In this document: one piece after another, positions 1-64,000 of the stretch | Position numbering within the stretch: the stretch's first letter is position 1 | How the letters are laid out: each line of letters opens with the position of its first letter | Source: Pristiophorus japonicus | Taxonomy: Eukaryota | NCBI RefSeq assembly: GCF_044704955.1 | Contig: NC_091993.1 | Coordinates: 117,490,001 to 117,554,000 of the forward strand | Length of the DNA stretch: 64,000 nucleotides | Direction: 5' to 3' | Made by a program: the position numbers and the translations under genes | The notes under the pieces: model-generated | The model's database searches: none | Seen by the model: the letters and a program-made list of their open reading frames with translations, nothing else | What the model was told of the DNA's origin: nothing

Positions 1-1765
1 AGGATAACTAAAGAAAAAGTAGGGCCCATTAGAAACAAAAAGGTAATCTGTGTGTGGAGTCAGATGTGTGTAGGGTTCTTAATGAATACTTTGCATCTGT
101 TTTCACAAAAGAAAGAGGTGATGCAGACATTGCAATGAGGGAGAAGGAACATGAAATATTGGATGAAATAAACATAGAGAGAGAGGAAGTATTAAGGGGT
201 TTAGCAGCTTTGAAAGTGGATAAGTCCCCAGGCCCGGATGAAATGTGTGCCAGGCTGTTGAGAAGCAAAAGAGGAAATAGCAGAGGCTTTGACCATCATT
301 TTCCAAACCTCTCTGGCAACAGGTGTGGTGCCTGATGACTGGAGGACTGCTAATGTTGTACCTCTGTTTAAAAAAAGGAGAAAGGGATAGACTGAGTAAT
401 TACAGGCCAGTCAGCTGAACCTCCGTGGTGGCAAAATTATTGGAAAAAATGGTGTGGGACAGGATAAATCTTCATTTAGAAACACACAGATTAATCAAGG
501 ACAGGCAGCATGGATGTTTTAAGGGAAGGTCGTGTCTGACTAACTTGATTGCATTTTTTGAGGAGGTAACAAGGAGGTTCGATGAGGGTAGCACGTTTGA
601 TGTAGTGTCTATGGATTTTAGCAAGGCTTTTGATAAGTTCCCACATGGCAGACTGGTTACAAAATTAAAAGCCCATGGGACCAAGGCAAAGTGGCAAGTT
701 GGATCCAAAATTGGCACAGAGGCAGGAAGCAAAGGGTAATGGTTGGTGGGTGGTTTTGTGACTGGAAGGCTGTTTCCAGTGGATTTCCACAGGGCTCAGT
801 ACTAGGTCCCTTGCTTTTTGTAGTATATATCAATGATTTAGACTTGAATGTAGAGTGTATGATTAAGAAGTTTGCAGATGATACAAAAATTGGCTGTGGG
901 GTTGATAATGAAGAAAGCTGTAGACTGCAGGAAGATATCATTGAACTGGTGGACAGAACAGTGACAAATGGAATTCAATCCGGAGAAGTGTGAGGCAATG
1001 CATTTCGGGAGGAGTAACAAGACAAGAGAATACACATTAAATGGTGGGACACTGAGAAGTGTAGAGGAACAAAGGGACCTTGGAGTGCAGGTCCACAGGT
1101 TCCTGAAAGTAGCAAGTTCGATAGATAAGGTGCGAAGAAGCCATTCGGAATACTTGCCTTCATTAGCCGAGGCATAGAATACAAGAGTAGGGAGGTTATG
1201 CTTGAACTGTATAAAACACTAGTTAGGCCACAGCTAGAGTACTACGTGCAGTTCTGGTCACCACATTACAGGAAAGATGTGATTGCACTGGACAGGGTAC
1301 AGAAGAGATTTACGAGGATGTTGCCTGGACTGGAGAATTTTAGCTATGAGGAAAGATTGGATAGGCTGGGATTGTTTTCTTTGAGGATGAGAGGAGATCT
1401 TATTGAGGTGTATAAAATTATGACGGACCTACATAAAGTGGATAGGAAGGACCTATGTCCCTTAGCAGAGGGGTCACCAACCAGGGGGCATAGATTTAAA
1501 GTAATTGGTAGGACGTTTAGAGGGGAAATGTTTTCACACAGGATAGTGGGGGTTTGGAACTCACTGCCTGAAAGGGTGGGAGAGGCAGAAACCCTCACCA
1601 CATTTAAAAGATACTTGGGCGTATACTTCGAGCGCCGTAACCTACAGAGCCATGGACCGCAAGCTGGAAAATGGGATTAGGCTGGATAGTGGGATTAGGC
1701 TGGATAACTAGTTGTGGGCCAAAATGGCCTCCTCCTGTGGTGTAAATTTCTATGATTCTATTCTA
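1..1765 (+). mobile_element. CR1 LINE, ORF2 RT portion and 3' tail, degenerate
   Basis: KSPGPD, DFSKAFDK, PQGSVLGP, KFADDTK motifs with frameshifts. Tail ttctatgattctat. Confidence 0.92.
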
Positions 1766-1769
1766 TGAA

Positions 1770-2010
1770 TGGGTCAAGTTAAGAAACAAAAGATGAGTCT
1801 AGATAGGGTGTAAATGGAGATGGCAGAATCATCAACAGCTGCTGTGAGAAAGAGAAAAAACATTAAAAAATAAAAAAATAGAGGCAGTTATTATAGTTTG
1901 AAATTGTTGAACTCGATGTTGAGTTCAGAAGGGTGTAAAGTGCCTAAACGAAATATGAGGTGCTATTCCTCGAGCTTGCCTTGAGATTCATTAGAACAGT
2001 GCAAGGGGCC
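1770..2010 (-). mobile_element. Penelope-like element fragment (GIY-YIG C-terminus)
   Basis: Reverse strand reads HCSNESQGKLEE*HLIFRLGTLHPSELNIEFNNF. Copy at about 51360-51600, probable remainder at 47790-47975. Confidence 0.65.
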
Positions 2011-2281
2011 CTTTAACTGCCACAACAGTAACTCTGTACCACCAACTCTCAGATATGGAAAAGAAACGGAAATTATCGGTAAAAATGGGTCACAGCCCAG
2101 TGTCAGCAGCCTCTCCTTGCTACCGGAGAAGGGGAAATTACACAGAAATTTAATCATCCAAAACCATTATATCAACCAGGCTTTTACATAAGTAACAAGG
2201 TTCCATTTGACAATCGTGCTCTCTTGGTTGACTACAAATGAAAATTAGGTGAATCTAAATATTATTTTGTTGTTTCAATAG

Positions 2282-2402
2282 GACTTGAATATTCTTGTGA
2301 AGTTTTTTCAACTGTATCACCAACAACTGCACATTCGACAAGTACAAATGTTATTTCCACTGATAATCAAAAACAATCTTCAGGATCCAAATCCACTAAA
2401 AG
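2282..2402 (+). CDS. Stalk exon of the upstream paralogous receptor copy
   Basis: Identical to 51873-51993 including splice sites. Confidence 0.82.
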
Positions 2403-3940
2403 GTACAATGTTCTCATTGTTGATGTTTTGACTGGCATTGCCTCCATCTGAGAGATTAAATATTCTTTAATAGTTTTGGCATAAGGGTTGATAATCATTT
2501 ATTATTTTGGAATGTTGCTCATCAGAATGGAAATGGTGGCTGGGTTTACATCATGCTGATGTGTTAGCTTCCTAATGAAAGTGCTGCCTTTGTTGGTAGG
2601 AAATAAGCACCTCCATTTTGCTGCCCCTCAGATGGTGCTCTTTGCATTATTCACTATGATTACTTCACCACTAACCTACTCTCATGGTTTGTGATGAGTT
2701 GCACTTATCAAACTTACCTTGCCGATATCTGTTCTGGTGTGGGGCTGACAGTAAAGTTTCTGTTGGTGAAAGTGAGCAATAGCAGCAATATATCTGCACC
2801 GCCCTTGATATCACCAGTGAGCAACATCTTACAGCTTTGGTCCAATTCTCAGTGTCGCTCACTACAACTGCAGGAAGTTTCTTCTCTTAAAATGTATTAT
2901 TGGGAGGTGGGCAATGCTGACAAGGTTACATTTATTGCCTGTCACGAGTTGCCCTGAGAAGGTGGCGCTGGGCCGCCTTCTTGATCTGCTGATCAATGCT
3001 GGTAAATAAGAAACTCCAGGATTTTGATCTAACAACAATGAAGAAACAGCAGTCTATTTCCAAGCCAGAACCGCGTGTAACTTAGAGGAGGTGGTGTTGG
3101 CATGATGTTGCTTGCCTTGATGGTACAGACCACTGGGCTCAGTGGTGATTTTAAGTTAAGCTGGGCAAGTTGTTTTTAATAGATTATCAGGATGTGGGTA
3201 TTGCTGCAGTGTGTCCTGTAGATGGTGCATACTGTAGTCACCGTGCGCCAGTGGTGGAGGGGATGGATTTTGAGCTCAGCAGCAGGGGCACTGACCATAT
3301 GCACTGCTTTGTCTTAAATAGTGGTGAACCTCAGTGTTATTACAGCTGCACCCATCCAAGGTGAGTACTCCATCACACTCCAGGCTTGAGCACTGCAGAT
3401 GATGGAGAGGCTCGGAGTGATCAGGGGCTGAGCCACTCGTTGCAGAGTACCCAGCCTCTTCCCTGCAGTTGTAGCCACAATGTTGACGTGGCTGGTCCAG
3501 TTAAGCTTCTGGCCATTTTAATTCAGTGCTTGAAGGAGGTTTTCTCCAATTCATATTCTGTGGCAAATATTTCACCCAATGTATAGGAATGTAAATACTT
3601 TTCCCTCCTCTGCTTATCTAGTTTCCCCATAAATGCCTCTGTACTATTTGCTGCAACTACTCCCTGTGGTAGCAAGTTCCACGTTCTCACCACCTTACAG
3701 CCATATATTGTGCACATGTTAATGAAGTTTGCTTCATTTGATCTTTATCTAATGATCACAAAGTTGACTTTCCTTCATAAGGCAAACACTAGTTTACTTT
3801 CCTAGCTAACGTCCCTTGGCTCTGCAGCTTTACATTGATGCACTATACTAAGATTACAGTGTAACCAGACGATAAATGTTTCAAACACACAGAAGACTCG
3901 TTTCCTTCGAATTATTTTATATTTCTTCCCTTTTGCTCAG

Positions 3941-4031
3941 TTACATTACATGGAACGTGGGACGCTGGCTGCTCTTTGCTCTCCTGGTGATTTGTACTAT
4001 TTCAGTCACAAGGTGTACGAGAAAATCTAAG
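3941..4031 (+). CDS. Transmembrane exon of the upstream paralogous copy
   Basis: Identical to 53532-53622. Confidence 0.84.
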
Positions 4032-4242
4032 GTAGGGATTAGGGACTTTATGTGAATCACTCCATCAATTTGTTCAAAAATATTGATCGCAGATACTATA
4101 AAGAAAAACTTGCATTGATATAAACCCTTTCATATTTTCGACGTGACAAGCGCTTTATCTCTAATTGGTGTCACTGGGGTAACTTACTAACTTCATAGTG
4201 TCGGCGATAATTCTGAGGGGCAGATCCCCCTCCCGTTCCAGA

Positions 4243-5125
4243 GCATGAATTGTGCGCATGGGAGCAGGAAATTACATGAGGACATAGACAGACTAAATGA
4301 GTGGGCAAAGCTATGGCAAGTGACGTTCAACATGGGGGAGTGTGAGATCATCTCCTTTGGATCAGAGGAACACAAATTGGAATATATTCTCAATGATGAG
4401 AGACTAGAAGATGTGAAGGAGTAAAGAGATTTAGATGTCCATGTACACACGTCACTGAAAGCTAGGGCACAAGTGCAAAAAGTAATCAAAAAGGCTCATG
4501 GAAAGTTGGCCTTCATTTTATGGGGATTGGAATTCAAAATTGAAGAAGTGATGTTTCTGTTGTACAGAGCCTTGGTCAGACCCCACCTGGAGTTCTGTGT
4601 TCAGTTTCGGGCGACGAACCTCAGGAAAGAAATACTGGCCTTGGAAGGAGTGTAGTGCAAATTCACCAGACTGATACTAGGGCTTAAAGTGTTCAATTAT
4701 AAAGAGAGATTACGTAAACTTGGTTGTATTCCCTAGAGTTTAGAAGGTTGAGGGCTGAAAGAATCAAAGAATTTAAAATTATTAAGGGATTCGATAGACT
4801 AGATAGGGAGAAATGACTTGCTTGGTGGGGGAATCCTCATAAGGGGGCATAATCTAAAAATTAGAGCTAAACCATTTAGGAGTAGAATTAGGAAGCACTT
4901 TTTCCCACAAAGGGTTGTGGGAACCTGGAACTGGCTGTGGATGCAGGGCCAATTGAAATTTTCACAGCTGAGATCACTAGATATTTGTTGGGTAAGGACA
5001 TCAAAGGGTATGGATCAAAGGCGGGTAAATGGAGTTGTGCCACTGATCAGCTGTGATCCAGTTATACAGTGGAACAGGCTCAAAGGGTTGAATGGGCTGC
5101 TCCTGTTGCTTTGTTCCTATGTAAC
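4243..5125 (+). mobile_element. CR1 LINE 3' fragment in the last intron (copy at about 53834-54716)
   Basis: LYRALVRPHLEFCVQF and RGHNLKI motifs with a CR1 3' tail. Confidence 0.88.
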
Positions 5126-5669
5126 CCGCCCGTTATAGAATCCCCCGACTTTCATTCTATTGATATAAAACAGTCGTTACAAGAAACGGAAGGGAAGAAA
5201 TGGGAAAGGCTACAAGAAAGCACTTTGCTGTAGGGCACCAGAGACAATGGTTTTCACACAAGAACACAGAGACAGTTAAACGTGTCCAGTCGAGCACCAA
5301 GGTGCTCAGACACAGACCCAATGCTATTGTTGCTGGGAACCTCGATTGGACTTTCGAAAATGTGTTTAACAAAGTAGACAAGTCAATCTTTTTCTGCTGT
5401 CAACTGTCCACCATCTAAGCTGCAGGAAAACATTTGTTGCATGTGAGTAAATGGTGTTACATGTATTCAAGAGGGGCCCAACTAGCACCTTTTCCCATCA
5501 CATGTGCAATAGTGATAGGGGAGGGAGGACTGTGATCTCAACACAGCTCCAGTCCATCACGAGCTTCTCCTCCATTTGTTGTCAGTTCCAGAATTCTGTT
5601 CTGACATGTAAAACAATGCATCATTCTCAGAATCAATGAATTTGATGCCTTAAATATTTTCTTTTTCAG

Positions 5670-5717
5670 TTACTCAATGAATCGGCTCGTCACAGCTTGA
5701 CCAATGTGGTAAAGTGA
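5670..5717 (+). CDS. Terminal coding exon of the upstream paralogous copy
   Basis: Identical to 55259-55306. AATAAA at 5816. Confidence 0.62.
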   Translation, partial: LLNESARHSLTNVVK

Positions 5718-7308
5718 TGATTCCCTGGTTACATCGACCTTGATGGAATATTGTGTCCTGATTAAACGTTCATTCTTCATCCAGCTTTGAACATTTATTT
5801 TTATCAATTGTAAATAATAAAATGGATTTCGGCATTAAATCAATTTGACCATTTAATTAGTAGAGGAAAAATCAAAACCTAACTCTGGCTGCATCCTTTA
5901 AGTTGTTGTCCCTCTGTCTGCATCTTAGTAATAATGTATAAGAACATAAGAAATAGGGGCAGGAGAAGGCCATACGGCCTCTTGAGCCGGTCCGCCATTT
6001 AATAAGATCATGGCTGATCCAATCATCGACTCAGGTCCACTTCCCTGCCCGCTCCCCATAACCGCTTATTCCCTTATTGGTTAAAAACTGTCTATCTCTG
6101 ACTTAAACTTATTCAATGACCCAGCTTCCACAGTTCTCTGAGGCAGCGAATTCCACAGATTTACAACCATCTGAGAGAAAAAATTGCTCCTCAACTCAGT
6201 TTTAAATGGACGGCCCCTTATTCTAAGATTATGCCCCCTAGTTCTAGTTTCCCCTATCAGTAGAAACATCCTCTCTGCATCCACCTTGTCAACCCCCTCC
6301 TACTCTTATACATTTCAATAAGATCACCTCTCATTCTTCTGAATGCCAATGAGTTAAGGCCCAACCTACTCAACCTTTCCTCATAAGTCAATCTCCTCAA
6401 CTCTGGAATCAACCTAGTGAATCTTCTCTGAACTGCCTCCAAAACAAGTATATCCTTTCTTAAATATGGAAACCAAAACTGCATGCAATATTCCAGGTGT
6501 GGCCTCACCTGTAGCCTGTATAACTGTAGCAAGACTTCCTTGCTTTTATACATCATCCTCTTTGCAATAAAGGCCAATATTCCATTGGCCTTTCTGATCA
6601 CTTGCTGTACCTACTTACTAACCTTTTGAGTTTCATGCACAAGTACCCCCAAGTCCTGCTGTACTGCAGAACTTTGCAATTTTTCTCCATTTAAATTATA
6701 ATTTGCTTTTCTATTATTTCTGCCAAAGTGGATACCTCACATTTTCCCATATTATACTCCATCTACCAACTTTTTGCCCACTCACTTGCTGATTTTTTGT
6801 GTCCTCACACATTGCTTTTCCTCCTATCTGTGTATTGTCAACAAACTTGGCTACGTTACGCTCGGTCCCTTATTCCAAGTCATTAATATAGATTGTAAAT
6901 AGTTGAGGTCCCAGCACTAATCCCTGCGGCACCCCACTAGTTACTGATTGCCAATCTGAGAATGAACCATTTATCCCGACTCTCTGTTTTCTGTGAGTTA
7001 GCCAATCCTCTATCCATGCTAATATATTACCCCAATCCCGTGGACTTTTATCTTGTACAATAACCTTTTATGTGGCATCTTGTCAAATGCCTTCTGGAAA
7101 TCCAAATACACCACATCCACTGGTTCCCCTTTATCCACCCTGTTCATTACATCCTCAAAGAATTCCAGCAAATTTGTCATACATGACTTCCCTTTCATAA
7201 ATCCACGCTGACTCTGCCTGACTGAATTATGTTTTTCTTAATGTCCTGCTACTGCTTCTTTAATAATGGAATCCAACATTTTCCCAACCACAGATGTTAG
7301 GCTAACTA

Positions 7309-10300
7309 ACATAGTGCAAGGACCAAGGATGTCTCGGAGCGGGTGCTGGACATTCTGAAAAGGGAGGGTGAACAGCCAGTTGTCGTGGTGCACATAGGTA
7401 CCAACGATATAGGTAAAAAGGGGATGAGGTCCTACGAGACGAATTTAAGGAGCTAGGAGCTAAATTTAAAAAGTAGGACCTCAAAAGTAGTAATCTCGGG
7501 ATTGCTACCAGTGCCACGTGCTAGTCAGAGTAGGAATCGCAGGATAGCTCAGATGAATACGTAGCTTGAGCAGTGGTGCAACAGGGAGGGATTCAAATTC
7601 CTGGGGTATTGGAACCGGTTCTGGGGGAGGTGGGACCAGTACAAACCGGACGGTCTGCACCTAGGCAGGACCGGAACCAATGTCCTAGGGCTGGTGCTGT
7701 TGGGAAAGAGTTAAACTAATATGGCAGGGGGATGGGAACCAATGCAGGGAGACAGAGGGAAAAAATATGGAGACAGAAGCAAAAGACAGAAAGGAGATGA
7801 GTAAAAGTGGAGGGCAGAGAAACCCAAGGCAAAAAACAAAAATGGCCACTGTACAGCAAAATTCTCAAGGGTCAAAGTGTAATAAAAAGGCAAGCCTGAA
7901 AGCTCGGTGCCTCAATACGAGGAGCATTTGGAACCCAGGAGAGGGCTCTGAGCTAGTTAGAGTAGGTGAGAGCTCAGATGAACAGGACCCCAAGAAAGAA
8001 TGCAAAAGGCGGGAGGCAACAGAGCAGAGTAGCACTGGGGTAAGTAAACCACAAGGTGATAGGAAGGGACAATATGTATGAATATAAAGGGGCTGCAGGA
8101 GGGGTCAAAACTAAACATCATGGTTTAAAAACTCGTATTAAAACACTCTACCTAAACACATGCAGCATTCGAAATAAAGTAAAGGAGTTGACGGCACAAA
8201 TCATTACAAATGGGTATGATTTGGTGGCCATTACAGAAACGTGGTTACAGGGTGGCCAAGACTGGGAATTAAATATACAGTGGTATCTGACAATTTGGAA
8301 AGATAGACAAGAAGGGAAAGGAGGTGGGGTAGCTCTGTTAATAAAGGATGATATCAGGTCAGTTGTGAGAGACGATATTGGCTCTAATGAACAAAATGTT
8401 GAATCATTGTGGGTGGAGATTAGAGATAGTAAGGGGAAAAAGTCACTGGTGGGCGTAGTTTATAGGCCCCCAAATAATAATTTCACAGTGGGGCGGACAA
8501 TAATCAAGGGAATAATGGAGGCATGTGAAAAAGGAATGGCAGTAATCATGGGGGATTTTAACCTACAAATCGATTGGTCAAATCAAATTGCACGGGGTAG
8601 CCTGGAGGAGGAATTCATAGAATGCATTCGGGATTGTTTCTTAGAACAGTATGTTACAGAACCTATAAGGGAGCAAGCTATCTCAGATCTGGTCCTGTGT
8701 AATGAGACAGGTATAATAAACGATCTCCTAGCAAAAGATCCTCTCAGAATGAGTGATCACAGTATGGTTGAATTTGTAATACAGATTGAGGGTGAGGAAG
8801 TAGTGTCTCAAACGAGCGTACTATGCTTAAACAAAAGGGGACTACAGTGGGATGAGGGCAGAGTTGGCTAAAGTAGACTGGGAACATAGACTAAACGGTG
8901 GTGCAATTGAGGAACAGTGGAGGACTTTTAAGGAGCTCTTTCATAGTGCTCAACAAAAATATATTCCAGTGAAAAAGAAAGGCGGTAAGAGAAGGGATAA
9001 CCAGTCGTGGATAACCAAGGAAATAAAGGAGAGTATCAAATTAAAAACCAATGCGTATAAGGTGGCCAAGGTTAGTGGGAAACTAGAAGATTGGGAAAAT
9101 TTTAAACGACAGCAAAGAATGATTAAGAAAGCAATAAAGAAAGGAAAGATATATTACGAAAGTAAACTTGCGCAAAACATAAAAACAGATATTAAAAGCT
9201 TTTACCGATATATAAAACGGAAAAGAATGATTAAAGTAAATGTTGGTCCCTCAGAAGATGAGAAGGGGGATTTAATAATGGGAAATGTGGAAATGGCTGA
9301 GCCCTTAAACAATTATTTTGCTTCGGTCTTCACAGTGGAAGACACAAAAACCATGCCAAAAATTGCTGGTCATCGAAATGTGGGAAGGGAGGACCTTGAG
9401 ATAATTACTATCACTAGGGGGGTAGTGCTGGACAGGCTAATGGGACTCAAGGTAGACAAGTCCCCTGGTCCTGATGAAATGCATCCCAGGGTATTAAAAG
9501 AGATGGCGGAAATTATAGCAGATGCATTCGTTATAATCTACCAAAATTCTCTGGACTCTGGAGAGGTACCAGCGTATTGGAAAGCAGCTAATGTAACGCC
9601 TCTGTTTAAAAAAGGAGGCAGACAAAAGGCAGGTAACTATATACCGGTTAGTTTAACATCTGTAGTGGGGAAAATGCTTGAAGCTATCATTAAGGAAGAA
9701 ATAGCGGGACATCTAGATGGGAATAGTGCAATCAAGCAGACGCAACATGGATTCATGAAGGGGAAATCATGTTTAACTAATTTACTGGAATTCTTTGAGG
9801 ATATAACGAGCATGGTGGATAGAGGTGTACCGATGGATGTGGTGTATTTAGATTTCCAAAAGGCATTCAATAAGGTGCCACACAAAAGGTTACTGCAGAA
9901 GATAAATGTACGTGGAGTCAGAGGAAATGTATTAGCATGGATCGAGAATTGGCTGGCAAATAGAAAGCAGAGAGTCGGGATAAATGGGTCCTTTTCGTGT
10001 TGGACATCGGTGGTTAGTGGTATGCCACAGGGCTAGGTGCTGGGACCACAACTGTTTACAATATACATAGATGACCTGGAAGAGGGGACAGAGTGCAGTG
10101 TAACAAAATTTGCAGATGACACAAAGATTAGTGGGAAAGCAGGTTGTGTAGAGAGGCTGCAAAGAGAATTAGATAGGTTAAGCGAATGGGCTAAGGTTTG
10201 GCAGATGGAATACAATGTCGGAAAATGTGAGGTCATCCACCATGGAAAAAAATAACAGTAAAATGGAATATTATTTGAATGGGGAGAAATTACAACATGT

Positions 10301-11006
10301 TGCGGTGCAGAGGGACCTGGGGGTCCTTGTGCATGAATCCCAAAAAGTTAGTTTGCAGGTGCAGCAGGTAATCAGGAAGGCGAATGGAATGTTGGTCTTC
10401 ATTGCGAGAGGGATGGAGTACAAAAGCAGAGAGGTCCTGCTGTAACTGTACAGAGTATTGGTGAGGCCACACCTGGAGTACTGCGTGCAGTTTTGGTCAC
10501 CTTACTTAAGGAAGGATATACTAGCTTTGGAGGGGGTACAGAGACGATTCACTAGGCTGATTCCGGAGATGAGGGGCTATGATAGATTACTCGTTGGAGT
10601 TCAGAAGGATGAGGGGCGATCTTATAGAAACATTTAAAATCATGAAAGGGATAGACAAGATCGAGGCAGAGAGGTTGTTTCCACTGGTCGAGGAGACTCG
10701 AACTATGGGGCACAGCCTCAAAATACGGGGGAGCCAATTTAAAACCGAGTTGAGAAGGAATTTCTTCTCCCAGAGGGTTGTGAATCTGTGGAATTCTCTA
10801 CCCAAGGAAGCAGTTGAGGCGAGCTCATTGAATTTACTCAAATCACAGATAGATAGATTTTTAACCAATAAGGGAATTAAGCGCTATGGGGAGCGGGCGG
10901 GTAATTGGAGCTGAGTTCACGGCCAGATCAACCATGATCTTGTTGAATGGCGGAGCAGGCTCGAGGGGCTAGGTGGCCTACTCCTGTTCCTAATTCTTAT
11001 TATGTT
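7309..11006 (+). mobile_element. 5'-truncated CR1 LINE nested in the opposite orientation (copy at 56898-60595)
   Basis: ORF1 tail, endonuclease ORF 8056-8871, RT ORFs 8852-10914, 3' tail. Flanked by a duplicated CTA. Confidence 0.92.
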
Positions 11007-13307
11007 CTAGTCTATAGCTTCCTGTTTTTTGTCTGCCTCCTTTTTAACTAGTGGTGTTACATTTGCAATCTGCTGGGACCTCCCCAGAATACAGGACATT
11101 TTGGTAAATTACAATGAATGCATCAACTATTCCTGCCGCTACTTCTCTTAAGACCCTAGGTTGCAAACTATCAGGTCCAGGGGATTTATCTGCCTTTAGT
11201 CCCATCATCTTACTGAATATGACCTCCTTAATGATTGTGATTGTGTTAAGTTCCTCCCGCCGCCCTTGACTGTCCACTGTTGGGATATTGTTAGTGACCT
11301 CTACCGTAAAGACTGATACAAAATATTTGTTCAGAGTTTCTGCCATCTCCATGTTCCCCATTACTAATTCCCCGGTCTCGTCCTCTGAGGGATCACCATT
11401 TACTTTAGCCACTCTTTTCCTTCTTATATGCGTATAGAAACTCTTGCTATCTGTTTTTATATTTCGTGCTGGTTTTCTTTCATAGTCTATCTTCTCTTTC
11501 TTAATCAATATGGAGGTTAAAATCGCCCATAATTATTGCTGTTCCCTTTTTAGAAGCCCCCACTATTTCCTGGTTTATACTCCGACCAACAGATTTGCTA
11601 CTGTTAGGGGGCTTATAGACTACGCCCACCAGTGAATTTTTCCCCTATTATTCCTCATCTCCACCCAAAATGTTTCAACATCCTGATCATTTGAGCCAAT
11701 ATCATTTCTCACTATTGCAGTGATTCCACCCTTAAACAACAGAGCTACCCCACCTCCTTTTCCTTTCTGTCTGACCTTCTGGATTGTGAAATACCTCTGA
11801 ATATTTAGATCGCAGTCCTGGTCACTTTACAACCACGTCTCTGTAATGGCTATCAGATCATACCCATTTGTATCTATTTGTGCCGTCAACTCATCCATTT
11901 TGTTGTGAATGCTACGTGCATTTAGACAAAGAGCCTTTAAATTTGTTTGACCCTTTTTTCCTGCTTGTTTCCTCTCTCCTTCAAACTCACTTTCTTTATT
12001 ATTGCTTTCTACTTCCAGCTTTACTACCCTCCCTACTGAATCTATTTTTAGGTTCCCATCCCCCTGCCAAACTAGTTTAAACCCTCCCCAACAGCACTAG
12101 CAACCGCCCCCCACCCCACGAGGATATTGGTCCCGGCTCTGTTGAGGTGCACCCCGTCCGACTTATTCAGGTCCCCCCTCCCCCAGAAGTGGTCCCAATG
12201 CCTCAGGAAACTAAAGCCCTCCCGCCTGCACTATCTCTCCAGCCATGCATTCATCTGCTCTATCCTCCTGTTTCTTTACTCACTAGCTCATGGCACCGGG
12301 ATGTACCATCCGGAGATTACTACCTGTTGAAGTCCTGCTTTTTAATTTCTCTCCTAGCTCCTTAAACTCTGCCTGCAGGACTTTATCCCTCTTTCTACCT
12401 ATGTCATTGGTCCCAATATGGACCACGACCTCTGGCTGTTCACCCTCTCCACCCAGAATGCCCTGCAGCCGCTCAGTGACATCTTTGACCCTGGCACCAG
12501 GGAGGCAACATACCATCCTGGAGTCACGTCTGTGGCCGCAGAAACGTCTGCCTGTTCCCCTAACTATCGAATCCCCTACCACTACTGCTCTTCATTCTTC
12601 TTCCTCCCCCCCTCCCCCGCCCACACCGTGTAGCTGAGCCACCTGTGATGCTGTGGATTTGGCTCTGGCTGCATCAGAACAGAGTACCGGTTGGAGTACG
12701 AGATGGACTCGGGGGACTCCAGCACTTCCTGTCTCGTCCTCCTGTCCGGCGGTCACCCAATCCCTTTCTGCCTGTACACTCTTAAGCTGCGTGGTGACCA
12801 CCTCTCAGAACGTGCTACCCACATAGCTCTCAGTCTCGTGGATGCACTGCAGTGAATCCAGCCACCGCTCAAGCTCCAAAACACGGAGCTCAAGTTGGTG
12901 CAGCTGGAGACACCTCCTGCACACATGGATGTCCCGGCTGTGCGAAGCAGCCAGGATTTCCCACATGCCACAGGATGTGTAATTCATGGGACTGAGCTGC
13001 CCTGCCATCCCTCTAGTTAGATTCGGAACGATCAAGTAGAATTAAATTCTAAACCTTAGCAAAACACAGCCTGCCGCTACTCAGCAAACAGCTGATTTAA
13101 TTAATTAGTTTTCCTTAGATAATAAAGATCACTTATCTATTTAATTGCAGTTCCTAACTTCCACCAATGCCCAAAGTTTTTTAAAGAAAAGAAAAATACT
13201 CACCAATCCACCAGCCAATCACTTACCTGCTTGACTATGACGTCATACTTCGATTTCGAATCTTTTTACTTTTTCTCCCTTACTTTAGTCGCTGCTGCAG
13301 CTCCTTG

Positions 13308-13375
13308 CTCCCGATCTCCGACTCCTCCTGATCTCCGGCTCCTCCTGATCCGTGGCTCCTCCCGATCTCAGGCTC
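13308..13375. repeat. 17-bp tandem repeat x4 in the CR1 5'UTR
   Basis: CTCCYGATCTCCGGCTC-like units visible directly. Confidence 0.85.
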
Positions 13376-13687
13376 CTCCGACTGCCGCTGCCCTTTAGAA
13401 GTCCTGTGTTCATGTCTCGCGATGCTCGCTCCTCATGAATGGGAGTGTGCCCACTTCCTGTCTGCATAACTTAACTTCTTGTTTCACATTTTTATTACAA
13501 TTATTGTGTCAATTTTGTAAACCTGAAAATATCACAAACACATGAACAATATTCTGTAAGAAATCGGCTACTTGACTTATTCATGCACTGGAAGCCGGTA
13601 GCTCTCATAATATTTTGCACTTTTACTTGGGATGGAACTATAATGTATGCACCTGTGAGTATGCTCACAGGTTGGTAGAGCTGTTGC

Positions 13688-14437
13688 CCCTGGAAGAGTC
13701 CGTGTTCCATGTTTTAATTGAATATGCGAGGTTGCAGCCCTTATTCCAATATTTGAAGGGGCTGCTCCTCAAATTCTGGTTGCACTTCAGTCCCACACTC
13801 CTGATCTTTGGACACCCTGTGCGGAGGCGAGCGGGCAGGTCGGAAGGCCTCCTGGAAGGACTGCTCCTAGGCATGACCAAGGAGGCCATCAGCCGGTCCA
13901 GGCAGCGGGCAGTCGAGGGGGTCGTTCAGCCTGATTGCCTGCCTCTCTTCCGTGGTTACATCCGAGCCATGATGTCCCTGGAGATGGAGCACGCGGTGTC
14001 CACCGGTACGCTCGCGGCCTTCCGCGAGAGGTGGGCACCGGAGGGATTGGAGTGAATCATCAGCCCCGGCAATCAAATTTTAATTTGATTTTATGTCTAA
14101 ATATTAATTTATTTAACTTGCTGGTTTTAGTGCCCTCCGCCATTTAGCCAGGGCTCACTTGTATAATTTGTGTTTCAGTGCCCTCAAAAAAAAACAAGGG
14201 GGCACTTGAAAAGTTTTTGGAGTGTGCCCCCCCCCTTTCAGGGGGCACTTGATTACTGATTGCAACTAAAATAGTTGTAGAGCTGTTGCACCAGTGGAAC
14301 TGAAGTGCATCATCACCCCTGGCAACCAAATTTTAATTTGATTTAAGTTCACGGTAAAAAGATAATTTGTTTATTTGTCGGTTTTAGTGCCCCTCGTTAA
14401 TAAGAGGACACTTGATTTATAGTTTTGCACTAAAATA
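13688..14437 (+). mobile_element. Tx1-clade non-LTR retrotransposon 3' fragments (long + short)
   Basis: ORF2 C-terminus EESVFHVLIEYARLQPLF...LLLGMTKEAI..., 3'UTR ending ctaaaata. Copy from about 63276. Confidence 0.78.
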
Positions 14438-14665
14438 GTTGTAGAGCTGCTGCATTGTGAGTTGCTTAACCAATCACGTGATGTTCACAAGACTCAATAA
14501 AACCCCAGACAGTTGGGTCTAGGTCATCCATGATGAGGTATGCGGTTGTGAGCCGAGTGGATGAACTGGTAATGTGTAGTGTGATTGTTAAACCTTTGTT
14601 AATAAACTAACTAGTTCTGAATAGCAATGTGTTGCTATGAATTCTTAAGCAAAGAACCCATGAAG

Positions 14666-15580
14666 TTTGGGTCCCCAGTGGAGTGCACTCTATCTGGGAG
14701 TCCTCCCTCTATTTATTGGGAACTTGGCCTGGAGGGTGTTGCACGGAGCAGTCCCGTGCAATAAGTTTTTAAGTTGGGTCACGGGCTCTCAGGCTGCCTC
14801 TAATTTCTGCGGTCGGGAAGAGCCCGTGTTCCACATTTTTAACGAATGTGTGTGGTTGCAGCCCCTCTTCCAATATTTGAAGGGGCTGCTCCTGAAATTC
14901 TGGTTGTACTTCAGTCCCACACTCCTGATCTTTGGGCACCCTGTGCGGAGGGGAGCAGGCAGGTCGGAAGGCCTCCTCATAGGAGTGCTCCTGGGCATGG
15001 CCAAGTGGGCCATCAGCCAGTCCAGGCAGCGGGCAATCGAAGGGGTCATTCAGCCCGACTGCCTGCCTCTCTTCCGAGGTTACATCCGAGCTAGGGTGTC
15101 CCTGGAGATGGAGCATGCAGTGTCCTCCGGTAAACTCACAGCCTTCCATGAGAGTTCAGCGCCGGAGGGACTGGAGTGAATCATCACCTCTGGCAACCAA
15201 ATTTTAAATTGATTTTATGTGCAAAAGTTAATTTGTTTAATTTGGCACTTTTAGTGCTCCACCCCCATTTAGCCAGGGGGCACTTGTATAATTTGTGTTT
15301 CAGTGCCCTCAAAAAAAAACAAGGAGGCACTTGAAAAGTTCTTTTGGAGTGTGTCCCCCCTCCCCCCACCTCCGCTTTAATCAGGGGGCACTTGATTATT
15401 GTCTTCAACTAAAATAGTTGTAGAGCTGTTGGGCCGGTAGAACTGGAGTGCATCATCACCCCTGGCAACCAAATTTTAATTTGATTTAAGTTCATGATAA
15501 AAGGTTAATTTGTTTATTTGTCGGTTTTACTGTCCCCTATTAATAAGGGGGCACTTGATTTATAGTTTTGCACTAAAATA
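14666..15580 (+). mobile_element. Tx1-clade 3' fragments, second unit (long + short)
   Basis: LAWRVLHGAVPCN...NFCGREEPVFHIFNEC zinc-finger region typical of L1/Tx1 ORF2 C-termini. Confidence 0.8.
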
Positions 15581-15828
15581 GTTGTAGAGCTGTTGCATTG
15601 TGAGTTGCTTAGCCAATCACGTGATGTTCACAGACTCAATAAAACCCCAGTCAGTTGGGTCTAAGTCATCCACGATGAGGTATGCAGTTGTGAGCCTAGT
15701 GGATGAACTGGTAATGTGTAGTGTGATAGTTTATTAACAAAGGTTTAACAAACTAGTTCTGAATAGCAATGTGTTGCTATGAATACTTAAGCAAAGAATC
15801 CATGAAGAAAATACATTACAAGAACAGT

Positions 15829-18054
15829 GGCCCTGATTTTGTGTTGAGAATGAAGGTAAAGCGAACAGTGTTCACCGGAATTACGGAGTAAATGGGATCA
15901 GGAACTTCCTGAGTACACACATGCGCAGTTAAACATGGAAATCCAGAAGTTGCGATCCGAGTTACCCTCGGCATTGAAATCAGTGAATGGGTACTTACCC
16001 ACTAGTTACCCATTATATATGGCAGGAAAAGGGCTGTTGCATTCAGGTGTAACTGAATTTTTAACAGCATGATAAATCATAATTACTGTCAAACAACCGC
16101 TCTTTTTATTTCACAAGTGTGGATGCTCATTCCTTCAGAATTTAGTTAATGTTTTAGAATTAAAAGTAAGAAATATATACATTTTTAAACTTTTTCTGTC
16201 TGTCTATTTTATCTCTCTCTCTTAATCCAATCTTTTCCTCCAATCTTTATTTTGTTTCTGTACGTGATTTAAATCCATTTTATACCACCTGCTTTAGATT
16301 CTGCCGCGGCGAAGTTGGTCTCTGGAGCGCCGCTTATCCTGCTGCATCCTGTTGTTTGCCACCTGCTCCTGCAAGAAAGAGGGAAATGTATCAATGAGTG
16401 TGGTGCAATATGTTTGGGTGGTGTGGTTGTCATGATTCAATAGCTGTCGGTGTGTGCAGGCTGTGGGATGTGCTGTGAGTCTTGCACCAGTGCTAAATGT
16501 GTGAGGGTCAGGTACAGTATATGAATGTTTGGAATGAGTCTTGGTTGATAGATATTGTTGGTAGACGAGTGATGGGTGTTATATGAATAGAGCAGTGGAG
16601 GAGGTTAATGATGCAGTTGGTAGGATTTGACATTTGGAGATGCAGTCACTGACCTTGACAAATCTTGTGGGATCATTAAGGGGCCGATTTTCATCCAGGC
16701 CTCCGCCCATCCAAGTGCCGCCCAAAGTGCTGCTGATGGCCGCCCAGGTACCGGATGGTACTTTCGGTGGGATATTCATCGCCGAGGTCCCTCGAAGGTC
16801 GGCGGGCGGCAAGTGGACGATGCACGCCGCCAATCGAGGCAGCAGCGGGCGGGAGGTCCCATTCTCGGCGGCAGAGATGCTTGCTGCCCGAGTGTCACCG
16901 AGGATGGAATCGGGCCTATGGAGGGTTGAAGACCTGAAAAAAAAAATGCAGGAGTAAAAAATAAAAAAACTATTGGAAGACCTCCAGGGGACCCCATGCA
17001 GGTACGTCACTGTGGAATTAAAAAAAAATGTTCACTTACCTTTTTTTCAGGTTCTTCATACTGACCGTCGGGGACAGACCAGCCTCCATGCAGTGGTCCA
17101 CCCCCGTTCTGCCACCGAGCCTCGCCGACTCCCACCCGCAGAAATCTGGCAGCTCGGCGGGCGGGAGGTCTGTCGCGCCACTCGGCTGGCCGCTGATGTC
17201 AGCACACGGTTACCAGCGGCTCTCCCCTCCCTCCTGCTCCAGGCCACCTCGAATGTGGCACTGGGCGGAGCAAGAAGAGCATTGTCGGTGGCAGTGAGCG
17301 GCAGCGAGCAGTGAGGTGATGGATTTCAGCCCCGAAACTTCTTCCTTCACTGCATCCAGTTCCCTAGGGCTGTTCTCCGAGCATTAATCTCCTCTGCTAT
17401 CACTTCCCACTGCCTTCTGAGCTTGTTTCTGGAGGGTCCCCACCCCACCCTGAGGATACAAGACTTCTCTCCTTTCCATCTCTTCCACCAAGACCTCCGG
17501 TGCAGTGTCTGAAAAACCTTGGTGCATGTTCTCTCCCGTGGTCAGCCATTGTTGATTCTTCCACAGCACAATATTCAGAATGTTCTCAGCCCCACCAGCA
17601 GCCACAATGCACCTCCCCTTTCAGAGGTAGGGCCAGATTGAAGTAGTACTAGCCACTGCTGATGAGTGCCACCAATGAATCATGTGGGGAGCGCTGGCTG
17701 CAAACAAAAACTAAGGAAATGAACAGGCAGCACAAAGTTGGTGCCTTGCCTGGGTTGCAATAAATGGGCACGGGTTAATCCTCAATAGCGATCCCTTTGC
17801 CCATTTTGTGGGGCTTATCCAAATTAGCACCCTGCGTGTCTCAGTGTGGATCCTGTAATCTGATTCATTGAAGAGACTTACTGTTTCTTGACTTGCTCAC
17901 TGATGCCACAGATCCCCTATAGAGGGTGCCGCTCTCAATCAGCTGCCAGATGACAGCAAGTCTACGCTCAAATGTTGCAAAATCTCCGTGGGCAGCTGTC
18001 AGTGTAGTGAACGGTGAGCATCGTTCCTTTGCCGCTGATCGCAAAATCCAGGCC
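15829..18054 (-). mobile_element. PIF/Harbinger-derived element with decayed Myb/SANT-like ORF
   Basis: Imperfect TIRs GGCCCTGATTTTGTG / CGCAAAATCCAGGCC. Minus strand reads FSDTAPEVLVEEMERREVLYP...RNWMQ*RKKFNDPTRFVK|gtcagt. Confidence 0.6.
16680..17333. mobile_element. GC-rich Harbinger-type MITE nested in the Myb/SANT ORF
   Basis: Ends GGGGCCGATTTTC / GGATTTCAGCCCC, flanks TAA/GAA. Removing it restores KKFND. Confidence 0.65.
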
Positions 18055-18229
18055 TAGGAGACGCACTGTTATAAGTAATAATGTGTATTTCTTTATTGTA
18101 ACAGATATATCTCCACTTGTGAAGTGTTCCCAAATACTACAACCGTAATTACATGCATAAAGCCTGATCCCCAGATAGACCAGCCTGTTTGTCCAATATC
18201 CAGTCCTGGATGTGTTAAAATATCTTCCA

Positions 18230-19015
18230 ATTAAAATTGATAGGACCAAAGCAATTGTCTTCATCCCCGCCACAAACACCGATCGCTAGCCATGGATTTC
18301 ACCCACTTCCCAGGCCCCAGTCTGAAGCTAAACCAGGCTGTGCGACCTCAGTGTCCTATTTGAACCTGAGCTGAGCTCCCGACCCCGGAATGCTTTCTAT
18401 CACCAAGACCGACAACATCCACCTGCGTAATAACACCCATCTCCAACCTTGCCTCAGCCCATCTGCTGCTGAAATCTTCATCCATACTGTTGTTTAACTC
18501 TCGACTCCACTATACCAATGCTCTCCTGGCCAGCCTCCCACCTTCCACCCTCCATCAACTTAAGCTCATCCAAAACTCTGCAGCCCGTATCCTAACTCGT
18601 ACCGAGTCCTATTCACTCATCACCCCCATGCTCACTGATCTACATTGGCACCCAGTCCCCAAATGCCTCGATTTTAAAATTCTTATCCTTGTGTTCAAAT
18701 CCCTCCATGGCCTCGGCCCTTCCTATATTTGTAACCCCTCCACAAACTCTGTGTTCCTCCAACTCCAACTCTTGTTCATTCCCCCACTTCCTTCACCCCA
18801 CCATTGATGGCAATGTCTTCAGCCATCTAGGTCCTAATCTCCAGAATTGCCTTACTAAAGCTCACCACTTTCTTTGACCTAACATTTTGTCACCTGTCCT
18901 AATGGCTCCTTCTTTGGCTCTGTCTCAATTTTGTCTGATTACATTCCTATAAAGTGCCTTGGGACAATTTACTTTCTTGACGGCGCTATATAAATGCAAG
19001 TAATTGCTGTTGTTG
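18230..19015 (+). mobile_element. L2 LINE 3' fragment
   Basis: RLHYTNALL...LIQNSAARILT...ITPMLTDLHW...DFKILILVFKSLHG. L2-type tail gcgctatataaatgcaag. Confidence 0.85.
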
Positions 19016-19489
19016 ATGTTAATCCCAGTAATGAGTCAACAACAATAAATGAACGTGCTTCTCAAGCAACGGCTGTTGCAATGAGAGGTCTATCTTTTTA
19101 ATTTTGTTAAGAGTGAAACTTTATGCACGTACAGCAGTTTATATTTAAAGACCTGAATTTCCCCACTGCAAACAACGGTTAGGAAATTTTGGGTATGCAG
19201 AGAATGCAGTGGATAAATGTTTTATCCTAAATGAACACGAATTCAGTTTTAGCACAATTCCATTAATTACTTAAATACTTTAGGGGTTGAGAGAGTTGGG
19301 CTCTTAATAAAATGTGTTTTCAAGTTTGCTGCAGCTTGCGATGGTCATTGTGGTTTGAAACTGCAAATAAATGTGTTGTAATTGTCAGGGTGGATGTGTG
19401 ACAGAAACCCATCAATGTACAATGGCAGGAGGTGTCAGTTACTAAATGAAGGGTTGTGTGTGAAAGTGGGAGAAGAAGAACTACAATAT

Positions 19490-20000
19490 TACAGGGCTTT
19501 TTACAGACAGGCATCATGGGTGCTGGTCCATTTATTGGACACCAGATGATGCAGATGGAAGAAACAGTGGAGAGGTGTACAGGGGACATACGGGCCACAC
19601 CATGGTGTGGACCACTGACCCCAGGGGGAAGCATTACTGAGCTAGATGTAGTTTTATAAATCTTAAAGAGAAGGAGAGGCTAAAGCTGAGCAAAGACTAT
19701 TTAATTGATCCATATGACGTGCTCCCAAAAGACCTAAGGAAGCAGTCAACATTTAAACTGTGCTGTTCGGGGAAGTCAGAGTTACCACAGTTCTCAACAT
19801 TGACATACCTTCCAAGAACGAGTGGCAGATATCTCAGGAGTCGGTGGAAATGCTGTCAACTGTTGCACAAGGGACATTACAGAGGTCTTCCAAAGGCACC
19901 CTCATGGGCACACAACATTCAGCAATACCAAACGGGAACAGCAGGCAAGGCTGTTTGCTTCTCACTGTGTGTGTAGGTTCTCAAAGGTGCAGGGCTGCGC
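19490..20000 (+). mobile_element. Highly decayed Harbinger transposase N-terminal fragment
   Basis: Pieces EVRVTTVLN, FQERVADISGV..NAVNCCTRDITEVF and RFSKVQGC parallel the transposase at 21799-22450. Confidence 0.55.
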
Positions 20001-21049
20001 TTTCCCCATAGCCCTGCTTTGTTTTTCTTGACAAGTATATATCCAATTCCCTATTCAAGATCTTTTGGGTAGTTTTCCACAGAAAGGATTTTGAAAAGTT
20101 GTTATAGAAACATAGAAACATAGAAACATAGAAACTAGGTGCAGGAGTAGGCCATTTGGCCCTTCGAGCCTGCACCACCATTCAATAAGATCATGGCTGA
20201 TCATTCAACTTCAGACAGCATCTGTGAAGAGAGAAACAGTTTTTCAGGTCAATGGGCTTGAATGAGAACTGGGTTCTGTGGTCCTGATCATTTGTGTCTC
20301 ATTCCACAGATGCTGCCTGGCCTGTAAGGTTATGGAAACATATTCAGCTCATCTAAAATCTGCCAACGCTGATTTTAGAGCAATTAGGTTAATGGCTATA
20401 ATTATGTTTTAAAGCGTAATGTATTCATCAAAGTTAAAATAAAAAGGGAAGGAGGGTTTGAAATGATAAATAGTTAAGATGCAAATGAAGTAACTTTGTT
20501 GTTGTTCCCTCATAGATTGTAAATAATAAGCAATGCGTTAGGTTATCTTGGTAATCAATAAGCAAACCGCACGATTTGTTTGGGGAACTTTTGGTCCCAG
20601 GTGCTCAGTAGTAGGTTTAGCCGGCTTTTATTTTCAGGTTGTGATTAATGGGAGATAAACCACACCGAGGCAGGCAAACATGGAGAGACTTTCTGAAACA
20701 GCAATGCTACAATGGCACTCAGGTTTGCTAAAGAGCAACCTATAAGGGCTTCACTGAAGTGAAGAAGTTAGACATTTTAGAGGATTCTTTGTCTAAGTGA
20801 GGTAAGGTGACCCACTGATGTGGGCCAGCATGGCATGAAGTGGATTGAGCCTCTTCGAGCTGCTGCACAGATCCATACAGTGAAGGTCATTGGCCGTAAG
20901 ACTGGTTACTGTGGTTACACAGGCAACCGTGGCAGCCAACTTACACACAGCAAGGCCCCATAAACACGTATGAAATAAATGAGCAGTTAATATCTTTTGG
21001 TGGCGTCGTTTCAGTGATAAATAGAGGTGAGGAAACCAGAAAAACAGAA

Positions 21050-21345
21050 GAACATAAGAAATAGGAGCAAGAGTAGGTCAGTAGGCGCCTCGAGCCTGAG
21101 ACCATTACATTCCCAGCTGGCTTTGTATCATCAGCAAACTTGGATATATTACATTTGGTCCCCTCATCCAAATCATTGATATATATTGTGAATAGTTGAG
21201 GCCCAAGCACCGATCCTTGCGACATCCCACTAGTTACAGCCTGACAACCCAAAAATGACAAGTTTATTCCTACTCTCGGTTTTCTGTCCGTTAACCAATC
21301 CTCAATCCATGCTAGTATATTACCCTCAATCCCATAAACCCTGAG
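21050..21345 (-). mobile_element. Internally deleted CR1 fragment
   Basis: [18 protein letters not shown]...KFADDTK joined directly to a 3' tail. Confidence 0.8.
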
Positions 21346-21349
21346 TTTA

Positions 21350-21545
21350 TTTAATAGAACTCCCCTGCTTCTCTTTGAATAGTGCCGTGGGATCTTTTAT
21401 GCCACCTGAACAGGTTGATGGGATCGCAACATCTTATTTGAAAGTTAGCACTGCATTTAGGTGTCAGCGTAGAGTTTGTGCACAAGTCTTGCATGGGGCT
21501 TGAACCCGTGACCTTCTGAGTCAGCGGCAGCTGTGGTGTCTGAAT
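21350..21545 (-). mobile_element. tRNA-derived SINE with Deu-like core (SacSINE1-like)
   Basis: Minus strand has box B GGTTCAAGCC followed by CAGGTGGCATAAAAGATCCCACGGCACTATTCAAAGAGAAGCAGGGGAGTTCT, which resembles the DeuSINE core. Recognised from memory, not aligned. Confidence 0.65.
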
Positions 21546-21744
21546 GTCCACAATGTGAGGCTTTTGTTACTTAGAAAAGTTGTTGTTCCAGTGAGGGAGC
21601 TGCACCAATTAAATCCTGCTTATTGGGGATTTGCTTACTGTTAACGATTTGAAAGAAAGAACTTGCATTTCTATCGTGCCTTTCACATCTTCTGGACATC
21701 CCAAAGCACTTTGCAGCCAATTAATTAATATTGAGGTGCAGTCA

Positions 21745-22540
21745 CACGCGTAGGGGCATCATGAGCCAGGTGGCGAGGCCGTACCCTTTGTCTCCCAGTC
21801 ACCAGCTCTGCCCTTCTGCCTGCATCTGAAACATGGCAGATGTAATGAACGCATCATGGGTGCTCCCAGGGTATCTTGCATCAACTGACATGATGCGATG
21901 CATGTTGTCACACACGAGCTGCACATTAATGGAGTGGAAGCTGTTTCTGTTCCTGTACATCTCAGAATCCTCCAAAGGTGCTCGCAACGTGATGTGGGTA
22001 CAATCAATGCAGCCCTGTACCTTGGGCAAACCAGCAATCCTGGAGAAACCCACAGCCCTGTCACACATTGCCTGGGTGATCATGGGGAACTTTATGTAGT
22101 CATTCTTCCGGAGATGTAGTGCAGCAATCACCTGCCGAATGCAGATATGTGTTGCAAGTCGAGAAATAAATGGCGCACACATCCTCAGTTGTAGCTTGGA
22201 ATGATCCAGATTCATAGAATGAAAGTGCAGCTTTAACCTTCATTTCGACTGAAAAAGCAGTATTCCTGATGCTTCTAGGTTGCAGGTCTGCTTTTACTAA
22301 CTCACAGCTCTCAATTACAACTTCCTTGCGGAAACTCAGCCTTCTGACACAGTCTGCATCACTCAGGTGCAGGTAGAAACGCCTGTCTCGATATACCCGA
22401 TGTGGGTAAGGCGTCCTGCCCATCACCCTATGTGCTCTGAGCTTCCTCATACGATGACGTCAAATCAACTGTCTCCCATCATGCAGAAGGCTTGCAGAAG
22501 TTATGGCATTGTCAGTATTGCCCCCATGATTAAATGTTAC
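21745..22540 (-). mobile_element. Harbinger (HARBI1-like DDE) transposase pseudogene
   Basis: GLPKVQGCIDCTHI, YRNRNSFHSINVQLVCD and ARYPGSTHDAFI motifs, frameshifted. A probable terminal segment ends GGAAATTTGAGCCC at 26301 beyond the CR1 insertion. Confidence 0.88.
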
Positions 22541-23028
22541 CTTTGCAAGAAGCTCAAAACGGCAGGCAGGCAGGACAAGTTTAATTGTTCTCTCTACCCA
22601 CAAGGTCTGTATGGATCATACACAGGTCTGAGCAGGCACAGTGATCGGGAACGCCCCCCCCCCCCCACCCCCTGCAAACCCCCAGGCTTCATTTGATGCG
22701 GTGTAGGCTTCTGATGCCTTCTGTATACATTCCACAGCCCCCCCCGACTCCACTTCCCTGGGCTTGATTTGATGGGTAGTGCAGGCTTCATATGCCTTCT
22801 GTATGCCTTCTACAGCCCCCCACCTCCCCCTCCCCCCACCCTGCCGGAAACTTAGCCCCGAGCCCCTGTGTTCGTGCGAATATCAAATTCTGCCGGCCGA
22901 CACTCCGATCCTTGAGCCCCGTGGTGGCGTGTCAGTTTTAAAAAGATGAAAACTTCAAGAATTCCATTAAGGTTCCATTTTCTGCGTTTTATGGTAAAAG
23001 AATTAAGCTTTATTCTGCATGTTTAAGT

Positions 23029-25970
23029 AGAAACATAGAAAATAGGTGCAGGAGTAGGCCATTCGGCCCTTCTAGCCTGCACCGCCATTCAATGAGTTCA
23101 TGGCTGAACATGCAACTTCAGTACCCCATTCCTGCTTTCTCACCATACCCCTTGATCCCCCTAGTAGTAAGGACTTCATCTAACTCCTTTTTGAATATAT
23201 TTAATGAATTGGCCTCAACAACTTTCTGTGGTAGAGAATTCCACAGGTTCACCACTCTCTGGGTGAAGAAATTCCTCCTCATCTCGGTCCTAAATGGCTT
23301 CCCCCTTATCCTTAGACTGTGTCCCCTGGTTCTGGACTTCCCCAACATTGGGAACATTCTTCCTGCAACTAACCTGTCTAACCCCGTCAGAATTTTAAAT
23401 GTTTCTATGAGGTCGCCTCTCATTCTTCTGAACTCCAGTGAATACAAGCCCAGTTGATCCAGTCTTTCTTGATAGGTCAGTCCCGCCATCCCGGGAATCA
23501 GTCTGGTGAACCTTCGCTGCACTCCCTCAATAGCAAGAATGTCCTTCCTCAGGTTAGGAGACCAAAACTGTACACAATACTCCAGGTGTGGCCTCACCAA
23601 GGCCCTGTACAATTGTAGCAACACCTCCCTGCCCTTGTACTCAAATCCCCTCGCTATGAAGGCCAACATGCCATTTGCTTTCTTAACCGCCTGCTGTACC
23701 TGCATGCCAACCTTCAATGACTGATGTACCATGACACCCAGGTCTCTTTGCACCTGCCCTTTTCCTAATCTGTCACCATTCAGATAATAGTCTGTCTCTC
23801 TGTTTTTACCACCAAAGTGGATAACCTCACATTTATCCACATTATACTTCATCTGCCATGCATTTGCCCACTCACCTAACCTATCCAAGTCGCTCTGCAG
23901 CCTCATAGAATCCTCCTTGCAGCTCACACTGCCACCCAACTTAGTGTCATCCGCAAATTTGGAGATACTACATTTAATCCCCTCGTCTAAATCATTAATG
24001 TACAGTGTAAACAGCTGGGGCCCCAGCACAGAACCCTGCGGCACCCCACTAGTCACTGCCTGCCATTCTCAAAAGTACCCGTTTACTCCTACTCTTTGCT
24101 TCCTGTCTGACAACCAGTTCTCAATCCATGTCAGCACACTACCCCCAATCCCATGTGCTTTAACTTTGCACATTAATCTCTTGTGTGGGACTTTGTCGAA
24201 AGCCTTCTGAAAGTCCAAATATACCACATCAACTGGTTCTCCCTTGTCCACTCTACTGGAAACATCCTCAAAAAATTCCAGAAGATTTGTCAAGCATGAT
24301 TTCCCTTTCACAAATCCATGCTGACTTGGACCTATCATATTACCTCTTTCCAAATGCACTGCGATGACATCCTTAATAATTGATTCCATCATTTTACCCA
24401 CTACCGATGTCAGGCTGACCGGTCTGCAATTCCCTGTTTTCTCTCTCCCTCCTTTTTTAAAAAGTGGGGTTACATTGGCTACCCTCCACTCCATAGGAAC
24501 TGATCCAGAGTCAATGGAATGTTGGAAAATGACTGTCAATGCATCCACTATTTCCAAGGCCACCTCCTTAAGTACTCTGGGATGCAGTCCATCAGGCCCT
24601 GGGGATTTATCGGTCTTCAATCCCATCAATTTCCCCAACACAATTTCCCGACTAATAAGGATTTCCCTCAGTTCCTCCTCCTTACTAGACCCTCCGACCC
24701 CTTTTATATCCGGAAGGTTGTTTGTGTCCTCCTCAGTGAATACCGAACCAAAGTACTTGTTCAATTGGTCCGCCATTTCTTTGTTCCCCGTTATGACTTC
24801 CCCTGATTCTGACTGCAGGGGACCCACGTTTGTCTTTACTAACATTTTTCTCTTTACATATCTATAGAAACTTTTGCAATCCGTCTTAATGTTCCCTGCA
24901 AGCTTCTTCTCGTACTCCATTTTCCCTGCCCTAATCAAACTCCTCTGCTGAGTTCTAAATTTCTCCCAGTCCCCGGGTTCTCTGCTATTTCTGGCCAATT
25001 TGTATGCCACTTCCTTGGCTTTAATGCTATCCCTGATTTCCCTTGATAGCCACGGTTGAGTCACCTTCCCTTTTTTATTTTTACGACAGACAGGAATGTA
25101 CAATTGTTGTAGTTCATCCATGCGGTCTCTAAATGTCTGCCATTGCCCATCCACAGTCAACCCCTTCAGTATCATTCGTCAATCTATCCTAGCCAATTGA
25201 CGCCTCATACCTTCAAAGTTACCCTTCTTTAAGTTCTGGACCATGGTCTCTGAATTAACTGTTTCATTCTCCATCCTAATGCAGAATTCCACCATATTAT
25301 GGTCACTCTTCCCCAAGGGGCCTCGCACAACGAGATTGCTAATTAATCCTCTCTCATTACACAACACCCAGTCTAAGATGGCCTCCCCCCTAGTTGGTTC
25401 CTCGACATATTGGTCTAAAAAACCATCCCTTATGCACTCCAGGAAATCCTCCTCTACCGTATTGCTTCCAGTTTGGTTAACCCAATCTATGTGCATATTA
25501 AAGTCACCCATTATAACTGATGCACCTTTATTGCACGCACCCCTAATTTCATGTTTGATGCCCTCCCCAACATCACTACTACTGTTTGGAGGTCTGTACA
25601 CAACTCCCACTAACGTTTTTTGTCCTTTGGTATTCTGCAGCTCTACCCATATAGATTCCACATCATCCAAGCTAATGTCCTTCCGAACTATTGCCTTAAT
25701 TTGCTCCTTAACCAGCAATGCTACCCCACCTCCTTTTCCTTTTATTCTATCTTTCCTGAATGTTGAATATCCCTGGATGTTAAGTTCCCAGCCCTGATCA
25801 TCCTGGAGCCACATCTCCGTAATCCCAATCACATCATATTTGTTAACATCTATTTGCACAGTTAATTCATCCACTTTATTGCGGATACTCCTTGCATTAA
25901 GACACAAAGCCTTCAGGCTTGTTCTTTTAACACCCTTTGTCCTTTTAGAATTTTGCTGTACAGTGGCCCT
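23029..25970 (-). mobile_element. Young CR1 LINE with almost intact ORF2 (APE endonuclease + RT)
   Basis: ORFs 25179-26024, 24069-25175 and 23118-24056 are in one frame, separated by single stop codons. Confidence 0.95.
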
Positions 25971-27645
25971 TTTTTTCGGTTCTTCAGTGTTCTTCACTCC
26001 CACCAAAATTTTGCATAAAAACAACGCCGTCTTTCTGCGCCGATATTTTGATGTGAGCTGGTTTTTCTTAAGTCACCAGAATGTTTTTCGGGAGTGGTCA
26101 CATCCGCCAAACGAGGAGAAATTTAAATTGGCCAAACTTACATAATTGTGAAAAACTGGCGCAGACATCAGGTTACACACAAAAAAAACTAACCGAAAAA
26201 AATTGCAACTGAGTTACGCTGGCGCACGTTGATCGGGGAAACTTGTATTTTTTAAACTTAGGCCAGAAAAAACGGCACAAATCACTGAGGAAATTTGAGC
26301 CCATATATTCCGGTGGACCAAACCTAAATGGCTGGATTTAGAAATTGCTGAAGAGGGATGTGAGTGCTAGATTTACAATCCAGCATTGTCCCTTGCCCCC
26401 CCTCCTTGAATATTTTCATCGCCACAAGTTACTGGCTGATTTAAACATTAATAAAGGCCTGCGTTGTTTGCACATCGTTATTTTGTCCGCATGTTCTGAG
26501 CTGCTCTATTTGTCTGCAATATTACAGGAAATAAGACATGTCAGGGTGATTCAATAGCAAGCATAACCTGCTTGCACGCACCTCCCAAGATGTTAACAAC
26601 CATATCTGCAGGCATTGGAACATCCTCCTGGCAGCAATTGTCTGCAGTTCATCAAAGGGACAGGTGTAGAGCTGTGCCTTCTGCTGCAAGGACATCTGCA
26701 GCTAATGTGCAGCATAAAGCTGGCACAGCCAGTGACAGTAATAATAATAACTTTTAATAATAACTTTTATTTATACAGCACCGTCAACGTAGTAAAACGT
26801 CCCAAGGCTCTTCAGAACAATTTTACAACTCGTTAAATATTGACCATTGAGGGAAAGAGAGAAAAAGCGTGAGAAGGAAGCGTAAAAAGAGGTTAAAGGC
26901 TCGGGTCTGAAGCGGCAGCCAAAATGTGCACGCAGATAGACACAGGCGGAAAAATGAAAAAAAAATTCAAATTACATTGTCAATAATACAATAAGGAGTA
27001 TACAATAGTAAAATTAGTATAATAAAGATTAATTATAATCAAACAAAATTAAATAATATATAACATAATTATAAATTGTTAAAAGCAGAAAATCAGCAAT
27101 TGAAGCAAATTAAATCAGTTATTAGCTGTCTTTAAGGTTCATTCCCTGAATGGCCAGCTATGATCCCAATTCTGGAGGAACATGACGGGTGGAATTGTCT
27201 GAGAGCCCATGCCACCATCCATTAATGTTAATAAACAGGATATTGTGGCTGGTGCACCCTGTGGTATTCAAGGTCCTGCTGGTGGTTTGGGGGCAGCTGC
27301 CCATTAAGCACAACTCCTGGGAAGGACTTGGATGGAAATCCCAGGGTCATGCTCATCTACATATTGTGGGCAGTTCCCTGGACCAATCCACGGCAAATGG
27401 GACGTATATCCTACTGGGGGGAGGAATATTGAAGCAAATGTTTGCCACAGAGAAACGGACATATAGAAAGCGGCTGAGTGCATGTCTACCAGGATGTGGT
27501 TCTGACACAGACATATCACTTCACAGGGTCTCCGACTGCTTGGCCAGATATTCTTCATGCTGTTAATAAGCACTGCATTAACTACTTCATCTGTCAATCT
27601 AATTTACATACCCAGCACTCTGTGGGAAGAGGCGGTGATTGAATT

Positions 27646-27756
27646 TTCCTTGTGTTCGAGCTCTCCCCACAATTCCCTGTGTTCTAGCTCACCACACAAT
27701 TCCCTGTGTTCTAGCTCTCCCCACAATTCCCTGTGTTCTAGCTCTCCCCACAATTC
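27646..27756. repeat. 27-bp minisatellite, 4 copies (TTCCCTGTGTTCTAGCTCTCCCCACAA)
   Basis: Directly visible. Translates as the SLCSSSPHN repeat in the ORF track. Confidence 0.95.
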
Positions 27757-27904
27757 AGCATAAACTCCTCGCTTGGGTCGCCATTATCCATTCCTCCTTA
27801 CATTTTAACTCTCTTGTTTCCAGAATGTTCTATCCTTTGACAACAATTAGATTAGTTCAGTTTGTTAAATATAACTGAGACTATTTCAAGGTCCTGGAGA
27901 TTAG

Positions 27905-28063
27905 ATCTCCATCAGCTGGCATTTGTGGTTTCATGACCTGTTTCCTGCTAACTACTTTCTCATTTAAATTCCTCCTATCATGTATGTTAGATTTATTTCG
28001 ATGTGAGAGCTAAGAGCTGGGTGACTGGCGACAAGTGCTGACCTGAACTTTGCAAAGAAAACG
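27905..28063 (+). promoter_or_regulatory. Candidate proximal promoter/5'UTR of the receptor gene
   Basis: E-box CAGCTG (27913), RUNX site TGTGGTT (27924) and ETS core TTCCTG (27942) clustered 120-150 nt before the ATG. No clear TATA box. Confidence 0.4.
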
Positions 28064-28100
28064 ATGTGGATTCTGATTCTTCTCATGTGTTCCCGGCCCG
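28064..28100 (+). CDS. Exon 1 (signal peptide, MWILILLMCSRP) of CD300/pIgR-like (MDIR-type) Ig receptor
   Basis: ATG at 28064, hydrophobic run, strong donor G|GTGAGT at 28101, phase 1. Splices in frame to exon 2 to give MWILILLMCSRPVSGA-LWA. Confidence 0.85.
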
Positions 28101-28859
28101 GTGAGTGACATTCAGAGCGGGATATTCAGATAATCAGTGTTAGTTTGAGTCTAGTGTACGGTTCATGCAGCAGCGATGTTTAAATACTTGTAGACATGTA
28201 AAGGCACAAGATACTCAGCAAAAATATACAATGTATAATATTTGTGTGAAGTCTTGTAATCTCTTTTTGACTGCACTATATTGTACCACACACATATTTA
28301 CCAATATATACTAAACTGCATTATTTATTGTGAATGGAAAATAAAGGGTGCATTTAATTTTTTTTAAAGCTACACGAGTAACATAATCAAGATGCAAAGG
28401 ACACCCATTTTAATCTGTAAAAAGTGATTTTTACTGTAGTCTGATGTCCAATATACACTGAAGACTGCAGTGGTAATAATCCCTCACACAGAACATGTCT
28501 GGAGCTTGCAATTGTTTCTGTTATTTAAAGTACAGCTGATGAAGTATTGCTTTATGAGGCTCTGTCAGTGACACTGTTTCTCACTGCTAGAGGCTGGGTC
28601 TATATTAAGCAACCATTTCCTTCTCACTCTTTAACTCGAAACAAGTAAATTTAGCTTTTTCACTCCCGCCCCATATTAACCTAACGGTATTATGCTATAA
28701 TGGAAGATTGGATTAATACTGCCACCTCTCCTCCATTTATGACGAATCTTTATTCCCAGCAATGCTGAACTCCCAGTCTCACCCTACCCTAAGCCACGAC
28801 AGTTAATTCTATTGCATCAAACCTCCCCATGAAGATTTGTGTCTCCAGCTTACCAATTT

Positions 28860-29250
28860 TACGCAGAATACTTTATGAACTTCTGTACATGCAACTGACG
28901 CGAGCCTCTGTCTGTTTGGCATCTTCCTCTTTTCAGTCCTTCCTCTTTCTGATCTGATCTCATTTACCTCCCCGATTCCACCTTTTATCTTTCCTATCTC
29001 CTTTTCCCTATCAGCTCTTCTCTCTGCCTCTTCACATTTTTAACCTCCCTCCGCCATTTTAGTGTAAACTCTTTCCCCACAGCACGAGCTGCTCTCCCAG
29101 CAAGGACATTGGTCTAATAACTGTTCAACTAAAGTCCCCCCGTTCTTAACAGGCCGCTCCTCTTCCAGAACTGGCCCCAATGTGCCAGGAATCTGAACCC
29201 TTTTCTTCCAAACCATCTCTCTAGACAAAGAATCACGTCCCTTATCTCAT
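28860..29250 (-). mobile_element. Decayed CR1 ORF1/ORF2 junction fragment in intron 1
   Basis: Reverse strand resembles the GFRFLGHW...LYK region and ORF2 start of the other CR1 copies. Confidence 0.55.
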
Positions 29251-29254
29251 TATT

Positions 29255-32200
29255 TTCTCTCTCTCTCTCTCTCCCCCCCCGCCCCACCACTATTCTCTCT
29301 CCCCACGATGTCTCTCTCTCTCACTCTCCCTTCTCCCACTCTCCCTCCCTTCCCCACCATCTCTCGCTCTCTCACCCCTCCCCCACTCTCTCTCTCTCAA
29401 CCCCACCCTTCTTCTCTTTCTCCCTTCCACCCTCTCCTCTTTCTCTCTCCTCCCCGTCTCTCTCTCTCCCCCTTAGTCTCTCTCTGTCTTCCCCTGTCTC
29501 TCGTTTGCCCTATCTCTCTGTCTCTGTCTCATCCGTCCCTCTCTCTCTCTCCCCCCGACCCCGTCTCTCTCCACCTCATCCCTCCCCCGCTTCTCGCTCT
29601 CTCTCCCCAGTCTCTCTCTCACTCTGCCATCCTCCCTCATCTCTCTCTCTCCCTCTCTCTCTCCCACCAGTCTCTCTCTTGCCCGGTCTCTCTCTTACCC
29701 CCATCTCATTCTCTCTTCGCACCCCCCCATCATTCGCTCTCTTCTCCCCCCATCTCTCTCTCTCTCACTAACTCATCTCTCTCTCTCCCCGCCCCATCCT
29801 CCACCCACGTATCTCTCTCTGTTTGCCCTCAATCTCTCTCTCCCCCCTTTCATCTCTCTGTCCGCCCCTCTCAATCTCGCTCCCCTGCCCCTCCTCTCTC
29901 GCTCCCCCTTCCTCCTCTCATCTCTCTTTCCGCCCAATCTCCCCCCCCGCCCCCTCTGCCTCTTTCTCTCTCTTCTCCCCCTCCTCTCTCACTCTCTCTC
30001 CCTCCCTCTACTGTCCCTGTTCCCCGTTTCTCTGTCTCTCTCGCCCCCTCTCTCTCTCTTCCCCCCTCTCTTATCTCTCTCACCCCGTGGCTCTATCTCT
30101 CCCATCTCTCTCCCCCCTTTTCTCTCTCCCCTCTCTCTCACCACCCCCCCCCCCAAGTCTTGCTCCTCCCAGTCTCTCTATCTCTCCTTCCAGTCTCTCT
30201 CTTCCCCACCCCCCCATCTCTCTCTTTCACCCCCCTTCTCCCTCTCTCTATCTTTCCCCCCCATCTTTCTCTCTTCCCCCATCTTTCTCTCTTCCCCCCA
30301 TCTTTCTCTCTTCCCCCATCTCTCTCTCCCCTCCATGTCTCTCTCTCTCTCTCTTACCCCCCCACTTTTCGCTTCCCCCATCTCTCTCTCTTCCTCCCTG
30401 ACTCTCTCTCTCTCTCTCTCTCACACCGCTCCACCCCCCAGTCTCTCTCTCTCTTTCTCTGCTCCCAGTCTCTCTCCCCCTGCTCGCATATCTCTCTCTC
30501 GCCCCCTTTCATTTTACTCGACCCCCCCCTTGCTCTTCCCCTACCCCAACCCCGCCAATCTCTCTCTCCCCCCCGTCTCTCTCTCCCCCTTCCCTGCTCC
30601 CTCTCTCTCTCTCCCTCACCCCAGTCTCTCTCGTCCATGGGTTTCTCTCTTTCTTCCCCCCCATCTCTTTCTTTCCCCCCGTCTCTCTCTCTTCTCCCTC
30701 CCCCTGTCTCTCTCTCTCTCTTCCCCCCTGTCTCCCTCTCTCTTAGACCCCCGTCTCTCTCTCACCCGATCCCCCCCAGTCCCTCTCTCCCCCCCATGTC
30801 TCTCTCTTCACCCCATCTTTCTCTCCCCCCCGCCACCCCCCGTCTTTTACTTCCCCACCCACCGCTCCCCACCGGTCTCCCTCTCCCTCTGTCCCCAGTC
30901 TCTCTCTCTCCCTGCTGTCATATTCTCGCTCCCTCCCTTTCATTTTACTCAACCCCCTCCCCCCGCCGTGTCTTGCTCCCCCCAGTCTCTCTATCTCTCT
31001 TCCCCCCCCATCTCCCTCTCCCCATCATCTCTTTGTCTCTGCCCCACGTCTCTCTCTGTCTCTCTCCCCCTTCTCCTCTCTCTTCCCCGTTTATCTATCT
31101 GTCCCCGCAGACTCTACCAACCCCCCATGTCTCTCTCCCCCACCACCCCCCCCACTGAGGTGAATGATCAGCCATGATCTTATTGAATGGTGGTGCAGGC
31201 TCAAAGGGCCGAATGGCCTACTCCTGCACCTATTTTCTTTGTTTCTATATTTCCACTCTCTTTCTCCCCCCCCCCCCCCCCCCCACATCTCACTGTCTCT
31301 GATCCGTGTGTCTCTGGCTCTTCCCGCTTCTCCACACTCTCTCCCCACATTCTCCTCTCTCTCTAACTTGCCTCCATGTCTCTCTTCTCACCGTCTATCT
31401 CTACCCCCCCACCCCCCCGCCCCGTCTCTCTCTCAATTCCAACCCCCCAGATCTCTCTCTCTTCCCCCCTCCCCTGTCTATCCCTATCTCACCCCCACCC
31501 AGTCTCTCTCTTCCCCGCCGGCCCTCGCTCTCCCCCCGCTCTTTCTCTTCCCCCTCTCATCTCTCTCTCCACCCTCTCCCCCCGACTCCCTCTCTCTCTC
31601 TACCACTCCTTTCTCACTCTCTCTCCCTTCATCTACTCTTTCTGTCCGCCCTGCTTCTCTGTCTCTCTCTCCCCCCTCCTCTCTCTCTCTCTTCCCCCCT
31701 CTCTTATTTCCCACCTTTCCCTTTGTGTGTCTCTCTCTCACCCTTCTCTCTCCCCCCTTTCCTCTTTCTCTCCCCTACCCATATCTTTCTCCACCGTCTC
31801 TCTTTCTCTCTTCCCCTGTCTCTCTCTCCCCCTTGTCTCTCTCCCCTGTCTCTCTCTCTCTTACTCTCTCTCCCCCTCTCCTATCTCTCTCCCCCTTTCT
31901 CTCTTGCCCCTCTCCTCTTTCTTTCTCCCCCCCACCCCGTGTCTTGCACCCCCCAATCTCTCTATCTCTCTCTTCCCCCATCTCTCTGCCCCATGTCTCT
32001 CTCTCTCTCCCCTGTCTCTCTATCACGCCCCCGAATCTCTCTCTTCGCCCCCACCCCGTGTCTCACTCGTTCTCTTCCCCCCATCTTTCCCTTTTCCCCA
32101 CATCTCTCTCTCTTTCCCCCGTGTCTCTTGCTCTCTTGCCCCCCGCCTAACCTGGTGTCTCCCCTCTCATATCTAGTTCACACTCACCCCCTCTCACCTA

Positions 32201-32585
32201 TCTCTCTCCCTCCCTTTCATTTCTCTCTCCCCCCTTCTCTCTCTCTCTCTCCCACCCGTCGCCCTCTCTCCCGCCCGTCTCTCACTCTCTCTCTCCCTCT
32301 CCCCTTCTCTCTCTCGCCCCAGTCTCTCTGTCTCACCACCGTGTTTCTCTCTCTTCCCCCCTCGTCTCTCACTCTCTCTTCCCCCCCATCTCTCTCTCAA
32401 ACCCCCTCTCCGTCTCTCTCTCTCTCTCTCTCTCTCTCCCATCCCCCGTCTCCCTCTCTCTCTCTCCGCTCCTCCCCTCCGTCTCCCCTCTATCCCCCAT
32501 CTGCCATTTCTCTCTCTTCCCCCCTCTCTTCTCTCCCCACCCCCCCCCAACCACCCCCTCCCCCCGCCCCGTCTCTCTCTCTCCC
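29255..32585. repeat. C/T-rich low-complexity tract, left part
   Basis: Degenerate (TC)n/Cn blocks, strongly purine-depleted on the + strand. Confidence 0.95.
31155..31250 (+). mobile_element. Isolated CR1 3'-tail insertion within the C/T tract
   Basis: gatcagccatgatcttattgaatggtggtgcaggctc...ctactcctgcacctattttc matches the CR1 3' ends elsewhere in the window. Confidence 0.85.
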
Positions 32586-35500
32586 TGTAATGTATATAAT
32601 GACTCAAAATACTTGTTACTCTAAACTCACTCGGGTACAAACCTGGTTCAGCTTTATTTGCACCCAAAGTGCCACATGACATGATACTCGCCCTTATGTA
32701 CCAGGGACCATGCACACGCGCACACAGCCCGATGACCTCCAACAGTGGCACCCCCTGGTGTCTGGTGACCCCAAGTATCAATACGTAACAACATCCCCTT
32801 CAAGATCTTAGTATCAGTCTCTTTACAAATTAAGACGGACTGGGGCTCTTCGCTCATGAGTTGATCACCTCAGTTCAACTCCAGTTCTGGGCAAGCGTTC
32901 TGAGACAGTTATGACTGGAGGCTGAGTAATTAATCTGATGGGAGCGGTAATGACCCTATCAGAGACTGAAAGTCCAGATACAGTCAGTAATGACAGTAGA
33001 GACTTCTGATAAATGAATATTGGTTGGTTGCTCACTGACTGCATCTTCCTCAACTGGTTCCGGTTCATCCGTGTGCCGCAGTTTTATCTGATCAACATGT
33101 TTCCTGCATGTTTGCCCATTCTTGAGCATGAAATAAACACTCTGTTACCCTCCTTGGCCGTAACAGTACCGGTGATCCATTTTGGACCATGACCATAATT
33201 CAGCACGTCAACTGGATCGTTGACAGAGATGTCATGTGACACAGCAGCAAGGTCATGATACCATTGCTGATTTTGCCGTCTATTTTCAACATGATCATTC
33301 AAATCAGGATGGACAAGAGAAAGCTTGGTCTTCAGACTTCTCTTCATCAGTAGTTCAGCATGTGAGGTAAGCGCGTGAGGTCTTGTCCTGTAACTAAGCA
33401 ATATACGTGACAAATGAGTCTGCAGTGAATCCTGAGTCACACATTTCATGCTTTGCTTGATCATTTGAACTGCACGCTCTGCTCGACCATTAGACGAAGG
33501 TTTGAATGGAGCAGACCTTTCATGTCTGATACCATTGAGTTTCATGAACTCCTGAAACTCAAGACGTGTGAAGCGAGATCCGTTATCGCTCACAACAATG
33601 TCAGGCAAACCATGAATAGCAAACATGACACGAAGGCTCTCAATAGTAGCTGTGGACATACTGGATGACATGATAATACACTCTATCCACTTCGAATATG
33701 CATCCACCAGAACAAAAATCATCTTTCCCTGGAAAGGGTCCGCAAAATCGATGTGTATCCTCGACCATGGTTTAAGTACTGCTGGTACTTTACTTAGCTG
33801 CATGCACGTATTGCACTGATGCACACATGATTCCAGATCAGAGTCAATTCCAGGCCACCAAACATGAGCCCTGGCAATGGCTTTCATCATGACTATGTAG
33901 TTCATGTACAAATTTTTCTCTGCCTTTCTTAGGCATAACAACACGATTGCCCCACAGTAGACAATCTGACTGAATGGATAGTTCACCTTTGCGACGGTTG
34001 TAAGGTTTGGTCTCATCACACATTTCCATAGGTATTGCAGACCAATCACCATTGAGGACACAATGTTTCACAACCAATAAAATAGGATCATGGCTGGTCC
34101 AGATCCTCACTTGTTGAGCAGTGACAGGAGTTCCTTCACTCTCAAAAGCATCCATTACCAACAGGAGATCTGCAGGTTGAGGCGTCTCCACTTGAAGTGT
34201 GAGCAACAGCAGACGACTCAGTGTATCGGCACAGTTCTCAGTGCCAGGTCTATGATGAATAACATAATCATAGGCAGACAATGTCAACGCCCACCTCTGG
34301 ATACAGGACGATGCATTGGTGTTAATACATTTGTTTTCCGAAAACAATGAAATGAGTGGCTTGTGATCCGTTTTGAGTTCAAAACGAAGACCAAGCAGGT
34401 ACTGATACATCTTTTTGACCCCATACACACAGGCCAAAGCTTTTTCTACCATGCAGTAAGCTCTTTCTGCCTTTGACAAACTTTTTGAAGCATACACAAC
34501 AAGTTGTAGCTTACCTGACTCATTTGCTTTTTGTAGTACACAGCCAACCCCATATGATAAAGCATCACCGGCCAATACAAGACGCTTACACGGATCATAG
34601 TGAACAAGCAGCTTGTTCGAACAGAGCAAATTCTTGGCTTTCTCAAAAGCTCTATCTTGAGATACACCCCAGGCCCAGTTGTCACCTTTTCTGAGCAGCA
34701 TGTGCAGTGGCTCTAATAAAGTGCTCAATCTGGGTAAGAAATTACCGAAGTAGTTGAGTAGTCCAAGGAATGAACGCAGCTCTGTCACATTCTGAGGTCT
34801 GGGTGCATTTTTGATGGCCTTGGTTTTCGAATCAGTAGGTCTGATGCCATCAGCAGCAATTTTCCTCCCCAGGAATTCAACTTCAGGTGCCATGAAGACA
34901 CACTTTGAACGTTTCAGCCTGAGTGCCACTTTGTCCAGACGATGTAGGGCTTCTTCAAGATTGTTCAGATGTTCAGCAGTATCGCGACCCATGACCAGAA
35001 TGTCATCTTGAAACACGACGGTTCTAGGAATGGACTTCAGTAGACTCTCCATGTTCCTCTGAAATATGGTTGCAGCCGAACGGATTGCAAAAGGACACCT
35101 GTTGTAGACAACAAGTCCTTCATGGGTGTTGATGCAGATGATGCAGTTTCTTTGAAGTGTCGACAAGCTCCTGCGTCATATAGGCCAGCATCAGATCCAG
35201 TTTCGTGAATGACTTTCCACCAGCTAGCGTGGCGAACAGGTCATCAGCCTTTGGTAGCGGATACTGATCCTGTTTCGGAAATTGGTTAATCGTAACCTTG
35301 TAGTCTCCACAGATTCTGACAGTGCCATCACTCTTTAACACATAAACAATAGGATTGGCCCATTTGTTAAATTCGACCTGCGATATGACCCCTTCATGTT
35401 GGAGTCTGTTAAGCTCAATTTCGACCTTCCCCCTCATCATGTACAGAACAGACTGAGCTTTATGATAGACAGGTCTTGCATCAGAATCCAGGTGAATCTG

Positions 35501-37009
35501 CACCTTGGCTCCAGTAAAATTGCCAATGCCCTGTTCAAACAAAGAAGGAAACTTCTTCAGCACTTGAGCACACCAAGTGTCATCCACACTTTGATATCAT
35601 TCCAGATCCACTTGATTTTCTCAAGGCAATTCCTGCCGAACAGCGTTGGACCATTGTCTGGGACGATCCATAATGGTAAGTCGTGAACCACACCATCATA
35701 CGACACCTTGACTATGCACTGCATATGAGTTCCTTAGTGTAGGTACGCAACTTGGCATTGACTGGACTCAGCTTAGGCTTCACAGCCTCAGTGCCCCACA
35801 GCTTGTCGAATGTTCTTTGGCTCATTATCGACTGACTCGCACCCATGTCCAGCTCCATTGCTACAGGCACGCCATTAGCTTAACATTAACGATTATCGGC
35901 TGGCTCTTTCCCAAGGATGAAAACAGACCATACACTTCCTCCTCGGCTTGTGTATCCGAACCAGCACTGGACTGGTCATCATCAGCAATGTGATTAGCGG
36001 CACCACGTCTGCTTAGTTCTCTGAAGATGCCCCATTTTTGAACAGCCTTTCCAGATGTACTGTTTAAACTGACACTGATGAGGCCGATGATTGCCCCCAC
36101 AACGCCAACAGGGTGAAATCGGATTCGTACCAGTTGGCTGACTTTGAGCAGCTACAGGTTTCACATAAGCAGTCGAATAGGCCCTGCCATAAGCAGCTCT
36201 GTCAGACGACGACACAATCTTGTTTACAGTACTTGCCGTGGAGCTCCAACTCTTCAATGATATCTGCCTTAAATTATCATCAGTTGCCATTCATGCCTGG
36301 GCAGTCGTGATGGCCTTGCTCAAATCCAGCGTTTCTGCAGCCAATATTTTCCGAAGGATCACACCATGGTTGATGCCTATCACAAAGAAATCTCACAGCT
36401 TGTTTTCCAACACGTTTCCGAATTTACACGCCTCAGCGAGACGTCTTAGATTGGCGACGAATCCCGACACATCCAGACCCTCATCACGAACATGTGGGTA
36501 GAAGCGATAGCGTGAGATGATGATCCCCTCTTTTGGCTTTAGATGTTCACACACCAGAGCGCACAAATCCCCATACTCTTTGTCCGTTGGACGTGCAGGC
36601 GAGAAGATTCTTTGAGGTCATAAATTTTTGGACCACAAACGGTGAGGAAAACTGCCCTGCGCCTAACTGCGTCACCAGCTTCCTCCATTTTGTTGGCCAC
36701 GAAATACTGATCCAGGCAGTCGATAGAATCCGCCTAATCCTCACCATCCACGAATCTCTCCAGAATTCCAATGGTACCCATTGTGCATGCGAAGATTCTT
36801 AAATTATCTCGTCGCCAAATGTAATGTATATAATGACTCAAAAGAGTTGTTACTGTAAACTCACTCAGATGCAAACTTGGTTCAACTTTATTCGCGCCCA
36901 AAGTGCCACATGACATGGTAATCACTCTTATACACCAGGGCTTGCGCATATGCGCATACAGCCCGATGACCTCCGACAGTAGCGCCCCCTGGTGCCTGGT
37001 GACATAACA
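32586..37009 (-). mobile_element. Full-length degenerate Gypsy (Mag-like) LTR retrotransposon
   Basis: LTRs at 32586-32790 and 36820-37009 (TG...CA), 5-bp TSD CTCCC on both sides, PBS TGGCGACGAG next to the 5' LTR, PPT GAAGGGGATGT. Gag zinc knuckle CWRCGGNHRPHQC, protease remnant ELDMGA, RT FQDD, RNase H, integrase (IHIDFA, VSDNG, SNGRAER). Frameshifts and stops throughout. Confidence 0.95.
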
Positions 37010-39695
37010 CTCCCCCCCCCCCCCCCCACCCCCATCTCACTCTCTCTCCTCTTCCCCATCTCGCTCTCTCTCCTCCATTGCTCTCTCCCTCACACACTCA
37101 TCTCTCTCTCGCCCTCCCGCTCTCTCTTCCCCACCCCACATCTCTTTGTCTCTGGCCCCCGTGTCTCTCTCTCTCACCCCTTCTCCTCTCTCTTTCCCCC
37201 CCCCCCTCGCCCCGTGTCTCTCTCTCTCTCCTCCCCACATCTCGCTCTCTGTCCTCCATCTCTCTCTCTCCCTCCCATCCTGATCTCTCTCTCGCCCCTC
37301 TCTCTCTCCCTACCTCTCTCTCTCCAACCCCGCCCCCCATCTCTCTGTCTCTGGCCCCCATATCTTTCTTTTGCCTCTTCTCCTCTCTCCCTCTCCCCCC
37401 CCCCAGCCCCCGTCTCTCTCTCACCCCGGCTCTCCCTTCCCCCCCCCCCATCCCCGTCTCCCCCCCCCTAGCGTCTCTCTCTCTCTCTCTTCCCCCTCCC
37501 CATCTCTCTTTTCCCCCCTCCCGTCTCCATCTCCTTCCCACCCCCATCCCGCTCTCTCTCCTCAGTCTCTCCCTCACTCTCCCCCCCTCATCTCTCTCTC
37601 TCCCAACTGTCTCTGCCTCCCATCTCTCTCTCACCCTTCTCCTCTCACTTTCCCCCCCCCCCACCCCCGTGTCTCTCTCTCTCTCTCTCTGTCCCTAGTC
37701 TCTCTCTTCCATCCACTCATATCTTTCTCGCTGCCCCGCAACCTCTCTCCCCTCCACTCATTTCTCTCTCCGCCCCCTCTCCTTTCTCTCTTCCCCCACC
37801 TGCCCCCGTCTCTCTCTCTCTCTCTCTTCCCCCTCTCATCTCCCTCTCTATTCCCTCCCTTGCTCTCCCCCCTCTACTCTCTCTCTCCCACCTTCTCCCA
37901 TCTGTCTCTCTCTCTCCCCGCCAGTCTCCACCACCGCCCCCCCCGTCTCTCTCTCTCCCCAATGTCTCTCTCTCTCTCTCTCCCCTCCCGTCTCTCACTC
38001 TCTCCCACCCTCCCATCTCTCTCTCCACACCTCTCTCTCTTCCCCCTCCTCTAACATTGTCCCCTGTCTCTCCCTCTTCTCCTCTCTTTCAGTCCCCCTC
38101 TCCCTCCGTCTCTCTCTCTCTCTTCCCCCCCAGTCTCTCTCTTCCCCCCATCTCTCTCTCTTCCCCCATCTCTCCCCCCTCCGTCTCTCTTAGTTCCACC
38201 CATTCCCGCACCAAACCCCCCCCCCCCACCGGCTCTCTCTCCCTCCCTCTTCCCCCAGTATCTCTCTTTCCCCTGCCTCCCTCTATCCCCTGCCCCTCTC
38301 CCTCATCCCTCTCTCACCCCATCTCATCTCTCTCTCCCCTCCTCCACCCCCCATCTCTCTCCCCCTCTACCCCCATCTTCCCCCCACCACCCCCGTATCG
38401 CTCTCCCACCCCCATCTTTCTTTCCCTGCTCCTCCTGTCTCTCCCTCTCTGCTCCATCCTGTCTCTCTCTCTCTCTCCCCCTTCCACCCCGCCCAATCCT
38501 CTTCCTCCCCCCCGACTCTCTCTCTCTCTCTCTCTCCACCCGCCATGCCCCACGCTCCCCGCCCCGGTCTCGCTCTCTCTCCCCCTTGTCTCTCTCTCTC
38601 CCTCTTTCCCCCGTGTCTCTCTCTCTCTCTCTCCCCCCACGTCCCTGTCTCCCTACTCCCCGACCCCGGTGTTTCTCTCTTCCTCCCCCATGTCTCTCTC
38701 ACTCTCCCCCCATGTCACTCTCTCTGCCCCTCATCTCTCTCTCTTTCTCTCTCCACCAGTCTCTCTCCTTCTCTCTCCCCCAGTATCCCTCTCTCCCCCC
38801 GCCCCTCTGCCTCACTCTCCCTCCCACCTCTGTCTCTCTCTCTCGCTCCGACCCCTGTCTCATTCTCTCCCTCCCCTCCCGTCACTCTCTCCCTCCCCTC
38901 CCCTCCTGTTATTCTCTCCCTCCACCCCCACCACCGTTCTTTCTGTTCCTCCCCCACATTTCTCACTCCCCCATGTCGCTCTCTCTTTCCCCCCCCAGTC
39001 TCTCTCTCCCCCAGTCTGTCTCTCCTCCACCCTCCGTCTCACTCTCCCTCCCACCCGTCTCTCTCTCCCCCCCCCGCCCCCGTCTCTCATTCTCCCCCCC
39101 CACCATCTCTCTCCCCCCCCTTTCATCTCTCTCTCCCCACCTCGCAACTCTCGCTCCCTTCTCCTCTCTCTCCTCCCTTCTCCTCTCTTTCCCCCAAGTC
39201 TCTCTCTCTCTCTCTCCCCCAGTCTCTCTCTCTCTCCCCAGTCTCTCTCTCTCTCTCTCCCTCTCTACCCCAGTCTCTCTCTCTCTCTCCTCCCAGTCTC
39301 TCCCTCTCTCCCCCCGTCTCTCTCTCTCTCCCCCGTCTCTCTCTCTCTCCCCCCAGTCGCTCTCTCTCTCTCCCCTCAATCTCTCGATCTCTCCCCTCAG
39401 TCTCTCGATCTCTCCCCCCAGTCTCTCTCTCTCTCCCCCAGTCTCTCTCTCTCTCTCCCTCCCCCCTAGTTTATTTCGCCCCCCTCCCCAGCTACCCCCC
39501 CCCACCAATCCTGTCTGTCTCTCTCTCTCTCTCCCCGTCTCACTCTCTTCCCTCCGCCGCCCCCACCCGCCACTGTCTCTCTCTCTCTCTCATTGTCTTT
39601 CTCCCCCTCCTCTGTCTCCCCGTCTCTCTCTCTTACCACCCCAGTCTCTCTCTCTCTTGCTCGCCCCCCAGTATCCCTCTCTCTCTCTCCCACTC
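37010..39695. repeat. C/T-rich low-complexity tract, right part
   Basis: Same composition, resumes after the Gypsy element. Confidence 0.95.
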
Positions 39696-40051
39696 CGACA
39701 ATGTTTTCTCTCACACCGAAGGCCGCAAAAATATTCCAAATAATGCAAAAGCGGGAAGCAAATCCAGCTCCAGGCTCCAGCGGCAGAAAATGTTTCAGCA
39801 GTGATGAGCTCCACCGGGCTCATGGTTTGGCTCCCAGTGACTGTATTCAAAAATAAATCATTGGCTGTGAAGCGCTTTGGCACATCCTGAGCATGTGATC
39901 AGACACTATATTAACGTTTTCTTCCATCACAAACTAGAAGGAATTCACCTGTATCAATAGATGTAGTACAGAGTGGTAACTCTTATTCAATCGTAACTGT
40001 TTGTATTAAGCAGTTATTTCCTGTTCAATTTATGAAATATTGTCTCCTCAG

Positions 40052-40375
40052 TTTCAGGTGCATTGTGGGCAAATAAACGAGTAAGAGGAATTGTGGGAAG
40101 AGCGATCACCATAGAATGTCACTATGACCAAAGGTACCGGTCACATGTGAAATATTGGTGTCAGGGCTGGACTCACCAATGCTCAGTTGTAGTAACAACA
40201 AATGATCAACATGGATGGGGAAGAAGAGTGTCAATCACAGATAACCAGACAGCAGGAATATTTGTTGTTACGATGAAGGACCTTCGCTCAGCAGATGCAG
40301 GATGGTACAGTTGTGGTATTACAGAATCAGGCAGCTTCGATAAACGTTTCAATATAGAGCTACAAATATCTCACG
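40052..40375 (+). CDS. Exon 2: V-type Ig domain of the CD300/pIgR/TREM class
   Basis: Acceptor tctcctcag, donor G|GTACGT, phase 1-1, 324 nt. Motifs: ITIECHY, KYWCQGWTHQC (extra Cx6C), RVSITDN..GIFVVTM.DL...DAGWYSCG. Confidence 0.93.
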
Positions 40376-40989
40376 GTACGTTTCTCAGAGATGTGCTTTG
40401 TTACTCTCTACTGAACTGTCTGATCAATGTTGTATCTGGGAGGAAACACGAGAGCTCCGATATCCCGAGGCTCCGCAGCAGTGCAGAGTCTCACAGGTAG
40501 TGGGCAGAGGTGGGGAAATCCGACTCACGGTGCACACTCCCAATCCGTGGCCTGCCCAACTTCCCGACCAGGAATTTCAAGTATTATGGGACTAACAATT
40601 CCTTTAACTACAGAGTGTTGTGCCAGACATCACATGGGAGGCTCACCACATGTCCCTGTTTCTGAGCTGTTTTAAATGTCCCACTATCAGAGGTTTGCCT
40701 TCAGACTGAAACTAATAGTCAGACAATAACAAAAGCAGTGAGCAGCAAGTCGTTACTAATGGTATCAATTCCTTGAAATTAATAAAAATACCTGTAATCC
40801 ACAGAGTTTAACAGGTTTCCTGTTTTCTTGATATGATGGGTGGCTCACATCATCAATGAGATATTTGGTCAACTTTACAAACAATATAAAATAAAATTGA
40901 AAAGCTGGTCACTGTTTTGATTGTAAAAGAAGCCTCTTTATTAAATGTTGAGACATTATCTTCCTCCCCAGCATAACCTCCTGATGGAT

Positions 40990-43235
40990 CAACTATTAGA
41001 TGCAATGGTCCGGATATTAACTTCGAGACATGTTCGGTGCAGGGGATCCAATATCGCGTGGGAAACCCGGAAGTAATTTCAGTCTGTCTGTGGCATTTTA
41101 ACGCAGCCGGCTCATTATAATTTACTCCCGGGTTTGGCGTTGCATGCGTGGTAACGGGAGTGCTGCGGGCACGCATGATGCGATCTTAACTGAAGTATTT
41201 AAAGGACCAATCCAAAGATGGAATTCTAGGAGTTGGGCGGTTGGGAACAGAGACGGCAATTGTAGAAGATAGACTCAGGACGCTCAAAGCCCGCGCCCCA
41301 CTTTAACAACGACTCCCTTGACGTACTAAAGGGGGCAGTGAGGAGTCGGGGAGAGATACCCTTCCCCAGAACCGAGAGGAAGAAACCTACAAAGGAGCCA
41401 TGCCTGGATGTGACTGAAGATGTCAGCAGCAGGAGCATTATACCACTCTCCTGGAGTCAGCACAGGTAGCTCTTTAATCACCTAACCCGGTTAGGAAAGG
41501 TGAGTATAGCTGCTCCTTCTACCCGTTGTGCATATCACCCATCCCCTCAGCCTGTCTTTTCAAGTCTACTCCATCATATCACTCCCCACACCCACTTACC
41601 TTGCGTGCACACCCATCCTTCTCTTTCTAAGCACTTCCTCACATCCCCGTCTCTCCATCACCACTGCCACTCGCCCGAATCCTTATACAATTTCATACCT
41701 CTCACTGATCATCACCCTCATCACATGCACTGCATCCATCAGGTGAACACATGCCAATACCGTCACTCAAAGGTCTGTTATTCCTTCCCAGGGTGCACCA
41801 TCACAGGACTCATGCTTACCATGCACCAATGCAGATACTCACACTTCGGTGGGTCCAGTTAGACAGATAGTTGTGTTTTTACCTGGAGACTCACACTTCA
41901 CAAGTGAGCAAGAACAGAGAGTGGTGGCAGGGACTGCATCGGAGGGTACAGCACTCTCCAAACCATGTTCAGCTGGACACAGGTTCTGTACCCCGGGGGC
42001 TGTTGATGAAAAGGATAATCATTGAGGGGCAGCAGATAAGGCCTCCCACGCACACTGTCTACAATTGCAGAGGAGTCTACCTCAAGCATGAGTGGGTTGA
42101 TGTCACAGGACATTGCGAGGATGTCTTCTTCCATGGATAGAATGGCCAACTCTGGAACATCAGTCGTGACAATCAAATGAGTCCATGCAAGCCTTGACCA
42201 CAGCCATAGATATCTGGTGTCTTAAATAGGATGGCAGACACCTTAGCCTTGTCCTTACAGCACATCACTGATCTGCTCAACAGCAGAGAGGTAGGAGTGA
42301 AGTGCGATTGGGCCTTCAGAGGGATGATGGTGAAAGGCGATATGGAAGTGGGGACTCCAATCAAAGTGCTATCACTTCTCCACCACTGTCCCACCCCACC
42401 CCTCAGTCGGTACCCGACATGCTGCCTCCTCTCCCGATGGCTGAGTCTGCCACTGCACAGGTGCAGGTGAAGCAGTCTTTGGCAGGGCCCTCGTGGGCTC
42501 CAAACAGAGGACGGCGACCACTCAGCAGTCAGAGCAGGGAGCTGAGCAGCCTATCTTTACCTCTGCGTAAGTCATAAATGTTGCACCACATAGGAGCGTT
42601 AAGAAAAGTGTAAAGTTTTGTAGTTGCACAAGCCTATGCACATGTGTGTTTGAGAAATTGCTATGCTGTTAAGTAATGGTCCTTGAGCAGAACCACATAA
42701 AATATTTAACTTTGCACCACTTTAACTTGTTGCCCCTTATTGGCTGCTGGATTGCAACTGGTCTTTTCAGTTGCTCGTTAATGAATGGGAAGACGTGAAT
42801 TGATGGGGAGATGAGCAATGGTGGTTGGTGGGTAGCAGGTCTGCTTTGTGTCAGTGGGATTGGTGCAGGGGTGGGGGCGTTGGGTGGGGTGGAGGTGGGG
42901 GTGGGGAGTTGGGAACAGCCATTGGATGTGGTTGTTACATCAGCCCAGTGGTGGTAACTGACTGAACCTTACAGCTATAAAGGAAACACTGGCATCGCGG
43001 GCAGCAATTTGAGTGACTGGTGCTGCGTTAGGGTCGCAATCTCTTCCTCCTCTTCCTGCTCCTTTTCCTCTTATCTTCCTCCTCCTTTTCCTCTTATCTT
43101 CCTCCTCTGTCTCGGAATGGTCCGCAGACAACGTGTGCTCAGCTCCTTGTTCCTCCTGCAGCTCCAATCTCGCTGCTGCGCAGTGTTGTGCAGAGCGCAG
43201 TAAACCACCATCATTCTGTAGGCCCAGGCTGGTGA
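40990..43235. mobile_element. Harbinger remnant in intron 2: Myb/SANT gene (+) converging on a transposase C-terminus (-)
   Basis: + strand NNDSLDVLKGAVRSRGEIPFP...FNHLTRLGK|gtgagt at about 41300-41500. The - strand has an acidic tail ending ..AARDASVSFIAVRFS at 42940-43200. Confidence 0.55.
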
Positions 43236-43981
43236 GCACTGAAGGGCGCCTCCAGATCTGTCCAGGCAACTTGAGGGTGATGTCAGGAAACACTTCTTCC
43301 CACAAAGGGTAGTGGAACTATCGAAATCTCTACCCCAGAAATCTGTTGATGCTGGGGGTCAATTGAAAATTGCAAAACTGTCATTGGCCAATTTGCTTAG
43401 GCAAAGGTACTCAGGGTTATGGAACCAAGGCCGGTAGATGGAGATAAGATATAGATCAGCCAAGATTTAATTGAATGGCGGAACAGGCCCAAGGGGCTGA
43501 AACGCTTACGCCTTTTTCTATGTTCAGGACCTCCTGTTTATTTTTCAATGAATCTGAGTGTGCGAATAGAAAAGTAATTAAACCCACAAAACATGTAACA
43601 GATATCTGCCAGTTTTTTGCCGTTGTATTCTGCTGTAGTTTTCAATCTCTCTATAACTAGTCCACATTCAAGAGTTAAACAATGAAATAACATTGGAGGC
43701 TGGCTAACTGCTACTGAGAGAAATTGTTAGCCCTGATTTTCACATTGACACATCCTCAGTATCATTGCTGCTGTCCCGATCTGGAGCCCTGCTATGTTCT
43801 GATATAATGGCAGACACGGTAGTTCAGTCTGCTGGGAGAATGGAGAGACATGGAGAGGGAGATGTGCTGGTGAGATTCCAACATGGCAGGCCCTGGCTGA
43901 GATGCAGAAGTGCTGAAAATTGGAGAGTGTTTGATTTTTAAATGTTTAGTCAGTATCTGAATGTTTGTTTCTTTCCCACAG

Positions 43982-44305
43982 AATCCGTGTCAGTTCCTGT
44001 ACTTAGATATTTATCGCCACCAAATGTCTCATGTTCTGGGGGCTTGGTGTCAGCCTCCTGTGAGTCTGTCCAGGGATCCCTTCCCATTCAGTACACATGG
44101 TATGAACAGACCCCGATTAAAGTTTCAAAGATCTCCGACACCAATAAACTGGATCTACATTGTCAATCCTTCAAACAGCAACATCATCAATATTACTGCA
44201 CAGCCTCAAATAATCAGGGAGAGAAATCCAGTGAAATGGTCGATGTGACAGTCTTCAACAGAGCAGGGAAGCACTGCAGTTATGTGACACAAATCAGTGG
44301 CATTG
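43982..44305 (+). CDS. Exon 3: C2-type Ig domain (FCRL/PECAM-like)
   Basis: Acceptor tttctttcccacag, donor G|GTAAGT, phase 1-1, 324 nt. Motifs: VSVPVL, CESVQGSLPIQYTWY, QYYCTASN..GEKSSEMV.VTV. Confidence 0.92.
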
Positions 44306-44325
44306 GTAAGTGTTACTTTAAACAA

Positions 44326-46665
44326 ACATAGAAACATAGAAAATAGGTGCAGGAGTAGGCCATTCGGCCTTTCGAGCCTGCACCGCCATTCAATGAGTTC
44401 ATGGCTGAACATGCAACTTCAGTACCCCATTCCTGCTTTCTCGCCATACCCCTTGATCCCCCTAGTAGTAAGGACCACATCTAACTCCTTTTTGAATATA
44501 TTTGGTGAATTGGCCTCAACAACTTTCTGTGATAGAGAATTCCACAGGTTCAACACTCTCTGGAGGAAGAAGTTTCTCCTCATCTCGGTCCTAAATGACT
44601 TACCCCTTATCCTTAGACTGTGACCCCTGGTTCAGGACTTCCCCAACATTGGGAACATTCTTCCTTCATCTAACCTGCCTAAATCCGTCAGAATTTTAAA
44701 CGTTTCTATGAAATCCCCTCTCATTCTTCTGAACGTCAGTGAATACAAGCCCAGTTGATCCAGTCTTTCTTGATATGTCAGTCCCGCCATCCCGGGAATC
44801 AGTTTGGTGAACCTTTGCTGCACTCCCTCAATAGCAAGAATGTCCTTCCTCAAGTTAGGAGACCAAAACTGTACACACTACTCCAGGTGTGGCCTCACCA
44901 AGGCCCTGTACAACTGTAGTAACACCTCCCTGCCCCTGTACTCAAATCCCCTCGCTATGAAGGCCAACATGCCATTTGCTTTCTTAACCGCATGCTGCAA
45001 CTGCATGCCAACCTTCAATGACTGATGTACCATGACACCCAGGTCTCGTTGCACCTCCCGTTTTCCTAATCTGTCACCATTCAGATAATAGTCTGTCTCT
45101 CTGTTTTTACCACCAAAGTAGATAACCTCACATTTATCCACATTATACTTCATCTGCCATGCATTTGCCCACTCACCTAACCCATCCAAATCACTCTGCA
45201 GCCTCATAGCATCCTCCTCGCAGCTCACACTGCCACCCAACTTAGTGTCATCTGCAAATTTGGAGATACTACATTTAATCCCCTCGTCTAAATCATTAAT
45301 GTACAATGTACACAGCTGGGGCCCCAGCACAGAACCTTGCGGTACCCCACTAGTCACTGCCTGCCATTCTGAAAAGTAACCATTTACTCCTACTCTTTGC
45401 TTTCTGTCTGCCACCAGTTCTCAATTCACATCAGCACACTACCCCCAATCCCATGTGCTTTAACTTTGCACATTAATCTCTTGTGTGGGACCTGGTCGAA
45501 AGCCTTCTGAAAGTCCAAATACATCACATCAACTGGTTCTTCCTTGTCCACTCTACTGGAAACATCCTCAAAAAATTCCAGAAGATTTATCAAGCATGAT
45601 TTCCCTTTCACAAATCCATGCTGACTTGGACCTATCATGTCACCTCTTTCCAAATGCGCAGCTATGACATCCTTAATAATTGATTCCATCATTTTACCCA
45701 CTACTGATGTCAGGCTGACCGGTCTATAATTCCCTGCTTTCTCTCTCCCTCCTTTTTTAAAAAGTGGGGTTACATTGGCTACCCTCCACACCATAGGAAC
45801 TGATCCAGAGTCAATGGAATGTTGGAAAATGACTGTCAATACATCGGCTATTTCCAAGGCCACCTCCTTAAGTACTCTGGGATGCAGTCCATCAGGCCCT
45901 GGGGATTTATCGGCCTTCAATCCCATCAATTTCCCCAACACAATTTCCCGACTAATAAGGATTTCCCTCAGTTCCTCCTTCTTACTAGACCCTCTGACCC
46001 CTTTTATATCCGGAAGATTGTTTGTGCCCTCCTTAGTGAATACCGAACCAAAGTACTTGTTCAATTGGTCTGCCATTTCTTTGTTCCCCGTTATGACTTC
46101 CCCTGATTCTGACTGCAGGGGACCTATGTTTGTCTTTGCTAACCTTTTTCTCTTTACATACCTATAGAAGCTTTTGCAGTACGTTTTAATGTTCCCTGCA
46201 CGCTTCCTCTCGTACTCTATTTTCCCTGCCCTAATCAAACCCTTTGTCCTCCTCTGCTGAGTTCTAAATTTCTCCCAGTCCCTGGGTTCGTTGCTATTTC
46301 TGGCCAATTTGTATGCCACTTCCTTGGCTTTAATACTATCCCTGATTTCCCTTAATAGCCACGGTTGAGCCACCTTCCCTTTTTTATTTTTACGCCAGAC
46401 AGGGATGTACAATTGTTGTAGTTCATCCATGCGATCTCTAAATGTCTGCCATTGCCCATCCACTGTCAACCCCTTAAGTATCATTCGCCAATCTATCCTA
46501 GCCAATTCACGCCTCATACCTTCAAAGTTACCCTTCTTTAAGTTCTGGATCATGGTCTCTGAATTAACTGTTTCATTCTCCATCCTAATGCAGAATTCCA
46601 CCATATTATGGTCACTCTTCCCCAAGGGGAACGAGATTGCTAATTAATCCTCTCTCATTACACAA
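44326..46665 (-). mobile_element. Young 5'-truncated CR1 LINE, same subfamily as 23029-25970
   Basis: ORFs 45426-46625 and 44878-45414 are nearly identical to those of the 23-26 kb copy. Confidence 0.95.
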
Positions 46666-46891
46666 TATGGTTAATGAATTTTTTAAATGAGTATCGATCC
46701 AAACTGGTCGCTGGTTAAATGCCTTCAGTCACTGAGCGACTTCAAGTGGCCAAATTCAATCCATTTGGATCGCTCAATAGTTAAAAACAGAATTATTCAG
46801 TCACCATAACACCATGTCCCTGGTTCTGAATTAAGGAGGACTTAAGTTAATTTAAATGTATTGGTTTAATTTTTCGCAGAGTGGGCACATG

Positions 46892-47630
46892 AAAACTTAA
46901 GAAATAGGAGTAGGAGTAGGCCATATGGCCCCTCGAGCCTGCTCCGCCATTCAATAAGATCATGGACTCAGGTCCACTTCCCTGCCCTCTCCCCATGACC
47001 CCTTATCCCCTTATCATTAAAGAAACTGTCTATTTCTGTCTTAAATTTATTCAATTTCCCAGCTTCCACAGCTATCTGAGGCAGCGAATTCCACAGATTT
47101 ACAACCCTCAAAGAAGAAATTTCTCCTCATCTCTGTTTTAAATGGGCGGCCTCTTATTCTAAGATCATGCCCTCTAGTTCTAGTCTCCCCCATCAGTGGA
47201 AACATCCTCTCTGCATCCACCTTGTCAAGCCCCCTCATAATCTTATATGTTTCGATAAGATCACCTCTCTTTCTTTTGAATTCCAGTGAGTAGAGGCCCA
47301 ACCTACTCAACCTTTCCTCATAAGTCAACCCCCTCATCCCCGAAATCAACCTCGTGAATCTTCTCTGAACTGCATCCAAAATAAGTATATCCTTTTCGTA
47401 AATATGGAAACCAAAACTGCACGCAGTATTCCAGGTGTGGCCTTACCAATACCTTGTATAGCTGTAACAAGACATCCCTACTTTTATACACCATCCCCTT
47501 TGCAATAAAGGCCAAGATACCATTGGCTTTCCTGATCACTTGCTGTACCTGCATACTAACCGTTTGTGTTTCATGCACAAGTACCCCCAGGTCCCGCTGT
47601 ACTGCTGCACTTTGCAATCTTTCTCCATTT
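46892..47630 (-). mobile_element. CR1 LINE 3' fragment
   Basis: [12 protein letters not shown] and RGHDLRIRG motifs with a 3' tail. Confidence 0.9.
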
Positions 47631-47979
47631 CGGAGGATAGAAGCAATATGTTCACCAGTGGCTGCGCTGAGAAACATCAAAATGGTCAGAAAACAAAGAG
47701 AAATGCATTTCCTCCTAAGCAGCAATAAATATAAATGAACATATGCAAATATTGTCTCTGGCCATATGCTCGTGGATTCACTTGCAGAGATAATGTTTCA
47801 GGTCGATGACCCTTTGTCAGAACTGGAAAAGATTAAAGATCTAACAGGTATTTGAGCAAGTATAGGGGCAGTGAAAGGGGGAGGGGAGGAAAGAACAAAA
47901 GGTAAGGTCTGTGATAGGGTGGAAGGCAGGAGAGATTAAGAAAGAAAAGGGATGATGGTGCAATGCAAAAGGAGTTGGC

Positions 47980-50900
47980 AATGAGAATTCTGTGGGGAGA
48001 GGGTGAACAGCCAGAGGCCATGGTCCATATCGGTACCAATGACAGAGGTAGAAAGAAGGATGAAGTCATGCAGGCAGATTTCAGAGAGCAAGCAGAGAGG
48101 TTAAAAAGCAGGACCCCAAAGATAGTAATCGGCGGATTACTCCCGGTGCCACGTGCTAGTGAGTAAAGAAATCGGAGGATAGAGCAGATGATTGCGTGGC
48201 TGGAGAGATGGTGCACCAGGGAGGGCTTTAGGTTCCTGATCCATTGGGACCGTTTCCGGGGGAGGTGGGACCTGTACACCTCAATAGAACCGGGACCAAT
48301 ATCCTCGCGGGGGGGAGCGGGCGGGAGCGGGCGGTGGTATATTGCTAGTGCTGTTGGGAAGGAGTTAATCTAGATTGGCGGGGGATGGGAAGCTGGGAAT
48401 AAATTCAGAAGGAAGAGAAGCAAAGCTGGAATTGGAAAGCAGAAAAGTAGAAAGTGAATTTGGAAGGCAGAGGAAACAATGGCTAGAAAATAGACAACAA
48501 GGGAGTTTGGTAGTGCTAAATGGTATATATTTCAATGCAAGGAGTCTGGGGAATAAGGCAGATGAGCTGAGAGCACAGATAGACACTTGGGAGTAGGATG
48601 TTATAGCTATTTCTGAGACATGGCTGAAAGAAGCGAAGGTATGGCAGCTCAACATTCCTAGTTACAGGGTTTTCAGATGGGATAGAGAGGGGGATAAAGA
48701 GAAGGGGGGGGATCGCAGTATTGATTAAAGAAACAATTACACCTGTGAGGAACGATGATTTGTTAGCAGGATTATCAAATGAGGCCATGTGGGTTAAATT
48801 GAACAACAAAAAAGTGGCGCTCACACTGCTGGGAGTGTACTATTGACCCACAGTCAGAGGATGATCGAAGAGCAAACATGCAAGCAGATTTCTGAGTATT
48901 GCAAAAACTATAGGGCTGCAATAGTAGGGGATTTCAACTGCCCTAATATTAACTGGGATAACATTAGTGTGAAAGTTATACAGGGTGCGGAATTCCTAAA
49001 ATGCATTCAGGGGAACTTTTTTAGCCAGTATGTAGCAAGCCCAACAAGGGAGGGGGCGGTTTTGGACTTAGTTTTAGGGAATGAAGCCTGCAGATAGAAG
49101 GTGTATCAATGGAAGAGTATTTTGGTGCTAGTGATCATAATTCAGATAGATTTAGGGTAGTTATGGAAAAGGACAAGATAGACCAGGAATAAAAGTGCTC
49201 AATTGGGGAAAAGCCAATTTTGTTATGTTGAGATGGTATTTAGCCAAAGTAGACTGGGAACAGCTATTTGAAGGTAAATCAGTGTCAGAGCAGTGGGAGA
49301 CATTCAAGGAGGAGATCCTGAATGTTCAGAGCAAGTATGTTCCCTTCAAGAAAAAAGGTGGGACTAATCTAGAGCCTCCTGGGTGTCATGGGGCATACAG
49401 GGTAGGAGAAAGGAAAAAAAGGGAGGCATGTGACAGATACCAAGGACTCAAAACTTCAGAAACTCTAGAGAAGTATAGTAAGTGCAGGGGTGAAATTAAA
49501 AAGGAAATTAGGAAAGCAAAGAGAGAGAATGAAAACATTTTGGCAAGTAAATTCAAGGAAAACCCAAATATTTTTCATAAATACATTAACAGCAAGAGGA
49601 TAACTAAAGAAAAAGTAGGGCCCATTAGAAACAAAAAGGTAATCTGTGTGTGGAGTCAGATGTGTGTAGGGTTCTTAATGAATACTTTGCATCTGTTTTC
49701 ACAAAAGAAAGAGGTGATGCAGACATTGCAATGAGGGAGAAGGAACATGAAATATTGGATGAAATAAACATAGCGAGAGAGGAAGTATTAAGGGGTTTAG
49801 CAGCTTTGAAAGTGGATAAGTCCCCAGGCCCGGATGAAATGTGTGCCAGGCTGTTGAGAAGCAAAAGAGGAAATAGCAGAGGCTTTGACCATCATTTTCC
49901 AAACCTCTCTGGCAACAGGTGTGGTGCCTGATGACTGGAGGACTGCTAATGTTGTACCTCTGTTTAAAAAAAGGAGAAAGGGATAGACTGAGTAATTACA
50001 GGCCAGTCAGCTGAACCTCCGTGGTGGCAAAATTATTGGAAAAAATGGTGTGGGACAGGATAAATCTTCATTTAGAAACACACAGATTAATCAAGGACAG
50101 GCAGCATGGATGTTTTAAGGGAAGGTCGTGTCTGACTAACTTGATTGCATTTTTTGAGGAGGTAACAAGGAGGTTCGATGAGGGTAGCACGTTTGATGTA
50201 GTGTCTATGGATTTTAGCAAGGCTTTTGATAAGTTCCCACATGGCAGACTGGTTACAAAATTAAAAGCCCATGGGACCAAGGCAAAGTGGCAAGTTGGAT
50301 CCAAAATTGGCACAGAGGCAGGAAGCAAAGGGTAATGGTTGGTGGGTGTTTTTGTGACTGGAAGGCTGTTTCCAGTGGATTTCCACAGGGCTCAGTACTA
50401 GGTCCCTTGCTTTTTGTAGTATATATCAATGATTTAGACTTGAATGTAGAGTGTATGATTAAGAAGTTTGCAGATGATACAAAAATTGGCTGTGGGGTTG
50501 ATAATGAAGAAAGCTGTAGACTGCAGGAAGATATCATTGAACTGGTGGACAGAACAGTGACAAATGGAATTCAATCCGGAGAAGTGTGAGGCATTTCGGG
50601 AGGAGTAACAAGACAAGAGAATACACATTAAATGGTGGGACACTGAGAAGTGTAGAGGAACAAAGGGACCTTGGAGTGCAGGTCCACAGGTTCCTGAAAG
50701 TAGCAAGTTCGATAGATAAGGTGCGAAGAAGCCATTCGGAATACTTGCCTTCATTAGCCGAGGCATAGAATACAAGAGTAGGGAGGTTATGCTTGAACTG
50801 TATAAAACACTAGTTAGGCCACAGCTAGAGTACTACGTGCAGTTCTGGTCACCACATTACAGGAAAGATGTGATTGCACTGGACAGGGTACAGAAGAGAT

Positions 50901-51356
50901 TTACGAGGATGTTGCCTGGACTGGAGAATTTTAGCTATGAGGAAAGATTGGATAGGCTGGGATTGTTTTCTTTGAGGATGAGAGGAGATCTTATTGAGGT
51001 GTATAAAATTATGACGGACCTACATAAAGTGGATAGGAAGGACCTATGTCCCTTAGCAGAGGGGTCACTAACCACGGGGCATAGATTTAAAGTAATTGGT
51101 AGGATGTTTAGAGGGGAAATGTTTTCACACAGGATAGTGGGGGTTTGGAACTCACTGCCTGAAAGGGTGGGAGAGGCAGAAACCCTCACCACATTTAAAA
51201 GATACTTGGGCGTATACTTCGAGCGCCGTAACCTACAGAGCCATGGACCGCAAGCTGGAAAATGGGATTAGGCTGGATAGTGGGATTAGGCTGGATAACT
51301 AGTTGTGGGCCAAAATGGCCTCCTCCTGTGCTGTAAATTTCTATGATTCTATTCTA
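47980..51356 (+). mobile_element. CR1 LINE (ORF1 end, endonuclease, RT, tail), degenerate, in intron 3
   Basis: HIGTND (ORF1), YFNARSL and VGDFN (APE endonuclease), then RT as in 1-1765. Confidence 0.92.
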
Positions 51357-51872
51357 TGAATGGGTCAAGTTAAGAAACAAAAGATGAGTCTAGATAGGGT
51401 GTAAATGGAGATGGCAGAATCATCAACAGCTGCTGTGAGAAAGAGAAAAAACATTAAAAAATTAAAAAATAGAGGCAGTTATTATAGTTTGAAATTGTTG
51501 AACTCGATGTTGAGTTCAGAAGGGTGTAAAGTGCCTAAACGAAATATGAGGTGCTATTCCTCGAGCTTGCCTTGAGATTCATTAGAACAGTGCAAGGGGC
51601 CCTTTAACTGCCACAACAGTAACTCTGTACCACCAACTCTCAGATATGGAAAAAAAACGGAAATTATCGGTAAAAATGGGTCACAGCCCAGTGTCAGCAG
51701 CCTCTCCTTGCTACCGGAGAAGGGGAAATTACACAGAAATTTAATCATCCAAATCCATTATATCAACCAGGCTTTTACATAAGTAACAAGGTTCCATTTG
51801 ACAATCGTGCTCTCTTGGTTGACTACAAATGAAAATTAGGTGAATCTAAATATTATTTTGTTGTTTCAATAG

Positions 51873-51993
51873 GACTTGAATATTCTTGTGAAGTTTTTTC
51901 AACTGTATCACCAACAACTGCACATTCGACAAGTACAAATGTTATTTCCACTGATAATCAAAAACAATCTTCAGGATCCAAATCCACTAAAAG
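51873..51993 (+). CDS. Exon 4: Ser/Thr-rich stalk (GLEYSCEVFSTVSPTTAHSTSTNVISTDNQKQSSGSKSTK)
   Basis: Acceptor ttgtttcaatag, donor AG|GTACAA, phase 1-2, open frame, mucin-like composition. Confidence 0.85.
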
Positions 51994-53531
51994 GTACAAT
52001 GTTCTCATTGTTGATGTTTTGACTGGCATTGCCTCCATCTGAGAGATTAAATATTCTTTAATAGTTTTGGCATAAGGGTTGATAATCATTTATTATTTTG
52101 GAATGTTGCTCATCAGAATGGAAATGGTGGCTGGGTTTACATCATGCTGCTGTGTTAGCTTCCTAATGAAGGTCCTGTCTTTGTTGGTAGGAAATAAGCA
52201 CCTCCATTTTGCTGCCCCTCAGATGGTGCTCTTTGCATTATTCACCATGATTACTTCACCACTAACCTACTCTCATGGTTTGTGATGAGTTGCACTTATC
52301 AAACTTACCTTGCCGATATCTGTTCTGGTGTGGGGCTGACAGTAAAGTTTCTGTTGGTGAAAGTGAGCAATAGCAGCAATATATCTGCACCGCCCTTGAT
52401 ATCACCAGTAAGCAACATCTTATAGCTTTGGTCCAATTCTCAGTGTCGCTCACTACAACTGCAGGAATTTTCTTCTCTTAAAATGTATTATTGGGAGGTG
52501 GGCAATGCTGACAAGGTTACATTTATTGCCTGTCACGAGTTACCCTGAGAAGGTGGCGCTGGGCCGCCTTCTTGATCTGCTGATCAATGCTGGTAAATAA
52601 GAAACTCCAGGATTTTGATCTAACAACAATGAAGAAACAGCAGTCTATTTCCAAGCCAGAACCGCGTGTAACTTAGAGGAGGTGGTGTTGGCATGATGTT
52701 GCTTGCCTTGATGGTACAGACCACTGGGCTCAGTGGTGATTTTAAGTTAAGCTGGGCAAGTTGTTTTTAATAGATTATCAGGATGTGGGTATTGCTGCAG
52801 TGTGTCCTGTAGATGGTGCATACTGTAGCCACCGTGCGCCAGTGGTGGAGGGGATGGATTTTGAGCTTAGCAGCAGGGGCACTGACCATATGCATTGCTT
52901 TGTCTTAAATAGTGGTGAACCTCAGTGTTATTACAGCTGCACCCATCCAAGGTGAGTACTCCATCACACTCCAGGCTTGAGCACTGCAGATGATGGAGAG
53001 GCTCGGAGTGATCAGGGGCTGAGCCACTTGTTGCAGAGTACCCAGCCTCTTCCCTGCTGTTGTAGCCACAATGTTGGCGTGGCTGGTCCAGTTAAACTTC
53101 TGGCCATTTTAATTCAGTGCTTGAAGGAGGTTTTCTCCAATTCATATTCTGTGGCAAATATTTCACCCAATGTATAGGAATGTAAATACTTTTCCCTCCT
53201 CTGCTTATCTAGTTTCCCCATAAATGCCTCTGTACTATTTGCTGCAACTACTCCCTGTGGTAGCAAGTTCCACGTTCTCACCACCTTACAGCCATATATT
53301 GTGCACATGTTAATGAAGTTTGCTTCATTTGATCTTTATCTAATGATCACAAAGTTGACTTTCCTTCATAAGGCAAACACTAGTTTACTTTCCCAGCTAA
53401 CGTCCCTTGGCTCTGCAGCTTTACATTGATGCACTATACTAAGATTACAGTGTAACCAGACGATAAATGTTTCAAACACACAGAAGACTCGTTTCCTTCG
53501 AATTATTTTATATTTCTTCCCTTTTGCTCAG

Positions 53532-53622
53532 TTACATTACATGGAACGTGGGACGCTGGCTGCTCTTTGCTCTCCTGGTGATTTGTACTATTTCAGTCAC
53601 AAGGTGTACGAGAAAATCTAAG
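53532..53622 (+). CDS. Exon 5: transmembrane exon (SYITWNVGRWLLFALLVICTISVTRCTRKSK) with intramembrane Arg
   Basis: Long pyrimidine tract ending ttttgctcag, phase 2 in, donor AAG|GTAGGG phase 0. Hydrophobic helix followed by a basic stop-transfer stretch. Confidence 0.87.
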
Positions 53623-55258
53623 GTAGGGATTAGGGACTTTATGTGAATCACTCCATCAATTTGTTCAAAAATATTGATCGCAGATACTATAAAGAAAAAC
53701 TTGCATTGATATAAACCCTTTCATATTTTCGACGTGACAAGCGCTTTATCTCTAATTGGTGTCACTGGGGTAACTTACTAACTTCATAGTGTCGGCGATA
53801 ATTCTGAGGGGCAGATCCCCCTCCCGTTCTAGAGCATGAATTGTGCGCATGGGAGCAGGAAATTACATGAGGACATAGACAGACTAAATGAGTGGGCAAA
53901 GCTATGGCAAGTGATGTTCAACATGGGGGAGTGTGAGATCATCCCCTTTGGATCAGAGGAACACAAATTGGAATATATTCTCAATGATGAGAGACTAGAA
54001 GATGTGAAGGAGTAAAGAGATTTAGATGTCCATGTACACACGTCACTGAAAGCTAGGGCACAAGTGCAAAAAGTAATCAAAAAGGCTCATGGAAAGTTGG
54101 CCTTCATTTTATGGGGATTGGAATTCAAAATTGAAGAAGTGATGTTTCTGTTGTACAGAGCCTTGGTCAGACCCCACCTGGAGTTCTGTGTTCAGTTTCG
54201 GGCACCAAACCTCAGGAAAGAAATACTGGCCTTGGAAGGAGTGTAGTGCAAATTCACCAGACTGATACTAGGGCTTAAAGTGTTCAATTATAAGGAGAGA
54301 TTACGTAAACTTGGTTGTATTCCCTAGAGTTTAGAAGGTTGAGGGCTGAAAGAATCAAAGAATTTAAAATTATTAAGGGATTCGATAGACTAGATAGGGA
54401 GAAATGACTTGCTTGGTGGGGGAATCCTCATAAGGGGGCATAATCTAAAAATTAGAGCTAAACCATTTAGGAGTAGAATTAGGAAGCACTTTTTCCCAAA
54501 AAGGGTTGTGGGAACCTGGAACTGGCTGTGGATGCAGGGCCAATTGAAATTTTCACAGCTGAGATCACTAGATATTTGTTGGGTAAGGACATCAAAGGGT
54601 ATGGATCAAAGGCGGGTAAATGGAGTTGTGCCACTGATCAGCTGTGATCCAGTTATACAGTGGAACAGGCTCAAAGGGTTGAATGGGCTGCTTCTGTTGC
54701 TTTGTTCCTATGTAACCTGCCCGTTATAGAATCCCCCGACTTTCATTCTATTGATATAAAACAGTCGTTACAAGAAACGGAAGGGAAGAAATGGGAAAGG
54801 CTACAAGAAAGCACTTTGCTGTAGGGCACCAGAGACAATGGTTTTCACACAAGAACTGAGACAGTTAAACGTGTCCAGTCGAGCACCAAGGTGCTCAGAC
54901 ACAGACCCAATGCTATTGTTGCTGGGAACCTCGATTGGACTTTCGAAAATGTGTTTAACAAAGTAGACAAGTCAATCTTTTTCTGCTGTCAACTGTCCAC
55001 CATCTAAGCTGCAGGGAAACATTTGTTGCATGTGAGTAAATGGTGTTACATGTATTCAAGAGGGGCCCAACTAGCACCTTTTCCCATCACATGTGCAATA
55101 GTGATAGGGAAGGGAGGACTGTGATCTCAACACAGCTCCAGTCCATCACGAGCTTCTCCTCCATTTGTTGTCAGTTCCAGAATTCTGTTCTGACATGTAA
55201 AACAATGCATCATTCTCAGAATCAATGAATCTGATGCCTTAAATATTTTCTTTTTCAG

Positions 55259-55306
55259 TTACTCAATGAATCGGCTCGTCACAGCTTGACCAATGTGGTA
55301 AAGTGA
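55259..55306 (+). CDS. Exon 6: terminal coding exon, short cytoplasmic tail LLNESARHSLTNVVK*
   Basis: Acceptor ttttctttttcag, phase 0 matches exon 5, TGA at 55304-55306, AATAAA at 55405. Confidence 0.65.
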   Translation, partial: LLNESARHSLTNVVK

Positions 55307-55404
55307 TGATTCCCTGGTTACATCGACCTTGATGGAATATTGTGTCCTGATTAAACGTTCATTCTTCATCCAGCTTTGAATATTTATTTTTATCAATTGT
55401 AAAT

Positions 55405-55410
55405 AATAAA
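55405..55410 (+). terminator. Putative polyadenylation signal of the receptor gene
   Basis: AATAAA about 100 nt after the predicted stop. Counterpart at 5816-5821 in the upstream copy. Confidence 0.5.
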
Positions 55411-58400
55411 ATGGATTTCGGCATTAAATCAATTTGACCATTTAATTAGTAGAGGAAAAATCAAAACCTAACTCTGGCTGCATCCTTTAAGTTGTTGTCC
55501 CTCTGTCTGCATCTTAGTAATAATGTATAAGAACATAAGAAATAGGGGCAGGAGAAGGCCATACGGCCCCTTGAGCCGGTCCGCCATTTAATAAGATCAT
55601 GGCTGATCCAATCATCGACTCAGGTCCACTTCCCTGCCCGCTCCCCATAACCGCTTATTCCCTTATTGGTTAAAAACTGTCTATCTCTGACTTAAACTTA
55701 TTCAATGACCCAGCTTCCACAGTTCTCTGAGGCAGCGAATTCCACAGATTTACAACCATCTGAGAGAAAAAATTCCTCCTCAACTCAGTTTTAAATGGAC
55801 GGCCCCTTATTCTAAGATTATGCCCCCTAGTTCTAGTTTCCCCTATCAGTAGAAACATCCTCTCTGCATCCACCTTGTCAACCCCCTCCTACTCTTATAC
55901 ATTTCAATAAGATCACCTCTCATTCTTCTGAATGCCAATGAGTTAAGGCCCAACCTACTCAACCTTTCCTCATAAGTCAATCTCCTCAACTCTGGAATCA
56001 ATCTAGTGAATCTTCTCTGAACTGCCTCCAAAACAAGTATATCCTTTCTTAAATATGGAAACCAAAACTGCATGCAATATTCCAGGTGTGGCCTCACCTG
56101 TAGCCTGTATAACTGTAGCAAGACTTCCTTGCTTTTATACATCATCCTCTTTGCAATAAAGGCCAATATTCCATTGGCCTTTCTGATCACTTGCTGTACC
56201 TACTTACTAACCTTTTGAGTTTCATGCACAAGTACCCCCAAGTCCTGCTGTACTGCAGAACTTTGCAATTTTTCTCCATTTAAATTATAATTTGCTTTTC
56301 TATTATTTCTGCCAAAGTGGATACCTCACATTTTCCCATATTATACTCCATCTACCAACTTTTTGCCCACTCACTTGCTGATTTTTTGTGTCCTCACACA
56401 TTGCTTTTCCTCCTATCTGTGTATTGTCAACAAACTTGGCTACGTTACGCTCGGTCCCTTATTCCAAGTCATTAATATAGATTGTAAATAGTTGAGGTCC
56501 CAGCACTAATCCCTGCGGCACCCCACTAGTTACTGATTGCCAATCTGAGAATGAACCATTTATCCCGACTCTCTGTTTTCTGTGAGTTAGCCAATCCTCT
56601 ATCCATGCTAATATATTACCCCAATCCCGTGGACTTTTATCTTGTACAATAACCTTTTATGTGGCATCTTGTCAAATGCCTTCTGGAAATCCAAATACAC
56701 CACATCCACTGGTTCCCCTTTATCCACCCTGTTCATTACATCCTCAAAGAATTCCAGCAAATTTGTCATACATGACTTCCCTTTCATAAATCCACGCTGA
56801 CTCTGCCTGACTGAATTATGTTTTTCTTAATGTCCTGCTACTGCTTCTTTAATAATGGAATCCAACATTTTCCCAACCACAGATGTTAGGCTAACTAACA
56901 TAGTGCAAGGATCAAGGATGTCTCGGAGCGGGTGCTGGACATTCTGAAAAGGGAGGGTGAACAGCCAGTTGTCGTGGTGCACATAGTTACCAACGATATA
57001 GGTAAAAAGGGGATGAGGTCCTACGAGACGAATTTAAGGAGCTAGGAGCTAAATTTAAAAAGTAGGACCTCAAAAGTAGTAATCTCGGGATTGCTACCAG
57101 TGCCACGTGCTAGTCAGAGTAGGAATCGCAGGATAGCTCAGATGAATACGTAGCTTGAGCAGTGGTGCAACAGGGAGGGATTCAAATTCCTGGGGTATTG
57201 GAACCGGTTCTGGGGGAGGTGGGACCAGTACAAACCGGACGGTCTGCACCTAGGCAGGACCGGAACCAATGTCCTAGGGCTGGTGCTGTTGGGAAAGAGT
57301 TAAACTAATATGGCAGGGGGATGGGAACCAATGCAGGGAGACAGAGGGAAAAAATATGGAGACAGAAGCAAAAGACAGAAAGGAGATGAGTAAAAGTGGA
57401 GGGCAGAGAAACCCAAGGCAAAAAACAAAAATGGCCACTGTACAGCAAAATTCTCAAGGGTCAAAGTGTAATAAAAAGGCAAGCCTGAAAGCTCGGTGCC
57501 TCAATACGAGGAGCATTTGGAACCCAGGAGAGGGCTCTGAGCTAGTTAGAGTAGGTGAGAGCTCAGATGAACAGGACCCCAAGAAAGAATGCAAAAGGCG
57601 GGAGGCAACAGAGCAGAGTAGCACTGGGGTAAGTAAACCACAAGGTGATAGGAAGGGACAATATGTATGAATATAAAGGGGCTGCAGGAGGGGTCAAAAC
57701 TAAACATCATGGTTTAAAAACTCGTATTAAAACACTCTACCTAAACACATGCAGCATTCGAAATAAAGTAAAGGAGTTGACGGCACAAATCATTACAAAT
57801 GGGTATGATTTGGTGGCCATTACAGAAACGTGGTTACAGGGTGGCCAAGACTGGGAATTAAATATACAGTGGTATCTGACAATTTAGAAAGATAGACAAG
57901 AAGGGAAAGGAGGTGGGGTAGCTCTGTTAATAAAGGATGATATCAGGGCAGTTGTGAGAGACGATATTGGCTCTAATGAACAAAATGTTGAATCATTGTG
58001 GGTGGAGATTAGAGATAGTAAGGGGAAAAAGTCACTGGTGGGCGTAGTTTATAGGCCCCCAAATAATAATTTCACAGTGGGGCGGACAATAATCAAGGGA
58101 ATAATGGAGGCATGTGAAAAAGGAATGGCAGTAATCATGGGGGATTTTAACGTACAAATCGATTGGTCAAATCAAATTGCACGGGGTAGCCTTGAGGAGG
58201 AATTCATAGAATGCATTCGGGATTGTTTCTTAGAACAGTATGTTACAGAACCTATAAGGGAGCAAGCTATCTCAGATCTGGTCCTGTGTAATGAGACAGG
58301 AATAATAAACGATCTCCTAGCAAAAGATCCTCTCAGAATGAGTGATCACAGTATGGTTGAATTTGTAATACAGATTGAGGGTGAGGAAGTAGTGTCTCAA

Positions 58401-61400
58401 ACGAGCGTACCATGCTTAAACAAAAGGGGACTACAGTGGGATGAGGGCAGAGTTGGCTAAAGTAGACTGGGAACATAGACTAAACGGTGGTGCAATTGAG
58501 GAACAGTGGAGGACTTTTAAGGAGCTCTTTCATAGTGCTCAACAAAAATATATTCCAGTGAAAAAGAAAGGTGGTAAGAGAAGGGATAACCAGTCGTGGA
58601 TAACCAAGGAAATAAAGGAGAGTATCAAATTAAAAACCAATGCGTATAAGGTGGCCAAGGTTAGTGGGAAACTAGAAGATTGGGAAAATTTTAAACGACA
58701 GCAAAGAATGATTAAGAAAGCAATAAAGAAAGGAAAGATATATTACGAAAGTAAACTTGCGCAAAACATAAAAACAGATATTAAAAGCTTTTACCGATAT
58801 ATAAAACGGAAAAGAATGATTAAAGTAAATGTTGGTCCCTCAGAAGATGAGAAGGGGGATTTAATAATGGGAAATGTGGAAATGGCTGAGCCCTTAAACA
58901 ATTATTTTGCTTCGGTCTTCACAGTGGAAGACACAAAAACCATGCCAAAAATTGCTGGTCATCGAAATGTGGGAAGGGAGGACCTTGAGATAATCACTAT
59001 CACTAGGGGGGTAGTGCTGGACAGGCTAATGGGACTGAAGGTAGACAAGTCCCCTGGTCCTGATGAAATGCATCCCAGGGTATTAAAAGAGATGGCGGAA
59101 ATTATAGCAGATGCATTCGTTATAATCTACCAAAATTCTCTGGACTCTGTAGAGGTACCAGCGTATTGGAAAGCAGCTAATGTAACGCCTCTGTTTAAAA
59201 AAGGAGACAGACAAAAGGCAGGTAACTATAGACCGGTTAGTTTAACATCTGTAGTGGGGAAAATGCTTGAAGCAATCATTAAGGAAGAAATAGCGGGACA
59301 TCTAGATAGGAATAGTGCAATCAAGCAGACGCAACATGGATTCATGAAGGGGAAATCATGTTTAACTAATTTACTGGAATTCTTTGAGGATATAATGAGC
59401 ATGGTGGATAGAGGTGTACCGATGGATGTGGTGTATTTAGATTTCCAAAAGGCATTCAATAAGGTGCCACACAAAAGGTTACTGCAGAAGATAAATGTAC
59501 GTGGAGTCAGAGGAAATGTATTAGCATGGATCGAGAATTGGCTGGCAAATAGAAAGCAGAGAGTCGGGATAAATGGGTCCTTTTCGTGTTGGACATCGGT
59601 GGTTAGTGGTATGCCACAGGGCTAGGTGCTGGGACCACAACTGTTTACAATATACATAGATGACCTGGAAGAGGGGACAGAGTGCAGTGTAACAAAATTT
59701 GCAGATGACACAAAGATTAGTGGGAAAGCAGGTTGTGTAGAGAGGCTGCAAAGAGAATTAGATAGGTTAAGCGAATGGGCTAAGGTTTGGCAGATGGAAT
59801 ACAATGTCGGAAAATGTGAGGTCATCCACCATGGAAAAAAATAACAGTAAAATGGAATATTATTTGAATGGGGAGAAATTACAACATATTGCGGTGCAGA
59901 GGGACCTGGGGGTCCTTGTGCATGAATCCCAAAAAGTTAGTTTGCAGGTGCAGCAGGTAATCAGGAAGGCGAATGGAATGTTGGTCTTCATTGCGAGAGG
60001 GATGGAGTACAAAAGCAGAGAGGTCCTGCTGCAACTGTACAGAGTATTGGTGAGGCCACACCTGGAGTACTGCGTGCAGTTTTGGTCACCTTACTTAAGG
60101 AAGGATATACTAGCTTTGGAGGGGGTACAGAGACGATTCACTAGGCTGATTCCGGAGATGAGGGGCTATGATAGATTACTCGTTGGAGTTCAGAAGGATG
60201 AGGGGCGATCTTATAGAAACATTTAAAATCATGAAAGGGATAGACAAGATCGAGGCAGAGAGGTTGTTTCCACTGGTCGAGGAGACTCGAACTATGGGGC
60301 ACAGCCTCAAAATACGGGGGAGCCAATTTAAAACCGAGTTGAGAAGGAATTTCTTCTCCCAGAGGGTTGTGAATCTGTGGAATTCTCTACCCAAGGAAGC
60401 AGTTGAGGCGAGCTCATTGAATTTACTCAAATCACAGATAGATAGATTTTTAACCAATAAGGGAATTAAGCGTTATGGGGAGCGGGCGGGTAATTGGAGC
60501 TGAGTTCACGGCCAGATCAACCATGATCTTGTTGAATGGCGGAGCAGGCTCGAGGGGCTAGGTGGCCTACTCCTGTTCCTAATTCTTATTATGTTCTAGT
60601 CTATAGCTTCCTGTTTTTTGTCTGCCTCCTTTTTAACTAGTGGTGTTACATTTGCAATCTGCTGGGACCTCCCCAGAATACAGGACATTTTGGTAAATTA
60701 CAATGAATGCATCAACTATTCCTGCCGCTACTTCTCTTAAGACCCTAGGTTGCAAACTATCAGGTCCAGGGGATTTATCTGCCTTTAATCCCATCATCTT
60801 ACTGAATATGACCTCCTTAATGATTGTGATTGTGTTAAGTTCCTCCCGCCGCCCTTGACTGTCCACTGTTGGGATATTGTTAGTGACCTCTACCGTAAAG
60901 ACTGATACAAAATATTTGTTCAGAGTTTCTGCCATCTCCATGTTCCCCATTACTAATTCCCCGGTCTCGTCCTCTGAGGGATCACCATTTACTTTAGCCA
61001 CTCTTTTCCTTCTTATATGCGTATAGAAACTCTTGCTATCTGTTTTTATATTTCGTGCTGGTTTTCTTTCATAGTCTATCTTCTCTTTCTTAATCAATAT
61101 GGAGGTTAAAATCGCCCATAATTATTGCTGTTCCCTTTTTAGAAGCCCCCACTATTTCCTGGTTTATACTCCGACCAACAGATTTGCTACTGTTAGGGGG
61201 CTTATAGACTACGCCCACCAGTGAATTTTTCCCCTATTATTCCTCATCTCCACCCAAAATGTTTCAACATCCTGATCATTTGAGCCAATATCATTTCTCA
61301 CTATTGCAGTGATTCCACCCTTAAACAACAGAGCTACCCCACCTCCTTTTCCTTTCTGTCTGACCTTCTGGATTGTGAAATACCTCTGAATATTTAGATC

Positions 61401-64000
61401 GCAGTCCTGGTCACTTTACAACCACGTCTCTGTAATGGCTATCAGATCATACCCATTTGTATCTATTTGTGCCGTCAACTCATCCATTTTGTTGTGAATG
61501 CTACGTGCATTTAGACAAAGAGCCTTTAAATTTGTTTGACCCTTTTTTCCTGCTTGTTTCCTCTCTCCTTCAAACTCACTTTCTTTATTATTGCTTTCTA
61601 CTTCCAGCTTTACTACCCTCCCTACTGAATCTATTTTTAGGTTCCCATCCCCCTGCCAAACTAGTTTAAACCCTCCCCAACAGCACTAGCAACCGCCCCC
61701 CACCCCACGAGGATATTGGTCCCGGCTCTGTTGAGGTGCACCCCGTCCGACTTATTCAGGTCCCCCCTCCCCCAGAAGTGGTCCCAATGCCTCAGGAAAC
61801 TAAAGCCCTCCCGCCTGCACTATCTCTCCAGCCATGCATTCATCTGCTCTATCCTCCTGTTTCTTTACTCACTAGCTCATGGCACCGGGATGTACCATCC
61901 GGAGATTACTACCTGTTGAAGTCCTGCTTTTTAATTTCTCTCCTAGCTCCTTAAACTCTGCCTGCAGGACTTCATCCCTCTTTCTACCTATGTCATTGGT
62001 CCCAATATGGACCACGACCTCTGGCTGTTCACCCTCTCCACCCAGAATGCCCTGCAGCCGCTCAGTGACATCTTTGACCCTGGCACCAGGGAGGCAACAT
62101 ACCATCCTGGAGTCACGTCTGTGGCCGCAGAAACGTCTGCCTGTTCCCCTAACTATCGAATCCCTTACCACTACTGCTCTTCATTCTTCTTCCTCCCCCC
62201 CTCCCCCGCCCACACCGTGTAGCTGAGCCACCTGTGATGCTGTGGATTTGGCTCTGGCTGCATCAGAACAGAGTACCGGTTGGAGTACGAGATGGACTCG
62301 GGGGACTCCAGCACTTCCTGTCTCGTCCTCCTGTCCGGCGTCACCCAATCCCTTTCTGCCTGTACACTCTTAAGCTGCGTGGTGACCACCTCTCAGAACG
62401 TGCTACCCACATAGCTCTCAGTCTCGTGGATGCACTGCAGTGAATCCAGCCACCGCTCAAGCTCCAAAACACGGAGCTCAAGTTGGTGCAGCTGGAGACA
62501 CCTCCTGCACACATGGATGTCCCGGCTGCGCGAAGCAGCCAGGATTTCCCACATGCCACAGGATGTGTAATTCATGGGACTGAGCTGCCCTGCCATCCCT
62601 CTAGTTAGATTCGGAACGATCAAGTAGAATTAAATTCTAAACCTTAGCAAAACACAGCCTGCCGCTACTCAGCAAACAGCTGATTTAATTAATTAGTTTT
62701 CCTTAGATAATAAAGATCACTTATCTATTTAATTGCAGTTCCTAACTTCCACCAATGCCCAAGGTTTTTTAAAGAAAAGAAAAATACTCACCAATCCACC
62801 AGCCAATCACTTACCTGCTTGACTATGACGTCATACTTCGATTTCGAATCTTTTTACTTTTTCTCCCTTACTTTAGTCGCTGCTGCAGCTCCTTGTTCCC
62901 GATCTCCGACTCCTCCTGATCTCCGGCTCCTCCTGATCCGTGGCTCCTCCCGATCTCAGGCTCCTCCGACTGCCGCTGCCCTTTAGAAGTCCTGTGTTCA
63001 TGTCTCGCGATGCTCGCTCCTCATGAATGGGAGTGTGCCCACTTCCTGTCTGCATAACTTAACTTCTTGTTTCACATTTTTATTACAATTATTGTGTCAA
63101 TTTTGTAAACCTGAAAATATCACAAACACATGAACAATATTCTGTAAGAAATCGGCCACTTGACTTATTCATGCACTGGAAGCCGGTAGCTCTCATAATA
63201 TTTTGCACTTTTACTTGGGATGGAACTATAATGTATGCACCTGTGAGTATGCTCACAGGTTGGTAGAGCTGTTGCCCCTGGAAGAGTCCGTGTTCCATGT
63301 TTTAATTGAATATGCGAGGTTGCAGCCCTTATTCCAATATTTGAAGGGGCTGCTCCTCAAATTCTGGTTGCACTTCAGTCCCACACTCCTGATCTTTGGA
63401 CACCCTGTGCGGAGGCGAGCGGGCAGGTCGGAAGGCCTCCTGGAAGGACTGCTCCTAGGCATGGCCAAGGAGGCCATCAGCCGGTCCAGGCAGCGGGCGG
63501 TCGAGGGGGTCGTTCAGCCTGATTGCCTGCCTCTCTTCTGTGGTTACATCCGAGCCATGATGTCCCTGGAGATGGAGCACGCGGTGTCCACCGGTACGCT
63601 CGCGGCCTTCCGCGAGAGGTGGGCACCGGAGGGATTGGAGTGAATCATCAGCCCCGGCAATCAAATTTTAATTTGATTTTATGTCTAAATATTAATTTAT
63701 TTAACTTGCTGGTTTTAGTGCCCTCCGCCATTTAGCCAGGGCTCACTTGTATAATTTGTGTTTCAGTGCCCTCAAAAAAAAAAACAAGGGGGCACTTGAA
63801 AAGTTTTTGGAGTGTGCCCCCCCCCTTTCAGGGGGCACTTGATTACTGATTGCAACTAAAATAGTTGTAGAGCTGTTGCACCAGTGGGACTGAAGTGCAT
63901 CATCACCCCTGGCAACCAAATTTTAATTTGATTTAAGTTCACGGTAAAAAGATCATTTGTTTATTTGTCGGTTTTAGTGCCCCTCGTTAATAAGAGGACA

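Follow-up and report, generated by a model that had tools for sequence, protein, structure and literature searches.

A Tx1-clade retrotransposon with a strong preference for one site inside a Gypsy long terminal repeat

A Tx1-clade non-LTR retrotransposon of Pristiophorus japonicus shows a strong, although not strict, preference for a 14-bp site in the long terminal repeat (LTR) of a Gypsy family, where its copies lie one after another, all in the same direction. Stacked neighbors mostly begin at the same element position and mostly differ in their 3' untranslated regions (UTRs), so newcomers likely borrow the front end of the resident copy. Younger relatives have likely moved to a new landing site, with no diagnostic change in the endonuclease at the first switch. 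We describe the cassette as it occurs in a stretch of 64,000 nucleotides, hereafter called the window, and then its elements, their target, and their relatives across the genome.

Results

The motif listed in a first-pass annotation of the window was confirmed at five places (13672, with 2 mismatches, and 14274, 14438, 15417, and 15581), the last four each directly behind a Tx1 3' end, and the LTR-like termini and 5-bp duplication ascribed to the host could likewise be read in the sequence (Table 1). At up to 2 mismatches, the motif has seven matches in the window against a chance expectation of 0.05; the two extra ones, at 63260 and 63864, fall within a tandem segmental duplication whose ~49.6-kb unit is 99.4% identical between window positions 1-14410 and 49597-64000. 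Copies a and b start at different element positions, a at approximately position 6501 of the 7,138-bp full-length copy described below. Copy a' extends about 145 bp further at its 5' end and is joined to the LTR at 14666 without a full target copy. The CACCTG hexamer of the window ends 18 nt upstream of the Tx1 insertion point.

Table 1. Features of the Tx1-filled Gypsy LTR in the window
Feature	Positions	Strand	Remarks
Left 5-bp target duplication of Gypsy host, GGAAC	13634..13638	+	read from sequence
Gypsy LTR, left 35 bp	13639..13673	+	includes CACCTG (13650-13655)
14-bp target copy 1	13674..13687	+	first base altered
Tx1 copy a	13688..14275	+	5'-truncated; ORF2 C-terminus and long 3' UTR; end AAAATAGT
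14-bp target copy 2	14276..14289	+	
Tx1 copy b	14290..14439	+	150 bp; short 3' UTR type
14-bp target copy 3	14440..14453	+	
LTR right part, first copy	14454..14665	+	without last ~13 bp
Tx1 copy a'	14666..15418	+	weak zf-RVT match
14-bp target copy 4	15419..15432	+	
Tx1 copy b'	15433..15582	+	truncation point that of b; 92% identical to b
14-bp target copy 5	15583..15596	+	
LTR right part, second copy	15597..15820	+	terminus ..ATACATTACA
Right 5-bp target duplication of Gypsy host, AGAAC	15821..15825	+	
Second whole cassette, only its beginning in the window	63228..64000	+	extends past window end; ~49.6-kb segmental duplication

The inserts had initially been read as a stack of repeated insertions. 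Tx1 copies separated by target copies are indeed present, but the four inserts do not represent four independent events in one LTR, since the right part of the LTR occurs twice, b and b' share both their truncation and 92% identity, and a' lacks a target duplication. The two LTR right parts are 94% identical. Copies a and a' are 86.5% identical in coding sequence and 89% in the UTR, no closer than a is to other loci; the window copies have the older end type (AAAATAGT) and reach up to 91% (a) and 87% (a') identity with long copies. The block of b and the LTR right part has been duplicated locally in addition, by either of two routes: two LTRs sharing b gained a and a' separately before a deletion brought them together, or a tandem duplication took place long ago and was altered later. 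The cassette is present in three copies on the same contig. A mobile composite unit of Tx1 and LTR right part was rejected, as the 14665/14666 junction occurs only in the three copies of the local segmental duplication.

A full-length Tx1 copy of 7,138 bp, which carries frameshifts and stops, was recovered at the same LTR site directly behind the LTR left part (locus L144/L183). Exo_endo_phos and RVT_1 domains scored above cut-off in L144, with zf-RVT just below; ORF1, whose start was found in L183, has a zinc knuckle (zf-CCHC, E 9e-4) just under cut-off. A 346-residue piece containing the endonuclease is 46% identical to ORF2 of Xenopus laevis Tx1L (YTX2_XENLA, P0030; target Tx1D), scoring 323 bits compared with 79 bits for human L1 ORF2p. 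Copies show 5' truncation, target site duplication (TSD), and a conserved 3' end, and the 42 starts observed behind the motif are spread over element positions 1 to 7065. Domain and protein comparisons thus bear out the Tx1 and Gypsy identities proposed at the outset, and the element is assigned to the Tx1 clade (L1 group) of non-LTR retrotransposons, apparently nearer to Tx1L than to L1 in the strict sense.

The host belongs to a Gypsy (Ty3) family in decay, now represented mostly by solo LTRs of ~273 bp. Both termini were present in 24 of 30 empty copies (219 to 275 bp), and in 21 of these 24 the 5-bp duplication was exact or had 1 mismatch. Direct LTRs with TG..CA ends, a primer binding site (PBS), a polypurine tract (PPT), and a short TSD were all found. 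One two-LTR element (L208; G000:C5:233608000-233617999) has LTRs identical at 232 of 254 positions, a PBS-like TGGCGAC, a purine tract, and TATTT/CATTT flanks; the same tract precedes the LTR in L190/L044. In L190, fragments of RVT_1, RT_RNaseH, Integrase_H2C2, and rve_3 precede the LTR in that order, which is the Gypsy order, and the best PDB match of its pol is the Ty3 RT/RNase H (E 5e-17), with retroviral matches at 2e-8 or weaker. Gag and protease were not seen in the only two internal regions found, both decayed. A PBS pattern gave 10 matches, 3 with the host LTR and 1 of these the two-LTR element; a 10-purine pattern gave 28 matches, mostly solo LTRs, with no common tract. The PBS, PPT, and pol rule out a MITE or other DNA transposon as the 273-bp host. 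Other Gypsy families in the genome (L200, L202-L206) have the same LTR end and PBS, and L208 holds a Tx1 remnant of ~15 bp in its 5' LTR only.

The target was originally given as 16 bp. The duplicated sequence is in fact 14 bp, TGTAGAGCTGTTG(C/A), located 35 bp inside the LTR, and the initial GT of the 16-mer is the end of the element (..AAAATAGT). This division follows from off-target insertions, in which the downstream copy of the duplication is always preceded by T and the upstream copy in 9 of 13. The earlier spelling of the empty site, which had only 4 exact matches, was one T short, the extra T being seen at 5' junctions of other loci. The site reads ..CACAGGTT, then TGTAGAGCTGTTGC, then ATTGTGAG, and the corrected 30-mer has 594 exact matches (reversed control, 0). 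The Tx1 3' end followed by the motif has 2,784.

Preference was measured with a 3'-end pattern that stops before the flank (516 matches), taking the 90 first listed on three contigs, one per region. Fifty-nine matched the target with no more than 2 mismatches and another 3 adjoined the LTR right part with a damaged motif, so that most of these flank-blind 3' ends (62/90) lay at the target and not in diverse flanks; the specificity claimed earlier therefore stands as a strong preference but not as a strict one, the other 28 lying elsewhere or at a damaged site. A duplication of 13 to 14 bp, with consensus GG(G/T)T^TGTAG (the caret marks the insertion point), accompanied 13 of the 28, and none was found at the other 15. 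The off-target duplications are target-like, beginning with T (13/13), G (11/13), T (11/13), and A (10/13), with GG at -4/-3 in 8/13; CACCTG at -24..-19 was not enriched in these 13 sites of the older subfamily. Three of the 90 ends had entered a look-alike site on the antisense strand of the ORF2 of a LINE (LQPYNPP codons) that we take to be L2. This look-alike was found in 10 unrelated loci of 1.17 Mb of sequence and is thus probably several times commoner than the LTR site (roughly 5-fold, an estimate). An array of a ~36-bp unit from it, arranged in tandem and itself hit by Tx1, was seen in L151 (minus strand, 6000-7100). In L105, near 8000, a Tx1 3' end is followed by a short target match and then by what is presumably a tRNA-Val-like sequence.

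Occupancy was determined for 30 LTR left ends from an exact 33-mer (1,002 matches), a sampling that favors well-preserved LTRs. Tx1 was present at the target in 24 of the 30, with many differing truncation points; 4 were empty, 2 of them with the site deleted, and 2 were unclear.

Stacks revealed a further regularity. In 42 of 62 adjacent pairs, the two copies begin at element positions no more than 3 nt apart, compared with a cross-locus null mean of 0.65 and maximum of 5. Same-start neighbors average 90.7% coding identity against 88.1% for unrelated copies, and none of the 29 measurable pairs reached 97%. The end type (AAAAGAGT versus AAAATAGT) differs in 9 of the 29 pairs and UTR length by more than 20 nt in 14; the 3' UTR of the upstream copy matches another locus better than its neighbor in 24 (22/27 without two mis-parsed rows), the neighbor being the best match in 5. 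Rare variants are shared at 8% between same-start neighbors, 2% between controls, and 7% in 4 different-start pairs. Some local duplication, such as that of a two-unit block in L098, accounts for the slightly higher identity and variant sharing of neighbors. Rare variants are fewer in the upstream member of 16 of 22 pairs and in the downstream member of 5 (p = 0.02, two repeated L098 rows dropped), in line with R1, where, according to passages of PMC2718515, the TSD on the upstream side of the resident is the entry point of new copies. The first 30 nt of same-start neighbors were no more alike than the remaining coding part (0.89 versus 0.91), so that no short copied patch was visible.

The best 39 of 2,680 endonuclease candidates (96 to 97% DNA identity) were chosen blind to target. 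Four lie at the LTR site (group A); one CR1-type family accounts for 14, all at one site (group B), and 17 occupy the homologous position of another (group C), with 4 unclassified; both families are presumably CR1, a label drawn from the translated flanks. In all of the A, B, and C targets, 18 nt separate the end of CACCTG from the insertion point downstream. Of 24 upstream bases, 13 agree between A and B (p ~0.002, uncorrected for the choice of the stretch compared), and since the B and C sites are homologous, the agreement counts as one independent coincidence rather than two. At the 5' end of full-length B and C copies, the element's own target copy is followed by a relic of the LTR target. 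Of 11 B leaders, 6 differ from the full-length A leader by no more than 1 mismatch; in the other 5, and in 14 of 15 C leaders, the relic has lost one base and acquired substitutions (one C row was mislocated).

Diagnostic sites were compared among 13 A, 14 B, 17 C, and 3 older copies. Between the 13 A and 14 B copies no diagnostic nucleotide was found in the endonuclease, the first being at 960 of 3,891; the 25 in ORF2 cluster towards the C-terminus. About ten ORF2 residues outside the endonuclease differ between groups, five of them near the C-terminal zinc knuckle, and five endonuclease residues differ between B and C. As LTR-site and first CR1-site relatives lack a diagnostic difference, endonuclease sequence alone does not explain site choice. 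The first-pass annotation proposed a sequence-specific APE endonuclease. An APE domain is present, but the endonuclease as sole determinant is doubtful, the same enzyme being found at another site in relatives. Divergence from the group majority is 3.2% in A, 2.4% in B, and 1.7% in C, the groups having been sampled in different ways. In a midpoint-rooted tree, C is nested in B and B in A, with 98% support for B+C+L247 and for C+L245. The order A to B to C is drawn from the leaders and the divergence rather than the tree, since AU tests reject neither the LTR-site copies (p 0.246) nor the first-CR1-site copies (p 0.117) as clades.

Individual copies add detail. L247 (G000:C18:59778966-59787966), a member of the CR1-site clade, occupies the LTR target, so the old site was still usable by the younger lineage. 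L254 (G000:C20:77889941-77898941) is full length with the first CR1 site as its 5' flank and the second as its 3' flank, and is either a recombinant or a transitional insertion. Two sets of full-length copies on different contigs (L295, L297, and L298; L292, L293, and L296) agree in variant bases of the LTR sequence immediately before the target; it looks as if the upstream flank had been carried in RNA and copied in.

Discussion

Target-primed reverse transcription at a site read by the ORF2 protein, with target regeneration, re-entry upstream, and homology-aided 5' joining, is in our judgment the probable account of these arrangements. The ORF2 protein would likely nick the 14-bp LTR sequence and prime reverse transcription there. 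By analogy with L1, R1, and Tx1L, the bottom-strand nick is expected at ..GGTT^TGTAG and the top-strand nick ~14 nt downstream, and such a stagger would regenerate the target at each insertion. A later copy would usually enter the target copy upstream of the resident one; its cDNA may then pair with the homologous 5' end of the resident and copy through to the target, which would leave two copies truncated alike but with different 3' UTRs. Recognition is likely two-part, combining an upstream context (CACCTG..CAGG) with the core TGTAG at the nick, as in the younger relatives that moved to CR1 sites the upstream context is retained and the 14-mer is a different one.

Shared 5' ends could also arise if stacks were local tandem duplications of one insertion, by unequal exchange between target copies. 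Duplications do occur: a two-unit block is duplicated in L098, UTRs are near-identical in L109 and L187, b and b' in the window fit the pattern, and R1 arrays expand by unequal exchange according to the consulted parts of PMC5932611. As the source of the stacks, this is improbable given the absence of any of 29 pairs at 97% coding identity, the differing end types (9/29) and UTR lengths (14/29), and the sharing of only 8% of rare variants. It should be kept in mind for homology-aided joining that old duplicates would also have drifted apart and that some stacks do contain duplications. That the motif is merely part of the Tx1 3' UTR, or that filled LTRs were amplified by Gypsy without any targeting, is refuted as a general account by the 594 exact empty sites and the spread of truncation points, the motif also being found at 5' junctions, where the 42 starts seen range over element positions 1 to 7065; L208, moreover, is filled in one of its two LTRs only. 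What such a reading explains correctly is that the element supplies the first GT of the 16-mer, and b and b' may have been copied along with the LTR.

Site choice itself might lie mainly with RNA-DNA pairing. Transcripts would include the upstream flank and the downstream target, a relaxed endonuclease would nick many CACCTG..GG-N-N^T sites, only sites that pair with the RNA would be completed, and a source copy in a new site would propagate that site. The lack of a diagnostic endonuclease change between LTR-site and first CR1-site copies, the target-derived leaders at the 5' ends of full-length copies, and the variants common to three LTR-site copies from different contigs, reaching as far as 20 nt upstream of the target, all speak for it. 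So do known systems: R1Bm needs downstream target for accurate priming and SART1 uses target-like 3' bases (parts of PMC7265360), and co-transcription strengthens targeting (passages of PMC4494074). We nevertheless regard pairing as the main chooser as rather unlikely. Off-target downstream copies are not systematically corrected to the LTR target beyond the element's terminal T, the ORF2 residues outside the endonuclease, including those near the zinc knuckle, do differ between groups, and L247, of the CR1-site clade, sits at the LTR target. Far less likely still is tethering of Tx1 by a host protein bound to CACCTG, the element not reading the hexamer itself. CACCTG, which we take to be an E-box bound by host factors, does end at one fixed distance, exactly 18 nt, before the insertion point in each of the three targets, but in the CR1 targets it is antisense coding sequence (QV codons), the homology of the two CR1 sites leaves one independent coincidence, and the likeness also covers the CAGG beside the nick (13/24 upstream bases, p ~0.002).

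A longer history can be sketched, tentatively and at somewhat less than even confidence. One Tx1 lineage may have filled most copies of the Gypsy LTR and then jumped to one CR1 family and later to another, each jump keeping the previous target as a 5' relic and the first being made with no endonuclease change. Specificity would be set by an upstream DNA signal together with the target-derived ends of the RNA (or the C-terminal domain of ORF2), and insertion would be finished by homology-directed pairing with a downstream match, including a resident copy. Switching might be driven by the filling of a target, as suggested by the high occupancy of a single LTR position.

In the standard view of APE LINEs, the endonuclease leads the choice of target, and the joining of the LINE 5' end is, to our knowledge, poorly understood. 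The relatives described here form a natural experiment: near-identical young copies (1.7 to 3.2% from the group majority) occupy three different 14-bp sites, with no endonuclease residue difference at the first switch and five at the second. Thousands of stacked copies, furthermore, record the 5' joining step. Target choice and 5' joining thus both become testable with few swaps, which is relevant to the use of site-specific LINEs for gene insertion.

Like the element studied here, Tx1L targets another transposon; its target is a piggyBac-type DNA transposon rather than a Gypsy LTR, and its target duplication is 23 bp rather than 14 bp. In vitro, its endonuclease nicks its own target almost exclusively (parts of PMC1950540). 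Drosophila R1 resembles our element as an APE LINE with a 14-bp TSD and microhomology at 5' junctions, and differs in belonging to the R1 clade and targeting 28S rDNA. Tandem R1 copies arise when a newcomer inserts into the TSD that flanks a resident on its 5' side (PMC2718515); the microhomologies are of 1 to 5 nt and dimers have distinct truncations, with no capture of a neighbor's truncation point in the consulted passages of PMC2718515 and PMC5932611.

The earlier suggestion that the family may be undescribed holds for the family studied here only, since the crocodilian Tx1-8_Crp and Tx1-4_AMi, of the Tx1-Mar / Keno subgroup, already prefer LTR retrotransposons (Kojima 2015, PMC4494074, in part), a preference common to them and to our element. 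LTR targeting itself therefore adds one more family with a known habit. Compared by description rather than by target sequence, the relevant passages on the crocodilian families contain no shared 5' truncation points, 80% occupancy, or CR1 switch. The same source calls a Tx1 family target-specific when one sequence type makes up more than 20% of flanks; here one type accounts for 62 of the 90 flank-blind 3' ends. Beyond known LTR targeting lie the shared truncation points, the near-saturation, and the switch without endonuclease change, none of which was found in narrow literature searches. Exact-phrase searches of open-licence text, which do not establish absence from print, yielded no literature on this Tx1 family, Tx1 in sharks, shared truncation in tandem LINEs, or moves of Tx1 to CR1.

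Additional features of the window

Three further features were recorded. The segmental duplication at G000:C17 ~117.45-117.56 Mb comprises at least three copies of a ~49.6- to 50.3-kb unit, 99 to 99.6% identical. A 25-bp segment is inverted between the first and second LTR right parts (14585-14609 versus 15727-15751). Long degenerate CT-rich arrays at 29260-32440 and 37221-39461 give extreme strand skew.

What the first reader, a model, noticed from the sequence alone, without database searches (positions are those of the whole stretch)
28064..55306. Hidden intact six-exon activating-type immune receptor (V + C2 + stalk + Arg-TM)
Seen: six exons with canonical GT-AG sites and matching phases (1,1,1,2,0) join into a 314-aa ORF with no stops. 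Four of the exons are too short to appear in the ORF track. The TM segment YITWNVGRWLLFALLVICTISVT has an Arg near its N-terminal end, and the 22-aa tail has no Tyr, so no ITIM or ITAM. Established: an N-terminally placed TM Arg mediates FcR-gamma pairing in NKp46, GPVI, FcalphaRI, OSCAR and LILRA, whereas activating CD300/TREM proteins typically use a more central Lys with DAP12. CD300/pIgR-related multigene receptors (MDIRs) are known from skate. Inference: this is a cartilaginous-fish CD300/pIgR-like receptor that signals through FcR-gamma or a CD3zeta-like adaptor, probably uncharacterised.
Basis: partly seen in the sequence, partly recalled or inferred. Interest (0 to 1): 0.8.

Follow-up and report, generated by a model that had tools for sequence, protein, structure and literature searches.

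The report
Shark MDIR receptor gene, Arg-transmembrane type
This is a real, intact and transcribed shark gene for a two-domain antibody-like surface receptor with a charged membrane anchor; it is one more member of the MDIR family of paired activating and inhibitory immune receptors, already described in skate, so it is sound but not new in kind.

Summary
Six exons (28064-28100, 40052-40375, 43982-44305, 51873-51993, 53532-53622, 55259-55306) have GT-AG borders and phases 1,1,1,2,0, and give 945 nt (314 codons plus stop).

An RNA-derived contig with no mismatch crosses the V-to-C2 junction exactly as predicted. All six exons have counterparts at matching positions in annotated shark and ray proteins.

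The gene belongs to the MDIR family (Cannon 2006). Its V, C2 and transmembrane exons are 58-67% identical to clearnose-skate MDIR2 and MDIR5, and MDIR5 carries the same Arg transmembrane module.

Among 70 relatives:
- 28 have this module, with Arg invariant and a median tail of 19 aa.
- 19 have an uncharged anchor and tails of about 100 aa; 15 of these carry ITIMs.

The two types interleave on the ectodomain tree. That is a paired-receptor pattern and supports the "activating-type" reading.

Pairing with FcR-gamma or a zeta-like adaptor fits the published Arg and position rules but was not tested here. A 2014 survey found no FcR-gamma in sharks.

The gene lies in a tandem repeat of about 49.6 kb at 99.4% identity.

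Verdict: new member of a known kind, modest interest. The scan had already noted an inhibitory paralog about 496 kb upstream in this genome.

The parts
28064..28100 (+). Exon 1: start codon and most of the signal peptide (12 codons plus 1 base, phase 1)
   Evidence: Sequence. 90% identical over 10 aa to the N-terminus of Carcharodon P0021. Ten homologs hit 28025-28099 by tblastn.
40052..40375 (+). Exon 2: V-set Ig domain of CD300/pIgR type, with the extra YWC...C cysteine pair
   Evidence: Pfam V-set 1.1e-11. PDB matches: pIgR domains, CD300LF 6e-19, CD300A, NKp44, TREM2. 60% identical to skate MDIR2. Homologs reading ..PVSGALW.. favour acceptor 40052 over 40058.
43982..44305 (+). Exon 3: C2-type Ig domain, FCRL-like
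   Evidence: Pfam Ig_C17orf99, Ig_2 and Ig_3. PDB: FCRL5 domains down to 9e-6, also FCRL4 and CD22. 76% identical to Carcharodon P0021 and 62% to MDIR5. RNA contig joint 40375|43982.
51873..51993 (+). Exon 4: Ser/Thr-rich stalk with a conserved EYSCE start
   Evidence: The only 121-nt phase 1-to-2 candidate with a good acceptor and homology. 69% identical over 35 aa to Heptranchias P0028 at the same position.
53532..53622 (+). Exon 5: transmembrane segment with Arg, plus the start of the tail
   Evidence: 77% identical to Heptranchias P0028 and 67% to MDIR5. Motif W.V[GIL]RW present in 28 relatives.
53554..53556 (+). Arg codon (CGC) of the transmembrane segment
   Evidence: Arg is invariant in 25 distinct transmembrane sequences (24 relatives' plus the window's own). 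About the third transmembrane residue if the helix starts after the often-Lys position -3.
55259..55306 (+). Exon 6: last 15 codons and TGA
   Evidence: Resembles the C-terminal 13-14 aa of Heptranchias P0028 and Scyliorhinus canicula P0066 (weak E-values, but the position matches).
49597..64000 (.). Downstream copy of a tandem segmental repeat with period about 49.6 kb; it holds exons 4-6 of this gene
   Evidence: Self-BLAST: 1-14410 equals 49597-64000 at 99.4%, with 76 mismatches and 4 gaps.
1..14410 (.). Upstream copy of the same repeat; it holds identical exons 4-6 (2282-2402, 3941-4031, 5670-5717) of the preceding gene copy

Best explanation
The window holds one complete copy of a tandemly repeated shark gene of the MDIR family. 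It encodes a type I membrane protein: signal peptide, a CD300/pIgR-type V domain, an FCRL-like C2 domain, an O-glycan-type stalk, a transmembrane helix with an invariant Arg about three residues in from the outer face, and a 22-aa tail without tyrosine. It is the 'activating' arm of a paired family whose 'inhibitory' arm has nearly the same ectodomains on an uncharged anchor with long ITIM tails. Shown here: the gene structure, its transcription, its family membership and the family-wide split. Inferred: the Arg docks onto the aspartate pair of a dimeric ITAM adaptor, so that ligand binding by the V/C2 ectodomain starts Syk/ZAP-70-type signalling. The residue type and depth point to an FcR-gamma/zeta-class adaptor. 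The ligand is unknown.
For: The gene model is intact. A contig with no mismatch gives the spliced joint 40375|43982. Every exon has a positional counterpart in annotated elasmobranch proteins. Identity to named skate MDIR2 and MDIR5 is 58-60% for V, 61-62% for C2 and 67% for the transmembrane exon. Of 70 relatives, 28 have the Arg anchor with a median tail of 19 aa and no real ITIM, and 19 have a plain anchor with tails of about 100 aa, 15 of them with ITIMs. Arg, the following Trp and Leu+7 are invariant across at least 13 shark and ray species. Arg and ITIM forms interleave on the C2 tree, with at least 6 switches forced by well-supported branches. Feng 2006 reports that FcR-gamma partners carry Arg in the N-terminal transmembrane segment (position 3 in Fc-alpha-RI) and DAP12 partners carry a central Lys.
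Against: No adaptor was looked for or found here, and Akula 2014 reported no FcR-gamma homolog in shark data of that time. The Arg lies next to Trp residues and a polar position -3, so it could sit at the interface and not in the bilayer core. As I recall its abstract, the original MDIR paper listed MDIR5, which has this same anchor, among forms without characteristic signalling motifs; I could not open the paper. RNA support covers only one junction. Exons 4-6 are identical in two copies, so their use by this particular copy cannot be told apart.
Confidence: 0.65

Rival explanations
1. The Arg is only an interfacial or snorkelling residue. The receptor then does not signal through an adaptor and acts as a decoy, an adhesion or capture molecule, or a partner of another chain.
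For: Trp at -4 and +1 and a polar or Lys residue at -3 suggest the Arg is close to the interface. In the window only 15 apolar residues follow the Arg. No adaptor is shown. FcR-gamma was reported absent from sharks in 2014.
Against: An extracellular-side positive charge kept invariant in 25 of 25 distinct sequences, and coupled strictly to short tails without motifs while the sister forms carry ITIMs, is the classic signature of adaptor use.
Confidence: 0.2
2. It is activating but pairs with a DAP12/DAP10-class adaptor, not with FcR-gamma or zeta.
For: CD300, TREM and NKp44, which are the V domain's relatives, mostly use DAP12. If the helix starts at Ile-5, the Arg is at position 6-8 and so nearer the centre.
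Against: Type I DAP12 partners carry Lys, and Lys-to-Arg cut assembly to 15% (Feng 2006). Here Arg is never replaced by Lys in 25 sequences.
Confidence: 0.12
3. The main products are not the membrane form. They would be soluble proteins made by read-through after exon 4, or V-less transcripts from an internal 5' exon.
For: Read-through after 51993 adds 16 aa that resemble the C-terminus of a whale-shark model without an anchor. 23 of 70 relatives have no anchor. A contig joins 41499 to the C2 exon.
Against: Many models without an anchor look truncated. The internal exon has an in-frame stop and no ATG after it. The transmembrane and tail exons are conserved and intact in both copies.
Confidence: 0.1
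4. The copy is a silent recent duplicate, or the duplication is an assembly artefact.
For: 99.4% identity over 14.4 kb, repeats included. Contigs with 3-4 differences show that another copy or allele is expressed.
Against: A contig with 0 mismatches over 309 nt matches this copy's V exon and junction. The 76 mismatches and 4 gaps argue for two real copies. Earlier notes place a further C2 exon about one period downstream.
Confidence: 0.05

Closest known systems
MDIR (modular domain immune-type receptors) of the clearnose skate, especially MDIR5 (and MDIR2)
   Same: The same V and C2 domain types, at 58-62% identity. The same leader. MDIR5 has the same stalk start (EYSCE), the same ..W.VGRW.. 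anchor at 67% identity and a short tail. MDIR2 is the ITIM counterpart. Both are multigene families in elasmobranchs.
   Different: This protein has one V-C2 unit, whereas MDIR5 has two. It comes from a shark, not a skate. It lies in a near-identical tandem array of about 49.6 kb.
CD300 (CMRF35-like) family of mammals
   Same: The V domain has the extra cysteine pair (CD300LF E=6e-19). Both are paired families with activating and inhibitory members. NCBI names many orthologs 'CMRF35-like molecule'.
   Different: CD300 proteins have a single V domain and no C2 domain. Their activating members mostly use a central Lys or Glu, not an N-terminal Arg.
Polymeric Ig receptor (pIgR)
   Same: Best PDB match of the V exon, to domains D5, D4 and D1.
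   Different: pIgR has 2-5 tandem V domains, no C2 domain, an uncharged anchor and a long sorting tail. None of this applies here.
FCRL proteins (FCRL5, FCRL4)
   Same: The C2 exon's best solved relatives, with per-domain E down to 9e-6.
   Different: FCRLs are chains of C2 domains with ITIM or ITAM-like tails and have no CD300-type V domain.
FcR-gamma-coupled receptors such as Fc-alpha-RI (functional analogy only)
   Same: [quoted passage not shown]
   Different: The ectodomains are unrelated (LRC C2 domains) and the anchor sequence shows no shown homology. The resemblance is in how it may work, not in descent.

Membership tests
MDIR | Ig domains homologous to the named skate MDIR proteins | tested here: met
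   V exon: 60% to MDIR2 (5e-45) and 58% to MDIR5. C2 exon: 62% to MDIR5 (1e-41) and 61% to MDIR2. Transmembrane exon: 67% to MDIR5 (1.5e-9). All.
MDIR | Modular ectodomain built from a CD300/pIgR/TREM-like domain and an FcR-homolog-like domain | tested here: met
   Relatives carry one to three V domains and zero to two C2 domains.
MDIR | Large multigene family in an elasmobranch | tested here: met
   Tandem repeat in the window. Many paralogs per species among the 70 relatives. A paralog was noted 496 kb away (not checked by me).
MDIR | Members with a charged anchor and members with ITIM tails | tested here: met
   28 Arg-anchor forms against 19 plain-anchor forms, 15 of the latter with ITIMs.
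CD300 | V-set domain with a second disulphide (YWC...C) | tested here: met
   Sequence and alignments to CD300LF and pIgR.
CD300 | Ectodomain of a single V domain | tested here: not met
   A C2 exon follows, and RNA joins it to the V exon.
CD300 | Orthology or synteny with the mammalian CD300 cluster | not testable with these tools
   No flanking single-copy genes lie in the window.
pIgR | Two or more tandem pIgR-type V domains | tested here: not met
   Only one V exon in the gene. tblastn with 70 relatives finds no other V exon in the window.
pIgR | Long cytoplasmic tail with transcytosis signals | tested here: not met
   The tail is 22 aa.
FCRL | Chain of FCRL-type C2 domains with tyrosine-motif tails | tested here: not met
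   One C2 domain behind a V domain, and no Tyr in the tail.
FcR-gamma-coupled activating receptors (functional class) | [quoted passage not shown] | tested here: met
   The rule is from Feng 2006.
FcR-gamma-coupled activating receptors (functional class) | Physical, Arg-dependent association with FcR-gamma or a zeta-family dimer | not testable with these tools
   This needs co-expression and co-precipitation.
FcR-gamma-coupled activating receptors (functional class) | The species has an FcR-gamma/zeta-type adaptor gene | not tested
   The adaptor sequence could not be supplied to any tool. Akula 2014 found none in sharks using the data of that time.

The most novel reading that the evidence does not exclude
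The invariant N-terminal Arg anchor shared by sharks and rays would mark an FcR-gamma/zeta-type Arg-Asp adaptor system already working in the common ancestor of elasmobranchs. That would make it older than the 'appeared with bony fish' picture of 2014. It would also make the MDIR5-type receptors, which I recall were first listed as lacking motifs, the activating arm of the family. The unusually conserved helix (R, W+1 and L+7 invariant) would then point to a dedicated partner chain.
Probability: 0.4. Interest if true: 0.5.

Novelty: new member of a known kind. Interest (0 to 1): 0.3.

Why it matters
The gene gives a clean, expressed shark example of the activating arm of the MDIR family, which has had almost no follow-up since 2006. 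Only one paper in the held library mentions the family. It also shows that the Arg-anchor module and the ITIM module have been swapped repeatedly on near-identical ectodomains across sharks and rays. This makes one concrete question testable: which aspartate-bearing adaptor, if any, do cartilaginous fish use with such receptors, and how old is the Arg/FcR-gamma-type pairing? The ligand of the CD300/pIgR-like V domain in an animal with no known pIgR is also open.

Tried and rejected
- **V exon word search.** It returned a single hit because of the length filter. I went on from that natural 184-aa manta protein, and then from a 305-aa skate protein, to reach full-length relatives.
- **Joined 314-aa model.** One script only counted its length and stops without printing it. 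Another script padded the exon-5 peptide by one neighbouring residue on each side to keep register.
- **More exons in the window.** tblastn with all 70 relatives found no second V or C2 exon, no plain-anchor exon and no ITIM-tail exon. An inhibitory splice form from this locus is therefore unsupported.
- **Internal 5' exon (41084-41499).** I checked it for coding potential. It has an in-frame stop and no ATG after it.
- **MDIR sources.** The MDIR paper and a review by the same group are not held. What I say about MDIR1 to MDIR5 motifs beyond the sequences is from memory.
- **Shark adaptors in the literature.** Searches for FcR-gamma, DAP12 or CD3-zeta in sharks gave only the 2014 survey.
- Junctions 1-2, 3-4, 4-5 and 5-6 therefore have no direct RNA check.
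- **Big representative search and structure prediction.** I did not use either, because the family assignment was already clear.
- **Pfam 'Imm53' hit on the V exon.** I disregarded it as spurious.
Full report
**Observation**

| Exon | Coordinates | Content |
|---|---|---|
| 1 | 28064-28100 | ATG and 12 codons of leader; donor gtgagt |
| 2 | 40052-40375 | V domain |
| 3 | 43982-44305 | second Ig domain |
| 4 | 51873-51993 | Ser/Thr stalk |
| 5 | 53532-53622 | membrane anchor |
| 6 | 55259-55306 | 15 codons and TGA |

- All introns are GT..AG and have pyrimidine-rich acceptors.
- The phases are 1,1,1,2,0, and the sum is 945 nt with a single terminal stop.
An enumeration gave 362 phase-compatible AG..GT intervals between exons 3 and 5. 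So the open frame by itself would be weak evidence.
- The chosen interval is the only one of the required length that has both a good acceptor and homology to the stalks of relatives.
- The anchor peptide is as quoted. Its Arg codon is at 53554-53556, and the 22-aa tail has no tyrosine.
- A script only counted its length and stops.

**RNA evidence**

- Only one public run (X1, kept as contigs) was offered.
- Laid on 39850-44700, it shows a joint from 40374 to 43981 with GT..AG ends. The tool notes that a cut one base further right fits equally well, which gives 40375|43982, exactly the predicted exon 2-exon 3 junction.
- The joint is carried by a 309-nt contig with no mismatch and depth 31. 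So the run contains spliced RNA of this copy.
- Another contig covering the C2 exon has three differences, so a second copy or allele is also expressed.
- The other four junctions could not be checked, because the reads tool allowed one call.

**Homology**

- The V exon matches Pfam V-set. In the PDB it matches pIgR domains, CD300LF (6e-19), CD300A, NKp44 and TREM2. It has the extra YWC...C cysteine pair of that group.
- The second Ig exon matches Ig_2, Ig_3 and Ig_C17orf99. In the PDB it matches FCRL5 domains (per-domain E down to 9e-6), FCRL4 and CD22.
- A word search with the V exon found one 184-aa manta-ray protein with the same leader, V domain, stalk and Arg anchor.
- Searching onward with that protein and with a 305-aa skate relative gave 70 elasmobranch proteins.
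- Each window exon has a counterpart at the right place:
  - Leader: 90% identical to Carcharodon.
  - V domain: 62-68%.
  - C2 domain: 76% to Carcharodon.
  - Stalk 69%, anchor 77% and a similar 13-aa tail end in Heptranchias perlo.
  - The whole V-C2-stalk-Arg-anchor-15-aa-tail layout in a 304-aa Scyliorhinus canicula protein.
- Homologs read ..PVSGALW.., which favours acceptor 40052 over the tandem acceptor at 40058.

**What it is**

- Two of the hits are the named skate proteins MDIR5 and MDIR2.
- The window's V, C2 and anchor exons are 58-60%, 61-62% and 67% identical to them. MDIR5 carries the same ..W.VGRW.. anchor and a short tail.
- The gene is therefore a shark member of the MDIR family of Cannon et al. 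2006. That family is cited in PMC3031540 as a multigene family of activating and inhibitory receptors related to CD300, TREM, FCAR and pIgR.
- NCBI's automatic names for the orthologs do not reflect this. They include CMRF35-like molecule, pIgR-like, Fc receptor-like 6, CXADR-like and A33-like.

**How it probably works**

Among the 70 relatives:
- 28 carry the Arg anchor, with a median tail of 19 aa and no genuine ITIM.
- 19 carry an uncharged anchor with tails of about 100 aa; 15 of these have ITIMs.
- 23 have no anchor; they are either truncated models or soluble forms.

Over 25 distinct anchor sequences (24 from relatives plus the window's own), from at least 13 shark and ray species:
- The Arg, the Trp after it and Leu+7 are invariant.
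- Position -3 is often Lys. The helix therefore probably begins at about -2, which makes the Arg roughly the third residue.

On a tree of the membrane-proximal C2 domain, Arg and ITIM forms interleave. Well-supported branches force at least six switches, and there are close Arg/ITIM pairs within genera.

This is the pattern of a paired receptor family with exchangeable signalling modules.

Feng et al. 2006 state the following:
- Type I DAP12 partners carry a central Lys.
- Exchanging the two residues cuts assembly strongly.

By that rule the module looks FcR-gamma/zeta-like. This remains an inference, for three reasons:
- No adaptor was examined.
- Akula et al. 2014 found no FcR-gamma, PIGR or FCRL homologs in the shark data of the time.
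- The Trp-flanked Arg could be interfacial.

**Surroundings**

- Positions 1-14410 repeat 49597-64000 at 99.4%, with 76 mismatches and 4 gaps. The gene therefore sits in a tandem array with a period of about 49.6 kb.
- Identical exons 4-6 of the upstream copy lie at 2282-2402, 3941-4031 and 5670-5717.
- tblastn with all relatives finds no further Ig, plain-anchor or ITIM exon in the window.
- The 12-kb first intron holds CT-rich low-complexity blocks and an LTR-retroelement pol remnant. The long third intron holds LINE fragments.
- Earlier notes of this scan call the genome Japanese sawshark and report an ITIM-bearing two-V paralog 496 kb upstream. I did not verify either point.

**Verdict**

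This is a new member of a described family, and its adaptor and ligand are still unknown.

Noticed in passing
window 41084-41499 (+), joint 41499|43982: A second spliced form in run X1 joins an exon inside intron 2 (donor gtgagt after 41499) to the C2 exon at depth 9. Its frame into exon 3 has a stop at 41475-41477 and no ATG after it, so it looks like a non-coding or V-less transcript. It may come from a paralog, since the contig has 4 mismatches.
   Followed up: partly
window 51994-52041 (+): Reading through the exon 4 donor adds 16 codons and a stop. This extension resembles the C-terminus of a whale-shark relative that has no anchor (P0069), which hints at a conserved soluble isoform made by intron retention.
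   Followed up: partly
window 1-14410 and 49597-64000: A tandem segmental repeat with period about 49.6 kb at 99.4% identity, transposon copies included. It is either very young or homogenised. It runs off the window end, so the copy number is unknown.
   Followed up: partly
window about 29300-32700 and 36990-39800 (+): Two CT-rich low-complexity blocks of several kb in intron 1 (GC skew down to -0.78). They give very long spurious Ser/Leu/Pro ORFs and flank a retroelement remnant.
   Followed up: no
window 33087-35587 (-): An LTR-retroelement pol remnant (RT, RNase H, integrase by Pfam) inside intron 1.
   Followed up: yes
window 40050-40058 (+): Tandem acceptors six bases apart (cag|TTTCAG|G). 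Homologs fit the upstream one. Using the other would delete two residues at the signal-peptide end.
   Followed up: partly
window 28025-28063 (+): The 5' untranslated stretch just before the ATG, read in frame, resembles the N-terminal extension of the Scyliorhinus torazame model P0067. That model probably starts too early.
   Followed up: no
relatives P0001-P0070 (anchor module): The Arg anchor is far more conserved than adaptor docking alone should require: W-4, V-2, R, W+1, F+4, L+6, L+7 and K+22 are nearly fixed from sharks to rays. This suggests extra packing constraints.
   Followed up: partly
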